Part shown: positions 1 through 64,000 of the stretch, piece by piece | Layout: each line of letters opens with the position of its first letter | How positions within the stretch are numbered: the first letter of the stretch is position 1 | Program-made: the position numbers and the translations under genes | Source: Candidatus Eiseniibacteriota bacterium | Lineage (GTDB): Bacteria > Eisenbacteria > RBG-16-71-46 > CAZAMP01 | Assembly: GCA_965224245.1 (NCBI GenBank) | Contig: OZ245046.1 | Span: 5,312,001-5,376,000 of the forward strand | Direction of reading: 5' to 3' | Length of the DNA stretch: 64,000 bases | Notes under the pieces: generated by a model | The model's database searches: none | What the model was told of the DNA's origin: nothing | Seen by the model: the letters and a program-made list of their open reading frames with translations, nothing else

Positions 1-53
1 CAACCCGCGGCGCACCGGTCGCGCCACGAGAGTCCCGGGCAAGACGAGGTGTC

Positions 54-374
54 ATGAGCCAGAAGGGCTCGCGCTCGATCACGGCACTGGTGGCGATCCC
101 GATCGTGATCGCGCTGTGCTGGGTTGTCCCACGCCTGATCGTGGGCTGGATCGGCCTCGACGGGCACTGGGCACCGTACCTCTACCAGTACCTCCTCGGC
201 GGGCTGATCTTCGTGATCGGGCTCTGGGTCATCCGGCGGAGCGGCGCCTGCGACTTCGACCGACCCGGCGATCGACGCTGGTTCGGATACCTCGTCTTCG
301 GATACTTCAGCTACGCCGCCCTGCACGGTGTCGTGTTCTGGCTGGCGGAAGCCGTGCCGTTCAAGGGGCCGTGA
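54..374 (+). CDS. Small integral membrane protein (106 aa, ~3 TM), likely co-transcribed with the downstream symporter
   Basis: GAGGTG RBS before ATG54; three hydrophobic segments; stop lies 2 nt before the symporter ATG. Confidence 0.75.
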   Translation: MSQKGSRSITALVAIPIVIALCWVVPRLIVGWIGLDGHWAPYLYQYLLGGLIFVIGLWVIRRSGACDFDRPGDRRWFGYLVFGYFSYAALHGVVFWLAEAVPFKGP

Positions 375-376
375 CG

Positions 377-2368
377 ATGGCGTCCTTCCGGGATCTCCTC
401 GGCCGCGCAGCCACGCCGGGGGCGCTCGCGGCGCTCGCCACGCTCGCACCGGCGATGGCGCGGGCGGCCGAGAGCGGCGAGTTCGAGATCGCGCTTCCTT
501 CGGCCGCTCAGGGCATCGTGCTCGTCATCTGCATCGTGTACTTCATCGCGGTCCTGGCCTTCGGCGCCGTGTTCGGCCGCTTCTCGAAGGACACGCACGA
601 CTTCTTCTACTCCGGTCAGCGCTTTCCGTGGTGGCTCGTGACGGCGTCCATGATCGCCACCGGCATCGGCTCCTACTCGTTCCTGAAGTACTCCGAGGCC
701 GGCTTCAACAACGGTCTGGGATCCACGGCGACCTACATGAACGACTGGTTCGTGATGCCGTTCTTCATGTTCGGGTGGCTGCCGATCATCTACTTCTCGC
801 GCGTTCGATCCATCCCCGAGTACTTCGAGCGACGGTTCAACTGGGTCGCGCGATACCTCGCGGTCACGATCATCCTGGCGTACATGCTCTTCTACATCGG
901 ATACAACCTGTTCACGATCGCGGTGGCGATCCAGGGGATCACCGGGGTCGGGATCTGGATCCCCGTGCTCGTGTGTACGGTGATCATCGGATTCTACGTG
1001 ACGTTCGGCGGACAGACGGCCGTGATCTTCACCGACCTCGTGCAAGGCGTCATGCTGTATGCCGCCGGCGCGGCGGTGCTGATCGCCGGCATCATCTGGC
1101 TGGGCGGTCCGGGCGAGTTCTGGGGCTGGCTGCCCGTCGAGTTCCGCAATCCGCTCCCACACATCAACGAGCAGGCGCGCTTCTCGACGGCCAACAACTT
1201 CTGGGGCGAGGGGATCGCCGGCTCGATCGCGTTCACGTTCATGAACCAGGGCTTCATCATGCGCTACCTGGCAGTGAAGTCCGTCAGCGAGGGGCGCAAG
1301 GCGGCCGTCGCGAACGTGGTGTTTCTCTTGCCCATCTCGGCCGTCGTCGTGGGATGCGCCGGGTGGATCGGGCGCGCGATGATCACCAAGGGCGCGGCCA
1401 CCGGGAACGTCCCGTTCGAGCTGCACGACACGTATCACGCGTTCACGACGGTGCTGTGGACGGTCATGAACCACAACCCGTACGTGTTCGGGTTCATCAT
1501 GGCCGCTCTCCTGGCGGCGCTGATGTCCACCGTCGACACCCTGATCAACGCGTGCGCGGCGATCGGGGTGAACGATCTCTACCGGCCGTTCGCGAAAAAC
1601 CACACCGAGAAGCACTACCTGCGCGCGGCTCGCGTGGTCAGCATGCTGGCCACGGGGGTGGGGCTGCTGCTGGTCTATCTCTTCACGACGATGAAGGACG
1701 ACCTGTTCAATCTCCACTACAAGGGGGTCATGGTGATCATCCCCGCGATGGTCACCGCGATCTTCCTCGGTGCGTTCTGGCCCCGATTCAACCGGTGGGG
1801 GGCCACCATCGGCATGATCGGCGGCAGCGCGTTGAACGTGATCACGGCGCTCTATTGGCAGGAGTCGCTCGTGGATCCCCTGAGTCGGTTCGTGCTGGCG
1901 TATCCGGCGGACGGTGCGCCGAACCACTCGCTGTTTCAGGGACTGTTCGGCGTGCTCGCGACCGCCGTGATCGGCATCGGGGTGACGCTCCTGACGCCGC
2001 CGGATCCCGAGAGCAAGACCGAGGGTCTGACGGCCTTCTCGATCGGCGAGGCGATGCGACGCTTCAAGGGCGGTCTGCCCAACCTGCGACGCGGTGAGAA
2101 GAGCGTGATCTCCGGGCTGGCGCTCGCGAAGGACGACTCGGTCGGAGGGTGCGTGAGGTTGCCCGCGCCCGCGATGGCGGAGCTGGCCATCGAGGAGGGA
2201 GATCTCGTCTACGTCGCCGACGCGCGCTGGTATCTCGGCGGACTGCGGTCGGTTCAGCTTCACGCGGGCCCCGCCACCCCGGGCGAGGCGGTGCTGATGG
2301 ACGAGGCGAGCGTCGAGAAGGGCTCTCTGTTCCTGAACCGGCCGTGTCGCGTCGAGAAGATCTTCTGA
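377..2368 (+). CDS. Sodium:solute symporter (SSS family) with N-terminal signal-like segment and C-terminal soluble extension
   Basis: SSS motifs DFFYSGQRFPWW, GGQTAVIFTDLVQG and AALLAALMSTVDTLINA; many TM helices; start placed at ATG377. Confidence 0.9.
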   Translation: MASFRDLLGRAATPGALAALATLAPAMARAAESGEFEIALPSAAQGIVLVICIVYFIAVLAFGAVFGRFSKDTHDFFYSGQRFPWWLVTASMIATGIGSYSFLKYSEAGFNNGLGSTATYMNDWFVMPFFMFGWLPIIYFSRVRSIPEYFERRFNWVARYLAVTIILAYMLFYIGYNLFTIAVAIQGITGVGIWIPVLVCTVIIGFYVTFGGQTAVIFTDLVQGVMLYAAGAAVLIAGIIWLGGPGEFWGWLPVEFRNPLPHINEQARFSTANNFWGEGIAGSIAFTFMNQGFIMRYLAVKSVSEGRKAAVANVVFLLPISAVVVGCAGWIGRAMITKGAATGNVPFELHDTYHAFTTVLWTVMNHNPYVFGFIMAALLAALMSTVDTLINACAAIGVNDLYRPFAKNHTEKHYLRAARVVSMLATGVGLLLVYLFTTMKDDLFNLHYKGVMVIIPAMVTAIFLGAFWPRFNRWGATIGMIGGSALNVITALYWQESLVDPLSRFVLAYPADGAPNHSLFQGLFGVLATAVIGIGVTLLTPPDPESKTEGLTAFSIGEAMRRFKGGLPNLRRGEKSVISGLALAKDDSVGGCVRLPAPAMAELAIEEGDLVYVADARWYLGGLRSVQLHAGPATPGEAVLMDEASVEKGSLFLNRPCRVEKIF

Positions 2369-2416
2369 CCCGGATCGCCCGACGCCCCCGGGCCACCACC
2401 GCCGGTCCTCTCCCGG

Positions 2417-3601
2417 CTAGTCCGGGCGCTGCCTCGCCTCCCGCACGCCACGCGCATACTCGTTCCAGGCCGCGGTCATCTCGCGCCGCATGGCGTCGGC
2501 CTCCTGGGTGTGACCGAGCCGCTCGGAGAGGTCCGCGCAGCGAAGCTTGTACGCCGGCCGCGCCGGATCCAGGCGTACCGCCGCGTGAGAGGCCAGGAGC
2601 GGGATGCGCGTCAGGCCCTGGGCCTCGAGCGCTCCGGCCCGGGAGTCGAGCTCGACGGCCACGCGGTCTCCTGGGAACGCCACGGCGAATGCGATCGTCG
2701 CGACGAGGAGGGCGGCCGCGAACCAGTCGCTGCCGGCGCTCTCGGCGTTCGGCCGGAACCGCGCCTCGCGGATCCCGTCGAGCGCCTGCACGAAGAGCCA
2801 CAACGCGAGCGTCGCGAAGAGGCCGCACGCGATGAGCATCGCCAGCTCCATGTGGTCGGGCGCCACCACCGGGCGAGCCGCCTCGTGGTTGAGCGTCCAC
2901 AGCCACGGCAACATCGCGAGCACCGAGCCGATCCCGACGAACGGACCGACCGCGAACGCCGTCAACGCCGCGCGCCGCGTGCGATGCATCAGGAAGAGCC
3001 CCGAGCCGGGAATCAGGAACCCGAGCGCACCGACCATCACCGATCGCCGGAGCAGCCGGGGTGTCACCTGGCGCGACCAGAGCACCTCCTCGGCCGTGAA
3101 CAGAACGGCGCGCGCCGCCGCCACCCCCGCCAGACACGTGACCACGAGCGCGATCAGCGGTGCCACGAGAACCAGGCGCGCATCCTCGGCGGTGGGCCTG
3201 AAGCCGGTGATCAGTAGCGACAGCACGCCCACGGTGCCGACGGTGCCCGCGATCGAGACGGACATCCACACGCGATGCCGCCGGCCGGCGCCGGTCACGA
3301 GCACGCCGAGGGGGCCGGTCAGGAACGTGGCCGCGATGACGAGCATCGCCCGGCGAATCGAGACCGACAGCTGGGAGGTCTTTCGCGCGGACGTGCGGGC
3401 GCCCGTCGACGCGGCGCCCGGCTCGACCCGTCCTCGTGAGCTCGTGGGCGGAGGCACCAGCGTCGGCATGCGCGACGACGATGGCGGCACGACTGCGTGC
3501 GCCCGCCCGGCGTTCGACGCTCGGCTCTGGCGCATCGGGCGTGCGCCCGCGCCGTCGCCGTCGTCGATGACCCAGACTTTCCCTTTCCTGGGATCGCTCA
3601 C
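2417..3601 (-). CDS. Multi-pass membrane protein with C-terminal TPR-like helices
   Basis: AAAGGAG RBS before GTG at 3601; several TM segments; TPR-like AVRLDPARPAYKLRCADLSERLGHTQEA. Confidence 0.7.
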   Translation of the reverse strand: MSDPRKGKVWVIDDGDGAGARPMRQSRASNAGRAHAVVPPSSSRMPTLVPPPTSSRGRVEPGAASTGARTSARKTSQLSVSIRRAMLVIAATFLTGPLGVLVTGAGRRHRVWMSVSIAGTVGTVGVLSLLITGFRPTAEDARLVLVAPLIALVVTCLAGVAAARAVLFTAEEVLWSRQVTPRLLRRSVMVGALGFLIPGSGLFLMHRTRRAALTAFAVGPFVGIGSVLAMLPWLWTLNHEAARPVVAPDHMELAMLIACGLFATLALWLFVQALDGIREARFRPNAESAGSDWFAAALLVATIAFAVAFPGDRVAVELDSRAGALEAQGLTRIPLLASHAAVRLDPARPAYKLRCADLSERLGHTQEADAMRREMTAAWNEYARGVREARQRPD

Positions 3602-3642
3602 GACGTCTCCTTTCGACCGCTCGGTTTCTGCACGACGACCCA

Positions 3643-3658
3643 CGCAGCTTTGATGCCA
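3643..3658 (-). promoter_or_regulatory. Candidate sigma54 (-24/-12) promoter of the 2417..3601 gene
   Basis: Minus strand TGGCATCAAAGCTGCG has GG-N10-GC spacing and is close to TGGCAC-N5-TTGC; lies ~40 nt upstream of the start. Confidence 0.55.
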
Positions 3659-3840
3659 CCGTCGCCGTACGCTCTCCGGGACGCAATGCGGACAGGGGGT
3701 TACGAGGTTCGGCGGCGGTTTCCCGGTGGCTCTGGAGAGCCAGCGCCGCGTCGACCATCGAGGCGGGTTGCGACGGTGCGTTGCAAAAGGCGAGTGCGAG
3801 CCCCGGGGCGCCGCGGCCGGAGGGGCCGCGGTGGATGACG

Positions 3841-4305
3841 TCAGCCGCCGTCCGCGTCGCTGGATTCATCCGTGGGTGTGTCCGCGGCGTGCGCGCGCAG
3901 CCGAACGAGCGTCGCGCCCCAGCCCCCACGCGTGTGATCGGCGAGTCGATACGATCGCACCGCCGGGTGCCCGTCCAGCAGCGCATGAACGATGCGGCGC
4001 TGCACGCCCTTGCCCTTTCCGTGGACGACACGCACCTCGTCGTATCCGAGGCGTCGCGCCTCGTGGAGGTAGGTGTCGACGAGGTCCCTGATCTCGCGGG
4101 GGTCGAACGCATGAAGGTCGATCTCGTCCCCGATCGGCAGATCGACGACCGGCGGCTCGACGTCCTCGGGCGCCTCGGAGGATGCGAAGGGGTCACGTCG
4201 CGACGCGCCGGCGGCTTCCGATCGGGTGCCGTCGCGCCGACCCTCGGGGCGGATCCACCCCAGGCGCTCGAGCATTGCTCCGATCGTACGCCTCACATCC
4301 ATCAC
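3841..4305 (-). CDS. Smr (small MutS-related) domain protein
   Basis: EIDLHAF...VRVVHGKGKG...GGWGATLVRL Smr signature. Confidence 0.9.
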   Translation of the reverse strand: MMDVRRTIGAMLERLGWIRPEGRRDGTRSEAAGASRRDPFASSEAPEDVEPPVVDLPIGDEIDLHAFDPREIRDLVDTYLHEARRLGYDEVRVVHGKGKGVQRRIVHALLDGHPAVRSYRLADHTRGGWGATLVRLRAHAADTPTDESSDADGG

Positions 4306-4513
4306 CCTCTCCTGGACATCGTTGTCCGACCCGCGCCAACTCTACATGATGTGCACCGGCACCCAGCGGCTCGGCGATCAAAGACGCACACGGCCCGGCG
4401 ACGGCGAACACGCTCAGCCGGATCGGGCCGCCGGCCCGGGAGTCGTCGATCGGGTATCATGGGAGCGGCCGAACGCTGGAGCACTTACGCCACTCTCGAG
4501 GCCCCGGAGCATC

Positions 4514-5086
4514 ATGTCCGACTCACGTCGTCTGGGTGATCCCACATCCCATCAGCCGGGCCACGATTTCTCGTTCAGCTATCGCGTGCCCCAGGGGGAC
4601 TCGCGCGATCGACTGGTGTGCGATCGCTGCGACTGGGTCCACTACGTCAACCCCGTCATCATCGTCGGCAGCGTGGTGACCCGGGGCGACGAGGTCCTGT
4701 TGTGCCGGCGCGCGATCGAGCCGCGGCGCGGCTACTGGACGATCCCGGCGGGGTTTCTGGAGGAGGGCGAGAGCTCGGAGGAGGGTGCCAGGCGTGAGGC
4801 CATGGAGGAGGCCAGCGCCGAGATCGAGCTGGACGCGATCCTCGCCGTGTACGACATCCCGCGGATCAGCCAGGTGCAGATCATGTTTCGCGGCACGCTC
4901 GTCTCGGACGACGTCCACCCCGGACCCGAAAGCGAGGTCGTCGAACTGTTTCCCTTCGAGCACATCCCCTGGGACGACCTCGCGTTCCCGAGCGTGGGGT
5001 GGGCGCTCGAGCACCATCGCCGGGTGGTGGGAGTCCGGAGCTTTCCGCCGTTCCGGACGCCCGAGACGTTCGACCCGCGCCCGTAG
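4514..5086 (+). CDS. NUDIX hydrolase with N-terminal partial zinc ribbon
   Basis: RDRLVCDRCDWVHYVNP and Nudix box GFLEEGESSEEGARREAMEEA; GGAG RBS before ATG4514. Confidence 0.9.
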   Translation: MSDSRRLGDPTSHQPGHDFSFSYRVPQGDSRDRLVCDRCDWVHYVNPVIIVGSVVTRGDEVLLCRRAIEPRRGYWTIPAGFLEEGESSEEGARREAMEEASAEIELDAILAVYDIPRISQVQIMFRGTLVSDDVHPGPESEVVELFPFEHIPWDDLAFPSVGWALEHHRRVVGVRSFPPFRTPETFDPRP

Positions 5087-5144
5087 CCGCCGCCCGCCAT
5101 CCTCGGTCCTCTTGCCCCGCACGCGCCACCATGACCGACCTTAT

Positions 5145-5178
5145 CGCCGTGTTTCGACCATAACGTCGAAACACGGCG
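5145..5178. repeat. Perfect 14-bp inverted repeat (possible terminator hairpin or operator)
   Basis: CGCCGTGTTTCGAC-cataac-GTCGAAACACGGCG; no U-tract. Confidence 0.7.
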
Positions 5179-5215
5179 CGAGGGCCCCTCGGTGCCTCGT
5201 GGACTCGACGATCAT

Positions 5216-5284
5216 CAAGTTGCTTTATTAAAGCAATTTATGTGATTGTGCGACCTGCGGCAAGTCTCTGGCACTACCGATGCA
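5216..5284 (+). promoter_or_regulatory. AT-rich dyad followed by a candidate sigma54 promoter
   Basis: Palindrome TTGCTTTA-T-TAAAGCAA (5220-5236); TGGCACTACCGATGCA at 5269-5284 with exact GG-N10-GC spacing. Confidence 0.65.
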
Positions 5285-5363
5285 TTGGAGATCCGGATAG
5301 TTCGACGAAATTCGTCGGACGCCGACTTCATCGTCGATCTCGACGGCAAACGGAGGTGCTGAC

Positions 5364-5627
5364 ATGAAGACCCTGAAGCTTCACCGGATGGCGCTGGCGG
5401 CGGCTTCGCTGGCGATGGTCGCGAGCGCGGCGAATGCGATCCCCGAGAACGGTCTCGGTGGCCTCACCTGCTGCGCCGAGGATCTGCCGTACGAGGTTCT
5501 CGACCCCTACACCGATGACGTCGACGGCAGCTGGTACCGCGACGCGGGGTCGGACGGCGAGGCCGAGGTGGTCGGCGGCGGCGGTGGCGACGTCGCCGAG
5601 CCCCCGAACTCCTCCACGGGCGGCTAG
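5364..5627 (+). CDS. Small secreted acidic protein (87 aa), unknown function
   Basis: GGAGG RBS; Sec signal peptide ending AANA; mature part rich in D/E/G with one CC pair. Confidence 0.7.
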   Translation: MKTLKLHRMALAAASLAMVASAANAIPENGLGGLTCCAEDLPYEVLDPYTDDVDGSWYRDAGSDGEAEVVGGGGGDVAEPPNSSTGG

Positions 5628-5799
5628 GCGCGCCGGAGATGTGGGCCCCCCCCCGGGTGCCGGGGTCGGCTCCGCTGCGTGCCCGCGGTAGCCGGCTCCG
5701 GCCACCCCGTTTCCCCGGGGTCGTCGACCCCCCACCATCGATAATGACGGTCGTCCTCGAGCGCGATCGGGAGACGCATGGTGAAGCCCTCCGGGATGC

Positions 5800-8700
5800 T
5801 CAGCCGGCGGGAGACGCCTCGAAGTACACCGTGGCCAGGGGTGGCAGATCGAACCGGAGCGCGTTCGGGTGCCCGTGCACCGGCGTCTCGGTGCTCTCCA
5901 CGCCGTCCAGCACGCCGACGCCGCTGCCTCCGTAGCGTTCGGCGTCGCTGTTCAGGAGCTGGCGCCAGCGTCCCGCCCGGGGTACGCCCAGCGAGAAGTC
6001 CCGGCGCACCACCGGCGTGAAGTTCGAGACCACGAGCACGATGCCGTCACCGCCGGCGTCCCTGCGCAGGAACGAGTACGCGCTCCGATCCCGATCGTGG
6101 CAGTCGATCCACTCGAACCCCGTCCCCGGCGAGCAGTCCGACGTGTGAAGGGCGGGCACGGTGCGATAGATCGCGTTCAGATCGCGGAGCCAGCGCGAGA
6201 GTCCCGCGTGGGCCGGCATGTCGGAGACGACCCAGTCGAGCTCGGACTCGTGGTTCCACTCCTGCCACTGCCCGAACTCCGCGCCCATGAACAAGAGCTT
6301 CTTTCCGGTCTGGCCGTACATGTAACCGTAGAGCGCGCGCAGGGTCGCGAACTGCTTCCACCAGTCGCCGGGCATCTTCGAGAGCAGCGACCGCTTTCCG
6401 TGCACGACCTCGTCGTGCGACAGCGCCAGAAGAAAACGCTCGGAACCGGCATAGATGCCCCGGAACGTGAGCTTGTCGTGGTTGCCGCCCCTGAACAGCG
6501 GATCGAGCGCCACGTACTCGAGGGTGTCGTTCATCCACCCCATGTCCCACTTGTAGTCGAAGCCGAGCCCCCCTTCGTGAACCGGCGCGCTGATCCTGGG
6601 CCACGAGGTGGACTCCTCGGCGATGCGAAGCGCGCCCGGATGGCTCGACCCGATCGCGTCGTTCAGCTGCTTCAGGAACTCGATCGCCTCCAGATTCTCG
6701 CGGCCCCCGTGGCGGTTGGCGACCCACTCGCCCTCGTTGCGGGAGTAGTCGAGGTACAGCATCGACGCCACCGCATCCACGCGGATCCCGTCGACGTGAT
6801 AGCGCTCGAGCCAAAGGGTCGCGCTCGAGATCAGGAACGCCCGAACCTCGGGACGCCCGTAGTTGAAGATGTGGGTCTTCCAGTCCGGGTGGAAGCCCTG
6901 GCGGGGATCGGCGTGCTCGAACAGGTGGGTCCCGTCGAAGTAGCCCAGTCCGTGTCCGTCCGTGGGGAAGTGCGAGGGCACCCAGTCCAGGATGACGCCG
7001 ATGCCGTGGCGGTGCAGCTCGTCCACGAGGAACATGAAGTCCTCGGGAGACCCGAACCGGCTCGTGGGAGCGAAGTACCCGGTGGTCTGATATCCCCAGG
7101 ATCCGTCGAAGGGATGCTCGGTGATCGGCATCAGCTCGACGTGGGTGAAGCCGAGGCGCGAGAGATAGCGCGGCAGCGCGTCGGCCAGCTCGCGGTACGT
7201 GAAGGGGCGCCCCTCGGCGTGCCGACGCCAGGAACCGAGGTGCATCTCGTAGATCGCGATCGGCGCGTCCGGTGACTGGCGCTCGGCGCGCGACGCCATC
7301 CATTCGGCGTCACCCCACTCGTACGCGACCTCGTGCACGACGGATGCCGTCCGGGGCGGGATCTCCGCGCGGCTCGCGAACGGATCGGCCTTCGTGCCCT
7401 CGTGACCGCCGACCCGGGAGATGATCCGGTACTTGTAGACCGCGCCCTCGGCCGCCTCGCGAACGAAGCCCGCCCAGACGCCCGAGGCTCCCACCGGCTT
7501 CAGCGGGTGGGCGGTGGGACTCCAGCCGTTGAAGGACCCGATCACGTGTACCGAGCGCGCCGCGGGCGCCCAGACCGCGAAGTGCACACCCTTCTCGTCG
7601 CCGTCGGTGACGACGTGCGCACCGAGCTTCTCGAACAGACGGAAGTGTCGACCCTCGTTGAAGAGGTACACGTCATCGGGCGTCATCGCGACCTCGGCCC
7701 GCGAGCGGACCGTGACGCTCGCGCGCTCGGCCCGGGCACGCCCGGCGCCGGCGTGCTCGGCGCGGATGCCGCCGGCCCGCGCATCACGGATCGCCGCCAT
7801 GCAGCGCGCCGCACCCGGGTGCTGGGCGATCTCCTCCAGCGAGAGCGCCGCCACGTGACGCCAGTTGGGGTGGGCGTCGGTGGTGCCCGGGACGTTCTGC
7901 GCGCGCGTCTCGAGCCAGAGGTCCTCGAGCGACACCATCGTGATCTCGGCGGGTCGGCGTGCGATCTCGCGGAGCGTGCCCACGAGGAGATCCTCCGGCG
8001 TCGGCTCTCCTCCGACGTGGCCACGGAGCCGCAGCACGCGCTCGAGATCGCCGAGGGCCTGAACGCGCCTGGCGCGAGCCTCGGGCTCCTTCTCCGCGGG
8101 GAGCAGGCCCACCTCGACCCACGTCGTGATGTCACCGCCCTCGAGGAAGCGCGCGAACGGAGACATGTCGTGCGTGTTCAGGCTCGTGACGGATTTCGGT
8201 GGACGATCCTCGAAGGCCGATACGGCATCCCGCTCCAGCTCGCCCTGCACGACGTGCATGCGCAGGATGTGATGCCGGGCGAGACGTTCGCGAACGCCGC
8301 CGGCCACGGTGCCGAGATCCTCACCGATCAGGATCGTGTCGTGCCGGACCGACTCGATGCAGAGAATCGCGTAGAGCTCGTCGAACGGCATGCGCACGTA
8401 GCCGCCGGACTCTCCCGGCATCCCCGACGGGATCCAGTACTGGCGATGCAGTCCCAGCGCGTGATCGATCCTGAGCGCGCCGGCACGCCGGCAGTGGTGT
8501 CGGATGAACGCGATCACGTGCTCGTGACCGTGGTGCCGCGACACGTCCGGTCGGATCGGGGGCAGGCCCCAGTCCTGCCCCGACGGGGCCAGCGGATCGG
8601 GCGGCGCCCCGACCGCAGTGTTCATCGCGAAGAGGTCGCCCTCTCGCCACGTGTCGAAGCTGTCGGCGTGCACGCCGATCGGGAGGTCCAGGTACAGCCC

Positions 8701-9879
8701 GGGGCCGTGCGCGGAGAGCCGATCGGCGCACGCGGCGAGCTGCTCGTCCGCGATCCACTGCACGTACTGGTGGAGACGGAACGCATCCTCGTCGTAGCCA
8801 TCCGGTGTGAGCGCGCCGAACCGGGCCTCGTGGGACCACGCCGACCAGCCGCACTTCTCGCGTTCGCCGGCCGCACGAAACGCGGCATAGTCGTCGAGCA
8901 TCGGACGGGACGCGCGAAACGCCTCGAACTCCGCGCGGCGCGGCGAGTCGCCCGAGAAGAAGCCCTTGCTGAGGCGCTTCAGTACGGTTCGCATCAGCGT
9001 CATCTGGGTGCGTGGATCGGTCCGGTCGCCGCTCCGCAGCCTGTCGAACGCATGCCGGATGCGTTTGCCTTCGAGGATGCGCTGGGCGGCGCGGTTCGTC
9101 GCGAGCTCGGGGATCCGTTCCAGGTCGACGTGGAGCTCGTTCCAGAACAGCCGGCTCACGGGCGCGTAGGGACTGATCTCGTACGGCTCGTCCAGGAACG
9201 CGGGCAACAGCGGAAGCGTTCCGACCAATCCGGCGCCGTAGCCGGCCGCCCAGTCCCCGAGGGCCGCGAGGTCGCCGAAGCAGCCGGTGCCGTGGGAGCG
9301 CTCGGAGTGGAGCGCGTACAGGGGAACGAACACGCCCCACGCGCCGAACGCGCCGTCGCCGGAGCCGTGCGCGGGGCGGTACGCATGCTCTGGCGCGGAG
9401 AAGACGCGACAGACCACCGGCTCGCCGCCGAGCTCCAGGCGGAGCTCGTGATATCCGATCGGCAGGCCTCCCGGGAGGGTGAGCCGGAGGCGCACGTACG
9501 GTACGCCGCCGACCTCGTAGGCCCGGACCTTCGGCAACGTGACGAGATCGACGTCCAGCGGGCGTTCCTCGCCCGACTCCAGCTCCAGCATCCCGACCAC
9601 GCGACCGGTCGCCATCCGGGCCGGCATGCGCAGGGAGACCGACACCGGACCGCCGTTCCACGCGACCGCGATCGGGTCGAGCGTCTCGGTGGCCAGCCGG
9701 CGCACGCGCTCGTCGAGCGCGCGTTCGACGCCCTCGCTCGGGGGAGAGCCCCGGAGTGCTCCGATCAGCGCCTCCAGCGTGTCCGGCGCAGCCGAGACGG
9801 TCTTGCCGAGCACGTCGGTGTACTCGGTGAGAATGCCGTGCAGCCGAGCCAGTCGGCGCAACGCGTGGCTGACCGCCAC
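5800..9879 (-). CDS. malQ-glgB: Fused 4-alpha-glucanotransferase (GH77, MalQ) and 1,4-alpha-glucan branching enzyme (GH13, GlgB)
   Basis: GH77 motifs YLDLPIG, ALRIDHALG, LIGEDLG and THD; GlgB motifs HPFDGSWGYQ, GIRVDAVASMLY, IAEEST and LSHDEVVHGK; single 1359-aa frame. Confidence 0.93.
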   Translation of the reverse strand: MAVSHALRRLARLHGILTEYTDVLGKTVSAAPDTLEALIGALRGSPPSEGVERALDERVRRLATETLDPIAVAWNGGPVSVSLRMPARMATGRVVGMLELESGEERPLDVDLVTLPKVRAYEVGGVPYVRLRLTLPGGLPIGYHELRLELGGEPVVCRVFSAPEHAYRPAHGSGDGAFGAWGVFVPLYALHSERSHGTGCFGDLAALGDWAAGYGAGLVGTLPLLPAFLDEPYEISPYAPVSRLFWNELHVDLERIPELATNRAAQRILEGKRIRHAFDRLRSGDRTDPRTQMTLMRTVLKRLSKGFFSGDSPRRAEFEAFRASRPMLDDYAAFRAAGEREKCGWSAWSHEARFGALTPDGYDEDAFRLHQYVQWIADEQLAACADRLSAHGPGLYLDLPIGVHADSFDTWREGDLFAMNTAVGAPPDPLAPSGQDWGLPPIRPDVSRHHGHEHVIAFIRHHCRRAGALRIDHALGLHRQYWIPSGMPGESGGYVRMPFDELYAILCIESVRHDTILIGEDLGTVAGGVRERLARHHILRMHVVQGELERDAVSAFEDRPPKSVTSLNTHDMSPFARFLEGGDITTWVEVGLLPAEKEPEARARRVQALGDLERVLRLRGHVGGEPTPEDLLVGTLREIARRPAEITMVSLEDLWLETRAQNVPGTTDAHPNWRHVAALSLEEIAQHPGAARCMAAIRDARAGGIRAEHAGAGRARAERASVTVRSRAEVAMTPDDVYLFNEGRHFRLFEKLGAHVVTDGDEKGVHFAVWAPAARSVHVIGSFNGWSPTAHPLKPVGASGVWAGFVREAAEGAVYKYRIISRVGGHEGTKADPFASRAEIPPRTASVVHEVAYEWGDAEWMASRAERQSPDAPIAIYEMHLGSWRRHAEGRPFTYRELADALPRYLSRLGFTHVELMPITEHPFDGSWGYQTTGYFAPTSRFGSPEDFMFLVDELHRHGIGVILDWVPSHFPTDGHGLGYFDGTHLFEHADPRQGFHPDWKTHIFNYGRPEVRAFLISSATLWLERYHVDGIRVDAVASMLYLDYSRNEGEWVANRHGGRENLEAIEFLKQLNDAIGSSHPGALRIAEESTSWPRISAPVHEGGLGFDYKWDMGWMNDTLEYVALDPLFRGGNHDKLTFRGIYAGSERFLLALSHDEVVHGKRSLLSKMPGDWWKQFATLRALYGYMYGQTGKKLLFMGAEFGQWQEWNHESELDWVVSDMPAHAGLSRWLRDLNAIYRTVPALHTSDCSPGTGFEWIDCHDRDRSAYSFLRRDAGGDGIVLVVSNFTPVVRRDFSLGVPRAGRWRQLLNSDAERYGGSGVGVLDGVESTETPVHGHPNALRFDLPPLATVYFEASPAG

Positions 9880-9995
9880 GGGACCCCCTCAGTTGAGCGC
9901 GAATCGGAAACGCGTACCATACGCGGACCGGCGTCGCCCTCGCAACGACGGTGCTCGTCGAGGGTTTCACGCGCCGGGGCCCGGGGGCGGGAACG

Positions 9996-12470
9996 CTACC
10001 GACCGGCCACGACGATCCGATCCGACACGACGTTCGCGCCGCTCGCCGCGCGCACCCAGTACACGCCCGGTACGACGGGCTCGCCCCGGGTCGTCAGGTC
10101 CCATGTGAACGTGTGAGACCCCGCGGGTCGGCGGCCGTCGGCGAGAAGCGCCACCTCGCGACCCGTGGCGTCGTGCAGGGACATCCGCAGCGGTCCCGCC
10201 GCCTCGAGCTCGATCGCGACCGCCACGAGCCGGGACGCCGGTCGGGGACGCACCGACGCGATCCGGACGGGCCCGCCGCCGAGGTCCGGCGTGGCCGTGT
10301 CCGGCGCGTGCAGCGAGGCGGGCTCTCCCAGGACGACGATGCCGTGCGAGGGCAGCCCGATCGACACCGACTGCGAGAACCCGTCCACCGGGATCGCGTC
10401 GCTCGCGAACGTGCCGGGGTTCTCCGGACCGTCGCCGCCATACGTCGCCGCCTCGCTGTTGAGACGTTCGGCCCAGTCGCCCGGTGACGGAACGCCGACG
10501 CGATAGCTCGCGAAGTCGGTGTTGGAGACGTTCACGACGACCACGAACGCACCCTCGCCGTCGAAGCGCCGGAACGCGAGCACGTTGCCCGACTCGTTCA
10601 GGTGGAACACCTGCCAGGCGGCGCTGGCCCGGAAGGCGCTCTCGGAACGGCGAAGCGCGATCGCGTCCTGGAAGAACCGGAACACGTCGGCATAGGTGGT
10701 CTTCTTCGACCAGTCGATGCGATTGCCGGTGTCGGTGCCGAAGTCCGTGTCCTCCAGCCACTCGGCGCCCTGCAGCATCGCGGGCACCCCGGGCGCGAAC
10801 AGCACGAGCCCCTGTGCGAGCTTGGTGCGTCCCTTCGCGTACTCGTCGTCGTGCGGGAACGTCGGATCGATCGCCTTCACGATCCGTCCGCCACCGCTCG
10901 TCGGCCAGGCCTCGTCGTGCAGCTCGAGGTACGTGGTGACCGAGCTGCCGTCCAGGTACGTGCCACCGCCGTTGATGATGTCGCGGATCTTCCACATCTC
11001 GGGATCACCGAAGGCCGCGTCGAGGAGCTCCTCTCGCAGCCGATCGGTGAACGCGTCGAAGTACTGGCTGTCGAAGCCGGCGCCTCCGAGCGACGTGGGA
11101 CGCGTGATCCACGGGTCGTCGGGAAGCTGCTCGGCGATGACGATCTTGTCGATCCAGCGGTTGTCGACCTCGTCGTTCAGCCGCTGCATCAGCGACCACC
11201 CCGCCGCCTCCTGCGGGGGGATGGTCATGTAGGCGGTCGCGTCCATCCGGAAGCCGTCGACGCGATACTCGTCCAGCCACAGGTGGGCGCTGTGGGCGTA
11301 GTAGTCGCGGACCTCGTCGGCGTCGAAGTCGGCCTGCGCGCCCCACGGCGTGTCCACCTGCGGCGTGTCGAAGTAGATCTGAGAGCCGTCGTAGAACCAC
11401 AGATAGTTGTCGTCGAACGAGAAGTGGTTCCAGACCACGTCCAGGAGCACGGCGATGCCCTCGGCGTGGAGCGCGTCCACCATCGCCTTGAAGTCGTCGG
11501 GCGAGCCGTACTTCCACTCGGGTGCCCAGGCCGTGATCGGGTTGTAGCCGGCCGACAGGTCCCCGGGGAACTCCGTGATCGGGTTCAGCATCACCGCGGT
11601 CACGCCGAGCTCTCCCAGGTGCCCGGCGCGCGCGGCCACGTCGACGTAGCGAGACGGAAACGGCGTGGCGCCCATCGGGTCGTTGCGACCGGCGAACGTG
11701 CCCACGTGCAGCTGGTAGATGATGAGGTCGTCCAGCGCCGGCGTGACGAAGTCGTTCGTGACCCAGGCGTATCCGAAGGGATCGACGATGATCGAGTTGA
11801 GGTTGTCCGATGGATCCAGCGCGCGGGCCCGCGCATCGCTGTTCCAGACCGATCCGTTGAAGAAGTACTTGTACGCGTGTCCCGCCACCGCCGCGGCCAC
11901 GCGGCCGATGAAGTGCTCACCCACCTTGGGCAGGAGATCCGCAGTGGACCAGCCGTTGAACTCGCCCCGCACGTGGACGCTGGTGCGGGTGGGCGCCCAG
12001 ACCCGGAACACGGTGCCGCCCTCCGGCAGCGGCGTGGCGCCGACCGGCGCGTGCGAGAGCGTCGAGAAGTCCAGCACGAACCCGCCGTCCACCGGAGGGG
12101 CGTCGGACATGCCGGTCACGCTGTAGTAGTCGACGTCGGTGCCGTCGATGACCTCGAAGTAGTACGACAGGGACGACGCCGCGGTCGCCGGGATCGTGGC
12201 CGACCAGATCGCATACGCCCCGCGCGCCTCCAGGTACGACGCCGGAATGCTCGCGACCGACCCGTCGTCCACGATGACGTTCACCGCGGAAAGATCGAAG
12301 TGATACGCGGCGAGGCGCACGTCGAACGCCTGCCCGTCGACGGGGCAGATCGGGCGGCGATCCTGCCATCCGACGTGCGAGATGCCGTTCCACTGGACGT
12401 CGTCGTCGGCGGAGACGGTCGTGGCGAGGGTGGCGATCAGGGCTGCCGTGACCGGGATGGTGGATCGCAT
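9996..12470 (-). CDS. Secreted GH13 enzyme (Ig-like N-domain, CBM48, branching-enzyme/TreZ-like catalytic domain) with C-terminal FlgD-Ig-like domain
   Basis: Signal peptide; FRVWAP CBM48; catalytic motifs GFRMDAT, IAEQ and LHDE; C-terminal HDATGREV...FTWD...PGVYWVR. Confidence 0.88.
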   Translation of the reverse strand: MRSTIPVTAALIATLATTVSADDDVQWNGISHVGWQDRRPICPVDGQAFDVRLAAYHFDLSAVNVIVDDGSVASIPASYLEARGAYAIWSATIPATAASSLSYYFEVIDGTDVDYYSVTGMSDAPPVDGGFVLDFSTLSHAPVGATPLPEGGTVFRVWAPTRTSVHVRGEFNGWSTADLLPKVGEHFIGRVAAAVAGHAYKYFFNGSVWNSDARARALDPSDNLNSIIVDPFGYAWVTNDFVTPALDDLIIYQLHVGTFAGRNDPMGATPFPSRYVDVAARAGHLGELGVTAVMLNPITEFPGDLSAGYNPITAWAPEWKYGSPDDFKAMVDALHAEGIAVLLDVVWNHFSFDDNYLWFYDGSQIYFDTPQVDTPWGAQADFDADEVRDYYAHSAHLWLDEYRVDGFRMDATAYMTIPPQEAAGWSLMQRLNDEVDNRWIDKIVIAEQLPDDPWITRPTSLGGAGFDSQYFDAFTDRLREELLDAAFGDPEMWKIRDIINGGGTYLDGSSVTTYLELHDEAWPTSGGGRIVKAIDPTFPHDDEYAKGRTKLAQGLVLFAPGVPAMLQGAEWLEDTDFGTDTGNRIDWSKKTTYADVFRFFQDAIALRRSESAFRASAAWQVFHLNESGNVLAFRRFDGEGAFVVVVNVSNTDFASYRVGVPSPGDWAERLNSEAATYGGDGPENPGTFASDAIPVDGFSQSVSIGLPSHGIVVLGEPASLHAPDTATPDLGGGPVRIASVRPRPASRLVAVAIELEAAGPLRMSLHDATGREVALLADGRRPAGSHTFTWDLTTRGEPVVPGVYWVRAASGANVVSDRIVVAGR

Positions 12471-12690
12471 GTCGGGTCGTCCCGTGGTCGAGGGTCGGAG
12501 TCGTCGGACGAGGGGCGCTCGCGGACGAGCTTATCACGCTCCTCGTGACCGGCGGACGCCGCCGCATCGCGTCGTGGCGCAGAGCCGTGAGTGTTGCCTC
12601 CAGGTTTCGCACCCGGACGCCGATGCTGAACATGGGGCTCGGTTGCTCACGTCGAGCGTCCGGCCGGGACTCGATGGGGAGGGCAGTGAC

Positions 12691-13884
12691 ATCGCTAACG
12701 TGCTCTTTTGCTGGGAGTTAGGTGGCGGCTGGGGCCACATCGGCCGCGTGTCCCCCCTGGCGTGCTGGCTGGCCGAGGCCGGCCACTCGGTGGACTTCGT
12801 GAGTCGCGACGTCGTCCGTGCCACCGCGGTCGGGATGCCGGGGCGCGTGCTGCCCGCGCCGAGGGTGTCCACGCCGCGTGAGCGCCAGATCCCCAGTCCG
12901 ATGAACTACGCCGAGGTGCTCTCGAACCTCGGATGGGACAGCGAGGCGTCACTGTCGGGGCTCGTTCGTGCCTGGCGCGATCTGATCCTCGTGTGCGGCG
13001 CCGACCTCGTGGTCGTGGACCACGCACCGGGAGCCGCGCTGGCGGCCCGCACGCTGCGATGCCCGTTCCTGTCGGTGAGCGCCGGTTTTGCGGTGCCGCC
13101 GAACGTCGCCCAGCTGCCGCTCCTGCGCGACGGCGTGCCCGAGCCGCGCGTCGCGGCCGCCCACGCGGCCGAGCGCGGGCTCCTGGAGCGGATCAACCGC
13201 ATCGGCGAGACGCACGGGCTCGCACCGCTCACGTCGGTGGGCGCGCTGTTCCAGGACGCGGAGTCCGTGCTGCTGACGACGTTCGCCGAGCTCGACCACT
13301 ACCCCGATCGCCCCGGGTCTCTCGAGTACGTCGGCAGCTGGACCACCGGGTCGGGCATGCAGCCGACCTGGCCGGCCGGGGACGGCCCGAAGGTGTTCGC
13401 CTACCTGAGCGGGCTCCCGGTGAGCCGGTACGTGCTGAAGCGGCTCGGACGGCGGGACATTCCCACGGTCGCGTACGTCGACGACGAGCCGGTCACCGGC
13501 GGTGGCAGCGTGACCGTCCTCCCCGTGCCCGCCGACCTGGCGATGGCCGCGCGGGAGTGCGACGTGGCGATCACGAACGCGGGGCACGGCGTGGCCACCG
13601 CGATGCTGCGGGCGGGCAAGCCACTGGTGATGATCCCACGGGTTCTCGAGCAGCAGCTCCTCGCGCGACGGATCCGGGCGCTCGGCGCCGGTGAGACGGT
13701 ACCGCTCGAACAGCCGCGGACGTTCGAGGACGTGTTCGCCACGGTCGTCGGGGACGACGTGTACCGGCGCGCCGCGGAGGCGTTCTCCGAGCGCTACGCC
13801 GACTGGATCGACGAGGATCGGGCCGTGCACGTGGCCGATGCCATCGGAGCGGTGGCTCGCCGGGTCGCCGGCGGAGTGGCCTGA
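12691..13884 (+). CDS. GT-B fold glycosyltransferase (GT1/MGT-like); start uncertain (ATC12691 or GTG12700)
   Basis: N-terminal WELGGGWGH and C-terminal AITNAGHG...GKPLVMIP...EQ motifs. Confidence 0.8.
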   Translation: MANVLFCWELGGGWGHIGRVSPLACWLAEAGHSVDFVSRDVVRATAVGMPGRVLPAPRVSTPRERQIPSPMNYAEVLSNLGWDSEASLSGLVRAWRDLILVCGADLVVVDHAPGAALAARTLRCPFLSVSAGFAVPPNVAQLPLLRDGVPEPRVAAAHAAERGLLERINRIGETHGLAPLTSVGALFQDAESVLLTTFAELDHYPDRPGSLEYVGSWTTGSGMQPTWPAGDGPKVFAYLSGLPVSRYVLKRLGRRDIPTVAYVDDEPVTGGGSVTVLPVPADLAMAARECDVAITNAGHGVATAMLRAGKPLVMIPRVLEQQLLARRIRALGAGETVPLEQPRTFEDVFATVVGDDVYRRAAEAFSERYADWIDEDRAVHVADAIGAVARRVAGGVA

Positions 13885-13911
13885 CGCCGGCCGTCGCCGT
13901 CTCGGGCGGGG

Positions 13912-14739
13912 TCAGCCCTTGACGCCGCCGAGCGTGAGCCCAGAGACCAGGAAACGATTCAGCACCAGGAACAGCACGACCACGGGGACGCTCACGAGCA
14001 GGCTCGCCGCCGCATAGTTCGCCCACTCGGTCTGGAAGCTCCCGGCCAGGTTGGCCAGCCCCAGGGGCAGCGTGTAGAGCGCCTGCTTGTTCAGGATCAC
14101 GCGCGCCACGATGTACTCCGACCATCCCGACATGAACGAGAAGAGCCCGGTGATCACCAGCGCCGGGCGCGCCAGCGGCAGGACCACACGCACGAACGCA
14201 CCGATCTGGCTCGTGCCGTCCACGCGAGCCGCCTCCTCCAGCTCGACCGGGATCGTGTCGTAGTAGCCCTTCATCGTCCACACGCAGAACGGCAGCGCGG
14301 TGGCGGTGTACGCGACGACGATGCCGAGCATCGTGTCCACGAGCCCGAGGCGGCTCATCAGCACGTACAGCGGCAGCAGGAGCATCGTCGCCGGGAACAT
14401 CTGGGTGACCAGGAGCCCCACCATGCCCGCGCCGTGACCCCGGAACCGGAACCGCGAGAACGCGTAGCCGGCGGTCGACGCCAGGGTCACCCCGAGGAGG
14501 GTGACCGACCCCGCGGCCACCGTCGAGTTCCGGAGCCAGAGGAAGAAGTCCTTCTCGAAGAGGACCTTCCGGTAGGCGACCAGGGTCGCGTCCTCGGGGA
14601 TCAGCCGGAGCGACGTCGAGTAGAGCGCGTCTCCGGGTCGGAGCGAGATGCCGAGCACCACCAGGATCGGGTAGATGATCGCGAACGTGAGCGCGGCGAG
14701 CACGACGTGAAAGAGGAGTCGCCGGAGAACGTGCGTCAT
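13912..14739 (-). CDS. malG: Maltose/maltodextrin ABC permease, MalG-like
   Basis: TQMFPATM and KGYYDTIPVELEEAARVDG (EAA loop); ATGA overlap with the malF stop. Confidence 0.88.
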   Translation of the reverse strand: MTHVLRRLLFHVVLAALTFAIIYPILVVLGISLRPGDALYSTSLRLIPEDATLVAYRKVLFEKDFFLWLRNSTVAAGSVTLLGVTLASTAGYAFSRFRFRGHGAGMVGLLVTQMFPATMLLLPLYVLMSRLGLVDTMLGIVVAYTATALPFCVWTMKGYYDTIPVELEEAARVDGTSQIGAFVRVVLPLARPALVITGLFSFMSGWSEYIVARVILNKQALYTLPLGLANLAGSFQTEWANYAAASLLVSVPVVVLFLVLNRFLVSGLTLGGVKG

Positions 14740-15617
14740 GCGGCCGCTCCTTCCGTGGCCCGGTTCTGCCGGAGGAACCACAGGACGAACGCGAGCAGGA
14801 TCAGGAAGATCACCACCGAGAACGCGGCCGCGTACCCGTAGCGGTAGTACGTGAACGCCGCCTTGTACACGTACGTGACCAGAATGTGCGACTTGTCCGA
14901 CGGCTGTCCGCCGTTCGTGACCAGCCAGATCACGTTCAGGTTGTTGAACGTCCACACGGTGCCGAGCGAGATGGCGGGCACCATGACCGGTCTGAGGTTC
15001 GGGATCGTGATGTGCCGGAAGCGCTGCCACGCCGACGCGCCGTCGATCGACGACGCTTCGTACAGCTCCTTCGGGATCGACTGCAGACCGCCGAGGGCGA
15101 TCACCATCATGAACGGAAAGCCGAGCCAGACGTTCGTGAGCGTGGGGGCCACGAACGCCCAGAGCTCGTTCGACAGCCACGGCACCTTGTCGGCGTGAAG
15201 CCACTTCTCGAGGATCAGATTGAACGCGCCGTACTCGTAGTTGAACATCCCGCGCCAGGTCAGCGCGACGATGTACTGCGGCACCGCCCAGGGCAGGATC
15301 AACAGCGCGCGGTAGATGGGCTGTCCGGCGAACGGACGGTTCAGGAGCACCGCGAACGCGACGCCGATCACCACGTGACTCACGACGTTTGCCACCGTCC
15401 AGATGACGGTCTTCAGGAACGTCGTGTAGAGCGCGGGCTCCTCGAAGAGGCGCCGGTAGTTCTCGAACCCGACGATCTTCGGATCACGCACCGTGTACAG
15501 GTTCATGTTCGTGATCGACAGGTACAGGTTGTAGACGAACGGATAGAGCACCACGATCGCGATGATCGCGACCGTGGGCGCGAGGAGGAGATACGGCAGG
15601 CGGCGTTCTCGGGTCAT
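14736..15617 (-). CDS. malF: Maltose/maltodextrin ABC permease, MalF-like
   Basis: ILPWAVP, NVWLGFPFMM, LQSIPKELYEASSIDGA and TFNNLN motifs. Confidence 0.88.
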   Translation of the reverse strand: MTRERRLPYLLLAPTVAIIAIVVLYPFVYNLYLSITNMNLYTVRDPKIVGFENYRRLFEEPALYTTFLKTVIWTVANVVSHVVIGVAFAVLLNRPFAGQPIYRALLILPWAVPQYIVALTWRGMFNYEYGAFNLILEKWLHADKVPWLSNELWAFVAPTLTNVWLGFPFMMVIALGGLQSIPKELYEASSIDGASAWQRFRHITIPNLRPVMVPAISLGTVWTFNNLNVIWLVTNGGQPSDKSHILVTYVYKAAFTYYRYGYAAAFSVVIFLILLAFVLWFLRQNRATEGAAA

Positions 15618-16879
15618 CAGCCCTTCATCTCGTCGATCTTCCGGAGCGCCTCCTGCTGCATCTGTCGGGCCGCCTCGGCCGGGGTGAGCGATCCGTTCCA
15701 GACGCTCTGGACGCCGGGGCGCATCGCGTCCCAGATCGCGCGCATCTCGGGTACGACCGGCATGCGGCGCCCGACCATCACCTGCGAGCGCGAGGCCTCG
15801 AGCGTCTCGTCGCTCTGGATCGCCGGATCCTGGTAGGCCGCCTTGCGCGTGGGCAGCGTTCCGAGCCGCGTCGCGAAGTCGATCTGGCTGCGAACCGACG
15901 TGAGCTCCTCCAGCAGCGCCTCGATCCGCGCCAGCTTGGCCCCGGTGACGCGCGCGTTGATGGAGTACCCCTTGGACGAGATCATGGGCGCCGGCCACCG
16001 TCCGTCGATCCTCGGCAGACGACTGATCGCGATGTCGACGCCCGCCTTGCGATACGCCGACCACGACCACGGTCCGTTGATGATCATCGCCGCCCGGCCC
16101 TCGCTGAACAGCGTGTGTGCAAGCTCGTAGTCGCACTCCGCCGGTGACACGCCGTGCTCGTTTCGGAGCGCGTCGTATAGCCCCAGCGCCTTCACCATCG
16201 CGGGCGTGTCGAGCGTCGGGGCGTGGCTCTCGTCCATGACCCAGCCCCCGGAGCCGGTCAGAAACGGGATCACCCAGAACGGCTCACCCACCTGGAACAC
16301 GAGCCCGTACCGATCGATGCGGCCGTCGCCGTTCGTGTCGACCGTGTTGGCCTTCGCGATGGCCACCAGCTCGTCCCAGGTCTCGGGCGCGTCGGGGACG
16401 AGCGCGGTGTTCCGCACGAGCGCCAGGTGATTGCCCAGCTGATCGGGCAGCGCCCACACGTGACCGTCCAGCGTGTCGAACGCCTCGGGCACGAACGCGT
16501 CGAGCGCGTCGCCGAGGATCTCGTCCAGGGGATGGATCACGCGCATGATCGAGAACGGGCCGATCTGATCGGAGGGACCGAACACGAGATCCGGTCCGCC
16601 GCCGGCCAGCGCCGCCGTCTGGAACTTCGTTCGAAGATCCTCGGTGGACTCGTGACTCACCTCGAACGTGAGCTCCGGGTGATTGGCCTGTACCTCGGCC
16701 AGGTGCTCGGTCAGGACCGATCGCTCCTCGGGATCCATCTGGACCCAGATCGCGATCGTGGTGTCCGTGGCCGACCCACCGTCACCTCCGCCGCAGGACA
16801 GGGTGAAGGTCGCCACGATCGCGCAGGCGACCGCGATCGCGCCCGCGCGAGAACGGATTCCGATCCTCGAAGTCCACAT
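15617..16879 (-). CDS. malE: Maltodextrin-binding lipoprotein, MalE-like
   Basis: Lipobox TLSC; GPDLVFGPSDQIG, AAMIINGPW and MPVVPEMRAIW motifs of the MalE family. Confidence 0.85.
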   Translation of the reverse strand: MWTSRIGIRSRAGAIAVACAIVATFTLSCGGGDGGSATDTTIAIWVQMDPEERSVLTEHLAEVQANHPELTFEVSHESTEDLRTKFQTAALAGGGPDLVFGPSDQIGPFSIMRVIHPLDEILGDALDAFVPEAFDTLDGHVWALPDQLGNHLALVRNTALVPDAPETWDELVAIAKANTVDTNGDGRIDRYGLVFQVGEPFWVIPFLTGSGGWVMDESHAPTLDTPAMVKALGLYDALRNEHGVSPAECDYELAHTLFSEGRAAMIINGPWSWSAYRKAGVDIAISRLPRIDGRWPAPMISSKGYSINARVTGAKLARIEALLEELTSVRSQIDFATRLGTLPTRKAAYQDPAIQSDETLEASRSQVMVGRRMPVVPEMRAIWDAMRPGVQSVWNGSLTPAEAARQMQQEALRKIDEMKG

Positions 16880-17219
16880 GGCCGGCTCCCGGAGACGGGT
16901 GTGAGCGCCTCGAACTGGCGTGGCCGGACGATAGCGCGTCCGTCGGACCCGGGCAACGGCTCGACATCGCGCAACGACCAGATTCCGCAAGGGTTTGGGA
17001 CGTCGCCGCAGGCCCCACTGGCGGTGCGCGCTCCGTGGACGAAACCCGCCGCATCCGGTAAAATCGACCGTTCCGAGTTCGCCGGATTCTGCCAGGCCAG
17101 GCGCCCCCGGGCCGCGTCGCGTTCGCCCGGACGCACGTCTCCGAGGCTGCGCTCTGCATCGTCGACCCAGCGCCTTCGAGCGCGACGTCGCGCGCCCGCG
17201 CGACCAGGAGGTACCGAGC

Positions 17220-19289
17220 ATGATCACCCGCCGAATCGCGTTGCCGGCCTGCGCCGCGTCGGCCTTTCTGTGCGGCCTGACCGGGGCCGCCGGAGCCGAG
17301 GGTTTCGGCACGCCGACGATCGACGGCGTCATCGATGCCGTCTACGGCGACCCCGAAGCCACCGACCCCACCGACGATGCGCCGCAGGGATTCGAGCACC
17401 TCGACCTCGGTCGCCTGTATGTCTGCAATGACGTCGACTACTGGTACTTCGCGTTCGAGGCGGACGACGACGTCCTGGCCACGAACTGGGGCAAGTACAT
17501 GATCGAGATCGACACCACGAACGACGCCGCCGGCGCGACCGTGGACGCGTGGGGTCGCAACGTCGTGATCAGCGATCCGCACAAGCCCGAGTTCTCGCTC
17601 CGGAGCTGGGTGGACGGCGGCGGCGCCTACAGCGCGGCGAAGACCCAGGTCTGGGCCTGGGACGGCGCCTCCTGGTCGACCGACGGCGCCCTGGACGACG
17701 CCGCCGTGGCCGAGGGCACAACCAGCGTGTTCGAGTGGAAGGTGGCCAAGACCCGCATCGGCAGCCCGTCGACGATCTGGTGCGAGGTGTTCACGACCGC
17801 CGGCGGCGGCGGCGACAACGCGCAGGACACGTCGAACGACCCCGCCGACGACTGGAACGCCACCGACTGGACGACCACCGCGGTGCTCGCCAACTCCACC
17901 GAGGTCGCCGAGACGTCGGGATCGGACGTGACGCCGCCGACGCTGGTCTCGGTCACGGGTATCGGTCAGGATCCGATCACCGACCTCCTGCTCGAGTTCT
18001 CCGAGGCGCTCGAGCAGCTGTCCGCCGAGACGACCGGCAACTACAGCATCGACGATACCGCCGTGACGATTCTCAGTGCCATCCAGGACACGATCGAGCC
18101 GCGCAAGGTGACCCTCGTCACCGAGTACGTTCCGGCTCCCGCGGGCGAGGGCTCGAGGGGCGCTACAGGGCTTCCGTACGGGCAATGCTTCGAGGTGACG
18201 GTGACCGGCGTCGAGGACGTCGCGGGCAACCCGATCGTCGACGACGGCATCTCGAACGTGGCCGGGTTCCAGCTCTGGAGCCTCACCTTCCGGGCCAACA
18301 TGAACCTGCGCCTCCGGGACGTGTCGTACTTCCCCGACACCGAGGACGTGGGTCTCGAGGGCAGCCAGTCGCCCCTCACGTGGGATCCGGTCGGCGATCT
18401 CCTGCTCGACGACGCCGACGGCGACAGCGTGTACACGGCGACCGTCCAGTTCTCGTTCCCGTGTGAGAGCATCCCGGCACCCGGCGGAAACACGCTCGAG
18501 TACAAGTTCACCCACAAGGGCGAGTACGAGTCGATCGGCAACCACTTCTACGCGTTCGATCCGCTCATCGGTGAGGACGTGCTCAACATCTGGTGGAACG
18601 ACGTCGCGCCGAGCGACATCACGGCCAACGTCGTCGACGTGATCTGGACGGTCGACACGAGTGGAGAGACCGTGCCCCCCGTGGACGGCGTGGACGTGCT
18701 CGCGCTGAACGGGAGCCAGCTCCCGCTCAACTGGGACGTCCCACCGCTGGGGTCGAGCGCGCTTCGGGACAACGGAGTCGCGCCCGACGATACGGCCGGC
18801 GACGACATCTGGTCGATCCGCGTGCGCTTCCCGGTGGGCACGTTCAGGACCGTCTACCACAAGTTCGTCCTGAACGACGTCTACGAGTGCGAGGACCAGG
18901 ACAACCGCAGCATCACCATCGACGACGCGACCTACAGCGACACGAACCCGCAGATCCTGGACACGGCCACCTACGATCAGTGCGTGATCCTCGGCGTCGA
19001 AGACGCCTCGCTGCCCCGGCTGCAGATGGTGGCGCGGCCGAACCCGTCGACCCGGGGCACGTTCATCGCATTCACGACCGATCGTGAGACCGACGTCCGG
19101 GTGACCGTGCACGACGTGCAGGGACGGCAGGTACGTGAGCTGGAGGACGGGCCGATGCCGATCGGGCGCACGGCGATCTTCTTCGACGGGCGTGACGCCG
19201 GCGGGCGTGCGCTCGCGTCGGGCACGTACTACGTCCGGATCGAGACGGCGGATGGCGTGGAGACGCGTCCGCTGACGCTGATGCGCTGA
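17220..19289 (+). CDS. Secreted multi-domain protein (DOMON/CBM9-like, Ig-like, two CBM20-like modules, C-terminal FlgD-Ig-like domain)
   Basis: CAGGAGG RBS; signal peptide; TIDG...DLGRLYV, LEYKF and YHKFVLN modules; LRDNGVAPDDTAGDDIWS loop; PNP...HDVQGRQV...GTYYVR tail; no catalytic motif recognised. Confidence 0.78.
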   Translation: MITRRIALPACAASAFLCGLTGAAGAEGFGTPTIDGVIDAVYGDPEATDPTDDAPQGFEHLDLGRLYVCNDVDYWYFAFEADDDVLATNWGKYMIEIDTTNDAAGATVDAWGRNVVISDPHKPEFSLRSWVDGGGAYSAAKTQVWAWDGASWSTDGALDDAAVAEGTTSVFEWKVAKTRIGSPSTIWCEVFTTAGGGGDNAQDTSNDPADDWNATDWTTTAVLANSTEVAETSGSDVTPPTLVSVTGIGQDPITDLLLEFSEALEQLSAETTGNYSIDDTAVTILSAIQDTIEPRKVTLVTEYVPAPAGEGSRGATGLPYGQCFEVTVTGVEDVAGNPIVDDGISNVAGFQLWSLTFRANMNLRLRDVSYFPDTEDVGLEGSQSPLTWDPVGDLLLDDADGDSVYTATVQFSFPCESIPAPGGNTLEYKFTHKGEYESIGNHFYAFDPLIGEDVLNIWWNDVAPSDITANVVDVIWTVDTSGETVPPVDGVDVLALNGSQLPLNWDVPPLGSSALRDNGVAPDDTAGDDIWSIRVRFPVGTFRTVYHKFVLNDVYECEDQDNRSITIDDATYSDTNPQILDTATYDQCVILGVEDASLPRLQMVARPNPSTRGTFIAFTTDRETDVRVTVHDVQGRQVRELEDGPMPIGRTAIFFDGRDAGGRALASGTYYVRIETADGVETRPLTLMR

Positions 19290-19331
19290 CGGCCGGCGGC
19301 GAGGTCCACGCAGCACGCGCAGGTAATACTT

Positions 19332-19365
19332 CCCCGCGTCCCTCGGGACGCGGGGTTTTTCGTTT
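19332..19365 (+). terminator. Rho-independent terminator
   Basis: CCCCGCGTCC-ctcg-GGACGCGGGG followed by TTTTTCGTTT. Confidence 0.85.
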
Positions 19366-19466
19366 GACGCGCTCGAGCGATGGGCTCAACGTGGGACCGT
19401 TCGTGGTTCGATCGGACGGCCGAGGTCGAACGCGACACTCCCCTGCCCAGGGACGAGGGAGGTGCC

Positions 19467-20414
19467 ATGTCCTCGAGTCTCCACGTCATCTTCGGCGCCG
19501 GTCAGGTCGGCGTGCCGCTGGCCGAGCGACTTCTCGAGCGCGGCATGAGCGTCCGCATGGTCAAGCGCTCGCCGTCCGACGACGTACCCGACGGCGCCGA
19601 GCTGGGGCTCGGTGACGCGAGCGACGCGGAGTTCTGCCGCGAAGCCAGCCAGGGCGCCGATGCGATCTATCACATCATGAACCCGCGCTACGTGGCGAAG
19701 GTGTGGCGCGAGCGCCTGCCCCTGTACATGCAGAACCTGATGCAGGCCGCGGCGTCCGCCGAGGCGCGGCTGGTCGTGCTCGACAACCTCTACATGATCG
19801 GCCCCACCGGTGGGGTTCCGATCGACGAGGACACGCCGGTGTCGCCGTGCTCGGCGAAGGGGAGGGCGCGTGCCCGGGCCGCCCGGATGCTCTTCGACGC
19901 CCACGAGCGGGGCGACGTGCGCGCCGTCGTCGGGCGAGCCTCCGACTACTACGGACCGAGGGGGACGCTGACGCATCTGGGCGATCCGTTCTGGAAGCCC
20001 GTCCTCGCCGGAAAGACCGCGCGCATGGTCATCGATCCCGACGCGGTCCACACGTATCACTACATCCCCGACGTGGCCGCCGGTCTCGCCGAGCTCGGGC
20101 TGGCGTCCGAGAGCGTGCTCGGCCGCGTGTGGATGCTGCCCTGCGCGCCCGCCCGGACCGCCCGCGAGCTGATCGCCGACCTGTCCACCGCGCTGGGGCG
20201 CGAGATCGCCGTGTCGCGAACTCCACGCCCCGTGATCAAGGCGCTCGGCCTGTTCGTGCCGATGCTGCGAGAGGTCGACGAGATGCTGTACCAGTGGGAC
20301 GAGCCGTTCATCGTCGACGACAGCCGGTTCCGGAAGCGCTTCGGGGCCACGGCCACCGATCCGGTCGAAGGCGCCGCGGCCACGGTGGCCTGGGCGCGCG
20401 AGCACTACGCCTGA
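19467..20414 (+). CDS. NAD-dependent epimerase/dehydratase family (atypical SDR)
   Basis: IFGAGQVG Rossmann motif; LDNLYMIG and RASDYYGP; GGGAGG RBS. Confidence 0.85.
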   Translation: MSSSLHVIFGAGQVGVPLAERLLERGMSVRMVKRSPSDDVPDGAELGLGDASDAEFCREASQGADAIYHIMNPRYVAKVWRERLPLYMQNLMQAAASAEARLVVLDNLYMIGPTGGVPIDEDTPVSPCSAKGRARARAARMLFDAHERGDVRAVVGRASDYYGPRGTLTHLGDPFWKPVLAGKTARMVIDPDAVHTYHYIPDVAAGLAELGLASESVLGRVWMLPCAPARTARELIADLSTALGREIAVSRTPRPVIKALGLFVPMLREVDEMLYQWDEPFIVDDSRFRKRFGATATDPVEGAAATVAWAREHYA

Positions 20415-20450
20415 TCGCGCGTCCAGGGCCGGCCCCGGTCGGGCCGACGA

Positions 20451-21836
20451 CTACTCGATCGTGCTGATCCGCCAGGTCGAGCGCCGCTCGTCCAGCTCGA
20501 AGCGATAGTCGCCGTCGCCCGGGAACTTGATCGACAGCCCCGTGCCCTCGCCGCTGACGATGCAGGCGTCGCCGCTCGTGACCCCACCCACGAACTCGTG
20601 GATGTCATCCTCGCTCGTGCACGTGCCGTAGTCGTCGTCCCACGCCTCGTTCGTGCGGAACTTGAGCACCCACACCGAGTCGGCATCCACCGAGATCGTC
20701 AGCGTGTCGGCCCACACGCACTGCGACGGGTCCACCAGTGTCATGTGCGGGCCGCCGGGTGGGGGCGGCCAGCCGTTGAACTCGCCGACGATCTCGATCG
20801 CCGAGCTGGTCTGGCACGCCTCGTCCACGAGCAGCGTGATCGGATCCAGCGTCGTCGTGGTCTCGGCGGTCACCTCCACGTCCGTGATCGTTTGGGAGAC
20901 ATAGCCGGCGGCCGAGATCTCGACGCCGACCGTTCCCACCGGAACGTCCTCGATCACGAACGCGCCCGCGGCGTCGGTCGTGCCCTCGATCGTGCCGGTG
21001 CCGGCCGTCACGCGAACGGTGGCCGTGGGCAGCTCGGCCGGATCGTCGTCGAACGTGACCGTGCCCGCGACGGTCCCGAACTCGGCGTCCACGAGCGTGA
21101 TCGTCTCCAGATCGGCCGAGCCGCCGTCGGTGATCACGACCCCGGAGACGTGCCGGTCCACGAAGCCCTCGGCGATGATGACGACCTCGTACGTGCCGGC
21201 GGGCAGGTTCGGAATCGAGAAGGTTCCGGTGCCCGAGCGCGACGTGGTCACCGGCGCCTCGTCCATCGGCTCGATCCGATACGACGGCGGCGTGGTGCCC
21301 TCGTAGAGGAGGATGTTGTACAGCCCGGACTCGAGCACGTCGGCCCGCATGTCGTTGCCGGTGCCCGAGCCGCGCTCGGTGGTGCCGACGAGGCCGTCGC
21401 CGCCGCCGGCGTTCACGTAGTCGTCGCCCCAGGCCCTGCCCACGACGAACTTCCAGGTGATCTCCCCGCTGGACAGATCGCGCGTGTCGACCCAGGCGCC
21501 GCCGCCGAGATAGCGCATGCCCGGCTCGGACCAGTGTGTGGTGCTCCACTCGTTCCAGGAGCCGGTCGGGTGGATCGTGCTCGTGGTCGTCATGTAGCCC
21601 GGCACGTAGTCACGAAGCGCGTAGATGGTGGCGACCTCGCCGACGCCGAGCCCGGCCACGACGCCGCGCAGCTCGGCGGTTCCGGCGGCCTCGCCGGTGG
21701 GGGTGAGGAGCGTCGAGTCGGGTGCGTCGTCACAGCCGAGCCCGCCCAGACCGGCGACGCCGAACGTGGTCAGCGCGGCGAGTCCGAGGAAGGCTCGCCG
21801 GCGCCGCGGGCTCGTGATCGTGAAGGGCTTGTTCAT
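20451..21836 (-). CDS. Lipoprotein with SusE/F-like (X25-type) starch-binding modules and carboxypeptidase-regulatory-like beta-sandwiches
   Basis: RRAFL...LGGLGC signal and lipobox; TGSWNEW...WKF...W..DY and VGEFNGW...LKF...WDDDYG modules; PAGTYEV repeat. Confidence 0.72.
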   Translation of the reverse strand: MNKPFTITSPRRRRAFLGLAALTTFGVAGLGGLGCDDAPDSTLLTPTGEAAGTAELRGVVAGLGVGEVATIYALRDYVPGYMTTTSTIHPTGSWNEWSTTHWSEPGMRYLGGGAWVDTRDLSSGEITWKFVVGRAWGDDYVNAGGGDGLVGTTERGSGTGNDMRADVLESGLYNILLYEGTTPPSYRIEPMDEAPVTTSRSGTGTFSIPNLPAGTYEVVIIAEGFVDRHVSGVVITDGGSADLETITLVDAEFGTVAGTVTFDDDPAELPTATVRVTAGTGTIEGTTDAAGAFVIEDVPVGTVGVEISAAGYVSQTITDVEVTAETTTTLDPITLLVDEACQTSSAIEIVGEFNGWPPPPGGPHMTLVDPSQCVWADTLTISVDADSVWVLKFRTNEAWDDDYGTCTSEDDIHEFVGGVTSGDACIVSGEGTGLSIKFPGDGDYRFELDERRSTWRISTIE

Positions 21837-21839
21837 TGA

Positions 21840-22247
21840 CTAGTCCACGATGAGTACGGAGTTGAACCCGCCGAAGCCGTCGTCGGTCCGGTTCGGGTTG
21901 TTGGGATCTTCCTTCCAGTTCGTCTCGTCGACCTTGAACTTGTACTGGTAGCGTCCGGGTTCCAGGTCCACGACGAGTCGCCAGACGCCGTCGCCGTCCT
22001 CGTCGGCCATCTCGCCCACGCGGAACCCGCCGGTCTCGGCCAGGCCCGCGCACCAGTTGTTGCTCTCCCAGCTCCCGCAGAGCTGGACGATCTGGGCCGA
22101 GGGGCTCGCGAACTGGAACATGTATCCGCCCTGGACGCGTATGGGCGGTGGCAAGCGCTTCTTGATGAACGTGAGCCGCGTGCAGCCGGCCGCCAGCACG
22201 ACCACGGCCAGGGCCATGCACAGCCCCCGGATACGGTGACGCGACAT
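21840..22247 (-). CDS. Small lipoprotein with AMPK-beta/CBM48-type glycogen-binding domain
   Basis: GAAGGAGG RBS; lipobox LAAGC; LEPGRYQYKFKVD..NW.EDPNNP...DDGFGGFNSVL. Confidence 0.85.
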   Translation of the reverse strand: MSRHRIRGLCMALAVVVLAAGCTRLTFIKKRLPPPIRVQGGYMFQFASPSAQIVQLCGSWESNNWCAGLAETGGFRVGEMADEDGDGVWRLVVDLEPGRYQYKFKVDETNWKEDPNNPNRTDDGFGGFNSVLIVD

Positions 22248-22284
22248 GGTCACCTCCTTCGAACGGCGCGCCGGCGGCGCGCGT

Positions 22285-24492
22285 CTAGTAGCGAACGATC
22301 GCCTCGAGCTGGAAGCGGCGTTCGTCTTCCAGGGCCCGCTCCGCGCTCACGATGGCGTCGCCGAGCCCCAGGTAGTTCGTCTGCGCCGCCGATCCGTTGG
22401 CGCCGCGCTCGAACAGGAACAGGTCCCGTCCGATGTAATCGTACTCGTTGACCGGCGCGTCGATCACGTAGGGATCCACGCCGTAGCTGAACGCGATGCT
22501 GATGGTGCTCGTCGGCAGGTACGCGATCTCGATGAACGTGGAGACGAACGAGTCGTTCAGATCCAGGATCGCCGAGTCGTAGCTGGCGATGCGGGTGTCG
22601 ACGTAGCCGCGCCAGCGCGGGGCGAGCATGCCCGTCAGGTGGACCAGCGTCTCGACGTAGCTCGGGGTCTTGCCCACGCCGGCGCCGGCGAACGTGCCGT
22701 GATAGGCGAGCTCGACCTGGCGTCCGTCGTGGAGCCCGATGGCGAGGTGCGGCTTGATCACCGACGCGTCGTTCCCGCCGAGCAGCGTGAGCCGCTCGTA
22801 GCTCACCTCGTGCTCGCCGTTCTCGAGCCAGAAGTTCCGCTGGTCGAACCACATCTGCGCGCCCCAGGGCGTGGCCTCGTCGTACGAGAAGCTCGTCTGC
22901 TCGACGTCGACCGCAGCCGCGACCGGGCGGTCGATTCCGGGGAACGGGTCCCACTCGCGCTCGATCGACGCCGAGAGCACGTTCATGTCGTTCGTGAGGT
23001 CGGTGCCCGCCGTGGTGGCGATCGGGGTCAGGTCGTGACGCTGGAGCTCCCAGCTCAGGCTCGCGTCGACGTCCAGGGCGAGCGCGGGCCACGTGAGGCC
23101 GAGAAACGCGCGCACGCTCTCGTCCAGGGTCTGGCTGCCCCGGGGGCCGATGTCGGACTCGTTCCCGGCGCTGACGACCGTGTACACGTCGCTGCCGTCG
23201 ACGGTCGCGGTCTGGATCTCGACGTCGTCACGGACACCCCCCTGGCGGTCCTCGATGACCGACTCGCCCCACAGGAGCTCGGCGTTCACCCGGGGGCCGT
23301 GCTCGCTCCGGTACTCGACGTCGCCACCGAAGGCGTTCCAGCGCTCGAAGAGGCCGACGTACGTCGATCGCGTGCCGAGCGTGTCGACGGTGGCGCTGGG
23401 CACGATCGTCTGAAGCGAGCCGGGGTTGTAGCTCCGATCCATCCGGAACGAGACGCCGACGCGAACGTCGCCCCCCGGCGCCGAGGTGAGCGTCCCCGCA
23501 CGCGCGGCCAGGACGTCCTTGCCGGCGTCACTGACCGCGGTCCGGTAGTCGGTGAGCGGCTGGTCGAACTCGAAGCGTCCCTCGTCGAACACGAGCTGGT
23601 CGGGCGTCATGAACGTCTCGGTGACACCCGGGTGCGTGAAGCCGCCGGGCTCCGAGTCGTCGGAGTAGAGGAGCTGCGCCTCGACGCCGCGAAACGTCTT
23701 CGTCGCCCACGCGCCCACGGTCTCGTAGCCGTAGTCGTGGTCGTAGATCCCGATGCCCCCGACGAGCCGAAGCGGGTCGTCGAACCGGCCCACGCCCTCG
23801 TTGTCCCACAGGACCCCGTCGATCTCGTCGTTGGAGAGCCGCAGCGACCCGCGATCAAAGTTCAGGCGCGTCTGGTAGAAGTCGACGTTGTCGGCCTCGT
23901 TGTGGATGTTGGTGAGCACGTGCGCGCTCAGGTCGTCGTTCACGCGCACGGCGAAGTCCAGGTCGATGTCGAGCGTGGGGCGGCGTAGCTCGTAGCGCGA
24001 GCTCGGCCCGTCGGCCTCCCGGGCGACGTAGTCTCCGATGGATCGCCCGGTCACCACGACCTTCGGGCTCAGCGTCGTGTTGGACGTCGCCGCCATCGCG
24101 GTGAGCGAGCCGTCGGCGGCGATCGTGATCGCGGAGTTTCCGTAATCACCGGCGGTCACGGGGTTTGTGGGGTCGGCGATCCAGTTGCCGTCGACGACGA
24201 ACTTGTAGAGCTGCTGACCGGCCTCCAGGGGAACCGTGATCGCCCACACGCCGTCCTCGTTCGTCATCGGGTTGGCGGTCGTGGACCAGCCGTTGAACTC
24301 GCCGGCCAGACTCACCGAGGACGCGTTCGGATCGGCGTACGTGAACCGGATGCCACCGTCCACGGCCACGGGCTGGGCGTTCGACGCCGCGGGCACGACG
24401 AGAACAGAGGCGATCGCGACCAGGACGGACCACACCCACGAGCGGGCGTGGCGGCGCGGAGTGCGTGGCGACGATACGGCGCGAGTGCCCAT
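22285..24492 (-). CDS. Putative outer-membrane beta-barrel with N-terminal CBM48 (glycogen-binding) domain
   Basis: Signal peptide; SLAGEFNGW...YKFVVDGNWIADPTNP; then alternating amphipathic strands ending FQLEAIVRY (beta-signal-like). Confidence 0.75.
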   Translation of the reverse strand: MGTRAVSSPRTPRRHARSWVWSVLVAIASVLVVPAASNAQPVAVDGGIRFTYADPNASSVSLAGEFNGWSTTANPMTNEDGVWAITVPLEAGQQLYKFVVDGNWIADPTNPVTAGDYGNSAITIAADGSLTAMAATSNTTLSPKVVVTGRSIGDYVAREADGPSSRYELRRPTLDIDLDFAVRVNDDLSAHVLTNIHNEADNVDFYQTRLNFDRGSLRLSNDEIDGVLWDNEGVGRFDDPLRLVGGIGIYDHDYGYETVGAWATKTFRGVEAQLLYSDDSEPGGFTHPGVTETFMTPDQLVFDEGRFEFDQPLTDYRTAVSDAGKDVLAARAGTLTSAPGGDVRVGVSFRMDRSYNPGSLQTIVPSATVDTLGTRSTYVGLFERWNAFGGDVEYRSEHGPRVNAELLWGESVIEDRQGGVRDDVEIQTATVDGSDVYTVVSAGNESDIGPRGSQTLDESVRAFLGLTWPALALDVDASLSWELQRHDLTPIATTAGTDLTNDMNVLSASIEREWDPFPGIDRPVAAAVDVEQTSFSYDEATPWGAQMWFDQRNFWLENGEHEVSYERLTLLGGNDASVIKPHLAIGLHDGRQVELAYHGTFAGAGVGKTPSYVETLVHLTGMLAPRWRGYVDTRIASYDSAILDLNDSFVSTFIEIAYLPTSTISIAFSYGVDPYVIDAPVNEYDYIGRDLFLFERGANGSAAQTNYLGLGDAIVSAERALEDERRFQLEAIVRY

Positions 24493-26102
24493 CAGAAGTT
24501 TCCCTTCACGATCAGCTTGACGATGTTCCGGTTGTCGGCGCTGCCGGCCAGGTCGCCGTCGTCGACGGGGTTCGGCGTGTCGCCGATCCAGCCCGGTCCA
24601 TACTCTAGAAACGCCTCCATGTTGCCGCGCGGGCGGTACTGGAGCTGCGTGAACAGTCCCTTCCGGAGGCGGGCGGGGTCGTTTCCGAACGTGTAGCGCC
24701 CGTAGACCTTGAGTCGCGGGGTGAGGTTGACGCTGCTCTCGACCGACGCGAGCGCCTTCTCGTCGACGCTGTCGAAGTCCTTGATCTTGCCCTGGATCCG
24801 CATCCAGGCCAGGCGGCTCTCCACCTGCACCTCGGCGAAGAGGTCCCGGTTCTGCGTGACGTCCGGGAACTCCGGCTCCGAGAGGTTCCGGTCGATTCGA
24901 TTCGAGTAGTAGAACTTCGTGGTGAAGCCGTTCACGTACTCGACGTACATCTCGGCGTAGAGCTCGGTGAACTTCCGCCGGTCGAAGACGAATCGCTCGT
25001 AGTTGGTGTAGTTGAGCGCCAGCGTGATCGCGCGCTCGGGCACCAGGTACCACGAGTTGAGCCAGATGCCCTGCTCGCCCTGCGCGCGCTGGTCGTCGAG
25101 GGGGCTCGAGAGACGCCCGAGCGGGTTCACGAACTCCGGCCCGTAGTACCAGAAGGACGGCGCGAGGTTGTAGTAGCCGAACGTCGGGTGACCGACGCGA
25201 AGCGCGCGCAGCTCGCCCACCAGCGCGAGGTCGTCCGGCAGCCAGGGATCGAGGCGCTTCAGGCTCGCACTTCCGGGGTCGAAGCCGTCGTCACCCTCGC
25301 TCTGGAATCCCAGGCGCGTCGCGAACTCCAGCGACAGGTCGGTGACGCCGAACTGGTAGCGCATGTCGCCCGCCACCAGATCGAACGCGTTGCTGGGCTC
25401 GCTGGCCTGCGCCTCGACCTTGCGGTTGTACGTCATGCCCAGGCGAAGGCGGTTCCCGAGGAACGGGCGGCGCAGCCGAACGACGTGCGCGTCGTCGGTG
25501 CTGACCGGCGCGAACGCCTCGGCTCCGGCGCCCGGGTTGGACTGCCCGCTGAAGTCGCTGGAGAGGAGCGTCATGTTGGTGCCCCCGAGGCCCCAGAGGT
25601 CCAGACGTGCGCCCTGCGCGTTGTCGGAGTCCTTCAGGTTGTTGGGCTCGACCACGCGGATGAGGTGATTCTCGACCCAGAAGCGATCCTGCCGCTGGAA
25701 GAGGTACAGGTCGGCTCCCCGCGTGGTGCGATCGATCCGGTAGCGCAGATGGCTCTCGCGGTACTGGAACATCGGCCGATTCTGATCGTTGGATCCCGGG
25801 TTCCAGTCGGCCTCGAACTTGACGAACGCCTCCACGCCGGTGGCCGGTGCCGAGAACAGGCGAAACTGCGCGCCGTTGTAGGTGTCGGAGTTGTTGGAGT
25901 CGAAGTCCCACTCGTTGCTGCGGTCCTCCTTCCGCGCGTCGATCTGGATCTGGTACTCGCCCTCGAGCTTGGTGATCGCCGAGGCGTCGATGGCGACGCC
26001 CCCGATCAGCGCGACGGCCAGCGCGCGCGTCGCCAGGCGCGTCGCGGCGTGGCCGGGACGGTCGGGGCGGGCGCGCTCGGCGCGGCGGACTCGGGCTACC
26101 AT
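24492..26102 (-). CDS. Putative outer-membrane beta-barrel of unknown family
   Basis: Signal peptide ending ASA; aromatic-rich alternating strands; C-terminal IVKLIVKGNF; overlaps both neighbouring genes. Confidence 0.7.
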   Translation of the reverse strand: MVARVRRAERARPDRPGHAATRLATRALAVALIGGVAIDASAITKLEGEYQIQIDARKEDRSNEWDFDSNNSDTYNGAQFRLFSAPATGVEAFVKFEADWNPGSNDQNRPMFQYRESHLRYRIDRTTRGADLYLFQRQDRFWVENHLIRVVEPNNLKDSDNAQGARLDLWGLGGTNMTLLSSDFSGQSNPGAGAEAFAPVSTDDAHVVRLRRPFLGNRLRLGMTYNRKVEAQASEPSNAFDLVAGDMRYQFGVTDLSLEFATRLGFQSEGDDGFDPGSASLKRLDPWLPDDLALVGELRALRVGHPTFGYYNLAPSFWYYGPEFVNPLGRLSSPLDDQRAQGEQGIWLNSWYLVPERAITLALNYTNYERFVFDRRKFTELYAEMYVEYVNGFTTKFYYSNRIDRNLSEPEFPDVTQNRDLFAEVQVESRLAWMRIQGKIKDFDSVDEKALASVESSVNLTPRLKVYGRYTFGNDPARLRKGLFTQLQYRPRGNMEAFLEYGPGWIGDTPNPVDDGDLAGSADNRNIVKLIVKGNF

Positions 26103-27058
26103 CTCGGCTCTCCGAACGGCACTCGGAGCGACAGCTCGTACGAGATCCCGAGGTCGTCGTTCGTCACGAACGCGACGTCGACCAGAAAGCGCTCGGCGGC
26201 CAGGCCGACGCCTCCGGCGAAGTCCCCGCCCGAGACCCCCGCGCGGAGCGCGAACACGTCGTAGAAGGACACCTCGGCTCCCGTGTTGAAGAGCCAGTCC
26301 CCGCGCGCGTCCTGGTTGAGGCTCAGCGCGAACACCGACTCCGGATGCCACCGATACGAGAGGCTGACGTCGTGGATGCGCTCGAGCCGCGTGCGACCGC
26401 CGCCGTCCACGAAGTCGAACGTGGGCTCGATCACGTTGCGGACGACGTAGCCCACGGCCACCGTGGGGGACAGGTTCACCAGCGCGGACAGATCCGCCGT
26501 GAGCTTGCGCTGGGAGCCGTAATCGATCTCGCCGGCGTCGGCGTCGTAGCTGACGCTGGCGAGCTTGACGTTGGCCCCGATCGCCAGCGCGTAGCTCCCG
26601 GTGTAGGCCACGACGTCGCGCGCGACGCCGAACGTGACCATGTCCTCGGAGACGACGTTCTCGACCCCGGTGTGATGCCACGCGACCGAGACCGACGTCC
26701 GGTCGCGGTGATGGACGGCGCTCGCGAACTGGGTACCCAGGTTCTCCACGACGTAGGGCCGGCTGTGCACGAAGAGGATCTCGCTCCGGCGCATGGTGAC
26801 CAGGGCGGCGGTGTTCCACGACACGGCCGACCCATCGTCGGCGATGGCCGAGTAGGCGCGCCCGATGGCGGTCCCTCGTGCCCCGGCGAGCATGCGCTCG
26901 AAGTGGGCGCCCACCGGCTGCGGCGCGAGGGCGCTCAGGGCGACGGCGGCGAACGCCCAGACGAGGATCGAAGCGTCCGGTGACGTGACCCTTGCCCCGG
27001 CGTGGCGCGAGAGCGCGGCGCGCGCCGCCGCCCGAGCGCGGTTCGCCCGCCCGCTCAT
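26096..27058 (-). CDS. PorV/PorP-like (FadL-fold) outer-membrane barrel
   Basis: GARGTAIGRAYSAIADDGSAVSWNTAAL matches the PorV/UPF0164 N-terminal motif; GAEVSF...LRAG...DLGISYELSL. Confidence 0.8.
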   Translation of the reverse strand: MSGRANRARAAARAALSRHAGARVTSPDASILVWAFAAVALSALAPQPVGAHFERMLAGARGTAIGRAYSAIADDGSAVSWNTAALVTMRRSEILFVHSRPYVVENLGTQFASAVHHRDRTSVSVAWHHTGVENVVSEDMVTFGVARDVVAYTGSYALAIGANVKLASVSYDADAGEIDYGSQRKLTADLSALVNLSPTVAVGYVVRNVIEPTFDFVDGGGRTRLERIHDVSLSYRWHPESVFALSLNQDARGDWLFNTGAEVSFYDVFALRAGVSGGDFAGGVGLAAERFLVDVAFVTNDDLGISYELSLRVPFGEPRW

Positions 27059-28311
27059 CTCACCACCGTGAACGCACGCTTCGCGCGGCTCGGGCCGACT
27101 TCCTCGACCACGCTCAGGATGTAGATACCCCCGGGAACCGGCCGATCGGCGCCGTCACGTCCATCCCAGCGATCCTTGGTCGGGTCGGTGGGAGAGGTGG
27201 CCGGCCGGACGTCCTCGACGTAGAGCGAGCGAACGACCTGGCCGCGCATGTCGTACACGCGGGCGGTCAGGCTCACCTCGCGGAAGTCCTCGGACGTAGA
27301 CGGGTCGAGACGGATCTCGAACTCGAGGTCTCGCGACTCCTCGGGCGAGACGATCGGGTTGGTGATGTGGAGGCTCGTGACGTCGAACTTGATGCCCTCG
27401 ATGGGTGGACGCCGCTTGAAGCGGATGCGCTCGCGGACCGAGGCGCCGAAGTCCGGGTAGCCCGGGACGCCATCGCCGTCCACGGCGTCGTCCGGGTCGG
27501 CGTCCCCGTCCAGCGGAAGGATCGCGTAGTTGTCGATCGTGACCAGCGCGGCGCTGTCCACCGAGTGTCCGTTGAAGTTGTCCGGTGCGGAGTCGGGGCC
27601 TCCGGTGCCGTCGGCGCCGGCGGTGACCACCGCGGCGAGCTTCAGGCGGTCCATGCCGTCGGGGACTCGCCACACGTCGGCGTCCAGCGCCGGCACGAAG
27701 TCCTGCTCGGACTGACCGAAGAAGACCAGCGACCACGGAATCGCGAACTCCATCGCACGATCGGTCGAGCTGCCGTCGAAGGTCGCCACACCTCGGAACT
27801 GCGTGGACGCGACCTGCACGACCTGATTCACGCCGGTGACCGTCCACATCTGCGGCGCGCCGTTCCGGTCCCAGGTGGCGACGAAGAAGTCGGGAGCGAA
27901 GTCACTGGAGAAGACGAAGTTACGGCGCCAGGCATTGACCTCGGTCATGCCGTCGAGACCGGCGACGCCGTCGGCCGAGGGCACCTCGTCGGCGACGTCC
28001 ACGAACAGGATCGTGTTGTTGTCGAAGATGAAGCCGTCAACGGCCAGGTAGAGCGAGTCGGCGTCCCAGGTGACCTTGATCTGGTTGACGTCGTTGAAGG
28101 GCCCCCACTCGGAGTCGTTCAGCGACTCCTCGAGCGTGTTCAGCTCCTCGTTGACGCCGAACACGACCTCGTCGGCCTCGAAGTCGGACGTGAAGCCGTC
28201 GACCTCGAGTCGACCGCCGCGGTCGAGCTCGGTGATGGCGTCGGCCCGTGGCGCGATCGCGCACAGCAAGAGCGCGAGACCGGCGCGGACGACCGGAGCC
28301 TCCAGATACAT
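27055..28311 (-). CDS. Secreted protein with DOMON/CBM9-like domain and C-terminal FlgD-Ig-like domain
   Basis: Signal peptide; VTWDADSLYL and EFAIPW; NPIVSP...VYDMRGQVVRSL...WDGRD...PGGIYIL tail. Confidence 0.8.
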   Translation of the reverse strand: MYLEAPVVRAGLALLLCAIAPRADAITELDRGGRLEVDGFTSDFEADEVVFGVNEELNTLEESLNDSEWGPFNDVNQIKVTWDADSLYLAVDGFIFDNNTILFVDVADEVPSADGVAGLDGMTEVNAWRRNFVFSSDFAPDFFVATWDRNGAPQMWTVTGVNQVVQVASTQFRGVATFDGSSTDRAMEFAIPWSLVFFGQSEQDFVPALDADVWRVPDGMDRLKLAAVVTAGADGTGGPDSAPDNFNGHSVDSAALVTIDNYAILPLDGDADPDDAVDGDGVPGYPDFGASVRERIRFKRRPPIEGIKFDVTSLHITNPIVSPEESRDLEFEIRLDPSTSEDFREVSLTARVYDMRGQVVRSLYVEDVRPATSPTDPTKDRWDGRDGADRPVPGGIYILSVVEEVGPSRAKRAFTVVR

Positions 28312-28410
28312 CTGTCGCGATTTCCCTCGTTGGGGGCCGGCGACTCTGGGCTAGTATCAGGCCCGAAAACTTACCACACTCCCGAGTCGATTTGCCCAGT
28401 GAGGACGCTC

Positions 28411-31400
28411 ATGATTTCCCGACGTTCCACGATGGCGAGCGGACGCGCTCTCGAGCGGCTCGCCGTTGTGGTGGTGGCGCTGTCGATGCTGGCGCCGATG
28501 GCCAGGACCGCCGATGCCGAGACGGTCACGTTCCGATGCGAGGCGCCGGGCGCGAACGCGGTCTTCCTGGCGGGGTCGTTCAACGAGTGGTCGCCAACCG
28601 CGCAGGCCATGTCCGACGCGGACGGCGACGGTGTCTTCGAGGTCGCGCTCGACCTCGAGACCGGGGCGTACCCCTACAAGTTCGTGATCGACGGGACCTG
28701 GACCACCGATGAGACGGCCGCCGGGTTCGAGGCCGACCCGTACGGCGGACGGAACTCGATCGTGTACGTCGGCATGGAGCCTCCGGCGCCCGAAGCGGGC
28801 GGGGGCCGGGCGGCATCGCCGACGGGAGCCGCCACCGCCGCCGCGCCCGCGAGCTCGTCCAGGACGCACGACGTCACGTTCCGGTACGAGCCCGTCATCG
28901 GGGGCGAGCGGGACGTCTTCGTCGCCGGGACGTTCAACGGCTGGGTCACCGATCAGGATCGACTCACCGACGCCGATGCGGACGGCGTCTTCACCCTCAC
29001 GATGCCGCTGGCCGAGGGGCGCCACGACTACAAGTTCGTCGTGGACGGCAACTGGATGACCGACGAGAACGCGGTCGAGTTCGCCGACGACGGCTTCGGG
29101 GGCCGGAACTCCGTGCTGATCGTCGACGCCCAGGGCCAGGTGACCCCCGAGCGAGCGCAGGCCGCTCCGGCGGCGGCCGACGGTGCGCTCTACGACGTCA
29201 CGTTCACCCACGTCGCACCCGCCGCGCGCGAGGCGTTCCTCGCCGGCAGCTTCAACGACTGGTCGACCACCGCCACGCCGATGACGCGCTCGGACGACGG
29301 CACGTTCTCGACCACGCTCGTGCTGTCCCCGGGCTCGTATCCTTACAAGTTCGTCGTGGACGGCACCTGGACCACCGACGAGACGGCCGACCAGTTCGTG
29401 GACGACGGCTTCGGGGGCCGGAACTCGGTCATCGTGGTCGACGAGCGGTTCACGTCGGTGCCGCTGGAGCGGGGGGACGGGCTCGTCTACGAGGGCGACA
29501 TCCAGCACACGGGATCGATCGCCGAGTGCAACATGGTCTCGGACACCGAGGTCGTGTTCCGCGCGCGCGCGTATCGCAACGACGTGGACGGCGTCTCGCT
29601 GATGTGCCGCCGGAGCGTGGAGGGGCCGTGGGACGAGCGTCCGATGACGCGTTTCTCCAGCGACGCCGCGTTCGACTACTTCGAGATCACCTACAGCCGG
29701 CCCGACCCGGTCGACGTGGTGAACTACGGCTTCCTGTACCGGGATGGGGACGTGACCCGCTGGCTGGGTCCGCGCGGGTTCGAGGCCGCCGGCGTCACCG
29801 GAACCGCGTTTCTGTTCAACGCCGAGACCGCGGTCGTGCTGGATCCGCCCGGCTGGGTGCGCGACGGCGTCTTCTACCAGATCTTCCCCGATCGCTTCCG
29901 GAACGGCGACAGGAAGAACGATCAGAAGTTCGAGGAGTGGTACTACGAGGGACGCACGCGATTGCCGCGGGTCGGCCCGCAGAACGGCGAGTACTACCAC
30001 TTCGTGAAGGACTGGGACGACTTCTCCGGTCTGGCCGAGAGCCCCTATCGCTCGGACGGGAAGCCCGACTACTTCTCGTTCTACGGCGGCGACATCCAGG
30101 GGGTCATGGACGAGCTCGACTACCTGGCCGACCTCGGCATCACGATCATCTACTTCAACCCGCTGAACGAGGCCCGGTCGAATCACAAGTACGACGCCAC
30201 CGACTACATGACGCTCGACCCCCACTTTGCCGACCCCGAGCTGTTCGCCCGGTTCGTGGCCGAGGCGCACGAGCGGGGGATCCGGATCGTCGTCGACACC
30301 GTGTTCAATCACACCGGCGACACGCACTGGGCGTTTCAGGACGCGGTGAAGAAGGGGCGCGAGTCGGAGTACTGGGACTGGTACGAGTTCAAGCGCTGGC
30401 CGCTTCCCGAGCAGGGCGAGTACGACGCCTCCAGCTACTACGCGTGCTGGTGGGGCTTCGGATCGCTGCCCGACCTCAACTACGACCTCGTGCTCCCCGC
30501 CGATCGCGAGCACACGGTGTCGGACGTCTCGCAGGCCACGCCCAACCAGCCCGTGGTCGACCATCTGCTCGAGGTGGCGACGTTCTGGATCCAGGACATG
30601 GACATCGACGGCTTCCGTCTCGACGTTCCGAACGAGGTGCCGTTCTGGTTCTGGAAGATCTTCTGCGCCGAGGTCCGGCGTCTGAAGTCCGACGTGTACA
30701 TCGTGTGCGAGATCTGGGGAGATGCCACGACCTGGATCACGCCCGACCTCGTGGACGCGACCATGAACTACCGCTACTTCCGCGACCCGGTCCTGCACTG
30801 GATCGGACAGGGACAGGGCAACGCGGTCTCGTTCGATCGCGAGCTGGCGCCCGGCCGCGTCGTGTACGCGCCGCAGTCGCAGCAGGTCATGATGAACCTC
30901 ATCGACAGCCACGACACGGTGCGCTTCCGCACCCAGGCCAGGGGCGACGCGCGGCGGCTGAAGCTCGCGGCGCTGTTCCAGATGACGTACGTCGGAGCGC
31001 CGCACATCTACTACGGCGACGAGGTGGCCATGGAGGGCGGCGCCGACCCCGACTGCCGCCGTCCGTTCCGCTGGAGCTGGACCGAGGATCCGCTGCGCCG
31101 CGACGTGCACGATCACTACGCGAAGCTGATCGACATCCGCAAGCAATGGCGCGCGCTTCGCCGGGGCACGTTCACGCCGCTGGTCGCGTCCGGGAACACG
31201 TACGCGTATCTCCGCCAGGACACCGAGGGATCGGTGGTGGTGGTGCTGAACAACGGCGAGAAGGCAGTCGAGGCCGCAGTGCCGCTGGACGGCGATCGGG
31301 CGGGGGCCGTGTTCGTGGATGCCTTTACAGGAGAACGAGTTAACGCCCAGGGAGGGGAGCTCTCGGTGGCCGTGCCGCCGGTCAGCGGACGGATCTTCAC

Positions 31401-31425
31401 GCTCGCCCATCCGAGCGGGTCCTGA
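28411..31425 (+). CDS. Exported GH13 neopullulanase/cyclomaltodextrinase/amylopullulanase-like enzyme with three N-terminal CBM48 repeats (alternative start 28432)
   Basis: Signal peptide; three AG(S/T)FN.W...YKFV.DG.W..D repeats; FYQIFPDRF, SNHKYD, DGFRLDV, EIW and DSHD catalytic motifs. Confidence 0.92.
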   Translation: MISRRSTMASGRALERLAVVVVALSMLAPMARTADAETVTFRCEAPGANAVFLAGSFNEWSPTAQAMSDADGDGVFEVALDLETGAYPYKFVIDGTWTTDETAAGFEADPYGGRNSIVYVGMEPPAPEAGGGRAASPTGAATAAAPASSSRTHDVTFRYEPVIGGERDVFVAGTFNGWVTDQDRLTDADADGVFTLTMPLAEGRHDYKFVVDGNWMTDENAVEFADDGFGGRNSVLIVDAQGQVTPERAQAAPAAADGALYDVTFTHVAPAAREAFLAGSFNDWSTTATPMTRSDDGTFSTTLVLSPGSYPYKFVVDGTWTTDETADQFVDDGFGGRNSVIVVDERFTSVPLERGDGLVYEGDIQHTGSIAECNMVSDTEVVFRARAYRNDVDGVSLMCRRSVEGPWDERPMTRFSSDAAFDYFEITYSRPDPVDVVNYGFLYRDGDVTRWLGPRGFEAAGVTGTAFLFNAETAVVLDPPGWVRDGVFYQIFPDRFRNGDRKNDQKFEEWYYEGRTRLPRVGPQNGEYYHFVKDWDDFSGLAESPYRSDGKPDYFSFYGGDIQGVMDELDYLADLGITIIYFNPLNEARSNHKYDATDYMTLDPHFADPELFARFVAEAHERGIRIVVDTVFNHTGDTHWAFQDAVKKGRESEYWDWYEFKRWPLPEQGEYDASSYYACWWGFGSLPDLNYDLVLPADREHTVSDVSQATPNQPVVDHLLEVATFWIQDMDIDGFRLDVPNEVPFWFWKIFCAEVRRLKSDVYIVCEIWGDATTWITPDLVDATMNYRYFRDPVLHWIGQGQGNAVSFDRELAPGRVVYAPQSQQVMMNLIDSHDTVRFRTQARGDARRLKLAALFQMTYVGAPHIYYGDEVAMEGGADPDCRRPFRWSWTEDPLRRDVHDHYAKLIDIRKQWRALRRGTFTPLVASGNTYAYLRQDTEGSVVVVLNNGEKAVEAAVPLDGDRAGAVFVDAFTGERVNAQGGELSVAVPPVSGRIFTLAHPSGS
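28522..29440 (+). repeat. Three tandem CBM48-type domain repeats
   Basis: Protein repeats; shared DNA such as GACGACGGCTTCGGGGGCCGGAACTC near 29086 and 29401. Confidence 0.85.
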
Positions 31426-31446
31426 CGCTGGAAAACATGCCAAGAA

Positions 31447-31455
31447 TGCTATAAT
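31447..31455 (+). promoter_or_regulatory. Extended -10 sigma70 promoter
   Basis: TGCTATAAT (TGn-TATAAT) ~95 nt upstream of ATG31549. Confidence 0.7.
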
Positions 31456-31548
31456 GTCCGGGTAACGACGATGCCCAGGCAGCCTCGCCACAGAAGGGGC
31501 AGCACCCGCGGCCACCGCCACGGGGTGCGAAACGCAGGAGGACTGACG

Positions 31549-32286
31549 ATGAAGAAGTCGTTCGAGCTGGCGCTGGCGGTCGCCCTGGTCGCGATGATCG
31601 CGACCTCCGCCGACGCGTTCTACGCTCGAGGCGCGTACTACGCGGATTGGGCCGCCGACGCCGGCAACGAGCTTCGCGACGACGGGACGAACGGCGACAA
31701 GGTGGCCGGCGACGGGATCTTCTCGGGTCTGATCACCGCCGACGTGGTGGCCGGGGACTACGAGTTCAAGGTCGCCAACGCGGACTGGTCGATCTCGTAC
31801 CCCAACAGCAACGTGTGGATCACCACCACCGAGGACAACCAGCAGATCCTGTTCACGTTCGACACGAACACGTACGACGACGGGTGGTTCCCGGCCACGA
31901 ACATCGTCTGGAGCGACGCGCTTCGTCTCGGCTCGAGCTGGGAGATCACCGGCGGAGCTTCCGAGATCGGATCGTGGACGCCGGGCGATGGCGCGGCGGC
32001 GTCGTTCGTGAACGATCGCTGGGAGGTCGTGGTCGACTTCGCGACGACCGGCATGATCGAGTACAAGTGGACGGCGGACGCCGTCTGGACGGTACAGCAG
32101 TTCGGTACCGACGGCGTCGGCAGCAACGCCGACAACATCACCTACGACATCGGCGCCGGCGCGCGCCGCGCTGACCACGTGTTCGCGTTCAACCCGGCCA
32201 ACGGGCGAGGCTACCAGGCCGAGGGATCCACCCCGACGCTGGATGCCTCGTGGAGCCGGATCAAGGAGCTCTACGTCCACGAGTAG
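31549..32286 (+). CDS. Secreted protein with CBM-like modules and C-terminal SWxxIKxxY tail
   Basis: AGGAGG RBS; signal peptide; LRDDGTNGDKVAGDGIF loop; YEFKV and IGSWTP..IEYKW modules; ends TLDASWSRIKELYVHE. Confidence 0.82.
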   Translation: MKKSFELALAVALVAMIATSADAFYARGAYYADWAADAGNELRDDGTNGDKVAGDGIFSGLITADVVAGDYEFKVANADWSISYPNSNVWITTTEDNQQILFTFDTNTYDDGWFPATNIVWSDALRLGSSWEITGGASEIGSWTPGDGAAASFVNDRWEVVVDFATTGMIEYKWTADAVWTVQQFGTDGVGSNADNITYDIGAGARRADHVFAFNPANGRGYQAEGSTPTLDASWSRIKELYVHE

Positions 32287-32309
32287 AGGCTCACCGGCTC
32301 GAATTCGAC

Positions 32310-32346
32310 GTGGCGGAGCGCTACGATGTGGCGCTCCGCCATTTTT
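32310..32346 (+). terminator. Rho-independent terminator
   Basis: TGGCGGAGCGCTAC-gat-GTGGCGCTCCGCCA followed by TTTTT. Confidence 0.8.
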
Positions 32347-32389
32347 GTGCCGCAAACCGTCGCGTCCCGAGAGCCCGGGAGTCCGTCAG

Positions 32390-33664
32390 ATGTCGCGTTC
32401 CGAGATCCGTATTCCCATCACGGCGCCGCGCTGGGTGCGCGACGGTTTCGTCTACGAGGCCTTCCCCCGTTGCCACGGCCCTCGCGGCACGCTCGACGAC
32501 GTCATCGACGATCTCGACCGGCTGCGGACGCTCGGCGTGCGCACGCTGTGGCTGATGCCGGTCCATCCGATCGGATGCGAGCGGCGCAAGGGGACGTGGG
32601 GCTCGCCGTACGCCGTGCGCGACTACACGCGCGTGGATCCGCTCCTGGGCGGCGACGACGCGCTGATCCGGCTCGTCGAGCGCGCGCACGATCGGTCGAT
32701 CCGTGTGATCGTCGACTGGGTGGCCAATCACGCTGCGTGGGACAACACGCTTCGCGAGCGTCACCCGGACTGGTTCCGGCGCAACGCGGCGGGCCGGCGA
32801 CATCCCCCGGTTCCCGACTGGGACGACGTGATCGACCTCGACTACCGATCCCGCGCGCTTCGCGAGTACATGTCCGCCTGCATGATCGACTGGGTTCGCC
32901 TTTTCGATCTCGACGGCTTTCGCTGCGACGTGGCGGCGATGATCCCCATGGACTTCTGGCGCGAGACGATCGCGCGCGCCGACATGGTGAAGCGGGATCT
33001 GTTCTGGCTGGCCGAGGCCGAGGGCCGGATCGTGCACGATCGGGCGTTTCACGCCACGTACGACTGGAGCCTGTACGGGGCGCTGGTCGAGGTCGCCCGC
33101 GGCCGGCGTCCCGCGGCCGACGTCGCGCGTGTGGTCGCGCGGAGCGAGCGCGAGCTTCCCGAGGGGGCGTTGCGACTCTCGTTCGTGGAGAACCACGACA
33201 AGACGCGCGCGGTCTCCGTGTTCGGGCTCCGACGTGCGCGCGCGGCTTTCGTGCTGACGATGTTCCTGCCCGGACTGCCACTGGTGTACGCGGGTCAGGA
33301 GCGAGGCGCCGAGGGGTGGACATCGATCTTCGAGCGCGGGCCGATCGACGGCGGCGACGCGGAGTGGGAGTCGGAGGTGGCCCGTCTGGCCGCCGTCCGG
33401 AGCGCGTCGCCCGCGCTGGCGGCCGGGTCGTTTCGACCGCTGGCGACGACCGAGCCCCGGTCGCTGGTCGCGTTCGAACGCGCCGGCGCCGGAGAGCGCA
33501 TCGTGTGCGTGGCCAACCTCGGCTCGCGTCCGGCGGCGCTCGTGCTGGAGGACGCCGCCGGCGGGCGCGACCTGATGACCGACACGACGATGACGCTCGA
33601 TCCGGGTCGCCCCGCCGTGCTCGCGCCGGATGAGGTGATCGCGGTCCGGCTCGGAGTCTCCTGA
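32390..33664 (+). CDS. Cytoplasmic GH13 alpha-amylase family hydrolase
   Basis: GSPYAVRDY, DWVANH, DGFRCDVA, LAE and ENHD motifs; no signal peptide. Confidence 0.9.
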   Translation: MSRSEIRIPITAPRWVRDGFVYEAFPRCHGPRGTLDDVIDDLDRLRTLGVRTLWLMPVHPIGCERRKGTWGSPYAVRDYTRVDPLLGGDDALIRLVERAHDRSIRVIVDWVANHAAWDNTLRERHPDWFRRNAAGRRHPPVPDWDDVIDLDYRSRALREYMSACMIDWVRLFDLDGFRCDVAAMIPMDFWRETIARADMVKRDLFWLAEAEGRIVHDRAFHATYDWSLYGALVEVARGRRPAADVARVVARSERELPEGALRLSFVENHDKTRAVSVFGLRRARAAFVLTMFLPGLPLVYAGQERGAEGWTSIFERGPIDGGDAEWESEVARLAAVRSASPALAAGSFRPLATTEPRSLVAFERAGAGERIVCVANLGSRPAALVLEDAAGGRDLMTDTTMTLDPGRPAVLAPDEVIAVRLGVS

Positions 33665-33739
33665 GGCTGCCGGGCGTCCCGCGGTCGTCCGCACCGACGC
33701 GTCGCCAGCGGCATCCACGCCTCGACTCGCGTCCCGCCT

Positions 33740-34087
33740 CTACGAGTTGACACAGGGCAGGCAGTCGAGGACGTCGATCCGCGTCGTCCGGCCCTCCTGG
33801 GTCTTCACGTCGAAGTCCTGGAACAGCGGCGGACCGCCCCCGTTCACGTAGGCGCGGAGCGTGTAGCGGCCCGGGGGCACGGTGAAGTCGGCGAGGCCGT
33901 CGGCGTCCGTGAGCGCTTCCAGGTCCAGCTCGACGACCTGGAGCCGCCGGTCGGGAAGTCCCTCGTCGTCCCAGTACACGAACACCTGGATGTGGCTGTC
34001 GTCCGGCGGCGTCTCGGTCGGGCTCTCGTCGCACGAGAGGCCCGCGATGCAGAGAGCCGCGGACATGACGATCGGGGTTACTCGCAT
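33740..34087 (-). CDS. Small lipoprotein with a beta-sandwich (carboxypeptidase-regulatory-like) domain
   Basis: GGAGGAGG RBS; lipobox GLSC; TDADG...PPGRYTL. Confidence 0.7.
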   Translation of the reverse strand: MRVTPIVMSAALCIAGLSCDESPTETPPDDSHIQVFVYWDDEGLPDRRLQVVELDLEALTDADGLADFTVPPGRYTLRAYVNGGGPPLFQDFDVKTQEGRTTRIDVLDCLPCVNS

Positions 34088-34431
34088 CCGATCCTCCTCC
34101 CGCGTCGCTCCACCGCGCGACACGGCGATTCTAGCACCCGGCGTCTCTGGTACGAACGCCGCCACGAGGAGGTTCCCACGCTCACGATCAGCAACGCGTC
34201 CAGCTGATCGACCCGACCGACGCGCCACTCGGGTGCTCGACCCGGCGCGACGAACGACGATCGAATCCTCACATTTTCGTCCAACCGGTTACGGACGCGT
34301 CCGGCGCACGTACCATTGGCGGTGACGGTACGTCGATGCCGAGCCGCGCGGGGCACCCGGCCGGGCCCCGACCGTCCACCGCCGGCCGGTGGGTGCTCGA
34401 GCGCCGCTCTCGACCCAGCGGAGGAAGAGCC

Positions 34432-36705
34432 ATGGAACACGCACGGCCGAGCCCCGAACGGGTGACCCGTCGAGTCACCACGTCCGCCCTCGCGATCGGA
34501 GTCTCCTTTGCCCTCTGGCTCCTGACCGCCGCTCCTCCATCGCTCGCCGGCACGCGGTCCGACCTCGCCCGCCGGGCCGGGACGGCGCTCGAGTTCGTCG
34601 GCAGCTGGCCCTACGGTCCCACGTACGCGGTCGACGTGGACGCCGAGCGTGACCTGATCTTCATCGGCTCGGGCGGCGCGGTGCTCGTGCTCGACGGGAC
34701 CGATCGCACGAACCCCACGCTGATCACCGACGACGTCCGCACGGTCGGCCTCGTCGAGGATCTCTTCTACGACGCGGACGATCGCGACCTCTACGTGGCC
34801 GCTGGCGACGGTGGGCTCGAGATCTGGAACCTGGACACGCCTTCGGCGCCGGCGAGGCTGAGTCGCACCGAGGTGCTGTACGCCGACGTCGAGACACCTG
34901 TGCGCGAGGTGGACGTGTACGGCGAGTGCGCGGTCGTGGAGTGCTCGTGGGGGTACGTGCACTCGCTCGACGTGTCCGATCCGGCGAACCCCGTGCACGT
35001 GTCGCTGAACGGCACGATGGGGAACCCGTCACACGACATCTACGTGTCGCCGGATGGCCAGGCGCACACCACCGGCGCGCAGCGCTATCAGCGGCTCGAC
35101 ATCTCCACCGGCGGCGTGCTTCTCGGCTCCGGCGCGCACGACTTCACGTACGGTGCCGGCGCGGTCTACGGGACCGACGAGGTCGCGTACGTCAGCTACG
35201 AGGGCAATCTCTGGATTCTGGATCTGTTCGCACCCGGGTTCCCGGCCTGGAGCGTGACCGACGTGGACGGCATCGCCGACCTCGTCGTACACGATGGGAT
35301 CGCCTACATCATCAACGACGGCGGCCTTCACGTGTGGAACGTGACCGACCACCGGAACCCGTTCCACGTGGGCTCGACCGGCGGCAGCTATCTGGCCAGG
35401 AAGCTCGTGGTGGCCGAGGGGTACGCATACGTCGCCGAGAGCCACCTGGGCGTCCGCATCATCGAGATCGGCGACGGGACCGCGCCGGTGGAGGTGGGGC
35501 GATACCGGACGTTGTCGGTGACCTACGACACCGTGGTGCAGGGCGACCATGCCTATCTCGCACACGGCTCGGACGGCCTCATCGTCGTCGACCTGAGCGA
35601 TCCGACCCTCCCCGAGACCGCCGCCCAGCTCCCGTTCCTCGGCCCGAGCTACGACGTCACGCTCGACGGAGACCACGCCTACGTGGCCAACGTCGGTAGC
35701 GGGGTCAGCGTCGTCGACATCAGCGACCCGACGAACCCGGTGGAGGTGGGGCGGCACGACGCGTACAGCACCTATCGCATCGACGTCGCGAACGGGATGG
35801 CATACGTGGTGGAGTCCACGCCGTCGCCGGAGATCCTCCACGTGGTCGACGTGAGCGATCCCACCGCGCCCATCGAGCGGGGATCGCTCCACATGTACGA
35901 CTTCATCTGGGAGGTGTTCGTCGTCGGCGATCTCGTGTACGTGGCCAACGACGATCTCGGCCTTCGCATCGTCGATGCGTCGGACCCGGCCACGCCGAGG
36001 GTGATCGGCACCTACGCGGCGGGCAGCGTCCACGACGTGCAGGTCGTGGGGAGTCTCGCGCACGTGACGTCGGCCGAGTTCGGAGGCGGCTATCTCGTTC
36101 TCGACGTGACCGATCGCACGAGCCCATCGCTCGTCACGCTCTACAATCCGTCGGGCTGGCTGCACCCGTTCCACGTGGCGGTCGCCGGAGACGTGACGTA
36201 CCTGGGCGAACCGCAGGGTCTGCCCGGCATTCACGTCCTCGACGTGTCCGACGTCGAGAACCCGGTCGAGCTGGAGGAGATCGTTCCGCCGGGAGATCTG
36301 TTCAACCTCACCGCGGCGGGGAACCGTCTCTACGTGTCGGACGGCGCGGCGGGGGTCCAGATCTTCGTCAACGAGTCGGTGGTAGCGGTCGGCGAGGGTC
36401 CGGGCTCGGGAGCTCTGCACCCGGGTATTGCGCGCGTGTGGAATGCGCCGAGCCCGTTCGCGCCGTCGACGGCGTTCCGGATCGTTCCGCATGACCGTAT
36501 GGAGAACGCGCGGCTGGTGGTCTACGACGCGCTGGGGCGTGAGGTGAGACGGTTTCCGATCGGCGCGCTGCCGGCGTCGGGCGCGGAGATCGTCTGGGAC
36601 GGACGCGACGACGCGGGGCGCGTGTTACCCGCGGGGGTCTACTACTACCGTCTGGTTCACGCCGGCGGGAGGTCGGCGGCGCGCCGGACGATGATCATCC
36701 GATGA
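34432..36705 (+). CDS. Secreted LVIVD-repeat beta-propeller protein with C-terminal FlgD-Ig-like domain
   Basis: Many AYVA...GLxVVDVSDP repeats; PSPF...YDALGREV...WDGRD...GVYYYRL tail. Confidence 0.88.
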   Translation: MEHARPSPERVTRRVTTSALAIGVSFALWLLTAAPPSLAGTRSDLARRAGTALEFVGSWPYGPTYAVDVDAERDLIFIGSGGAVLVLDGTDRTNPTLITDDVRTVGLVEDLFYDADDRDLYVAAGDGGLEIWNLDTPSAPARLSRTEVLYADVETPVREVDVYGECAVVECSWGYVHSLDVSDPANPVHVSLNGTMGNPSHDIYVSPDGQAHTTGAQRYQRLDISTGGVLLGSGAHDFTYGAGAVYGTDEVAYVSYEGNLWILDLFAPGFPAWSVTDVDGIADLVVHDGIAYIINDGGLHVWNVTDHRNPFHVGSTGGSYLARKLVVAEGYAYVAESHLGVRIIEIGDGTAPVEVGRYRTLSVTYDTVVQGDHAYLAHGSDGLIVVDLSDPTLPETAAQLPFLGPSYDVTLDGDHAYVANVGSGVSVVDISDPTNPVEVGRHDAYSTYRIDVANGMAYVVESTPSPEILHVVDVSDPTAPIERGSLHMYDFIWEVFVVGDLVYVANDDLGLRIVDASDPATPRVIGTYAAGSVHDVQVVGSLAHVTSAEFGGGYLVLDVTDRTSPSLVTLYNPSGWLHPFHVAVAGDVTYLGEPQGLPGIHVLDVSDVENPVELEEIVPPGDLFNLTAAGNRLYVSDGAAGVQIFVNESVVAVGEGPGSGALHPGIARVWNAPSPFAPSTAFRIVPHDRMENARLVVYDALGREVRRFPIGALPASGAEIVWDGRDDAGRVLPAGVYYYRLVHAGGRSAARRTMIIR

Positions 36706-36764
36706 TGCGACGCGTTCGGGCGCCGAGCGGTGCCCGACCGTGTCTGCCCCGGGTGATCGAGCGC

Positions 36765-37208
36765 TCAGATCCAGCGCCGCACCCGCGTGCGGTACGTCAC
36801 CCACGCCTCTGGATGGGAGACGGCGAGCATGGCTTCCTCGTGCCGGATGAACGCGCGCTGCATGATGACCAGGAACACGATCCAGGGCAGGAGCGCGGCC
36901 ACCGAGCCCAGGATCCAGCCGAGTCCCAGGAGGATCATCACGAAGCCGAGGTACATCGGATTCCGGGACCAGCGAAAGGGGCCGGAGGTCACGAGGGTCG
37001 TGGATTCCTGGAACGGCTTCACGGTGGTCCGGTGGGTCTTGAAGAGGCCGTCCGCCCAGGCGAGAAGGCGGAGACCGACGGCGACCGGAAGTGCGCCGAG
37101 CCATCGCCAGGGTCCGGTGACGAGCTGGCGGAGGGGGCCGAGGAAATGAAGTCCCGCGACGAGTGCCACGAAGACGAAGAAGATCGCGGGCGGCATTGGA
37201 CGCTTCAT
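36765..37208 (-). CDS. Isoprenylcysteine carboxylmethyltransferase/PEMT family membrane protein
   Basis: LVTSGPFRWSRNPMYLG...EE..L...Y...VRRWI. Confidence 0.88.
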   Translation of the reverse strand: MKRPMPPAIFFVFVALVAGLHFLGPLRQLVTGPWRWLGALPVAVGLRLLAWADGLFKTHRTTVKPFQESTTLVTSGPFRWSRNPMYLGFVMILLGLGWILGSVAALLPWIVFLVIMQRAFIRHEEAMLAVSHPEAWVTYRTRVRRWI

Positions 37209-37305
37209 GTCGGATGCCCTCGAGGAATACCCGGGTATTGACGGGAGCGGCGGTGTCTCGTCGGAGGCGATCGCTAACGACCGTACCGCACGGCGGCGAA
37301 CGCCG

Positions 37306-37800
37306 TCACGTCGAGAACACGAACACGTCCCCCGGTGACCAGACGTGGTCCCGGGATGCGCGGTAGCCGCGGAGCCACGGCACGCCGTCGGCGCGGCGCA
37401 GGTAGAAGCCCTTCGGGGTCTCGTCGCCGTCGTCGAGCGGGGGTGATGCGACGGTGATCGAGCCGGGCGGTGCCCGGCCATGGGTCAGCGGACCGCCGTC
37501 GCCGCTCTCGCGCTGATCGGGGAGCTGCATGCGAAGATGAGGCGCCAGCTCGAGCGGGCACTCGGTGAGCGCTCGGTCGAGCGCCCGTGCGACGAGCTCT
37601 GCGTAGGTCGCTCCCTCGTAGAAGCCGAGCTCGGCCACGGAGATCGTCTCGATCTCCACGACACGGCGCCCGGGGAGCGTCGTGAACCGGGGGTCCTGAA
37701 GCAGAGCCTCGGCGGCGTCGTTCAGCTGAACGCCGTGCTCACGTAGCGCGGCGAGCAGCTCCGCTCCGCCTGTGCCGCCGATGGTGACGCTTCCCATCAT
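37306..37800 (-). CDS. Conserved hypothetical protein
   Basis: Globular ORF with GC-type codon usage; LTECPLELAPHLR and PKGFYLRR...WLRGY; ATGA coupling to the upstream gene. Confidence 0.7.
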   Translation of the reverse strand: MMGSVTIGGTGGAELLAALREHGVQLNDAAEALLQDPRFTTLPGRRVVEIETISVAELGFYEGATYAELVARALDRALTECPLELAPHLRMQLPDQRESGDGGPLTHGRAPPGSITVASPPLDDGDETPKGFYLRRADGVPWLRGYRASRDHVWSPGDVFVFST

Positions 37801-38576
37801 TCCTCGGTCGACGTCTCGACGAGTATCGTCGGCTGCAACGAGGGCGGCGGCTCGAGCTCCCCGCCGAACGTCACCAGGATCTCCTCGAACCGTCCGGGCT
37901 CCCACCCGTTCCGGCTCACGAGCCACGTCTCCACGAACCTCGCCACCGCCAGACGCGCCTCCTCCCGGATCGCCCGGATGGCGCGGTCCGAACCGGCGCG
38001 CACGCCCAGCTCGTGGGTGATGCTCTGCTCGAGCTCCTCCAGGTTCTTCTGTCCGTCCCACCGTGCCCAGCCGGCCTGGGTCCGCTTCCGGACGCCCCGG
38101 GTATCGAACGCCACCGGCAGCGTGGGCCGAATGTCGGGTGCGACCACGGTGAGTCGATTTCCGTCGGCGGTCAGCCGCCACTCGTCGAGGAGATCGATGT
38201 GGTAGCGATACGTCGCCGGCACGTCGATCTCGGAGACCGTCGTTCCCAGCGGCAGCGTTCGGCCGAACATCTGAACGTTCGACGAGCGGCTGAAGTTCTC
38301 CGTGGCCGTGGCCGTTGCCACCTCGAGGAGGTTGCCGTCGGTGCCCTTCGCCTCCATCTCTCGAAAGACGGCGAAGGTCTGGATCACCTCCTCGGGATCG
38401 AAGGCGCTGGCGATCTCGACGGCGGTCTCACGGCCGGCGTCGATGCCCTGCTTCGCCAGCCAGATCCAGGACAGGAGCCCGATGAGTCCCGCGACGACGA
38501 GAACGACGAATGCCCAGAACAGGCTTCCTCTCCCCCGAACGGGTTCGGTCACGACGCCGGGACGTTCCTCGCTCAT
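37797..38576 (-). CDS. Membrane-anchored hypothetical protein, DUF4230-like
   Basis: N-terminal TM; PATYRYHIDL...LTVVAP pattern; GGGGAG RBS. Confidence 0.65.
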   Translation of the reverse strand: MSEERPGVVTEPVRGRGSLFWAFVVLVVAGLIGLLSWIWLAKQGIDAGRETAVEIASAFDPEEVIQTFAVFREMEAKGTDGNLLEVATATATENFSRSSNVQMFGRTLPLGTTVSEIDVPATYRYHIDLLDEWRLTADGNRLTVVAPDIRPTLPVAFDTRGVRKRTQAGWARWDGQKNLEELEQSITHELGVRAGSDRAIRAIREEARLAVARFVETWLVSRNGWEPGRFEEILVTFGGELEPPPSLQPTILVETSTEE

Positions 38577-38739
38577 GCTCTCCCCTGGACTGATCTCGGT
38601 GTCCGCGATCAGGGGGAGAGTAAGCGGGATCGCCCCGAGGTCAAGCTCCGAAGCCCATGCGAGCGCGAGGGGGAGCGATGTCGCCTAGCCAGCGCGGCGA
38701 AACGTCTCGTACCTCTCCGCGATGAGCTCGGGCGACGGT

Positions 38740-39297
38740 TCACGGACGTGCCGACCAGGGCTCGATGGAGCCCACCACAAACGGGTCAAGATCTGAATCG
38801 ATCGCGGAGAGCACGCCTGAACAGATCTCTGCGTGCGTCAGCCACCGCGCGACAGCACCGGAACGCTCGAACCCCAGTATCACCCGCTGAAACCGCGTGT
38901 GCTCGAACCGCGGGAAGCGCAGGGTGCTCGTTGCTGCGTCGGGGTTTGCGTTCTGACTACCCAGAACCTGAACGAACCGCGAAGGGTGTCCGGCCTGACA
39001 CACGACCTCGGCGATCTTCGGGCCGAGGGTCTCATCATGCAGCCAGGCCACGACCAGCGTGGGAGGACCCACGTTGCGAACGTGCTCTCGCAGCGCGGAG
39101 AGGAACGTCGACGGCTCGGTCCAGTCGAGCGCGAGCAGATGCACCGACGTCGGTCTGTCGAGCAGACGAGCCGATACGTTCTGGAGGGAACGCTCCGTGC
39201 TCGCAACGAGCGTGATCTCGTCCGACTCCGTTGCCAGCTTCACGCTCGCGTCGGCGAGCATCCCGGTCCCACCGACGATCAGCGTGTGACGGTTCAT
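38740..39297 (-). CDS. Short Rossmann-fold (short-chain dehydrogenase-like) protein
   Basis: LIVGGTGML; VVAWLH; VILGF...RWLTHAEI. Confidence 0.75.
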   Translation of the reverse strand: MNRHTLIVGGTGMLADASVKLATESDEITLVASTERSLQNVSARLLDRPTSVHLLALDWTEPSTFLSALREHVRNVGPPTLVVAWLHDETLGPKIAEVVCQAGHPSRFVQVLGSQNANPDAATSTLRFPRFEHTRFQRVILGFERSGAVARWLTHAEICSGVLSAIDSDLDPFVVGSIEPWSARP

Positions 39298-40262
39298 GCC
39301 GGGTGTCCTGGCGAGACCTCACCGGCATCCGTGCCATGGAGACCCGTCGACAGGTACTTGAGTCCCGAGTCGCAGAGCAACGTCACGACCGTGCCATCGG
39401 GACCCAGACGCTCGGCCTCGCGAATCGCCGCGACGACGTTCGCTCCCGAGGACGTGCCGGCGAAGAGCGCCTCTTCTCTGGCCAGTCGCCGGGCCATGTC
39501 CATGGCGTCGGAGGTGGACACCATGTGCAGTCCATCGACGAGAGACGCATCCCACATCGGAGGAACGAAGCCGGGGCCGACGCCCTCGATCTCGTGCGGT
39601 CCCGCGTCTCCGCCGGACAGGACCGGAGACTCGGCCGGCTCGACGGCGATGATCTGCGTCGGGCCCCGCTCTCCGAGGACCCGCGCGACGCCGGTGATGC
39701 ACTGCGCGGTGCCGACCGACTGGACGAACGCGTCCGGGGGGGCGTCGAGCTGGCTCAGGATCTCCTCGGCCAGCGGGGCGTATCCCGCGGCGGCGTCCGG
39801 GTTGTTGAACTGGTCGGCGAAGAAGGCGCCCGGCGCGCGGGTCAGCTCGGAGGCGTGGGCGATCATGCGCTGGATCAGCTCCTTCGTCGTCCGGCCGCCA
39901 TCGCTCTCGATCTCGATCACGTCGGCCCCGAGGGCGCGCATGTGGTCGCGCTTCTCCTGGCTGAACGCGTCCGAGGTCACCACGGTGATGAGGTAGCCGC
40001 GGGCCGCGCAGACGAATGCGAGGGAGGTGCCGGTGCTGCCGCCGGTGTACTCGATGACGCGTCCACCGCGGGTGAGCCGTCCGGAGGCGGTGGCGCCGTC
40101 GATGACCGAGAGGGCCATCCGGTCCTTCATGCTTCCGGTGGGGTTGTGGTCCTCGGCCTTCACGAAGACCCGGGCGTACCCCTGGGGAACGACGCGTGTC
40201 AGCTCGATCAGGGGCGTGTTGCCGACGGACTCGAGGATTCCCGGGGCGGTATCGGTGCTCAC
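39294..40262 (-). CDS. PLP-dependent cysteine synthase family protein
   Basis: VGNTPL, NPTGSMKDR (PLP Lys), GPHEIEGVG and CDSGLKYLS; variant EYTGGSTG and SVGTAQ motifs. Confidence 0.88.
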   Translation of the reverse strand: MSTDTAPGILESVGNTPLIELTRVVPQGYARVFVKAEDHNPTGSMKDRMALSVIDGATASGRLTRGGRVIEYTGGSTGTSLAFVCAARGYLITVVTSDAFSQEKRDHMRALGADVIEIESDGGRTTKELIQRMIAHASELTRAPGAFFADQFNNPDAAAGYAPLAEEILSQLDAPPDAFVQSVGTAQCITGVARVLGERGPTQIIAVEPAESPVLSGGDAGPHEIEGVGPGFVPPMWDASLVDGLHMVSTSDAMDMARRLAREEALFAGTSSGANVVAAIREAERLGPDGTVVTLLCDSGLKYLSTGLHGTDAGEVSPGHPA

Positions 40263-40365
40263 GGCATGTCCCCGCTTCTCGGGCAAGTAGCGGCTAGATC
40301 TGCTCGACGTGCGAGTCTGACACATCCCCCGCGGGAAGACATCGGCAAGGACGCCGCTGACTCGT

Positions 40366-41100
40366 TCAATCCGCTCGTACCTCGGCCAGTCGCCTGACTG
40401 CGTACTCATCATCCCAGCACACCGCGGCCTCCCATGCAGCCGACGCTTGCGTCGCGACGTCGTACGCGTCGCCGTCCAGATCGGCGGCGTTGTGAGGCAG
40501 CGCCAGGTCGAGGTCGGGGACGTCGACGTGCGCCTCGTCCCAATCGATGAGCGCGACCCGGTCCGCGGTGATGCGGACGTTGCCCGCATTCGTCGGATTG
40601 CCGTGGACGACGCACGTCCGACGTCCGGCGAGTCGCCTCCATGCGGCTCGGCATCGAGCAACGCCCTCGGCCGGCATCGAGCCGAGATCGATCTTCGTCC
40701 CGGTCTCGGCCTGCAGGAGGTCGGTCGACGATCGCCAGCCCGGGCGCTGTGGCCAGCCCCGTGTCGCCTGGTGAAGCCGCCGGAGCGTGTCCGCCACGCG
40801 ACGCCAGTCGGCCTCGGTCTCGGGTGGCTCGCCCTCCACGCAGGTCATCACCACCAGGCCGCGGGCGAACAGCCGACCGTCCGTCGTCGGAATCGGGACA
40901 GGGACGGTGAAGCCTTCACGGTCGAGGTGCTGGAGGAGTTCGGTCTCCCATGTGAGGTCGGCGTCGCTCCTCGTACCGAGGCGAGCGACCGCGAGGCGTC
41001 CGTCGATGCGTACGCTCCACACGTCGTTGGCGACTCCGCCAGCGAGCGGCTCGATGCGAGTGACGGCATCACCCCACTGCTCGAGTGCATCCCACCCCAT
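40366..41100 (-). CDS. APH/choline kinase-like phosphotransferase family protein
   Basis: GGVANDVW, VVHGNPTNAGN and LIDWD; GGAGG RBS. Confidence 0.8.
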   Translation of the reverse strand: MGWDALEQWGDAVTRIEPLAGGVANDVWSVRIDGRLAVARLGTRSDADLTWETELLQHLDREGFTVPVPIPTTDGRLFARGLVVMTCVEGEPPETEADWRRVADTLRRLHQATRGWPQRPGWRSSTDLLQAETGTKIDLGSMPAEGVARCRAAWRRLAGRRTCVVHGNPTNAGNVRITADRVALIDWDEAHVDVPDLDLALPHNAADLDGDAYDVATQASAAWEAAVCWDDEYAVRRLAEVRAD

Positions 41101-41237
41101 GGCGACCTCCTCGCGCTTCCTGACCCGGCTGCTCCGCCAGCCACGCAATCCGCTGCCCACCGGTTTCCGGCGAGGCCCGGCCGATCCTCGGAGCCGGCCG
41201 CCTGCCCCGGATCGCGCGGTCGTGCTAAACTCCTTAC

Positions 41238-41339
41238 ATGCGCACCGAGTCGACCCATATGATCTACGCCTATCCGTACCCCCTGGCCGCGTATCGATTT
41301 ACGCGCGCAGAGGGCGGACGTTCGAGGCGTGTCGTGTAG
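41238..41339 (+). CDS. Tyr/Phe-containing attenuator leader peptide (33 aa, probably leaderless mRNA)
   Basis: MRTESTHMIYAYPYPLAAYRFTRAEGGRSRRVV*; extended -10 TGCTAAACT at 41223-41231. Confidence 0.7.
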   Translation: MRTESTHMIYAYPYPLAAYRFTRAEGGRSRRVV

Positions 41340-41362
41340 GCCGAGCCGACAGGACCCACTCG

Positions 41363-41395
41363 AGAGCCCGTCCGATGATCCGGACGGGCTCTTTT
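41363..41395 (+). terminator. Attenuator terminator upstream of pheA
   Basis: AGAGCCCGTCCG-atgatc-CGGACGGGCTCT then TTT; a competing helix can form between 41315-41326 and 41359-41374. Confidence 0.78.
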
Positions 41396-41435
41396 CGTGA
41401 GCGCCCCGGATCCCGGACGGCCGAAGGAGCCCGAG

Positions 41436-42665
41436 ATGACCGACGATCGCCCCGACCGTAGCGACGAAGCGCCCCCCGCGCCATCCGACAGGTCCGGCGC
41501 CGCCCCGGGCGACGCCCCCGACGCCATCGACCTCGACGCGCTTCGGGCTGAGATCGACCGCCTCGACGAGAGCCTCCTCCGGACGCTCTCCGAGCGCCTC
41601 GGCATCTCCGAGCGCGTCGGTCGCTACAAGAGCCGCGAGACCTCCCGGGCCATCTTCGACCCCGAGCGCGAGCGCCAGCTCTTCACGGTCTGGGTCGAGC
41701 GCGCCCAGCAGATGGGCGTCTCCACGTACTTCGCCGGGCGCATCCTCCGCGAGGTGCTCGATTTCTCGCGCCGGTCCCAGGAGCCGATCCTGACCGAGGA
41801 CGAGAACGGCACCCGCACCGTCACCGTCGGCTACCAGGGCCTCCCGCACGCCTACAGCGAGATGGCCGCCCAGAAGCTCTTCGACGCCCGGAACGGCGGT
41901 CGGGCCGTCCGGAAGGGCTACCCCACGTTCGAGTCCGCGGTCCGGGCGCTCCGCGAGGAGCGTGTCGACTACGTCCTCCTCCCGGTCGAGAACTCCGCGG
42001 CCGGGCCGATCCCCGGCGTGGATCGTCTCCTGATGGCGCGCGACCTCTTCGTCGTCGACGAGGAGACCTGGGAGGTCGAGCACATCCTGGCCGCGCCCCC
42101 GGGCGCCACGATCGAGTCCTTGAAGGAGATCCGATCTCACCCGGCCGCGCTCTCGCAGTGCGAGGCGTTCCTCCAGGGGCTCCCCGGCGTGCGGGTCGAA
42201 CCGTGGTTCGATACCGCCGGCGCGGCCCGCGACGTCGCCCGCGCCGAGGACATCACCGTCGGCGCGATCTCCTCGCGCCAGGCTGCATTCGCGCACGGGC
42301 TCGACGTGCTGGCCAGTGACATCGGGGACGAGGCGCCCAACGTGACCCGCTTCCTCCTCGTCGGTCGCCAGATCGAGCTGCCCGACCCGCGCATCCCGGC
42401 GAAGACGTCGCTCCACGTGATCCTCGATCACAAGCAGGGCGCGCTGGCGCTCTTCCTGGGTGATCTGGCGCAGGGCGGCATCAACCTGACGCGGATCGAG
42501 AGCCGGCCGCAACCGAGGACGCCGGGGCGCTACCAGTTCTTCGTCGACGTGGAGGGCCGCGTGGACGTCGATCCGCTCGCCAGCGCGCTCGAGGCGGCCC
42601 GGGAGCACTGCCACGAGCTTCGCATCCTCGGCTCGTATCCGAGTCGACCGACGAACGCCGTGTAG
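41436..42665 (+). CDS. pheA: Bifunctional chorismate mutase / prephenate dehydratase (P-protein)
   Basis: AroQ motif LRAEIDRLD...K...DPERE; PDT motifs PVENS, SHPAALSQC and NVTRF; ACT domain INLTRIESRP. Confidence 0.92.
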   Translation: MTDDRPDRSDEAPPAPSDRSGAAPGDAPDAIDLDALRAEIDRLDESLLRTLSERLGISERVGRYKSRETSRAIFDPERERQLFTVWVERAQQMGVSTYFAGRILREVLDFSRRSQEPILTEDENGTRTVTVGYQGLPHAYSEMAAQKLFDARNGGRAVRKGYPTFESAVRALREERVDYVLLPVENSAAGPIPGVDRLLMARDLFVVDEETWEVEHILAAPPGATIESLKEIRSHPAALSQCEAFLQGLPGVRVEPWFDTAGAARDVARAEDITVGAISSRQAAFAHGLDVLASDIGDEAPNVTRFLLVGRQIELPDPRIPAKTSLHVILDHKQGALALFLGDLAQGGINLTRIESRPQPRTPGRYQFFVDVEGRVDVDPLASALEAAREHCHELRILGSYPSRPTNAV

Positions 42666-42884
42666 GCGGACTACCGCCTCGAGCGCGAGACGAGTGCCGC
42701 GGTGAGCGTGACTCGGTGCGGACATGCGCGCCGGCGGTACGGGAAAGCCGAAGACGCGTCGGGGTTAGTCCCGATTTCGAGAGTGCGCGCGCACGTCGTC
42801 TAATCTGATCATCCGGTAATCACACGTGGCCCCGGTCGCGAGTACCCCCAACGCGCAGTCGAACACCGCGAGGCACGACCCGAG

Positions 42885-43418
42885 ATGAAACTTCCCAACA
42901 TCATCGTCGCCGGACTCGGAGACGTCGCCAGGCGCGACGCCGGCTTCGGTCCGAACGTGATCTGCGTGCTTCACTCGCTGTACGAGTTCGCCCCCAACGT
43001 GTCGGTCGTCGACGTCGGTGCGTCTCAGCTCGCCCTCGAGGCGTGCGTCCAGCAGGCCGACGTGCTCATCGCCGTCGACTCGATGGCCGCGCCCGGCCGG
43101 CTGGGGGAGATTCGAACGTACGCTCACGCCGAGTTCGACACGCCGGCCGCGCGCGCGGGGGGAAGCACCCCGGCGCCGCAGCTCGTCCGGGCGCTCGCCG
43201 AGGCCGATCGCGTGGGGCGGCTCCCGCACGAGATCGTGCTGATCGCGGCCGTCGTGGCCCGCACCGATGCGGGCACGGGGCTCAGCCAGGTGCTCCTGAA
43301 GTCCGTCCCGGTCGCCGTGGCCGAGGTCGCGCGGACGCTCGACCGGTTCGGCGTCCCCCTGGCGCGACGCGGCGAGACGCACTCGCATTCGCACTCGCAC
43401 GGCGCAACCGCCGCCTGA
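42885..43418 (+). CDS. Hydrogenase maturation protease-like (HybD/HyaD) protein, degenerate, with His-rich tail
   Basis: IVAGLGD...DAGFG, VVDVG, LIAVDS and PG motifs; ends HSHSHSH. Confidence 0.65.
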   Translation: MKLPNIIVAGLGDVARRDAGFGPNVICVLHSLYEFAPNVSVVDVGASQLALEACVQQADVLIAVDSMAAPGRLGEIRTYAHAEFDTPAARAGGSTPAPQLVRALAEADRVGRLPHEIVLIAAVVARTDAGTGLSQVLLKSVPVAVAEVARTLDRFGVPLARRGETHSHSHSHGATAA

Positions 43419-43576
43419 GCCGGCAAGACCCCGACCCCGCCCGTGAGTCGGCGTTTCCTGGACGTTTCGCCCCGGCCTCGTGGTGCCGTTTCGGTCCCGA
43501 GGCGATAGACGTTAGAATCCTCCTGCAAACCCACCGGCTTCTTGGTGGCCCAACCTCGACCGTACGGAGCGTTCCA

Positions 43577-44230
43577 TTGACGAGAACCCGGACGAACACC
43601 GTCGTCCGCGCCGGAGCGATCGCCGCCCGGGCGGCCGCGACGGCGGTCGTGCTCGCCGTCCTCGTGGCGGGGACATCGCAATCCCAGAACGTCGCCGACG
43701 CACCGTCGGCCACGGAAGGACACGACGTGATGAGCTTCCATGATCTCGACACGCGCACGCTCTCCGGCGAGGAGGTCTCGCTGGGCAGCTGGGCGGGCAA
43801 GGTCGCGCTGGTCGTCAACGTCGCCTCGAAGTGCGGCAACACGCCCCAGTACGCGAAGCTCCAGGCCCTCTACGAGGAGCTCCGGGAGGACGGCCTCGTC
43901 GTGCTCGGCTTCCCGTCGAACGACTTCAGGGGTCAGGAGCCCGGCACCGCCGAGGAGATCGCCGAGTTCTGTCGCGTCAACTACGGTGTGACGTTTCCTC
44001 TGTTCGAGAAGCGACACGTGGTGGGCGAGAAGAAGGACCCCGTGTACGCGTTCCTGACCCGCGAGCTTCCGGAGCCGACGTGGAACTTCACGAAGTACCT
44101 CGTCGGTCGCGACGGCCGGGTGCGCAACCGATTCGATCCGAAGACCCCGCCCGACGATCCCGCGCTCGTGGCCGAGATTCGCGAGGCGCTCGCCGCGCCC
44201 GTGATCGGGGCCGACGCGCACACCGACTGA
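43577..44230 (+). CDS. Glutathione peroxidase, possibly exported (alternative start 43730)
   Basis: VNVASKCGNTPQY, LGFPSNDF..QEPG and WNFTKYL; signal-like segment after TTG43577. Confidence 0.88.
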   Translation: MTRTRTNTVVRAGAIAARAAATAVVLAVLVAGTSQSQNVADAPSATEGHDVMSFHDLDTRTLSGEEVSLGSWAGKVALVVNVASKCGNTPQYAKLQALYEELREDGLVVLGFPSNDFRGQEPGTAEEIAEFCRVNYGVTFPLFEKRHVVGEKKDPVYAFLTRELPEPTWNFTKYLVGRDGRVRNRFDPKTPPDDPALVAEIREALAAPVIGADAHTD

Positions 44231-44265
44231 CACCCGTGCCCGACACCGATGGAGAGCCTCGTCCG

Positions 44266-47200
44266 ATGAGCACACGCCGCTGGCTCGTGGCCGCACTGGC
44301 ACCGGCCGTCTGCACCCTGTCCGCGTCCGCGGTGGATCTCGACGTGTTCGGACGCTGGGAGGCCTACGAGGCCCTCGACGTCAAGGCGCTCGACCAGGTC
44401 CACGACACGGCGCGCCCCGACTCTCCCGGAGATCTGATGGCGCTCTACTACGACGCCGAGCCGGACGGTCTCCGGCTGCGCATCGATCTCTTTCGATCGA
44501 GCCGCGTGCCGCTGCTGCCGATCGGGGCGCCGCTCCGCGTGACGGCGCGGCTCACGGTGGGGCGCGAGGCGACCACGCTCGAGGTCGATCTCGACGCGCC
44601 CGGAGCAGACGGGGCGTCCGGCGCGGACGGGTCGGAGCGCGTCCGTCTCCGTGACGGGAACGGACACGAGATCGTGGACGCGATCGGCGGATGGCGCCTC
44701 GATCGGGACCTCGGCGTGCTCGAGGTGTCGCTGGCGCTCCCGCCCGGCTTCGAGCGCGCGACCCTGGACGCGGCTCGCGCGAGCGGACGATTCCCCGCCG
44801 GCGCCGCGTACGCCGACGTGATGCGCTGGGCATGCGAGACCCACGCGACCCCGATCGAGATCCTCGTGACCACCGAGATCGACGGCGTCGTCATCGACAC
44901 GATCTCGGGCACCGAGGCCGCCCGGGGCGGGAGCCACAACATCGCCTTCGTCCACCACGGCAACCAGGGCATCACGTACTCCACGGTGCTCCGGGGCGAG
45001 CGCGGCGAGAGCCCGGGCCTGGAGTGCAGCGCCGCCAATCCCGACGACGGCTTCGACGAGCTCCTGGCCCTCCACGAGTGCACGGGCGTCCCCGGCGCCT
45101 TCCACCTCTCGGGCACGCTCCAGACGGCGGCCGAGTGGCACGACCCCACGTTCAACCAGTGGCTCGCCGACGGCGCCGCCGCCGGCTGGGCCGACATGAT
45201 CACGTCGGCCTACGGGCAGCACATCATGCCCTTCGCCCAGCACGCGATGAACGAGTGGGCGGTCAACGTCGAGGCCGACATGATCGACTGGCGTTACGAC
45301 TTCGTCCCGCGCGTGGCCTGGGTGCCCGAGCGCGTGTGGCTCGAGAGCCCCGACGCCGACGGCAACGGTATCGACGCCTCGTGCGGCGTCGTGGACCCCA
45401 CACTGGTCGACAACTGGCTCCAGCACGGCGTGGACGCGGTGATCCTCGACGACGCATGGCACATGGCCTACTACGACGGTCCGTTCGACGACCGGCAGGT
45501 CTACACGCTCTGGAACGGCCTCAGGGTGGTGCCGATCGACAACGACTTCGTGGGCGCGGTCAACCACGACTGGGGCGCCGCGTGGAACATGATCGTGGGC
45601 CTGTCGCCCGACGAGCTGATGGTCTACGGCAACGACTGGGAGTTCGCCGCCGAGGTGAGCCAGGGGGCCGACAACCCCGAGGCGCTCAACAACTACGTCA
45701 ACATCATCCTCCAGGCCCAGGCCAGCTCGGCCACCGTGCACGTGTGGCGGCTGACCGATGCGATCTACGAGCCCGCGTTCCAGTCCGGCACGGGCGGCAT
45801 CGTGGTGCAGAACGCCACGTATGGGCTTCTCGGCGCTCACGGCGGATACGGCGGGAGCTGCAACGGCTGGTACACCGACTGGGCCGGCTACGTGGGCCCG
45901 GACAACTCGGACGCCCACGATCCCAAGTGGGACTACGGCACGATCTGGAACAACGCGTGGACGAAGCTGTCGGGCGTGCCCTCCAACGACGTCTCCGAGG
46001 CCGGCTGGTACACGATGATGTCGATGCTGCACGAGACCGGCTGGCACGACGACGGCCAGATCTCGGGCTGGATCCACCACTACTCCAATCACATCAAGAA
46101 CGCGAACGTCTACGCCGAGGCGGCGCGCTGGGCGGGCGGTCTGTACGCCGAGAACGCGGGCGCGTTCCCGGCCGATCTCGACGAGGACGGGGTCGAGGAG
46201 CTCGTGATCTACAACGACCGCCTGTACGCCGTGTTCGAGAGCGTCGGGGGGCGCCTGGCCTGGATGTTCGCCAAGGGAATCGACCACGCCTATCCGGTCA
46301 TCGGCAACGATCCGGTGTACTGGGCCGACACGAACGGCGACTTCAACGAGACGAACCACGTGGCCACGCTCTCCGACGTGAGCGTGGGCGGTCGGGATCG
46401 TCAGTTCGATCTGTACGCGCTCGAGGTCATCGAGGGCATCGGCGACGACGTGTCGATCCGGCTCTCGCATCCCGACGTGTCGAAGACGATCTCGGCCAGC
46501 GTCGGCGATCCGTTCCTCCGCGTGCGCTACGACAACCGCGGCCAGGATACCTACGTGAAGTCCGGGTGGTCGCCGCACCTGACCTCGCTCATCTGGAGCG
46601 CCGACATGGAGCGCGTGTGGGGCGACGGCGGCACGTACTTCGGCTACCAGGACCCCAACACCAACGCCACGGGGGCGGTGGTGGCGGGCAGCGCCGGCGC
46701 CGCGCACAACGGGCAGTTCGAGCTGACGCTCCTCGGGGGCGACGAGCTCTACGCGGACGCGCCCTTCGAGGTGCTGCTGTACGGTGGCTACGCCTCGACG
46801 GCCGACGCATCCGATCACGTGGCCGAGCTGGAGGCGCTCGCGGCAGGACTCGTCGACGAGATCGGACCTCGGCCCCTGTCCGCGCTCTACTATCCCGGTC
46901 CGGACCGGCTCGTCGTGTTCACCGACCAGACGACCGCGATCGCCAGCGTCGACGTGACCGGCTTCGGCATCGACGCCGATGACGATGGTGTGGCCGAGGT
47001 CGGCATCGGCGGGGGATCCACGCTCCGGACGACGACCGACGGGCGCCGGTTCGAGATCGATCTCGAACCCGCGACCGCGTCGGCGCTGGAGGTGCTCACG
47101 GCGCCGGATCTCGAGCTCCTGGTGGCGGCCGGATCGATGGAGGACCTCGCGGGCAACGGCAACGACACGATCACGAACGCCGACGACGTGGCGCTCGTCC

Positions 47201-48219
47201 GACTTCCCGAGACGACGATCACGATCGACGGCTTCATCGATCCCGCCGAGTGGACGAGCGACACCCGCCGAGTGGACGATTACTGGGACTCGGGCTGGAC
47301 CACGTCGGCGCCGGCCGACACCAACGAGGTGCAGGCGCTCTTCTGCACCTGGGACGACACGTACCTGTATCTCGGCGTCCAGGGCAAGGTGTACGGCAAC
47401 AGCTGGATCCTGTACCTCGATACCGACCCCGGCGGCCCGAACGGCGAGGTGGACCTGACCGCCATCGACGCCTGGGAGCGGGGGGCGACGTTCTCGAGGC
47501 CCGGCTTCCGCGTGGACTGGCAGTACGGGTGCTACCAGCATCAGTCTCCGTTCGACACCGACGGCTTCTTCCGCGTGACGAGCCCGACGGCCGCCGTCGA
47601 CAACTCGTCCCTCGTGCAGAAGGCGTTCGACTCGATGCACGTGTACGGCGACGACGGCGGCAGCGAGCTGGCCATCCCCTGGGACGTCCTGTACGAGCTC
47701 GGACCGGGCGTCGTGCCCGCGAACGCGTCGATCGCGTTCGTGGCGTCGCTCTGCTGGGATCCCGAGCCTGCGGGCGAGCTGGGCGGCGACGTCGCGCCCG
47801 ACAACGTGTCCGCGGTGCTCCCCGAGGTGGACGGCGCGGTCGAGGTCGTCGTGGATGTGAACGGCGACGGGATCCCGGACGATCCCGGCCTCCTCGACGC
47901 CGGGGATGCGTCCGGTCCCGCGACCCGCCCCGGTGCGCGTCTGATCGATCGCGTGGCGCCCAATCCGCTCCGATCGGGTACGACGATCCAGTTCGCGTTC
48001 GACTCCCCCCGGGGCCGATCCGAGCGCGTGGCCGTGCGCGTGTTCGACGTGGCCGGCCGCCTCGTGGCCGATCTCTTCTCGGGGTCGCTCGAGCCGGGGC
48101 GTCACGAGATCCGCTGGGATCGCCGATCCGGTGACCGCGCGGTGCCCGCGGGCAGCTACCTCGTCCGGGTCGACGTCGGGGACCGCGTCGACGTAGGCAA
48201 GACGACCGTTCTCGACTGA
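44266..48219 (+). CDS. Large secreted GH57-like glycoside hydrolase with DOMON/CBM9-like and C-terminal FlgD-Ig-like domains
   Basis: Signal peptide; GH57-like FVHHGNQ, WVPERVW (nucleophile) and YGNDWE (acid/base); TWDDTYLYL..ELAIPW; APNP...FDVAGRLV tail. Confidence 0.75.
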   Translation: MSTRRWLVAALAPAVCTLSASAVDLDVFGRWEAYEALDVKALDQVHDTARPDSPGDLMALYYDAEPDGLRLRIDLFRSSRVPLLPIGAPLRVTARLTVGREATTLEVDLDAPGADGASGADGSERVRLRDGNGHEIVDAIGGWRLDRDLGVLEVSLALPPGFERATLDAARASGRFPAGAAYADVMRWACETHATPIEILVTTEIDGVVIDTISGTEAARGGSHNIAFVHHGNQGITYSTVLRGERGESPGLECSAANPDDGFDELLALHECTGVPGAFHLSGTLQTAAEWHDPTFNQWLADGAAAGWADMITSAYGQHIMPFAQHAMNEWAVNVEADMIDWRYDFVPRVAWVPERVWLESPDADGNGIDASCGVVDPTLVDNWLQHGVDAVILDDAWHMAYYDGPFDDRQVYTLWNGLRVVPIDNDFVGAVNHDWGAAWNMIVGLSPDELMVYGNDWEFAAEVSQGADNPEALNNYVNIILQAQASSATVHVWRLTDAIYEPAFQSGTGGIVVQNATYGLLGAHGGYGGSCNGWYTDWAGYVGPDNSDAHDPKWDYGTIWNNAWTKLSGVPSNDVSEAGWYTMMSMLHETGWHDDGQISGWIHHYSNHIKNANVYAEAARWAGGLYAENAGAFPADLDEDGVEELVIYNDRLYAVFESVGGRLAWMFAKGIDHAYPVIGNDPVYWADTNGDFNETNHVATLSDVSVGGRDRQFDLYALEVIEGIGDDVSIRLSHPDVSKTISASVGDPFLRVRYDNRGQDTYVKSGWSPHLTSLIWSADMERVWGDGGTYFGYQDPNTNATGAVVAGSAGAAHNGQFELTLLGGDELYADAPFEVLLYGGYASTADASDHVAELEALAAGLVDEIGPRPLSALYYPGPDRLVVFTDQTTAIASVDVTGFGIDADDDGVAEVGIGGGSTLRTTTDGRRFEIDLEPATASALEVLTAPDLELLVAAGSMEDLAGNGNDTITNADDVALVRLPETTITIDGFIDPAEWTSDTRRVDDYWDSGWTTSAPADTNEVQALFCTWDDTYLYLGVQGKVYGNSWILYLDTDPGGPNGEVDLTAIDAWERGATFSRPGFRVDWQYGCYQHQSPFDTDGFFRVTSPTAAVDNSSLVQKAFDSMHVYGDDGGSELAIPWDVLYELGPGVVPANASIAFVASLCWDPEPAGELGGDVAPDNVSAVLPEVDGAVEVVVDVNGDGIPDDPGLLDAGDASGPATRPGARLIDRVAPNPLRSGTTIQFAFDSPRGRSERVAVRVFDVAGRLVADLFSGSLEPGRHEIRWDRRSGDRAVPAGSYLVRVDVGDRVDVGKTTVLD

Positions 48220-48384
48220 GACGCCGTCCGTCACGCGGGCGGCGCCGCGGTCCACGCGGCGTCACGGCCGTTCCGGTCCCGCCGTCTCCGCGCCCGGTGT
48301 GCGATTCCGGCGCGCCGACCGGTCTCCCTTCCAGAGCCGCTTCCCGGGCGGCGAGTTCTCTTCGGAGAAGGAAGGGGGACGAGG

Positions 48385-49413
48385 ATGAGGTCGAGAGTCT
48401 CGATGCTCGTGTCGGTGGCCGTCGCCGCGTCGCTCGCGGCGGGCGACGCGCCGGCCGAGGTCGTCATCGAACCGGTCATGGGCGACGTCCAGCTCGACGT
48501 CGCCGAGGTGGAGTGCTCGGACTATCCATCGGGCTGCATGCTCTGCGTGAACGACGTCGACAACCCGGGTGACACCCGCCTGATCGTCGCGTGCGGGCAG
48601 CGGCTCCCCGGCGTCGCCACGTGGGCGAACGTTCAGGGCACCGTGCGCCCGTTCGTGGTGCTGGACGGCGTGGAGGTCACGCCGTCGCTGCTGCCGTTCG
48701 GCTCGCGCGTCCGGACCCGGCTGGGATGGCTCGATCGCGCGTATCCACCGAGCTGTCCCGGCGGCGTGCCCCCGGGGGTCACCTATGCGATCGGAGACGA
48801 TCCCACCCGCACCGTCACCGGTGACGGTGAGGCGACGGTCGAGGTCGACGCGGGGTTCGGGGACGTCATTCCGTTCACGTTCGACGTCTGCAGCCAGTTC
48901 GTGTGGTGGGGCGTGGGGTGCGACATCGCGGGCTCGCAGTCGTATCGATGGTCGTTCCTCGCGCCCGAGGTTCCGCGCGCGTTCGCGCTCGCGGCCGGCG
49001 ACGCCGAGCCGATCTCGCTGCCCGGGGACGGGATCCTGCTGGACGTCCTCGACTCACCGGGTGGAGCGGTCACGATCACGCGCGTCGACGCCGAGCCGCC
49101 GGCGGGGCCGGCGTTCGTCGGGGCGCCGGGGTACTGGGACGTCGAAACCGACATGCCCTCGGGGTCGTACTCGGCACGGGTCGAGCTGAGCTTCGACGTG
49201 GGGACGCTCCCCGCGGAGGCCGAGCCGTCGGAGCTGGTGATCGCGGTCTACGACCCGTCGCGGGATCGCTGGGAGTCGCTGGAGACGACGCTCGATCTGG
49301 ATCTCGGCCTGGCCGGTGCGACCACCGAGCGGCTGTCGATGTTCATCGTGACCATGCCGCCGGCGGTCCCGGTGGAGACGCTCTCGTGGGGATCGTTGAA
49401 GGCGACGTACTGA
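48385..49413 (+). CDS. Secreted Cys-containing protein with C-terminal SWGxLKxxY tail
   Basis: Signal peptide; ends VPVETLSWGSLKATY. Confidence 0.75.
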   Translation: MRSRVSMLVSVAVAASLAAGDAPAEVVIEPVMGDVQLDVAEVECSDYPSGCMLCVNDVDNPGDTRLIVACGQRLPGVATWANVQGTVRPFVVLDGVEVTPSLLPFGSRVRTRLGWLDRAYPPSCPGGVPPGVTYAIGDDPTRTVTGDGEATVEVDAGFGDVIPFTFDVCSQFVWWGVGCDIAGSQSYRWSFLAPEVPRAFALAAGDAEPISLPGDGILLDVLDSPGGAVTITRVDAEPPAGPAFVGAPGYWDVETDMPSGSYSARVELSFDVGTLPAEAEPSELVIAVYDPSRDRWESLETTLDLDLGLAGATTERLSMFIVTMPPAVPVETLSWGSLKATY

Positions 49414-49449
49414 CGGTCTGCCGGAAGCGCGCGTCGGACGCGGACGCGA

Positions 49450-50754
49450 TCAGCCCTTGCGCGCCGTGACCTCGGCCAGCGACGCAGCGATGATCGTGCC
49501 GATCATCCCGAGCACGGCGAAGAAGAGGATCACGACGCGCGGGGAGATCGTCGCCGCGAGCGCGCCCAGCGTGCCGCTGGTCAGGAGCACGATGCCGATC
49601 AGGGTATTGGAGACCGCGACGTACGACGCCCGGCGGTCGCCGGACGCCATGTCCACGACATACGTCTTCCGCCCCACGCGAATACCCGTGTGTGCCAGCG
49701 AGAGCAGGAAGAAGAGCGCGGTGTAGACCCACCACACGTCGACGCTTCCGACCGCGAACGTGACGATGCCGACGATGGACGCCGCACCGCCGGCCACCGT
49801 CAGCGTGCGCCGGCTCGACCGGTCGGCCATGCGGCCCCAGACGAATCCGCTCAGCGCGGACGCGACGCTGCCCGCCACGAGGAACGCCGCGAACGTGCGC
49901 GTCGTGTCGTCGGCGGCGCTCCGGGCCAGGAGCACGTAGAACGGAACCGCCAGCACGGTGCTGGCCAGGAACCCGCGCGCGATCACGAACCGCCGGAACA
50001 CCGGATCCTCGGACAGGAGGCCGAGGCTGCCGAACGCGGCGCGGAGCGCGTTGGGCTCGTCGGTCGTCTCGCCGGGAAGCTCGCGCAGCCGACTCATCAC
50101 GAGCGCGGCCGCGAGCCAGAGCGTCCCGGCGACCGCGACCAGCGTCGCCAGCGCGCCGGTCGAGAACGTCTCGGTGCCGCCGCCCATCATCACGATGCCG
50201 AGCGCGGCCGTGAGGGCGCCGGCGATCGACGTCGCGAGCCCGGACAGACGTCCGCGGCGCGTGCGCGGGATCGTCTTGCCGAGAAGGTCCTTCGACGTCA
50301 CCGAGCAGACACCGCGGGCCAGACTGAACAGCGTCACCAGTCCGATCACGATCCAGCCGAAGCTCGCCCCGCGAAACGCCGTCGCAGCGATCGCGATCCC
50401 GATCACACACGCCCCCTGGCCGAGGGCGCCGCCGATCCAGAACGTCCTCCGGATCGGATGGCGGCGGACGATGCTCCCGATCGCGAGCTGCGGGACGAGC
50501 GCTCCGGCCTCGCGCAGTGGAACGATGAGCCCGATCAGTGACGGCGATGCGCCGAGGCCGGCCATCAGCCAGGAGAGCGACAGGCGCGGACTGGACAGCG
50601 TGTCGCCGAGCTTCGTCATCACCTGTGCGAGCGCCTGCGCGAGGAAGCTGGACGCGGCCACCTCGTGCGCGTCGGCCGGGATGTCCCCGTCATCCGGTGC
50701 GGGGGGCTCATCGTGGAAGAGCCGGTCGTACGTCCATCGCGCGAGCGTCGTCAC
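49450..50754 (-). CDS. MFS transporter
   Basis: ~12 TM segments; PLREAGALVPQL and WGRMADRSSR (MFS motif A-like); start GTG50754 estimated. Confidence 0.85.
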   Translation of the reverse strand: MTTLARWTYDRLFHDEPPAPDDGDIPADAHEVAASSFLAQALAQVMTKLGDTLSSPRLSLSWLMAGLGASPSLIGLIVPLREAGALVPQLAIGSIVRRHPIRRTFWIGGALGQGACVIGIAIAATAFRGASFGWIVIGLVTLFSLARGVCSVTSKDLLGKTIPRTRRGRLSGLATSIAGALTAALGIVMMGGGTETFSTGALATLVAVAGTLWLAAALVMSRLRELPGETTDEPNALRAAFGSLGLLSEDPVFRRFVIARGFLASTVLAVPFYVLLARSAADDTTRTFAAFLVAGSVASALSGFVWGRMADRSSRRTLTVAGGAASIVGIVTFAVGSVDVWWVYTALFFLLSLAHTGIRVGRKTYVVDMASGDRRASYVAVSNTLIGIVLLTSGTLGALAATISPRVVILFFAVLGMIGTIIAASLAEVTARKG

Positions 50755-50880
50755 ACGTGCGTCCCGTGGTGAGGCGTCATCCAGACTTTCGAGCCGGACC
50801 GAGCGGCCGCCGGCTCGACACCCGGCCCGGTCGAGCGCCCCAACGATACGGCCGGCGAACACCCGGCGGTAGGGCCACGA

Positions 50881-50930
50881 TCCGGGCGGATCCCTCCGGA
50901 TCCCTCCGGATTGCGCCGGATCCGGGCGAA
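50881..50930. repeat. Five imperfect 10-bp tandem units
   Basis: tccgggcgga/tccctccgga/tccctccgga/ttgcgccgga/tccgggcgaa. Confidence 0.65.
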
Positions 50931-51286
50931 CCGCCGATGTTCTTGCCCGGCGGGCGAGTTCGAGGACCGGGGGTCCCCAGGGCCGCGGCGGAACGCCGCA
51001 TGGCATCGGTCAAGCCATTTGTCGTCAACGAGTTGGGCGATCGCCCGCGTGGGTCGAGCGATCGCCGAAAAACGACGTGTCCGCCCCGACGGGGTGGCTG
51101 AAATGGGCGATTCCCGACTGTATAACAGCTGTTCGACCAAGGAGTTAGGGGATTTTCGCCTGACGCAATAAGGGAAACCCGCTATACTATGGGTCGTCTT
51201 TTTCCAGCACCGGTCCGTGCACCCCCCGCCATGCCTGGACACGCACGCTCGGTACAGCATCTGGCCCCCTCCCAAAAGGAGCCCGA

Positions 51287-53383
51287 ATGGACCCCCGTCG
51301 ATGTCTGCCCCTGGCTCTCGTGGCCGCGTTCGCCATCACGAGCAACGCCGTCGCCGAAGAGACCTGGGTCATCACGTCAGGACGCACCGCCATCCACCTA
51401 TACGAGGATCTGCTGAGCGACCTCGGCATCGCCGTGATCGACGTCGATGAGACCGCGGCCGATCCGACCGGCGCCCAGGCGCACATGGAGCCCCCGTTCT
51501 ACACGTTCGCGATCGACGAGGACTCGGGGCTCGAGTTCCGTTCGCAGGGTGGACGCTACATCAGCCGGAGCTTCGGCGCCGGTGAGCTCGAGCACCTCGG
51601 CGGCTTCCGCCTGCATCACGCCGGGTCCGGCTTCACCGCCGAGCTTCGCGACTTCGTGATCGACTACCGCCAGGGCGTCGACGGTCCCGGTGAGTGGGGT
51701 GTCCTCCGGGACTGGCTCTTCATGCGGGGCACGGCGAGCTCGACCCCGATGGTCGAGCTGTGGGACTCCGAGCCGGTGTTCCGCCGCGGCGAGCAGACGC
51801 TCCACATCTACAACCTGACGCTGCAGATGTCCGAGGAGATGGCGATCGCGCTCGGCCGCGAGGACCTCATCGAGCAGCCCATCGGATCGATGTACGTCGA
51901 GGGCGCCGCGCGGTTCGTCGAGGGTGTCTACGAAGATCCCCACGATCAGGAGCAGACGGCGGGCTCGGTGCTCGACGTCGAGCTCGGTCATCTCTACACG
52001 GTCACCTCGCTCGGCCACTCGGGGACGTATCCGAACGGGATCGCCGGCATCTCGATGTCCACGACGTCGTGCAATCCGGGTGACGTCGAGGTTCCGTGGG
52101 AAGCCCCGATGGACGAGGACCACCCGATCATCATGATGCAGTTCTATCGCATCAACGGCGACGGCCAGCTCGACCAGATCGGGACGTCGTGGGGCAAGCA
52201 CGGCTTTTACGCGCTGTCGTCCAACGAGTGCGGCTACGGCTGCTCGGGCACCGACGGCACCGCGCTCGGAGTGGGCTGCTCGGACACGTACGGCACCGGC
52301 AACAACGGCGACCGCTACTGGCTCGGACCTCGTGACGAGATCAACCCGTACACGGGTACCTGGACCTGCACCGGCTCGTTCTTCTCGGGCTATCAGCCGG
52401 ACTGCACGCGTCGCGAGAGCGGCAGCGGCTGGGGACCGACCGCGCACCGGCTGGAGACGCCGGACCAGGATCTCGGCAACCCGGACGCCACGTACTACTT
52501 CGAGGGCTACTACGTGGTCGTGGGTGACCAGGATCGCTCGAACAACATCATGCACCGTCGCTGCACCACGAGCTGGTCCGGTAGCAACTGGAACATCAAC
52601 GAGACCGGATCCCAGGTTCAGACGCCGATGATCATGACCTGGGGCGACCAGCAGACGCAGGTGAGCGGGGTCGACGACGGCATGGTGATCCTGTCGGTCA
52701 AGACCACCGACCTCGGCGGCGGCAACTTCCGCTACGACTACGCGCTGTTCAACCGCGACTCCGATCGCCAGATCCGCGAGTTCTCGGTGCCCATCGGCGA
52801 CGCGACGCTGTCCAACATGACGTTCCACGACTGGGACACCGACGACGGTCCGGCCTCGAACGACTGGACCGCGGCCATCGTCGGCAACGACGTCGTCTGG
52901 AGCACCGACGAGTATCCGTCCGAGGACGGCAACCCGCTCGTGTTCGGATACATGTTCTCGTTCAGCTTCGAGGCGGACCGTCCGCCGCTGCGCAGCGCGG
53001 CCACGCTCGGGTACTTCAAGCCCGGCACCGGCGAGTCGCTCACGGCCGACACGCAGGCACCGGCCGGCATCGTCGCGGTCGGCGACCCGACGCAGGGCCC
53101 GAACGTCGCGCAGCTCGGCGCGGCGCGCCCGAACCCGCTTCGTGCGGGGGCGACCACGATCAGCTTCGACATGTCGGCGCGCGCCGACGTGAGGCTGTCG
53201 ATCTACGACGCGCAGGGTCGCTTCGTCCGCTCGCTGATCGACGAGACGCGCTCGGTCGGACGTCACCAGGTCGAGTGGGACGGCCGTGACGCCTCCGGCG
53301 CGAGTGTCGGTGCGGGGGTGTACTACTACCGCCTCCAGGTGGGGGGCTACTCCACCGGCAAGTCGCTCGTCGTCGTCGACTAG
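51287..53383 (+). CDS. Secreted Cys-rich protein of unknown function with C-terminal FlgD-Ig-like domain
   Basis: AAGGAG RBS; signal peptide; TTSCNPGD...WGKHGF...LGVGCSDTY core; RPNP...IYDAQGRFV...WDGRD...GVYYYRL tail. Confidence 0.85.
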   Translation: MDPRRCLPLALVAAFAITSNAVAEETWVITSGRTAIHLYEDLLSDLGIAVIDVDETAADPTGAQAHMEPPFYTFAIDEDSGLEFRSQGGRYISRSFGAGELEHLGGFRLHHAGSGFTAELRDFVIDYRQGVDGPGEWGVLRDWLFMRGTASSTPMVELWDSEPVFRRGEQTLHIYNLTLQMSEEMAIALGREDLIEQPIGSMYVEGAARFVEGVYEDPHDQEQTAGSVLDVELGHLYTVTSLGHSGTYPNGIAGISMSTTSCNPGDVEVPWEAPMDEDHPIIMMQFYRINGDGQLDQIGTSWGKHGFYALSSNECGYGCSGTDGTALGVGCSDTYGTGNNGDRYWLGPRDEINPYTGTWTCTGSFFSGYQPDCTRRESGSGWGPTAHRLETPDQDLGNPDATYYFEGYYVVVGDQDRSNNIMHRRCTTSWSGSNWNINETGSQVQTPMIMTWGDQQTQVSGVDDGMVILSVKTTDLGGGNFRYDYALFNRDSDRQIREFSVPIGDATLSNMTFHDWDTDDGPASNDWTAAIVGNDVVWSTDEYPSEDGNPLVFGYMFSFSFEADRPPLRSAATLGYFKPGTGESLTADTQAPAGIVAVGDPTQGPNVAQLGAARPNPLRAGATTISFDMSARADVRLSIYDAQGRFVRSLIDETRSVGRHQVEWDGRDASGASVGAGVYYYRLQVGGYSTGKSLVVVD

Positions 53384-53441
53384 ATGGCGCGGCGATCGAG
53401 GTCGCGCCGCCGGCGCGGCAGTGCGGCAAACGTCAGGTACC

Positions 53442-53473
53442 ACGGAGCTCGAGGCGACTCGGGCTCCGTTTTT
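53442..53473 (+). terminator. Rho-independent terminator
   Basis: ACGGAGCTCGAG-gcga-CTCGGGCTCCGT followed by a T run. Confidence 0.8.
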
Positions 53474-53504
53474 CTTGCCGGTCGTCCGGCGTCGGTCACG
53501 AGAC

Positions 53505-54209
53505 TCAGTCGGAGGCGCTACCGCGATAGAGCGCCTTGACGCGACTCCACGTGCTGACCTCGACGAGCGGGTCGGCGCACGAGGTGCCGCAGGCCACGTG
53601 CCCGCCGGGGCCGTCGACCTCGACGTCGCCCCAGCCGAGGTGGGCCCGGCAGATCTCGAACGTGGTCGGCAGGCAGTCCGCGACCAGGGCGATGCCGCCG
53701 ATGCGGGGATCCCCGGCCGCGCGAAGGAAGCCCGGTCCCCCCGAGCGGACGCTGAAGAAGCCGATCTTCGTGACGCCGTCGTCGTTGTCGGTCACGAGAT
53801 AGCACCCGTCCGACCAGGTGACGGCGTTTCCGGAGCCCGACGCGGGCCACGCCACGGGCTCGACCTGGGGGATCTCGGAGCCTCCGGTGCACAGCGTCCA
53901 GCCGTACAGGTCCAGCGACGGGACGTACTCGATCCCGAACTGGATGCCGCCGATGCCTCCCGACACGCCCGGTCCCGCGCCGACCGGAACCCCGCCCACG
54001 ACGAGCTCGGCGAAGTTCGGCGTGAGCTCGCCGAGGTCGAGGATCTCGGCGTCGATGCGATCGCAGGCCAGGTTGCCGTCCGCGACGACCGAGTCGTTAC
54101 AGCCCGAATAGGATGGGGCGATGAACATGACGTCGATGGAGTAGCTGTCGACGGCGTGTGTCGTGCCGACGGCGATCGGGATCAGGAGAAACGCAAGGGG
54201 TGCCTTCAT
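53505..54209 (-). CDS. Secreted Cys-rich protein with C-terminal TWxxVKALY tail
   Basis: Signal peptide MKAPLAFLLIPIAVGTTHA; ends VEVSTWSRVKALYRGSASD. Confidence 0.75.
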   Translation of the reverse strand: MKAPLAFLLIPIAVGTTHAVDSYSIDVMFIAPSYSGCNDSVVADGNLACDRIDAEILDLGELTPNFAELVVGGVPVGAGPGVSGGIGGIQFGIEYVPSLDLYGWTLCTGGSEIPQVEPVAWPASGSGNAVTWSDGCYLVTDNDDGVTKIGFFSVRSGGPGFLRAAGDPRIGGIALVADCLPTTFEICRAHLGWGDVEVDGPGGHVACGTSCADPLVEVSTWSRVKALYRGSASD

Positions 54210-54283
54210 GCCTCGAAACCTCCAGCGGAGCAGGGCGAGCGGCATCATACCACCGGCACTCTTCCGTGCGCGGCGCGGTCGCA

Positions 54284-55390
54284 CTACGGCGTGTGGGGGC
54301 CCCGGCTCGATCGGCCGCCCGCCCACGTCGATCGACGGACCCGGTACACGTAGTGGTGCACCGGCACCGTGTACGCCCGCATCTCCTCGGGGAACTCGCC
54401 GGTGGCCTCGCCGACCCGGACACCTCCGACGGCCTCCTGCATCCGGATCGACGCGACGTTGGCCACGTTGGGGGTGGCCTCGACGCACTCGCAGTCGGTC
54501 TCCCGGAAGAGCGTGTCCACGAGAGCGCGCTTCACCTCCACGCCGTAGCGGTGGCCCCAGAACTCCGGGAGGAGCTTCACGTCGGTCGTTGACACGCCGT
54601 TTGCGTCGGGCAAGCGCATCGCGCACTCGCCGATCGCGACCCCCGAGGACCGGAGCGAGACGATCAGGAGCGCCCCGAAGGCCGACTCCGGCGGTGTCCG
54701 GAGCCTCGCCAGCACCTCGCCCCGCGTGATCGGGAGTCCGCGCGGGAAGCCGACGTGCACCATGACCTCGGGCGTCGTCCACAGTCGGTGGAGCACGTCC
54801 GCATCCCGGGGACCGGCGCGCCGGACGATCAGCCGCTCGGTCTCGAACACGACGTCACGCGGTGCGTCGGCCGCCGGGGACGGACCGGTCGCGCCGGGAG
54901 TCCCGGCAAACACGTCACGCTCGTCGATAACGATGGGGGTCGCCGGCGGCCCGGAGTTCATCAACGCCACGAGACGCTCCCCGAGGTCGCGGGGGACGAA
55001 GCGCTCGGTCGACGTGCGAACGTCGTCGGGTGACCACCAGCGAAACTCGCGGAACCGTGTCCGCTCGTCGGTCTCCATCGCGTCGATTGCCGGCGTGAAA
55101 GAACGGTGCACGGTTACCCGGAAGAAGCGCTCGCGCTCCACGTGCCGGTGGCCGCCCTCGTGACAGGTCCCGTGGCGCACCCAGACCTCGGGGCCCACGC
55201 TGGCGTCGGTGAGCCCGGTCTCCTCGGCGAGCTCGCGGACGAGCGCCGCGCGTGCGCTCTCGCCGGGCCGGATCCGACCGCCGGGCGTGATCCACAGGTC
55301 ACCGGAGGCGCCCCCGATGCGCATCAGCAGGATCGACCCCGACGGGGTCGTCAGGATCGCTCTCGCGGACACCGGGTCGTCGACAGTCAC
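54284..55390 (-). CDS. NUDIX hydrolase - GNAT (RimJ/RimL-like) acetyltransferase fusion
   Basis: WITPGG...RELAEETG Nudix box; ETERLIVR...FWGHRYG...NVASIRMQEAVG GNAT domain; GGAGG RBS before GTG55390. Confidence 0.8.
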   Translation of the reverse strand: MTVDDPVSARAILTTPSGSILLMRIGGASGDLWITPGGRIRPGESARAALVRELAEETGLTDASVGPEVWVRHGTCHEGGHRHVERERFFRVTVHRSFTPAIDAMETDERTRFREFRWWSPDDVRTSTERFVPRDLGERLVALMNSGPPATPIVIDERDVFAGTPGATGPSPAADAPRDVVFETERLIVRRAGPRDADVLHRLWTTPEVMVHVGFPRGLPITRGEVLARLRTPPESAFGALLIVSLRSSGVAIGECAMRLPDANGVSTTDVKLLPEFWGHRYGVEVKRALVDTLFRETDCECVEATPNVANVASIRMQEAVGGVRVGEATGEFPEEMRAYTVPVHHYVYRVRRSTWAGGRSSRGPHTP

Positions 55391-55514
55391 GCGCGTCCTC
55401 CAGGCCTCGAGGGGGGCGGGGGTACGTGACACCTTACCTCGTTCACCGATGTCGCTCGACGCCCGTTCCCCCGGCCGCTCGACATCCCCACCGGGCGGGG
55501 ATAGCATCCGGCCC

Positions 55515-56114
55515 ATGGATCAGCTGAAAGCCTTTCTCGACGCCACCGAGAACCGACCGCCCCGGGACACGCTGGTGGCCGCGCTCGCCCTCGGGCCGCC
55601 GCCGGGCCGAGCGCTCGACCTGGGGTGCGGAGCGGGCTGTGACACGGTCGGGCTTCTCCGCCACGGGTACACCGTGACCGCCGTCGACGTGCATCCGGAC
55701 GCCGTGGCGCGGACCCGGGCGACCGTATCGCGCGCAGGAGACGAGCTCGACGACCGGCTCGATACCCGGGTGGCGTCGTACGCGTCGCTGGACGTCGGGC
55801 CCGGCGAGATCGCGCTGATCAACGCGAGCTTCTCCCTTCCGTTCTCCGAGCCGTCGGAGTTCGGTTCGACGTGGAATCGCTTCGCGACGTGGCTCGCGCC
55901 GGGCGGCTTCTTCGTCGGGCAGCTCTTCGGCGACCGGGACGAATGGAACGGACGCGAGGGAGCGCCGTCGACGTTTCAGACCCGGGCCGAGGTCGACCGG
56001 CTGGTGGCGCCGTATCGCGTTCGAATGCTGGACGAGGTGGAGCGCGACGGCGTGACCGCGATCGGGACCCCCAAGCACTGGCATGTCTTCCACCTCATCC
56101 TGGAGAAGCGGTAG
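55515..56114 (+). CDS. Class I SAM-dependent methyltransferase
   Basis: ALDLGCGAG, SFSLPF, LAPGGFFVG and KHWHVFH. Confidence 0.87.
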   Translation: MDQLKAFLDATENRPPRDTLVAALALGPPPGRALDLGCGAGCDTVGLLRHGYTVTAVDVHPDAVARTRATVSRAGDELDDRLDTRVASYASLDVGPGEIALINASFSLPFSEPSEFGSTWNRFATWLAPGGFFVGQLFGDRDEWNGREGAPSTFQTRAEVDRLVAPYRVRMLDEVERDGVTAIGTPKHWHVFHLILEKR

Positions 56115-56160
56115 CCACGAGGCGGGCGCGACCCGGTGTACGCCACCCGAGGAACGCGCG

Positions 56161-56817
56161 TCACGCGGCGTCGCGGGGGAGCGGCCGCAGGAACATCCCC
56201 AGGAGCACGCAGAGATCGAGCGCGACCAGCCCGATGGAGAGCGATCGCGTCGAGCGGCGCAGGACGCCGAGCTGCTGCTGCTGCGTGGCCTCCGGAGGCA
56301 CGAGGGCGGGGTCCGCCGCCCAGGCCAGAAGCGCGTCGGTCTCGAGGTGTCGCCCCGGGCAGAGGGTGGCGTTGCAGTCCCGGTGCAGAGCCACCCGCGA
56401 GTCCGGAATCCCGTACCGCCGCTGCAAGGTCGCGACCGTGAACCCCATTGCCGACCTCAGACCGTCCGGAAACGGTGCATTCTCGTAGTCACCGACCACG
56501 CAGAGATGGATCGACAGCACGTTGCACGTCGATCGCGACGTGCCGACGCTCGGCAGCCAGTAGAGGAATCGCCGCGTGGGCTCCAGGTGACCCGCGGGGA
56601 TCTCCGTGGAGCCGTTCGACAGTACGAGGTGGTAGGCCGCCTCGCTCCAGCCGCGCTCGTGATGCACGCGCCGGATCGCATCCAGGTCTCCCGACGCGGT
56701 CGCCGAGTGGTGGATGACGATGCCCCGGTACCGAAGCGGTGGGAGGTACACGAGGATCAGGACGTTGAAGATGAGGAGCCCGAGCAGAATCCGGGTCAGC
56801 TTCGTCGACTCGAACAT
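56161..56817 (-). CDS. N-acetylmuramoyl-L-alanine amidase (Amidase_2/PGRP-like) with N- and C-terminal TM helices
   Basis: IVIHHSA, YHLV, SIHLCVVGD and LHRD...TLCPG zinc ligands. Confidence 0.85.
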   Translation of the reverse strand: MFESTKLTRILLGLLIFNVLILVYLPPLRYRGIVIHHSATASGDLDAIRRVHHERGWSEAAYHLVLSNGSTEIPAGHLEPTRRFLYWLPSVGTSRSTCNVLSIHLCVVGDYENAPFPDGLRSAMGFTVATLQRRYGIPDSRVALHRDCNATLCPGRHLETDALLAWAADPALVPPEATQQQQLGVLRRSTRSLSIGLVALDLCVLLGMFLRPLPRDAA

Positions 56818-56884
56818 GGATACCCCACGCGCGCCCTCCCGCGGGACGCGGAAGCGTCCTCGCGCGCGTGTGCGCGCGCGAGGC

Positions 56885-57601
56885 TCACCCGCGCAGGAAC
56901 ACCCAGTAGCCGCTGAGGAGGACCAGGATGCCCAGGAGGAAGACGGTCACGACCATCCCGTACGTGGACACCAGCGGTCCCACGAATCCGAGCCACACAC
57001 CCGACGCCGCGCCCGTCACGTTGTCCAGTGCCTGACGGTAGCTGTCCGGGACGTCGAGCGCGAGGCGGCCCACGCCGTCCAGCTGCACGCCGAGCGCCGA
57101 CCCCACGATGAAGGCGACCAGTACGACGACGGCGATGCGGAGCACGATCCGGAACACACGCCGCCCGCGCCGGGGCTGCACCCAGCGCTTTCCGAGTCCG
57201 GACGGCGCCACGTCTCCGCGCTTGGGCTTCGGAGTGGCGGGGCCCCCGAGCGGCGTCCCCTTCAGCTTGCTCAGAAAGATGTAGTGACCGTGCCAGAGGC
57301 GGTCGAACTCCTCGCGCGTCCACGGCGTGCCGTCGTTCCCGGAGGCGAGCGACCGGTGTCGCTTCAAGAGGTCGGTGATCGCGTCGACCTCCCGGCGCAC
57401 CTCGGCGTCCAGCCCACGCGAGACGGTCTCCGGCAGGAACTGGAGTCGTGCCGCGATCTTCGCTTTCAGGGCCAGAAACGCGCGCTCCTGGCCCGCGGTG
57501 ACGGTGTCGCTGTCGAACGCCGCGATCGCGACATCGTGGTAACGCACCCACAGCCTTCTGAGCGCGCGGAGACGCAGCTTCGCACGCAACGACTGCAACA
57601 T
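56885..57601 (-). CDS. Hypothetical membrane protein in the pilus operon
   Basis: GGAGGG RBS; helical N-domain plus two C-terminal TM segments. Confidence 0.7.
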   Translation of the reverse strand: MLQSLRAKLRLRALRRLWVRYHDVAIAAFDSDTVTAGQERAFLALKAKIAARLQFLPETVSRGLDAEVRREVDAITDLLKRHRSLASGNDGTPWTREEFDRLWHGHYIFLSKLKGTPLGGPATPKPKRGDVAPSGLGKRWVQPRRGRRVFRIVLRIAVVVLVAFIVGSALGVQLDGVGRLALDVPDSYRQALDNVTGAASGVWLGFVGPLVSTYGMVVTVFLLGILVLLSGYWVFLRG

Positions 57602-57626
57602 GACGGGTCTCCCTCCGTTGCGGTCG

Positions 57627-58694
57627 TCACGACCGCACCAGGAACCTCGACTTCTCCGCATCCTGCAGACGCGAGATCACGTCGGCAGTGTGAACGACGC
57701 CATCGTTGTGCAGCTCCAGGAGCGCGTCGTCGAGCAGGACCATTCCGTCGGAGTAGCTGCTCGCGATGACGTTGTTGAGCTGGTGGACCTTGCCCTCGCG
57801 GATGAGGTTCGCCACCGAGTTGTTGACGAACAGGATCTCGCGGGCGGCGATCCGGCCGGCCTTGTCCCGACGACGAACCAGCACCTGCGAGATGACCGCC
57901 TTCAGCGTCAGGGCGAGCCGCGTCCGGATCTCGGCCTGATCCTGAACCGGGAACACGTCGATGATCCGGTTGATCGTCTTGGCCGCCGACTGCGTCGAGA
58001 GCGTGCTGATGACCAGGTTTCCGGTCTCCGCGGCCGTCAACGCGATCTCGATCGTCTCACGATCACGCATCTCACCGACGAATATGATGTGCGGCATCTG
58101 TCGAAGCGCGCTCCGGAGTCCGGTGATGTAGCTCTTCGTGTCGTGTCCGACCTCGCGCTGATTGATCAGGCACGTCTTCGAACGGAACGGGAACTCGATC
58201 GGATCCTCGATCGTGAGCACGTGCCGGGGGAAGTTGAATTCCGTGTTCAGGTACTCGAGGTACGCGGCCACGGTCGTCGACTTGCCCGCGCCGGTGGGGC
58301 CGGTGACCAGGATGAGACCGTTCGGGATCTGCACGAACCGCAGCAGCAGCTCCTGCGGGATCCCGATCTGCGTGTAGTGGGGCACCTCCAGCGGAACGAC
58401 GCGTAGGACCGCAGCGTCGGTGCCGGTCTTGCGGAAGACGCTGGCTCGGAAGCGGGCGAGGCCCTCGATCTCGGTGCCCATGTCCAGCTCCCAGTGCGTC
58501 TCGAACTCGGCGCGCTGGTGCTCGTCCATGAGACCGTACACCAGCTCGTGGGCCAGCTCGGGGGTGAGCACCTCGGCCGGCTCGTAGTGCTCGAGCACGC
58601 CGTGCACCTGATAGGTGACCGGCGCACCCGCCGCGATCATGATGTCCGACGCGCTGCGTCGAACGGCCTGGCGGAGTACGTCCTCGGTGGTCAT
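57627..58694 (-). CDS. pilT: PilT/PilU-family type IV pilus ATPase
   Basis: GPTGAGKSTT, TIEDPIE, INQREVG, VGEMRD and SVANLIRE; ATGA overlap with the secretin stop. Confidence 0.85.
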   Translation of the reverse strand: MTTEDVLRQAVRRSASDIMIAAGAPVTYQVHGVLEHYEPAEVLTPELAHELVYGLMDEHQRAEFETHWELDMGTEIEGLARFRASVFRKTGTDAAVLRVVPLEVPHYTQIGIPQELLLRFVQIPNGLILVTGPTGAGKSTTVAAYLEYLNTEFNFPRHVLTIEDPIEFPFRSKTCLINQREVGHDTKSYITGLRSALRQMPHIIFVGEMRDRETIEIALTAAETGNLVISTLSTQSAAKTINRIIDVFPVQDQAEIRTRLALTLKAVISQVLVRRRDKAGRIAAREILFVNNSVANLIREGKVHQLNNVIASSYSDGMVLLDDALLELHNDGVVHTADVISRLQDAEKSRFLVRS

Positions 58695-60061
58695 GGCGTC
58701 GAAGACTCCTCTGTCGCACCGGCTGCCGATCCACCGGATCCCATCGGGGGTGCGGTCGGTGCATCCGCACCCTCGTCGCCGACGATCCGCGGCGTGATCT
58801 CGATGATCAGGTCCATCTGCTGCTTCTCGGTACGGCGGTGCTGGAACAGGTGCCCGAGGATCGGGATGCTCCCCAGGAGCGGCACCTTCTTCACCGAGGA
58901 GCGCTCCTCCTCGCTCAGGAGACCGCCGAGGTAGATCGTCTCGCCGTCTCTCACGCGAACCAGGGTCCGTGCGCGCCGGGTGGACGTCTGGGGCAGATCG
59001 TCGTCGGGGCCGACGAAGGCGACGATGCGCGACACCTCGGGCTCCACCAGCGTCGTGATGAAGCCGTCGCCGGTCACTCGCGGGGTGATGCGGAGACGTA
59101 CGCCGACGTCGATCTTCTCCAGCTGAACCGTCTGCAGAACGCCGCCCGTGCCGGGGCTCTGGAGCGAGGTGATCACCACGGGGACCGTGTCGCCGGCGAA
59201 GATCTCGGCCGACTCGCCGTCGATCGTGACCACGCGGGTATTCGACAGCAGCGAGGCCTGTCCGTTCGTCAGGAGCAGGTCGACCGCCACCTCGTAGGCC
59301 TCGACCTGACGATGGAACCGACCCGAGGCGCCACCCAGCTGGTAGTAGTCGAGCTCTTCGGGGAGGGCGTCGGCGCTGGAGATGCCCGGATCTCCCTCGG
59401 TGAAGATCCCCGTCCACTTCGTCAGCTTCTCCCAGTCGACCCCGATCTCCTCCAGGGCGGAGGTGTTGACCTCGATCAGACGGGCCTCCAGCTGTACCTG
59501 GGTCGGCTTCCGATCCAGCTCGCTCACCGTGGCCACCGCGTGCTCGATGGCCGACTGCGGAGCCCGCATGAAGACGCGGTTGGTCTTGGTCTGCGCTTCC
59601 ACCGACGGTGTGAAGATCTCGAGGGCCTTGGCCACGTCGACCGCCTCGGCGTACTCGAGCTCGAAGACGTGAGAGGTGAGCCCGGTCTGCGTGGCGAGCT
59701 CGGCCGGCTCGGCCACGAGGATCGAGTTGCCCACCCGCTCGTAGCCGAGTCCGGACGCGCGGCACACGACGTTGAGCGCCTCCTCGAACGGCGTGTCACG
59801 AAGTCGGATCGAGATCGTGCGCCCCTGGACCGCCTGCCCGGTCGCGATGTTCAGTCCGCTGCGTTGCGCGAGGATCTGCAGGATCTCGAACACCGCGGTG
59901 CTGTCCGCCGTGAGGCTGATCAGACTCGCCTCGGACGTGGGTTCTGACTCCCCGGCGACCACGGTCGCCGGTGGGACCAGCGTGAGCGTAGCCAGGGTGG
60001 CCGCGATCGTCGGGAGCACCATGCTCACGGCACTTCGACCACCGGCGAACTTCGAGATCAT
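58691..60061 (-). CDS. pilQ: Secretin (PilQ/GspD family), short and lacking AMIN domains
   Basis: LDRKPTQVQLEARLIEV, VGVRLRITPRV, GETIYLGGL, VPLLGSIPILGHLF and IEITPRI. Confidence 0.88.
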   Translation of the reverse strand: MISKFAGGRSAVSMVLPTIAATLATLTLVPPATVVAGESEPTSEASLISLTADSTAVFEILQILAQRSGLNIATGQAVQGRTISIRLRDTPFEEALNVVCRASGLGYERVGNSILVAEPAELATQTGLTSHVFELEYAEAVDVAKALEIFTPSVEAQTKTNRVFMRAPQSAIEHAVATVSELDRKPTQVQLEARLIEVNTSALEEIGVDWEKLTKWTGIFTEGDPGISSADALPEELDYYQLGGASGRFHRQVEAYEVAVDLLLTNGQASLLSNTRVVTIDGESAEIFAGDTVPVVITSLQSPGTGGVLQTVQLEKIDVGVRLRITPRVTGDGFITTLVEPEVSRIVAFVGPDDDLPQTSTRRARTLVRVRDGETIYLGGLLSEEERSSVKKVPLLGSIPILGHLFQHRRTEKQQMDLIIEITPRIVGDEGADAPTAPPMGSGGSAAGATEESSTP

Positions 60062-60075
60062 TGCGAGTGACTCCT

Positions 60076-60558
60076 TCAGGATCCGAGGACGAGTCGTCGT
60101 GACCCGTTGGTAACCGTGGCCGACGTCGGCGTGACGTCTCTCACGGTCCATCCTCTGAACGTCTCACCTATGCGCAGCCACCCCGAGGTGACGTCGCCCA
60201 ACGTCAGCTGAATGCTCGGGCTGACGGTGTCGTACAGGAGCGCGCGCAACGTGGGATCGGGTACGACGACCGGCAGCTCCACACGGGGCGCCGGCCGCTT
60301 CTTCTTCACCGGGGGTCGGGGCGGCGGCTGGAACGGATCCCGCGTGTCGACACGCGCCGACGCGATCAGGCTGTCCCGGAGCGCCAGCTCCTCGAGACCA
60401 TCACGAGCCGGTGCCTCGAGCGCGGGCAATGCGTCGCTCTTGACCGAGAGCACCGCCGCGATCGTGGTCTCGAATCGAAGACACAGAACGACGACCGCCG
60501 CGATGGCGACGGCGAACGCCAGCCACTGAGGTCGTTCCTGGGTCGAGATCGCCATCAC
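60076..60558 (-). CDS. PilP-like pilus assembly protein
   Basis: TM, then RDPF motif and a beta-domain; lies between pilO and the secretin. Confidence 0.6.
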   Translation of the reverse strand: MMAISTQERPQWLAFAVAIAAVVVLCLRFETTIAAVLSVKSDALPALEAPARDGLEELALRDSLIASARVDTRDPFQPPPRPPVKKKRPAPRVELPVVVPDPTLRALLYDTVSPSIQLTLGDVTSGWLRIGETFRGWTVRDVTPTSATVTNGSRRLVLGS

Positions 60559-61079
60559 ATGGCCTCCGCGCTGACCGGGTCGTAGATCGAGATGTTGAAG
60601 CGGTTCTCGACCGACCGGCTGTCCGCACGCTTGACGACGAGCGCGTCGATGCTGGCCAGCCGCGCGCCCTCCTCCAGCATGCGGACGAAGTCGAGCGTGC
60701 GTTCGTAGCTGCCCTGAAGTCGGACCGTGAAGCGCGCCCGCCGGTACGATCCGATGCGGCCCGAGTCGCCGGCGGTGAGCTCGAGCTGCGTGAGCCGAGC
60801 GGCCTTGACCATCGAGGCCACGTAGGTCAGGGGATCCTCGCCGGTCAGGGTCGCCAGCTGGGTCAGATCGTCCACCTCCAGGAACTGCGCGAGCCGCTTG
60901 CTCCGTCGTTCCCGCTCGCTGGCCTCGGTCAGCTTCTCGAGGAGCTCCGCACGCTGAGCGGCCAGGCGCTTCACCGTCCGGAGCTGAGGCTGCGTGAAGG
61001 CGACGTCGATGACGGCACAGGCCACGAGCGGCAGGACGATGGCGACGAGAGCGCGTATGGGGATGAGCTGCCTGGACAT
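60555..61079 (-). CDS. pilO: PilO-like pilus assembly protein
   Basis: TM, coiled coil, GSY....F...LE...R motif. Confidence 0.75.
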   Translation of the reverse strand: MSRQLIPIRALVAIVLPLVACAVIDVAFTQPQLRTVKRLAAQRAELLEKLTEASERERRSKRLAQFLEVDDLTQLATLTGEDPLTYVASMVKAARLTQLELTAGDSGRIGSYRRARFTVRLQGSYERTLDFVRMLEEGARLASIDALVVKRADSRSVENRFNISIYDPVSAEAM

Positions 61080-61080
61080 G

Positions 61081-61647
61081 TCATCCTCCGTCCCGACCCG
61101 CCGGGGTCGCTCGGCAAGAGATCTCGAACTCGCTGTCGGATCCGCCCTTCAGCACGCCGAGGGTGACGCTGGGAAACACACGTGCGATCCGTCGATCCTC
61201 TCGCAGCGCCTCCATGAACGCCGACACGTCCTCGACCGACGTCCGGTCACGATCGACTCGACCTTCGATCGACAGGGTCGCGGGTGACTTCCGCCACGCC
61301 GCCGAGCCCGACACCCGTTCGAGCCGCATCGACGTGCCGACGTTCGTCGCGATCGCGGCGAGAGCCGGGGACCAGTCCACTCGACCGGCCCGGAGCTCGA
61401 GCACCTCGCCGGCCAGCGCGATCTCCGGATGCGCCGAGGGCGTCGACTCGACCCGACTCGACAGGCGCTCGATGGCCGTTCTCAGCGTTCGCGCCTGCTC
61501 GTTCAGGAGCACACCGCTGAGGGCCAGCGAGAACGCCAGAAGCACCTCGACCGTGACCAGCGCCAGGACCGCGGTTCGTCGCGCCGCGTTCCGGCGTCCA
61601 CGAAGCCGGTTCTCGGCGAACTCGGGATAGAAGTTGATCCTATACAA
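61081..61647 (-). CDS. pilN: PilN-like pilus assembly protein
   Basis: INFYP motif, TM, coiled coil, LSIEG...FMEAL. Confidence 0.78.
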   Translation of the reverse strand: MYRINFYPEFAENRLRGRRNAARRTAVLALVTVEVLLAFSLALSGVLLNEQARTLRTAIERLSSRVESTPSAHPEIALAGEVLELRAGRVDWSPALAAIATNVGTSMRLERVSGSAAWRKSPATLSIEGRVDRDRTSVEDVSAFMEALREDRRIARVFPSVTLGVLKGGSDSEFEISCRATPAGRDGG

Positions 61648-62623
61648 CGGGGTCGTCCCACCACCTGCACAGTCCGCAAGCTACTACGAAGCGTGATCCA
61701 CACTCCGACACGTCGTGATATCCAACCCCCGACTCGCCGACCTCCTCGAGGGGGTCGAGCCCGGAGACGGGTTGCTCTAACTTCTGTCGGAGGAAATCGA
61801 GGGAACCTGAGAGCAAGCTCCCACCGCCGATCAAGAACACCGCTCCGACCTCCTGCCGGTGCCGGCCGCGGTAGAACGTCATGGTCTCCTCGGTGCGACG
61901 GGCGACCCCGGACAGGAACGCGTCCACGCTGGTTCCGTTCTCGGTGGCCGCGGACCCGGGGCCGATGTGTCGACTCAGGAAGCCGGCGTCCCGATGAGCG
62001 ATGTGAATGGACGTCTGGCGACCGCCGACGTCCAGGACCGCGATCGCCTCGTCTCCACGCCCGGCCCCGGACGCGATCGCCTGGTTCAGCGCCGACAGTG
62101 GCTCCAGATCCACGACCTCCGGCTCGAGCCCGGCGCCCGCCAGCACGCTCACCGCGAAGTCGCGCCGCGCCCTGGGGATCGCCGCGAACAGGGCCCGGCT
62201 CTGCGGCGGCAGGCCATCGGCTCCGTCGGACGTGCGGCCGAGCAGCTGCGACGTCACCAGCGGGGTGTCCATGTCGTCCAGATCGAGGTGCTTCTTGGCC
62301 TCGAACCGCGTCGACGCCTGAAGCTCCTTCGCGTCGACGGGGGGGATGACCACCTCGCGCACGCGGACGTCCGCGCCGCCGACGGCGACGGCGACGTGCC
62401 CCAGGTCCCGCTTCACGAGGCCTAGACGCTGAAGGACCGTGCGCAGCGCCTCGGTCGCGCGCTCGGTGTCGGTTCCGGACCCGTCGACGTTCCACTCCTC
62501 GAGGCCGACGTGCGAGATGCGTTCGAGCCTGGACGTCCCCTCGGCACGCACGAGCTTGACGCCGACCGTGCCCAGGTCGATCCCCGTGCGGACTCCCGAA
62601 CCGCGTCCCATCATTCGAAACAA
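61640..62623 (-). CDS. pilM: PilM actin-like pilus assembly protein
   Basis: GIDLGTVGVKLV, AGLEPEVVD, LDVGG and LIGGGS. Confidence 0.85.
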   Translation of the reverse strand: MFRMMGRGSGVRTGIDLGTVGVKLVRAEGTSRLERISHVGLEEWNVDGSGTDTERATEALRTVLQRLGLVKRDLGHVAVAVGGADVRVREVVIPPVDAKELQASTRFEAKKHLDLDDMDTPLVTSQLLGRTSDGADGLPPQSRALFAAIPRARRDFAVSVLAGAGLEPEVVDLEPLSALNQAIASGAGRGDEAIAVLDVGGRQTSIHIAHRDAGFLSRHIGPGSAATENGTSVDAFLSGVARRTEETMTFYRGRHRQEVGAVFLIGGGSLLSGSLDFLRQKLEQPVSGLDPLEEVGESGVGYHDVSECGSRFVVACGLCRWWDDPVV

Positions 62624-62633
62624 CCCGACCTCC

Positions 62634-63959
62634 TCAGCTGCTTGCGCTGGGCATCTCCCGCCACTTGAGAACGCGAAGCGTTCCCGAGACCCCGTCGGCC
62701 CAGTCGTCGACCAGGTATCCGGGAAGATGCTCGATGAATCCCCTGTCGAACACGATGTGCGGCGATCCGGTGCTGTTCCAGTCCCCGAGCACGACGAACG
62801 CCCCGTAGAGCTCGAAGTTGGAGTTCACACCGACGACGTCCCTCGTGATGTAGATGAGGGCCGGATAGTCCGGCGAGCCGATCTGCGTGTGCGAGCCGCC
62901 CACCTTCTGGAAGTCGCGAGCGATGAGCGCGATGCCGCGGTAGGGCTCGAAGATGATCTGGCGAACGGTCGTGAGGCCTCCCATCCAGAAGGCCTCGTCC
63001 GAGCGCTGCTCCTCGGTGACTCCGGTGAAGCGCGCGTTGACGATCGTGGCATTCACGACGGTCGAGCTCGAACCGTCGAAGATCAGGTTCGCGGTCGCGT
63101 TGACCCCGGGAGGATCGATCGCCGCCGCCTCGCCGAAGTTGACCACGACCGCGACGTCCCCGGCCGTGCGTCTGAACACACCCGTCGCGTCGTCGAAGTA
63201 GTGCTGGATCTCGGCGTGACTGTCGAAGTCGAAGGTGAACAGCTCCTGGCCGGCGTTGTAGCTCGTGACGTCGACGAGGCTGTCCCCGAGGGCGGTCGTG
63301 ATGTCGATCCCGTCGCGATCGAAGATGCGTGCCTGTGCCGTTCCCCCGATCCGGGTACCCCGGACGTAGTAGTACGTCGCGTCGGGGAAGTGGTCGGGGT
63401 CGGTGTAGATCGGGGGCGGGGTCACCTCGAAGTCCGACGTGTAGTCGCCACACGTGAGGTGGACGTCCGACGGGCCGAAATCGGCATCCCCGACCACGTG
63501 GGCGGTGCCCTCGAGGCAGAAGTCTCCGCCGACGTCGGCGTCGCCGAGGACGAGTATCCCCAGCCCGTAGGCGGTGGGCGGAACCACCGCGAAGACCTCG
63601 ATGGCTCGCCTGGCGATGCCGACCCGCCCGGTGGAGAGGACGTGCACGACGTCCTCGGCTCCCGGATACGTGGTGTCGGTCACCGCCACGTCGTAGGTGC
63701 CGGCACCCAGCGAATCCGCCGACCATCCATCGCGCCACGTCCGGTCCTCGAGGAACTTGCCGCGGGTGCGCTCCAGTCCGGCATCGGCCAGATAGAACGC
63801 GCTGCTCGAGTTCTGGCGATAGATGGCCCCCTTGGTCTCGTATGCGGAGACGGCGAAGAAGGACATCCCCATGAGCACGATGACCAGCGTGAACACCACG
63901 ACGGTCACGAGCGCGTAGCCGCCATCGCCACCGGCGGTCGTTCGACGAGGGGTGGTCAT
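62634..63959 (-). CDS. PilX-like minor pilin with a large C-terminal domain
   Basis: Class III signal G/YALVTVVVF; AFYLADAGLE; C-terminal WRE motif. Confidence 0.78.
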   Translation of the reverse strand: MTTPRRTTAGGDGGYALVTVVVFTLVIVLMGMSFFAVSAYETKGAIYRQNSSSAFYLADAGLERTRGKFLEDRTWRDGWSADSLGAGTYDVAVTDTTYPGAEDVVHVLSTGRVGIARRAIEVFAVVPPTAYGLGILVLGDADVGGDFCLEGTAHVVGDADFGPSDVHLTCGDYTSDFEVTPPPIYTDPDHFPDATYYYVRGTRIGGTAQARIFDRDGIDITTALGDSLVDVTSYNAGQELFTFDFDSHAEIQHYFDDATGVFRRTAGDVAVVVNFGEAAAIDPPGVNATANLIFDGSSSTVVNATIVNARFTGVTEEQRSDEAFWMGGLTTVRQIIFEPYRGIALIARDFQKVGGSHTQIGSPDYPALIYITRDVVGVNSNFELYGAFVVLGDWNSTGSPHIVFDRGFIEHLPGYLVDDWADGVSGTLRVLKWREMPSASS

Positions 63960-63973
63960 CTCGAGGTCCTTCT

Positions 63974-64000
63974 CTAGAATTCGAAGCTCTGGTTACGGAT
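63974..64000 (-). CDS. 3' end of an upstream pilus-operon gene (partial, possibly PilW-like)
   Basis: ...IRNQSFEF* just upstream of the pilX-like RBS. Confidence 0.4.
   Translation of the reverse strand: MRNQSFEF

Follow-up and report, generated by a model that had tools for sequence, protein, structure and literature searches.

A candidate gene cluster for alpha-glucan utilisation in Candidatus Eiseniibacteriota raises the question of how the glucan crosses the outer membrane, as the locus contains neither a SusC/SusD pair nor LamB. The window (the whole 64,000-nucleotide stretch of DNA analysed) carries 17 genes between positions 5800 and 33664, as established from third-position GC frame plots, Pfam and NCBIfam profiles and start mapping. 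We consider, with a probability of about 0.6, that these genes specify the utilisation of alpha-glucan (starch, glycogen or maltodextrin) in an Eisenbacteria-type diderm, through an outer-membrane module other than SusCD, another TonB-dependent receptor, LamB or a CymA porin. The glucan would cross the outer membrane through two large barrels, encoded by g11 and g12.

The first-pass annotation sorted the products into compartments by their signals, and this sorting was borne out by Pfam, NCBIfam and the N-termini, all the items listed being found (signal peptides and lipoboxes were judged by eye from the translations rather than with a predictor). Two products without a visible signal peptide are cytoplasmic: g1 (5800..9879, minus strand), a fusion of 1359 aa joining MalQ (GH77, Pfam 295.8 bits) to GlgB (NF003811, 932.5 bits, above the cut-off) and also matching CBM_48 (75.3 bits, Pfam), and g17 (32390..33664, plus strand), a GH13 enzyme (Alpha-amylase, 111.8 bits, Pfam). 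The inner-membrane importer comprises a MalG-like ABC permease, g4 (13912..14739, minus strand; BPD_transp_1, 59.6 bits), a short MalF-like ABC permease of 293 aa, g5 (14736..15617, minus strand; BPD_transp_1, 68.7 bits), and a MalE-like solute-binding protein, g6 (15617..16879, minus strand; SBP_bac_8, 99.8 bits). MalE had been described as exported without a tail, which is correct, but its lipobox (LSC) had been missed. The NCBIfam scores of g4, g5 and g6 against the MalG (173.9 bits), MalF (179.6 bits) and MalE (142.8 bits) models are below the equivalog cut-offs (261, 392 and 291, respectively), and maltodextrin specificity is therefore deduced from context. A single MalK-type ATPase was found in the genome, about 13 kb past the end of the window.

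The product of g15 (28411..31425, plus strand) has a signal peptide, three CBM48 modules (AMPK1_CBM, 150.5 bits in three stretches) and a GH13 domain of the neopullulanase/cyclomaltodextrinase type (Alpha-amylase, 195.2 bits; NCBIfam MalZ and AglB models, 342.8 and 307.8 bits, each below the cut-off). It has no tail or lipobox and is probably periplasmic. Three proteins have a signal peptide and a C-terminal tail: g2 (9996..12470, minus strand), with CBM48 (CBM_48, 32.9 bits), GH13 (Alpha-amylase, 58.4 bits) and a FlgD_ig-type type IX secretion system (T9SS) tail (29.3 bits, cut-off 27), is a probable surface or secreted alpha-glucanase; g7 (17220..19289, plus strand) has unassigned domains and a T9SS tail (TIGR04183, 29.8 bits, cut-off 23; FlgD_ig, 34.6 bits); and g14 (27055..28311, minus strand) has a probable CBM9-like domain and a T9SS-type tail (FlgD_ig, 17.3 bits, below the cut-off of 27), its ESM Atlas neighbours, used as a lead only, belonging to carbohydrate-binding and Por_Secre_tail clusters. 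The lipoprotein g9 (20451..21836, minus strand; lipobox LGC) has an acidic stretch after the lipobox, then X25-like modules (22.8 bits, sub-threshold) on either side of two CarboxypepD_reg Ig-like domains (75.9 bits in two stretches), and is read as a SusE/F-like accessory binder. The remaining genes outside the barrel region encode an X25 (36.7 bits)/choice-of-anchor-X (choice_anch_X, 43.9 bits, cut-off 25) protein with a signal peptide (g16, 31549..32286, plus strand), a GT1-like protein (g3, 12457..13884, plus strand; EryCIII-like_C, 25.2 bits, sub-threshold) and an NAD-dependent epimerase/dehydratase (g8, 19380..20414, plus strand; Epimerase, 55.2 bits).

The barrel region forms part of a six-gene minus-strand operon (20451-28311), which, together with MalEFG and the periplasmic GH13 g15, constitutes the conserved core. 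The tailed g14, the first gene of the operon, is followed by a small PorV/PorQ/PorP-like barrel, g13 (26096..27058; NF033709, 41.4 bits, below the cut-off of 90), the barrel g12 (24492..26102), the CBM48-barrel g11 (22285..24492) and a small CBM48 lipoprotein, g10 (21840..22253; AMPK1_CBM, 32.1 bits), with start/stop overlaps of 4 nt (g14/g13), 7 nt (g13/g12) and 1 nt (g12/g11). Synteny was assessed in 78 loci obtained from a genome-contig scan and by tblastn, each gene being counted over the loci with sufficient flanking sequence. The gene order was colinear in all of the 47-50 Eisenbacteria-type loci scored and largely preserved in 23 loci of low identity, the majority from Cloacimonadota and Neomarinimicrobiota. 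Adjacency was recorded for g13 (50/50 Eisenbacteria-type and 14/19 low-identity loci), g14 (49/49 and 15/18), g11 (49/49 and 18/18) and g10 (47/47 and 16/16). MalEFG or a g15-type GH13 lay within 10 kb in 34 of the 35 loci having 8 kb or more of sequence on either side (26/27 Eisenbacteria-type and 8/8 low-identity), confirming the predicted co-occurrence of the outer-membrane genes with mal and GH13 genes. Matching colinear sets were identified with Pfam in one Cloacimonadota locus and also occur in a deep Eisenbacteria family. Overall, conservation of the cluster extends beyond Eisenbacteria to two related phyla.

Not all of the cluster of about 28 kb is conserved. Its genes are all present, but as a conserved unit it is smaller than first annotated, because tblastn against the 78 related loci gave no match for g3 or g8, and neither g1 (tblastn query coverage 0-20%) nor g2, which varies between loci, is conserved in the 10-kb flanks. 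Roughly one-third of the span (g1-g3 and g8) therefore falls outside the conserved system. Among the loci with long flanks, g7 and g9 each occurred in 19 of the 27 of Eisenbacteria type, and g9 in none of the eight of low identity. The barrel g12 occurs in only 60 of the phylum's 206 species genomes and, among Cloacimonadota, in 27 of 232, indicating that the system is an accessory trait.

The absence of SusC/SusD and LamB from the locus was confirmed by Pfam and NCBIfam scans. LamB and SusD had no match in the whole genome, which encodes seven TonB-dependent receptors, none of them within the window; the nearest is 40 kb beyond its end. The two large barrels, each single-copy in this genome (97% complete), likewise remain unassigned. 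The window proteins g11 and g12 had no barrel family match at E≤0.01 in Pfam or NCBIfam, and g12 had no match of any kind. None of 50 members of the g12 family matched TonB-dependent, Plug, LamB or usher families at E≤1 (Porin_4 gave weak matches in three, best E 0.0034), none of 50 members of the g11 family matched any barrel family at E≤1, and 39 of 40 distant g12 relatives had no match at E≤0.01. The distinct polysaccharide-utilisation architecture claimed at first pass is supported by these searches and by the co-occurrence described above.

AF2 models of both barrels were confident (g12: pLDDT 85.5, pTM 0.79; g11: pLDDT 88.6, pTM 0.78), each with about 24 strands and no TonB plug; both these counts and the placement of the g11 CBM48 were deduced from DSSP secondary-structure lists. 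In g12 (536 residues, C-terminus KGNF), the barrel follows the signal peptide with no N-terminal domain ahead of it; in g11, the signal peptide is followed by CBM48 (residues ~42-124; CBM_48, 46.5 bits) and the barrel (145-735). Short and long strand connections alternate in both, a pattern that puts the N- and C-termini on the periplasmic side; with the usual barrel topology, the N-terminal CBM48 of g11 would thus be periplasmic. Structure searches gave generic similarity to large barrels and no confident TonB-dependent, SusC or LamB assignment. The best match of g12 was the usher pore FimD (VIA; Z 17.7, rmsd 5.6, 363 residues), followed by PapC (VIA; Z 17.3), these two pores aligning over 363-380 residues of model positions 41-536; scores were lower for SusC BT1762 (Z 14.2), AlgE (Z 13.4), Wzi (Z 12.1) and PelBC (Z 11.1). 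In the ESM Atlas, the nearest neighbour of g12 was DUF6029 (score 0.97, a language-model lead). The polysaccharide-conducting barrels indicated by this lead and by the likeness to AlgE, Wzi and PelBC are known as exporters.

We newly propose here that g10 occupies the lumen of g12, entering from the periplasmic side as a plug, a position predicted by complex modelling. In g10, the lipidated cysteine is followed by an invariant tether (LNFIKRRLPPP-type) and then CBM48; C22, K29, R31, L32 and P35 are invariant in an alignment of 44 orthologues (A3), and the tether beside the lipidated cysteine is invariant across phyla. The prediction covered one pair, g12 residues 40-536 with g10 residues 22-135, and yielded an ipSAE, the model's own confidence, of 0.78 (0.80, 0.78 and 0.78 in three runs), versus 0.00 for the best of three controls. 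In calibration, 58 of 80 solved complexes attained this ipSAE mark, as did 2 of 110 mismatched pairs, figures that are approximate for the self-built alignments used here. The runs had at least 88% of contacts in common, with a partner pLDDT of at least 82. The 135-147 contacts fell on alternating residues of nearly every g12 strand, on short turns (215-218, 355-357, 389-392, 429-431, 462-463 and 493-494) and on two loops (137-162 and 502-526), a pattern that only a position inside the lumen would allow. In g12, the residues predicted to make contact are polar and show higher conservation than the remainder (mean 0.79 versus 0.56, a value reached by none of 10,000 random residue sets), as would be expected of lumen-lining residues with or without g10 binding. 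The g10 interface did not differ significantly from the rest of g10 (0.75 versus 0.69, p = 0.087).

The surface cargo had been called “T9SS-like”, a term that is too weak: the tails are genuine T9SS sorting domains, and the genome encodes SprA (540 bits) and PorU (469.6 bits, above the cut-off) adjoining a PorV, with at least 50 tail-like matches. GldM was not found in the genome and GldK matched below threshold only, which could reflect an incomplete or divergent T9SS. The Cloacimonadota orthologue of g13 scored 21.5 bits for PorP_SprF (cut-off 22.3). Given this setting, g11 and g12 could be attachment-side T9SS scaffolds comparable to PorQ-PorZ and PorP-type anchors, with starch-binding modules and tailed enzymes held at the surface and oligosaccharides entering by general porins. 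Their shared operon with g13 and the tailed g14, and the seven PorV-family paralogues above the cut-off in the genome, besides some 10 with weaker scores, are consistent with such a role. PorV/PorP-type barrels have 14 strands, far fewer than the 24 or so counted here. Furthermore, the CBM48 partner g10 is predicted on the periplasmic side, in the lumen, rather than displayed outside, the CBM48 of g11 would also be periplasmic, and the two barrels are single-copy and linked to mal/GH13 genes only. We therefore regard a scaffold function as unlikely.

A second possibility is that g11, g12 or both descend from a TonB-dependent (SusC-like) transporter and still use TonB. The fold lists for g11 were headed by the TonB-receptor barrels FyuA, FptA and Cir (VIA; Z 15.0-15.3), with a Foldseek E of 8e-9 at a TM of ~0.36, and the score of g12 against SusC points the same way; however, porins and ushers (Z 14) came within 1 Z unit of these receptors for g11. 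Such descent is quite improbable, given that TonB_dep_Rec or Plug matches were found at E≤1 in none of the 50 members of either family, that the first strand of g12 directly follows the signal peptide and g11 opens with CBM48, that no TonB box was recognised by eye, and that the genome lacks SusD. TonB-dependent transporters have 22 strands, against the ~24 counted. Finally, export of an alpha-glucan (capsule or glycogen-like exopolymer) without import, to which the MalQ-GlgB fusion, the GT1-like gene, the fold similarity of g12 to AlgE, Wzi and PelBC and the DUF6029 lead might point (DUF6029 being tentatively tied to polysaccharide secretion porins in PMC9603273), is highly improbable, as MalQ-GlgB, the glycosyltransferase and the epimerase are not conserved across the 78 loci, the conserved part is a binding-protein-dependent importer with hydrolases bearing signal peptides, PF19494 did not match g12 at E≤1, and hhalign of alignment A1 against the true DUF6029 protein of the genome gave E 0.2.

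The proposed uptake system can be compared with several known ones. It divides the labour as the Bacteroides thetaiotaomicron Sus system (SusC/D/E/F/G, SusA/B) does, and likewise from a single locus. An amylase (g2 here, a GH57 in Cloacimonadota) and lipoproteins that bind starch (g9) would act at the surface, a large barrel dedicated to the outer-membrane step is paired with a lipoprotein (g12 and g10, respectively), and a GH13 of the neopullulanase type (g15) serves the periplasm. Unlike Sus, the system here lacks a SusC-type TonB-dependent barrel, a Plug domain and SusD, the lipoprotein paired with its barrel, a CBM48 of 114 residues, is predicted to sit within the lumen from the periplasmic side rather than to form an outside cap, its surface enzymes carry T9SS tails, and inner-membrane import is by an ABC system. 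With the E. coli maltose regulon (LamB and MalE/F/G/K), it shares the MalE/F/G-like importer and, in this genome, a cytoplasmic MalQ-type glucanotransferase, whereas MalE is here a lipoprotein, MalK lies outside the locus, no LamB family match was found in window or genome, and the barrels have ~24 strands rather than the 18 of LamB. LptD-LptE likewise combines a very large barrel with a small lipoprotein of the same system filling the lumen from the periplasm, as predicted here, but there is no sequence relation (fold scores of LptD against g12 only Z 9.9-10.3), the plug here has a carbohydrate-binding fold, and glucan import is presumed instead of lipopolysaccharide export. In chaperone-usher pores, a small beta-sandwich plug gates a 24-strand barrel. 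FimD and PapC are the best structural matches of g12, which nevertheless has no Usher family match in Pfam scans and no N- or C-terminal periplasmic domains; its plug would be a separate lipoprotein rather than a barrel insertion, and chaperone and pilin genes are absent. The small barrel g13, encoded beside the tailed g14, resembles the T9SS anchors (PorV/PorQ-PorZ, and PorP/SprF with type-B tails), and SprA, PorU and PorV are present in the genome, but g13 is below family cut-offs and the g14 tail resembles, by eye, the ordinary FlgD_ig-type tail of this genome rather than type-B. CymA of Klebsiella oxytoca is a TonB-independent passive channel for bulky alpha-glucans with a mobile lumen gate, comparable to the mode of action proposed here; CymA, however, has 14 strands, its gate is its own N-terminal peptide, and g12 has no sequence match to it (fold score only Z 11.1).

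On the import reading, the T9SS-exported proteins g2 (GH13), g7 and g14, together with the lipoprotein g9 and its starch-binding modules, would capture and cleave the polymer at the cell surface, their presumed location, and g14 might, by analogy, be kept on the cell by the co-transcribed g13. Glucan chains would then pass the outer membrane via g12 and g11, with g12 gated by the lumenal g10, as predicted with controls, and the N-terminal CBM48 of g11 possibly serving as an equivalent plug or a periplasmic capture domain. As no TonB coupling is evident, this passage would be passive or binding-driven, and the periplasmic CBM48 domains may act as a ratchet. The chains would be trimmed in the periplasm by g15, the products imported by the lipoprotein MalE (g6) and the permeases MalFG (g5, g4), and then processed or stored in the cytoplasm by g17, joined in this genome by the MalQ-GlgB fusion. 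If this is true, these bacteria would import starch-like sugars through two undescribed outer-membrane barrels, rather than through the transporters known elsewhere in bacteria.

The barrels encoded by g12 (24492-26102, minus strand) and g11 (22285-24492, minus strand) may, together with the lipoprotein g10 (21840-22253, minus strand), constitute a glycan translocon of a new class, located in the outer membrane and independent of TonB, in which the CBM48 module gating a ~24-strand barrel would bind alpha-glucan in the pore and, with periplasmic CBM48 domains, ratchet long chains inward; we assign this reading a probability of roughly 0.35. In the window, which has a G+C content of ~69%, genes were called on the basis of third-position GC by frame, Pfam and NCBIfam matches and start mapping, and the 17 genes thus placed within 5800-33664 (g1 to g17) matched the gene list of the first-pass annotation. 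The cytoplasmic proteins are g1, in which MalQ and GlgB are fused, and g17, a GH13. A signal peptide is combined with a C-terminal FlgD_ig-type tail in the CBM48-GH13 protein g2 and in g7 and g14, and is present without a tail in g15, a CBM48x3-GH13; the X25 protein g16 also has a signal peptide. Inner-membrane import is represented by MalG-like and MalF-like permeases (g4 and g5) and by g6, a MalE-like binding protein that carries a lipobox. The scores of the best models for MalE, MalF and MalG (142.8, 179.6 and 173.9, with cut-offs of 291, 392 and 261, respectively) were all below cut-off, and those of the Pfam domains exceeded theirs. The sole MalK-type ATPase found in the genome (OB_MalK) lies outside the window, ~13 kb past its end. 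The lipoproteins g9 and g10 bear starch-binding modules, g11 and g12 are long proteins with a signal peptide and mostly without a family, g11 having an N-terminal CBM48, and g13 gave a weak PorV/PorQ-family match. On the minus strand, g14, g13, g12, g11, g10 and g9 (20451-28311) form one operon, divergent from g15-g17; three of the operon's junctions have overlapping start and stop codons, and the other two have gaps of 31 and 3 nt. The genes flanking 5800-33664 are unrelated.

Two of these genes have features of their own. The g1 gene (5800-9879, minus strand) joins GH77 MalQ and GlgB in a single 1359-aa cytoplasmic protein, which would tie the disproportionation of imported maltodextrins to branching, and thus to glycogen-like storage; this fusion is not kept in the flanks of related loci. 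In g9 (20451-21836, minus strand), the lipobox Cys is followed by an acidic stretch, DDAPDS, at the place of which g10 has a basic stretch; we take the acidic stretch to recall the surface-export signal of Bacteroidota lipoproteins.

A scan at one genome per species yielded 78 loci, sorted by record title into 55 of Eisenbacteria type and 23 of low identity (17 Cloacimonadota, 2 Neomarinimicrobiota, 1 Stygibacter and 3 unlabelled), against which the 17 window proteins were searched by tblastn, each gene being counted only at loci with enough flank for it. Synteny was observed for the operon genes: g13 was present at 50/50 Eisenbacteria-type and 14/19 low-identity loci, g14 at 49/49 and 15/18, g11 at 49/49 (47 at ≥50% coverage) and 18/18 (the CBM48 part only by tblastn), and g10 at 47/47 and 16/16. 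All three of MalEFG were found at 20/27 and 7/8 loci, and a g15-type GH13 at 17/27 and 7/8. The first-pass annotation had placed the outer-membrane genes in one system with the GH13 and mal genes, and this association is borne out elsewhere, with MalEFG or a g15-type GH13 at 26 of 27 Eisenbacteria-type and all eight low-identity loci. The counts for g17 are not independent, its best matches landing on the g15-type gene; g1 and g2 gave only fragmentary matches, and the GT1-like g3 and the epimerase g8 had no tblastn match in any of the 78 loci. In a Cloacimonadota locus annotated with Pfam, the whole set runs in one direction, in the order MalE-F, MalG, tailed proteins, PorP_SprF-like barrel, barrel, CBM48-barrel, CBM48 lipoprotein, CBM48/X25 protein, CBM48x3-GH13 and tailed GH57, and a deep family within the phylum of the window has the same gene set. 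The g12 gene occurs in 60/206 species genomes of this phylum (41/121 high-quality genomes, 31/83 genera) and in 27/232 species genomes of Cloacimonadota. At the Cloacimonadota locus L087 (631-2919, plus strand), a single 762-aa ORF combines a binding protein of the MalE type with a permease domain of the MalF type; the two may be fused, or a stop or frameshift may have been missed. In one genome of the phylum of the window (G080:C6:111895-113501), the homologue of g12 is split into three consecutive matching pieces with different open frames, the result perhaps of gene disruption or of faulty assembly.

The assembly (6.94 Mb, 27 contigs, 97% complete) contains parts of a type IX secretion system (T9SS): an SprA-type translocon (540 bits summed), a PorU sortase (469.6 bits, over the cut-off of 420) adjoining a PorV, and seven PorV-family paralogues over cut-off. 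Dozens of tail-like matches accompany them in the genome, and the FlgD-like tails are therefore read as T9SS sorting domains, in agreement with the T9SS-like surface cargo proposed in the first-pass annotation. The tail of g7 matches TIGR04183 with 29.8 bits (cut-off 23) and that of g2 FlgD_ig with 29.3 bits (cut-off 27); the match for g14 (17.3 bits) is sub-threshold. The motor part is putative: GldK gave only a below-threshold match, and GldM had no match in the genome, its control likewise matching nowhere. The g13 protein scored 41.4 bits with NF033709 (cut-off 90), and its Cloacimonadota orthologue 21.5 bits with PorP_SprF (cut-off 22.3). Sequence searches of g14, g7 and g13 against solved structures returned nothing, or FlgD-type tail matches only. 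The barrels g11 and g12 share an operon with the tailed g14 and the PorV/PorP-like g13, and, as an alternative to transport, might serve T9SS as scaffolds or in attachment; we consider this unlikely, and the same loci keep MalEFG or g15-type GH13 genes.

Further FlgD_ig-type T9SS tails are present on large proteins encoded elsewhere in the window, at 34336-36705, 43744-48219 and 51164-53383 (all plus strand); one is an LVIVD-repeat protein, one has 1491 aa and one 739 aa. A 397-aa ORF without a family match (48220-49413) directly follows the gene for the 1491-aa protein. At the end of the window (58691-63992, minus strand), a secretin (Secretin, Secretin_N, STN) with PilM-like, T2SSM-like and PilX_N-like genes resembles a gene cluster for a type IV pilus or a T2SS-like system.

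The two barrels are each single-copy in the genome, and a large protein collection contained 145 homologues of g12 and 186 of g11, the named ones nearly all from Candidatus Eisenbacteria MAGs and annotated as 'hypothetical' or 'glycogen-binding domain-containing'. Out of 1.84 billion representatives, an exhaustive search with the g12 profile retrieved only 181 clusters at E≤0.001. The first-pass annotation had recognised neither SusC/SusD nor LamB, and the direct searches uphold this absence. TonB_dep_Rec (PF00593) did not match g11 or g12 at E≤0.01, nor any of 50 g12-family or 50 g11-family members at E≤1; Plug (PF07715) had no match in g11, g12 or their families, and no TonB box was recognised by eye in either protein, mature g12 opening with strand 1 and mature g11 with CBM48. 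SusD (PF07980) matched nothing in the 97%-complete genome (control matched in B. thetaiotaomicron), and LamB (PF02264) matched none of the window proteins and nothing in the genome (control matched in E. coli). The seven TonB-dependent receptors of the genome all lie outside the window, the nearest 40 kb past its end. Among the 50 g12-family members, Pfam at E≤1 gave no TonB-dependent, Plug, LamB or usher match and no covering family, with a weak Porin_4 match in three; 39/40 distant relatives lacked any match, and two single-protein scans returned no relative. Starch-binding modules were the only matches in the g11 family. Comparison of the g12 and g11 profiles with hhalign aligned a C-terminal stretch only (g12 455-508 with g11 618-679; E 6.7e-4, probability 27%), which hints at distant paralogy. 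A 698-aa protein titled Elusimicrobiota (P0337) is a distant g12-family barrel with an N-terminal CsgG/LpoB-like lipoprotein-type domain (CsgG, E 1.9e-7), another small globular domain joined to a barrel of the g12 kind.

Confident AlphaFold2 models were obtained from 50-sequence alignments for g12 (pLDDT 85.5, pTM 0.79) and g11 (pLDDT 88.6, pTM 0.78). Inspection of the DSSP lists, without coordinates, gave ~24 transmembrane strands in each, with g12 292-305 merged as one strand and six short loop strands of g11 left out. Long and short connections alternate, placing both termini of each barrel in the periplasm, and the last loop of each is long and highly conserved. The nearest folds to g12 were the 24-strand usher pores FimD (Z 17.7) and PapC (Z 17.3), followed by Tom40/VDAC, OpdQ, SusC BT1762 (Z 14.2), AlgE (13.4), Wzi (12.1) and CymA (11.1). 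Usher models had no match in the Pfam scans and g12 has no extra domains, its likeness to ushers being at the fold level only. Foldseek gave 1mal for g12 at TMq 0.28, the strand count being ~24 versus 18 for LamB; LamB was not among the 50 VIA matches listed for g12, an absence that excludes nothing. Residues 40-127 of g11 match CBM48 domains (rmsd 1.5-2.6). Fold searches yielded no family-level assignment for g11 or g12. The barrels could also be degenerate TonB-dependent transporters, and TonB-receptor barrels are the nearest folds to the g11 barrel at Z 15.0-15.3, level with porins and ushers, which score Z 14; we regard this as very improbable. With g12, TonB-receptor barrels score Z 12-14, again level with porins and ushers; they have 22 strands, versus the ~24 counted here. 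Alpha-glucan export, which draws some support from fold likeness to AlgE, Wzi and PelBC and from an ESM Atlas lead to DUF6029, a family tentatively tied to secretion porins in PMC9603273, is likewise very improbable, given that the kept genes are an importer and hydrolases and that DUF6029 membership failed direct tests.

That lead came only from the ESM Atlas features, which point g12 to DUF6029 with a score of 0.97. The DUF6029 model (PF19494) matches another ORF of the genome, but neither g12 at E≤1 nor any of 50 family members, and hhalign of the g12 profile with the true DUF6029 protein gave E 0.2. The latter lies elsewhere in the genome (G000:C1:3866569-3867945; L120 1339-2880), with 90 and 63 bits.

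The gate proposed in the translocon reading is predicted to be g10. From Eisenbacteria to Cloacimonadota, g10 orthologues have a near-invariant stretch immediately after the lipidated Cys (C-S-x-LNFIKRRLPPP), followed by CBM48. Complex prediction with g12 residues 40-536 and g10 residues 22-135, both with alignments built here, gave an ipSAE, the model's own confidence, of 0.78 (runs 0.80, 0.78 and 0.78), the best of three controls reaching 0.00. In calibration of the tool, which is rough for predictions with own alignments, that mark was attained by 58/80 solved complexes and 2/110 mismatched pairs. At least 88% of contacts were common to the runs, and partner pLDDT was at least 82. The 135-147 contacts involve residues that alternate along nearly all of the 24 strands, six short turns and loops 137-162 and 502-526, with g10 residues 25-32 among them. 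Only placement of g10 inside the g12 lumen, toward the periplasmic mouth, gives such a contact pattern, and g10 is thus predicted, in silico only, to be housed there. The g12 residues that make contact (R, E, Q, N, K, H, W, Y) are polar, and most columns that are invariant in the family are among them; their conservation averaged 0.79 versus 0.56 elsewhere, a value reached by 0/10,000 random sets, although lumen residues would be conserved regardless. The g10 contact side displayed no significant conservation enrichment (p = 0.087). The predicted arrangement resembles LptD-LptE, in which a lipoprotein also lies within a barrel lumen, but neither g12 nor g10 is related in sequence to LptD or LptE. 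Ushers hold a beta-sandwich plug, the geometry of which resembles that of g10 in g12, again with no sequence relation. The N-terminal CBM48 of g11, periplasmic by topology, may either plug its barrel in cis or act as a capture domain.

In the mechanism that we consider most likely, the tailed proteins and g9 would act at the surface, with g14 anchored by g13, and glucan chains would cross via g12 and g11 independently of TonB. The incoming chain would be bound by the periplasmic CBM48 modules of g10, the g11 N-terminus and g15, which has three, and trimmed by g15; the products would be imported by MalE and MalFG and processed or stored by g17 and MalQ-GlgB. With so many CBM48 modules in the periplasm, it is probably reached by long chains and not just by small sugars. 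Under the translocon reading, the CBM48 gate would act in trans in g12, as the lipoprotein g10, and in cis in g11, as an N-terminal fusion. Such a translocon would have arisen in Bacteroidota relatives (Eisenbacteria, Cloacimonadota and Neomarinimicrobiota) as a SusCD-independent form of polymer uptake coupled to T9SS-displayed enzymes.

The literature search, which did not extend to supplementary tables, found no description of the locus or of its two barrels. For Cloacimonadota, Mal transport, GH57, GH13 and CBM48 are reported in the parts seen of PMC8542988 and PMC12590816, which do not mention these barrels, and whose supplementary tables may list the genes. The portions seen of work on Eisenbacteria and starch contained nothing about this locus, and no literature on Eisenbacteria and type IX secretion was found. 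Polysaccharide utilisation systems, to which the locus belongs, are a known kind; its outer-membrane module is undescribed. To our knowledge, textbook accounts limit outer-membrane polysaccharide uptake to two groups, LamB/CymA-type porins and TonB-dependent transporters, SusCD included. The present locus, which is conserved and has a testable substrate, would put in place of both a barrel family not yet characterised and a plug that binds carbohydrate. If true, the translocon reading would amount to a new transport principle and would give a function to proteins annotated as 'hypothetical' or 'glycogen-binding domain-containing'. It would also help to account for carbon use in uncultured soil, sediment and digester phyla, and would bear on the evolution of polysaccharide utilisation loci next to T9SS.

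Follow-up and report, generated by a model that had tools for sequence, protein, structure and literature searches.

A 64,000-nucleotide window of a Candidatus Eiseniibacteriota genome (contig OZ245046.1) encodes a protein, here termed BarB, in which an AMPK-beta-type CBM48 module precedes a very large, plug-less outer-membrane beta-barrel. The barrel belongs to an undescribed family that has no curated model, and BarB is not a stand-alone porin but a member of a conserved cassette of six genes. We give about even odds to BarB being the outer-membrane subunit of an alpha-glucan uptake apparatus that is independent of both TonB and SusCD, with the CBM48 tethered in the periplasm; starch, glycogen and maltodextrin are probably its candidate substrates. 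To our knowledge, the passage of polysaccharide fragments across the outer membrane beyond the Bacteroidota and Proteobacteria is largely unknown, and the hosts of the cassette are little-studied relatives of the Bacteroidota.

BarB carries a CBM48 module

BarB (positions 22285..24492 of the window, minus strand, 735 aa) encompasses a signal peptide, a CBM48 module, a linker and a barrel. The limits that the initial annotation had assigned to this gene proved exact, and the coding strand is the minus strand: the frame on this strand ends in FQLEAIVRY followed by a TAG stop, and the plus-strand translation of 22285-24492 is not a protein. The signal peptide that had been proposed (24376..24492, minus; aa 1-39, predicted cleavage after ASNA) was called by direct reading of the protein sequence, in which an Arg-rich n-region is followed by a hydrophobic core and an ASNA/QP site; the AlphaFold2 model presents aa 15-32 as a helix, with low pLDDT for the signal peptide. 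About 100 full-length homologues of BarB were identified, at 27-49% identity.

The CBM48 module (24121..24375, minus; aa 40-124) matched two Pfam models above their cut-offs, PF16561 at aa 50-120 (E 2.7e-13, 50.4 bits, cut-off 26.8) and PF02922 at aa 46-104 (E 4.8e-12, 46.5 bits, cut-off 22.4). In a profile search of PDB sequences with BarB this part alone returned matches, to AMPK beta subunits, and in the model its beta-sandwich superposes on the CBM48 domains of solved enzymes (4aef_B, Z 12.8, rmsd 1.6, 87 residues aligned; 1m7x_A, Z 11.7; 8xxa_A, Z 11.2). Among 77 family sequences W69 and K97 are invariant, while W104 and N119 are present in at least 90%. BarB W69, K97 and W104 align with W100, K126 and W133 of AMPK beta1, for which PMC6274970 describes W100G, K126Q and W133L/A as abolishing or weakening glycogen binding. 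The AMPK-type CBM48 of the initial annotation is hence genuine, having in common with AMPK beta and GH13 modules its sequence, its fold and the Trp/Lys/Trp glycogen-binding positions, and it is predicted to bind alpha-glucans.

Known CBM48s sit on soluble enzymes or kinase subunits, whereas that of BarB sits on a membrane barrel. Among the papers listed by full-text literature searches on CBM48, starch and outer-membrane barrels, none described a fusion of a CBM48 to a membrane barrel, and among those listed for 24-stranded outer-membrane barrels in polysaccharide uptake and for starch in Eisenbacteria, none described BarB. The mentions of CBM48 in the Fibrobacter paper PMC6851124 are annotations of GH9 cellulases.

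The 104 residues between the signal peptide and the barrel are made up of the CBM48 and a 19-residue linker (24064..24120, minus; aa 125-143), which presents moderate mean conservation (0.62) and the lowest pLDDT in the mature protein. A search for longer fusions (above 1288 aa) that include the BarB barrel found none, which is weak evidence.

The barrel belongs to an undescribed family

The transmembrane barrel that had been proposed from the sequence was checked with AlphaFold2, which predicted a large plug-less barrel at aa 144-735 (22288..24063, minus; mean pLDDT 91.5, pTM 0.85). The roughly 600 residues of strands expected after the CBM48 are borne out in the model, where aa 144-734 are almost all strand, and about 24 strands were counted from its DSSP string. 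For residues 142-735, structural comparison returned outer-membrane barrels at Z 14-16, the best match being the SusC-like BT1762 (5t3r_D, Z 15.7, rmsd 4.4, 380 aligned), followed by FyuA (Z 15.1), the FimD pore (14.8), Cir (14.6) and AlgE (14.1); LamB/ScrY/CymA-type channels are also among the structural matches (1a0s_P, Z 12.6; 4d5b_A, Z 12.0). Foldseek related BarB to TonB-dependent transporters with E about 1e-8 and a TM of only 0.32-0.39. Matches of the predicted fold to so many unrelated barrels are generic, and they indicate a barrel, not a function. The C-terminal FQLEAIVRY, previously described as beta-signal-like, ends in an aromatic residue, as do 77/77 family members (F in 73, Y in 3 and W in 1).

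No Plug domain was detected in BarB with Pfam at E<=1. Moreover, the alignments to TonB-dependent transporters start at about residue 143 of the model and, in the target, where the barrel strands begin; the plug of these transporters is thus left unmatched in BarB. The initial annotation had seen neither a TonB box nor a plug, and the region ahead of the barrel is indeed filled by the CBM48 and the linker. Pfam searches likewise returned no match in BarB to the LamB family (PF02264, E<=1), to autotransporter families or to usher families, and the DSSP string contains no inserted beta-sandwich of plug size. The barrel part, of some 590 residues, matched no Pfam, NCBIfam or PDB sequence entry, and among 41 members Pfam gave nothing consistent: the commonest hit was DAGK_acc (3/41, best E 0.05), with other families hitting one member each at E >= 0.05. 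The architecture, which the first reading had found unfamiliar, thus matches no curated family in these collections. The label of porin fits insofar as BarB is a plug-less transmembrane barrel, but it understates a protein of about 24 strands, classical porins having 16-18.

In the DSSP string, turns of 2-4 residues alternate with long loops; read in this way, the barrel starts and finishes on the periplasmic, short-turn side. On this topology reading and the loop-length rule, the CBM48 may be periplasmic. Three of the long loops are conserved, namely L3 (231-258), the aromatic-rich L9 (537-574) and the helical L12 (671-725), with values of 0.65-0.67 compared to 0.70 for the CBM48 and 0.19-0.36 for the other long loops.

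BarB is encoded in a conserved cassette

BarB lies in a predicted tight operon, whose other members are a second large barrel, a PorV/PorQ-like barrel, a small lipoprotein with a CBM48 and two more secreted proteins; neighbouring genes overlap or are 3-38 nt apart. The second barrel, BarA (24492..26102, minus, 536 aa), is also unannotated, with a predicted ~24 strands and no CBM of its own, and its stop codon shares 1 nt with the BarB start codon (TGATG). Pfam searches on 50 BarA members gave nothing consistent (best, Porin_4 in 3/50 members, E 0.0034), and a profile search of PDB sequences returned chance-level matches (E >= 0.29). Usher pores are among its best structural matches (FimD, Z 17.4; PapC, Z 16.7), and the polysaccharide-export barrels AlgE and PelB, together with Wzi, appear among the structural matches of BarB and BarA.

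A paralogous relationship between the two barrels found little support: hhalign produced one weak local match near the C-terminus (probability 10.7%), and a search of the genome at E<=1 with either profile did not recover the other gene. DUF6029 (PF19494), a protein-atlas lead with a score of 0.94, was also discarded, with hhalign probabilities of 0.8% against BarA and 2.2% against BarB and the true DUF6029 of the genome located elsewhere.

BarA is preceded by geneY (26096..27058, minus, 320 aa), which overlaps its start by 7 nt and encodes a divergent, PorV/PorQ-family-like small outer-membrane barrel (NCBIfam NF033709, E 1.3e-10, 41.4 bits, below the cut-off of 90; weak FadL/UPF0164 matches), and by geneX (27055..28311, minus, 418 aa), encoding a secreted protein whose C-terminal domain weakly resembles FlgD_ig (E 0.0048). 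Downstream of BarB are the small CBM48 lipoprotein (21840..22247, minus, 135 aa, lipobox Cys22) and a putative lipoprotein with X25-like and CarboxypepD_reg domains (20451..21836, minus, 461 aa), a candidate surface glucan-binding protein. The latter has D-D after its cysteine, and its orthologues are inconsistent at this site; the acidic lipoprotein export signal, established only for Bacteroidetes (PMC5080379), was set aside as a topology clue for this reason.

Synteny was analysed in 54 related loci from several FCB-group candidate phyla. BarA is directly upstream of BarB in 47 of the 49 loci with at least 1.5 kb of upstream sequence, a small CBM48 ORF is directly downstream in all 46 testable loci, and geneY and geneX usually precede the two barrels and are conserved there. 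GH13 genes are present in 36/54 loci and ABC transporter parts in 26/54. All the carriers are metagenome-assembled genomes, labelled as Eisenbacteria, Gemmatimonadota, Krumholzibacteriota, Cloacimonadota, WOR-3, Zixibacteria, Latescibacterota and Fibrobacteraceae. Within its own phylum the BarB family is patchy (57/201 sampled genomes; 39/121 of those of high quality), a distribution that weighs against the uptake reading. The cassette as a whole holds two barrel families and one lipoprotein family without a curated model.

The CBM48 is probably a tethered module

BarB carries 2-3 N-terminal CBM48s in 12/54 loci, and at one locus (L065) it lacks the module, with an extra lipoprotein bearing two CBM48s on a Pro/Ala-rich linker in its place. 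Both observations point to the CBM48 as a tether and not a structural part of the barrel. Proteins that encounter starch as a polymer, outside the cell, are the more usual carriers of tandem CBMs, and the 19-residue linker is long enough to thread the lumen, which could leave the CBM48 surface-exposed; both points speak against the uptake reading.

They bear on a different arrangement, in which the linker would run through the lumen as in an autotransporter and display the CBM48 outside, BarB being a surface anchor and BarA the real channel. Formally, BarB shares with autotransporters the order of signal peptide, passenger-like domain, linker and C-terminal barrel, the tandem modules are as expected for polymer binding, the moderately conserved linker is not random, and it is BarA that has no CBM. 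However, autotransporters combine a 12-strand barrel with a helical lumen linker, and the BarB model has neither, with about twice that number of predicted strands and no helical lumen segment after the CBM48. Furthermore, the recognisable surface proteins of this organism, which has a SprA-like translocon, carry T9SS tails, and the CBM48 modules of BarB and of the lipoprotein do not. The CBM48s of L065, too, sit on a lipoprotein without acidic residues after its cysteine, although that signal is established only for Bacteroidetes (PMC5080379). We regard this arrangement as unlikely. If the CBM48 were surface-exposed, it would represent an unusual way to display a binding module.

The small CBM48 lipoprotein presents a conserved F-I-K-K-R-L-P-P-P motif after Cys22, of which RLPxP is invariant among relatives and occurs once in the genome. 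LptD/LptE is a plug-and-barrel pair of a very large barrel and a small lipoprotein, and the cassette similarly pairs a large barrel with a small lipoprotein, conserved in a segment beside its lipid anchor; there is no sequence relation to LptD/LptE, and binding between BarB and the lipoprotein is putative. A complex prediction for BarB aa 40-735 and lipoprotein aa 22-135 (score 0.00 in two runs, without controls) constitutes no evidence either way.

A CBM48 beta-sandwich, whether that of BarB or that of the lipoprotein, could also plug the 24-strand lumen from the periplasm, in the manner of the usher plug domain, and be displaced by glucan, making the barrel a ligand-gated channel. An open barrel of this size would need occlusion, the cassette has two barrels and two CBM48 modules, RLPxP lies near the anchor and resembles a docking peptide, and usher pores are among the best matches of BarA and also match BarB (FimD, Z 14.8). 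Ushers share with BarB a ~24-strand barrel of similar size and small beta-sandwich partners; they differ in their inserted plug and usher Pfam domains, neither of which is found in BarB, whose neighbourhood has no chaperone or pilin genes and is one of carbohydrate catabolism. A snug plug is also hard to reconcile with two or three CBM48s, or with modules that a lipoprotein carries on a long, flexible linker; narrowing of the lumen could already come from the three conserved long loops, and no structural alignment sets the CBM48 on a plug. Such gating appears quite improbable to us.

The cassette is embedded in an alpha-glucan island

The genes around the cassette provide a strong alpha-glucan context, in agreement with the glucan-related role initially put forward for BarB. 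Divergently from geneX, the plus strand encodes a neopullulanase/cyclomaltodextrinase-like GH13 with several CBM48/X25/CBM53-like modules (28411..31425), an X25/choice-of-anchor-X domain protein with a signal peptide (31471..32286, likely start near 31549) and a second, alpha-amylase-like GH13 (32243..33664). The multi-CBM GH13 is probably periplasmic, since it combines a Sec signal peptide with the lack of both a lipobox and a T9SS tail. On the other side lie a MalE-like solute-binding protein and two ABC permeases (13912..17332, minus; ORF limits with unrefined starts), the former matching the MalE model at E 3.4e-41, below the equivalog cut-off, and a 764-aa protein (16995..19289, plus) whose sole recognised part is a T9SS type A sorting/FlgD_ig tail and which recurs in related loci. 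The island also contains a GH13 with a CBM48 and a FlgD_ig C-terminal tail, probably surface-located or secreted (9999..12530, minus), and MalQ (GH77) and GlgB in one open frame of 1362 codons (5803..9888, minus), which serve cytoplasmic maltodextrin/glycogen metabolism.

No SusD and no LamB family member was detected in the genome, and none of its 12 Plug matches falls within the window. BarB and BarA are therefore the only outer-membrane channel candidates of the island.

The traffic could conceivably run outward, with the barrels exporting an alpha-glucan polymer, or assisting the secretion or anchoring of the amylolytic proteins with T9SS tails, and the CBM48 acting as a periplasmic guide. 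The PorV/PorQ-like barrel and the FlgD_ig-like-tailed protein encoded immediately upstream, both conserved, are compatible with this, as are GlgB in the island and the matches to AlgE, PelB and Wzi. These matches are nonetheless generic, and known export barrels have 16-18 strands and periplasmic TPR or similar partners. Moreover, a MalE-like protein, two permeases, MalQ and several hydrolases form a set for uptake and catabolism, and no glycosyltransferase or polymerase was seen in the island. We accordingly give export or secretion very little weight.

A proposed model for TonB-independent alpha-glucan uptake

Under the favoured uptake reading, T9SS-tailed amylolytic and starch-binding proteins would act at the cell surface, and the released chains would cross the outer membrane via BarB and/or BarA. 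The lumens would be narrowed by the three conserved long loops, with L9 contributing conserved aromatics; sugar channels are often rich in aromatic residues. Attached through its linker to strand 1 at the periplasmic end, the CBM48 would capture the incoming chain together with the CBM48 lipoprotein, and this periplasmic capture is proposed to render diffusion one-way. The captured chain would then be passed to the multi-CBM GH13 and the MalE-like binding protein; the predicted location of this GH13 suggests a periplasmic demand for long chains. The need for two different large barrels is not accounted for by this reading, and counts against it.

Two types of known system invite comparison. 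The SusC/SusD systems of the Bacteroidota, as exemplified by BT1762, also place a barrel in a glycan locus with GH13 enzymes and glycan-binding lipoproteins, and SusC proteins have an N-terminal periplasmic beta-sandwich extension. In contrast to SusC, BarB has no plug, TonB box or sequence similarity, its genome lacks SusD, and its strands appear to number about 24 by DSSP count of the model, against 22. The cassette would thus offer two barrels and a CBM48 lipoprotein where SusC/SusD systems have a barrel and its SusD lid. LamB, ScrY and CymA share with the role proposed for BarB the TonB-independent passage of malto-oligosaccharides to a MalE-type ABC importer. LamB is lined by an aromatic 'greasy slide', to which the conserved aromatic cluster of L9 may be compared, and ScrY has an N-terminal periplasmic extension. 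Unlike BarB, these channels have 14-18 strands and no carbohydrate-binding module.

A more elaborate version of the uptake reading, which is possible but in our view rather doubtful, would see in the cassette an undescribed import machine of SusD-less FCB-group candidate phyla. Two plug-less barrels of ~24 strands, the PorV/PorQ-like barrel and two tethered CBM48s would form one complex that threads long alpha-glucan chains without TonB energy, with the CBM48 as a periplasmic ratchet and RLPxP as a docking motif. Were this the case, it would add a third solution for outer-membrane polysaccharide uptake to SusCD and the small sugar porins. Should it be an uptake machine, the cassette would serve to mark uncultured lineages that use starch and glycogen, would exemplify a membrane channel with a carbohydrate-binding module of its own, and would provide a testable model for the energy-independent import of long glycan chains.

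Domain architecture and predicted fold of BarB

BarB is encoded on the minus strand at 22285-24492, exactly the interval of the initial annotation, as a 735-residue translation; the plus-strand translation of the same interval is not a protein. The initial observation of a signal peptide, a CBM48 domain and a strand-rich remainder with an aromatic end and no visible plug or TonB box was borne out in every element by the domain, fold and family evidence taken together. The N-terminus reads as a Sec signal peptide, with an n-region rich in Arg, then a hydrophobic core and an ASNA/QP site. Pfam identified a single CBM48 (aa 46-120), with matches to PF16561 (E 2.7e-13) and PF02922 (E 4.8e-12) that both exceed the family cut-offs, and the modeled domain aligned with solved CBM48s (4aef_B, Z 12.8, rmsd 1.6, VIA-align). 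Residues W69, K97 and W104 line up with AMPK-beta glycogen-binding positions, at which mutation weakens or abolishes glycogen binding (PMC6274970). Of the three, W69 and K97 do not vary across 77 BarB sequences, and at least 90% of these retain W104.

Outside the CBM48, sequence searches identified no relatives of known family. The sole NCBIfam match was to the CBM48-like N-terminus of GlgB models, the 77-sequence profile matched PDB sequences via the CBM48 only (AMPK beta2, E 5e-18), residues 125-735 searched alone gave no Pfam match at E<=5, and Pfam returned no consistent match in any of 41 barrel sequences.

The AlphaFold2 model, for which 77 homologues were used (pTM 0.85, mean pLDDT 91.5), comprises a CBM48 sandwich (aa 42-124), a linker (aa 125-143, in which block 131-140, with a pLDDT of 63, is the least confident of the mature protein) and a region (aa 144-734) that is nearly all strand. 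The DSSP string of the model indicates a large barrel with an inferred count of 24 transmembrane strands, or 26 if two short strands of loop 279-325 cross the membrane. In a VIA-align search of 48,161 chains, residues 142-735 matched the SusC-like BT1762 (Z 15.7, rmsd 4.4, 380 aligned), FyuA (Z 15.1), OmpT (14.9), the FimD pore (14.8), Cir (14.6) and AlgE (14.1), and Foldseek returned TonB-dependent transporters at E about 1e-8 but with a low TM (0.32-0.39). For the predicted structure, these matches are generic, and constitute evidence of a large barrel and not of a family. The transporter alignments begin at the barrel, and BarB has no space for a plug; as previously noted, plug and TonB box are both absent, and BarB could not be assigned to the LamB family, autotransporter barrels or ushers. 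The beta-signal-like end noted initially is conserved, with an aromatic last residue in 77/77 members (F in 73, Y in 3, W in 1).

In outer-membrane barrels, short turns are usually periplasmic and long loops external. Since the BarB DSSP string shows 2-4-residue turns in alternation with long loops, strand 1 is predicted to begin on the periplasmic side, where the C-terminus is predicted to lie as well. Loops L3 (231-258), L9 (537-574) and L12 (671-725) present conservation of 0.65-0.67, near that of the CBM48 (0.70), whereas the other long loops range from 0.19 to 0.36, and conserved aromatic residues cluster in L9 (Y537, W543, W548, F549, F554, W555). We infer that the three loops shape a specific constriction.

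Alpha-glucan island and putative uptake route

The locus is Sus-like. On the plus strand, 28411-31425 encodes a GH13 that resembles neopullulanase/cyclomaltodextrinase and carries several CBM48/X25/CBM53-like modules; its true start is at 28411, and the presence of a Sec signal peptide without lipobox or T9SS tail suggests a periplasmic location. In a 764-aa protein (16995-19289, plus strand), nothing is recognised apart from a T9SS type A sorting/FlgD_ig tail. This protein is found again in many related starch loci, and those resembling it in the atlas (scores 0.81-0.83, leads only) are T9SS proteins that bind starch. MalQ (GH77) and GlgB occupy a single uninterrupted 1362-codon frame (5803-9888, minus strand). 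The island further encodes a FlgD_ig-tailed GH13, one more GH13, an X25 protein and, together with two permeases, a binding protein resembling MalE (E 3.4e-41). C-terminal FlgD_ig tails also occur on further large proteins at 34135-36702 and 43744-48216 (both plus strand), one of which has LVIVD repeats. These tails appear to be the common surface-sorting tag of this organism, the genome of which encodes a SprA-like T9SS translocon and several PorV/PorQ paralogues.

Searches of the genome for SusD and LamB found neither, and none of its 12 Plug matches falls within the window. Within the island, only BarB and the adjacent barrel BarA are hence candidates for passage across the outer membrane. 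We put forward, at even chances and with a topology that relies on the model, that the BarB cassette is an alpha-glucan uptake channel. T9SS-displayed enzymes and binders would attack extracellular starch or glycogen, and glucan chains would cross via BarB and/or BarA. The BarB CBM48 and a CBM48 lipoprotein would trap the chain on the periplasmic face and hand it over to MalE and to the periplasmic GH13 with its several CBMs. In its working, BarB would be closest to sugar-specific diffusion channels (LamB, ScrY, CymA), but it is not a member of those families.

Full-text searches of the literature on CBM48, starch and outer-membrane barrels turned up no CBM48-outer-membrane-barrel fusion, and a search on 24-stranded barrels in polysaccharide uptake did not turn up the BarB protein. 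A new barrel family as such is less surprising, given that many remain uncharacterised according to a barrel-type survey (PMC10629564). The novelty would lie in an outer-membrane glycan channel, a role that we consider evenly poised, with a built-in CBM and in an undescribed multi-barrel cassette.

Composition and conservation of the cassette

BarA (24492-26102, minus strand, 536 aa, C-terminus ...KGNF) lies directly upstream of BarB, its TGA stop overlapping the BarB ATG by one base. No match was found in Pfam, NCBIfam or PDB sequences. Its model (pLDDT 84.9) is a predicted barrel with 24 strands counted, with usher pores (FimD, Z 17.4; PapC, 16.7) and AlgE (16.5) as top structural matches, and a C-terminal F is present in 50/50 aligned homologues. 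The need for two barrels is not accounted for by the uptake reading, and argues against it.

Downstream of BarB, after a 38-nt gap with a GGAGG box, a 135-aa CBM48 lipoprotein (21840-22247, minus strand) presents a lipobox Cys22, followed by ...TFIKKRLPPP and the CBM48. In a 46-sequence alignment, R31 and P35 of this RLPxP motif are invariant and Cys22 is found in at least 90%. The genome contains a single occurrence of the anchored motif, indicating that it is family-specific and not a general sorting signal, and suggesting a docking peptide. The next gene on the same strand, after a 3-nt gap, encodes a putative lipoprotein of 461 aa that combines X25-like and CarboxypepD_reg domains.

Two overlapping minus-strand genes lie upstream of BarA. 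GeneY (26096-27058) encodes a divergent, PorV/PorQ-family-like small barrel (NF033709, E 1.3e-10, 41.4 bits, under the cut-off of 90), and geneX (27055-28311) a protein that starts with a signal peptide and ends in a weak FlgD_ig-like match (E 0.0048). Both are masked by the spurious 5' part of plus-strand ORF 26992-31425, the first 473 codons of which (26992-28410) are an open antisense frame over these two genes. The same artefact in related high-GC loci yields false "GH13" matches immediately upstream of BarA, on the other strand. Both genes are kept upstream of BarA in most related loci, and this T9SS-type anchoring pair may thus belong to the BarB apparatus. The PorV-like neighbour is also the link to an export or secretion role, which we regard as very unlikely.

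A scan of species-representative genomes identified 75 loci, all from MAGs, of which 54 contain BarB according to HMMs from our alignments. Among the 49 loci whose upstream sequence reaches 1.5 kb or more, 47 have BarA adjacent on the same strand; in the two exceptions (L029 and L049) it gives no match even at E<10. Wherever BarB is complete and followed by more than 450 nt (46 loci), the next ORF is without exception a small CBM48 ORF, and 40 of these ORFs match the strict post-cysteine motif. The remainder comprise close variants (L024, L039, L042, L054), an unclear N-terminus (L050) and a divergent sequence (L080). GH13 is detected in 36/54 BarB loci and ABC parts in 26/54, many loci being short contigs.

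BarB carries one N-terminal CBM48 in 41 of the 54 loci, two in 11, three in one and none in one. Tandem CBMs are commoner on extracellular proteins, and the BarB linker is long enough to thread the lumen, two points that argue against the uptake reading. Display of the CBM48 on the surface, with BarA as the channel, is rather unlikely in our assessment. In L065 (8221-10983), the locus where BarB lacks the CBM48, the usual small lipoprotein is followed by an additional one whose two CBM48s sit on a Pro/Ala-rich linker, in what looks like a natural split form. The CBM48 hence behaves as a module tethered to the membrane and is not integral to the barrel structure. That it serves as a plug displaced by ligand is very unlikely.

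Distribution of the BarB family

A word-indexed search returned 186 matches at E<=1e-3 among 8000 scored proteins, about 100 of them full-length (27-49% identity). Those with names are all called "glycogen-binding domain-containing protein" and come from MAGs of Candidatus Eisenbacteria and Gemmatimonadota. When 1.84 billion representatives were searched with a profile of the barrel by itself (A3, 41 sequences), 328 matched at E<=1e-3, of which 260 reached E<=1e-10 and 146 reached E<=1e-30. Most of the full-length matches have the barrel starting at residue 110-290, and an N-terminal extension is therefore the rule in this family. Within the phylum of the window, the barrel was detected at E<=1e-10 in 57/201 sampled genomes (39/121 high-quality), and is an accessory trait. 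The window's own genome encodes one copy; elsewhere in that genome, a 348-codon frame with two CBM48 modules (C1:588937-589980, minus strand) is unlinked to the island.
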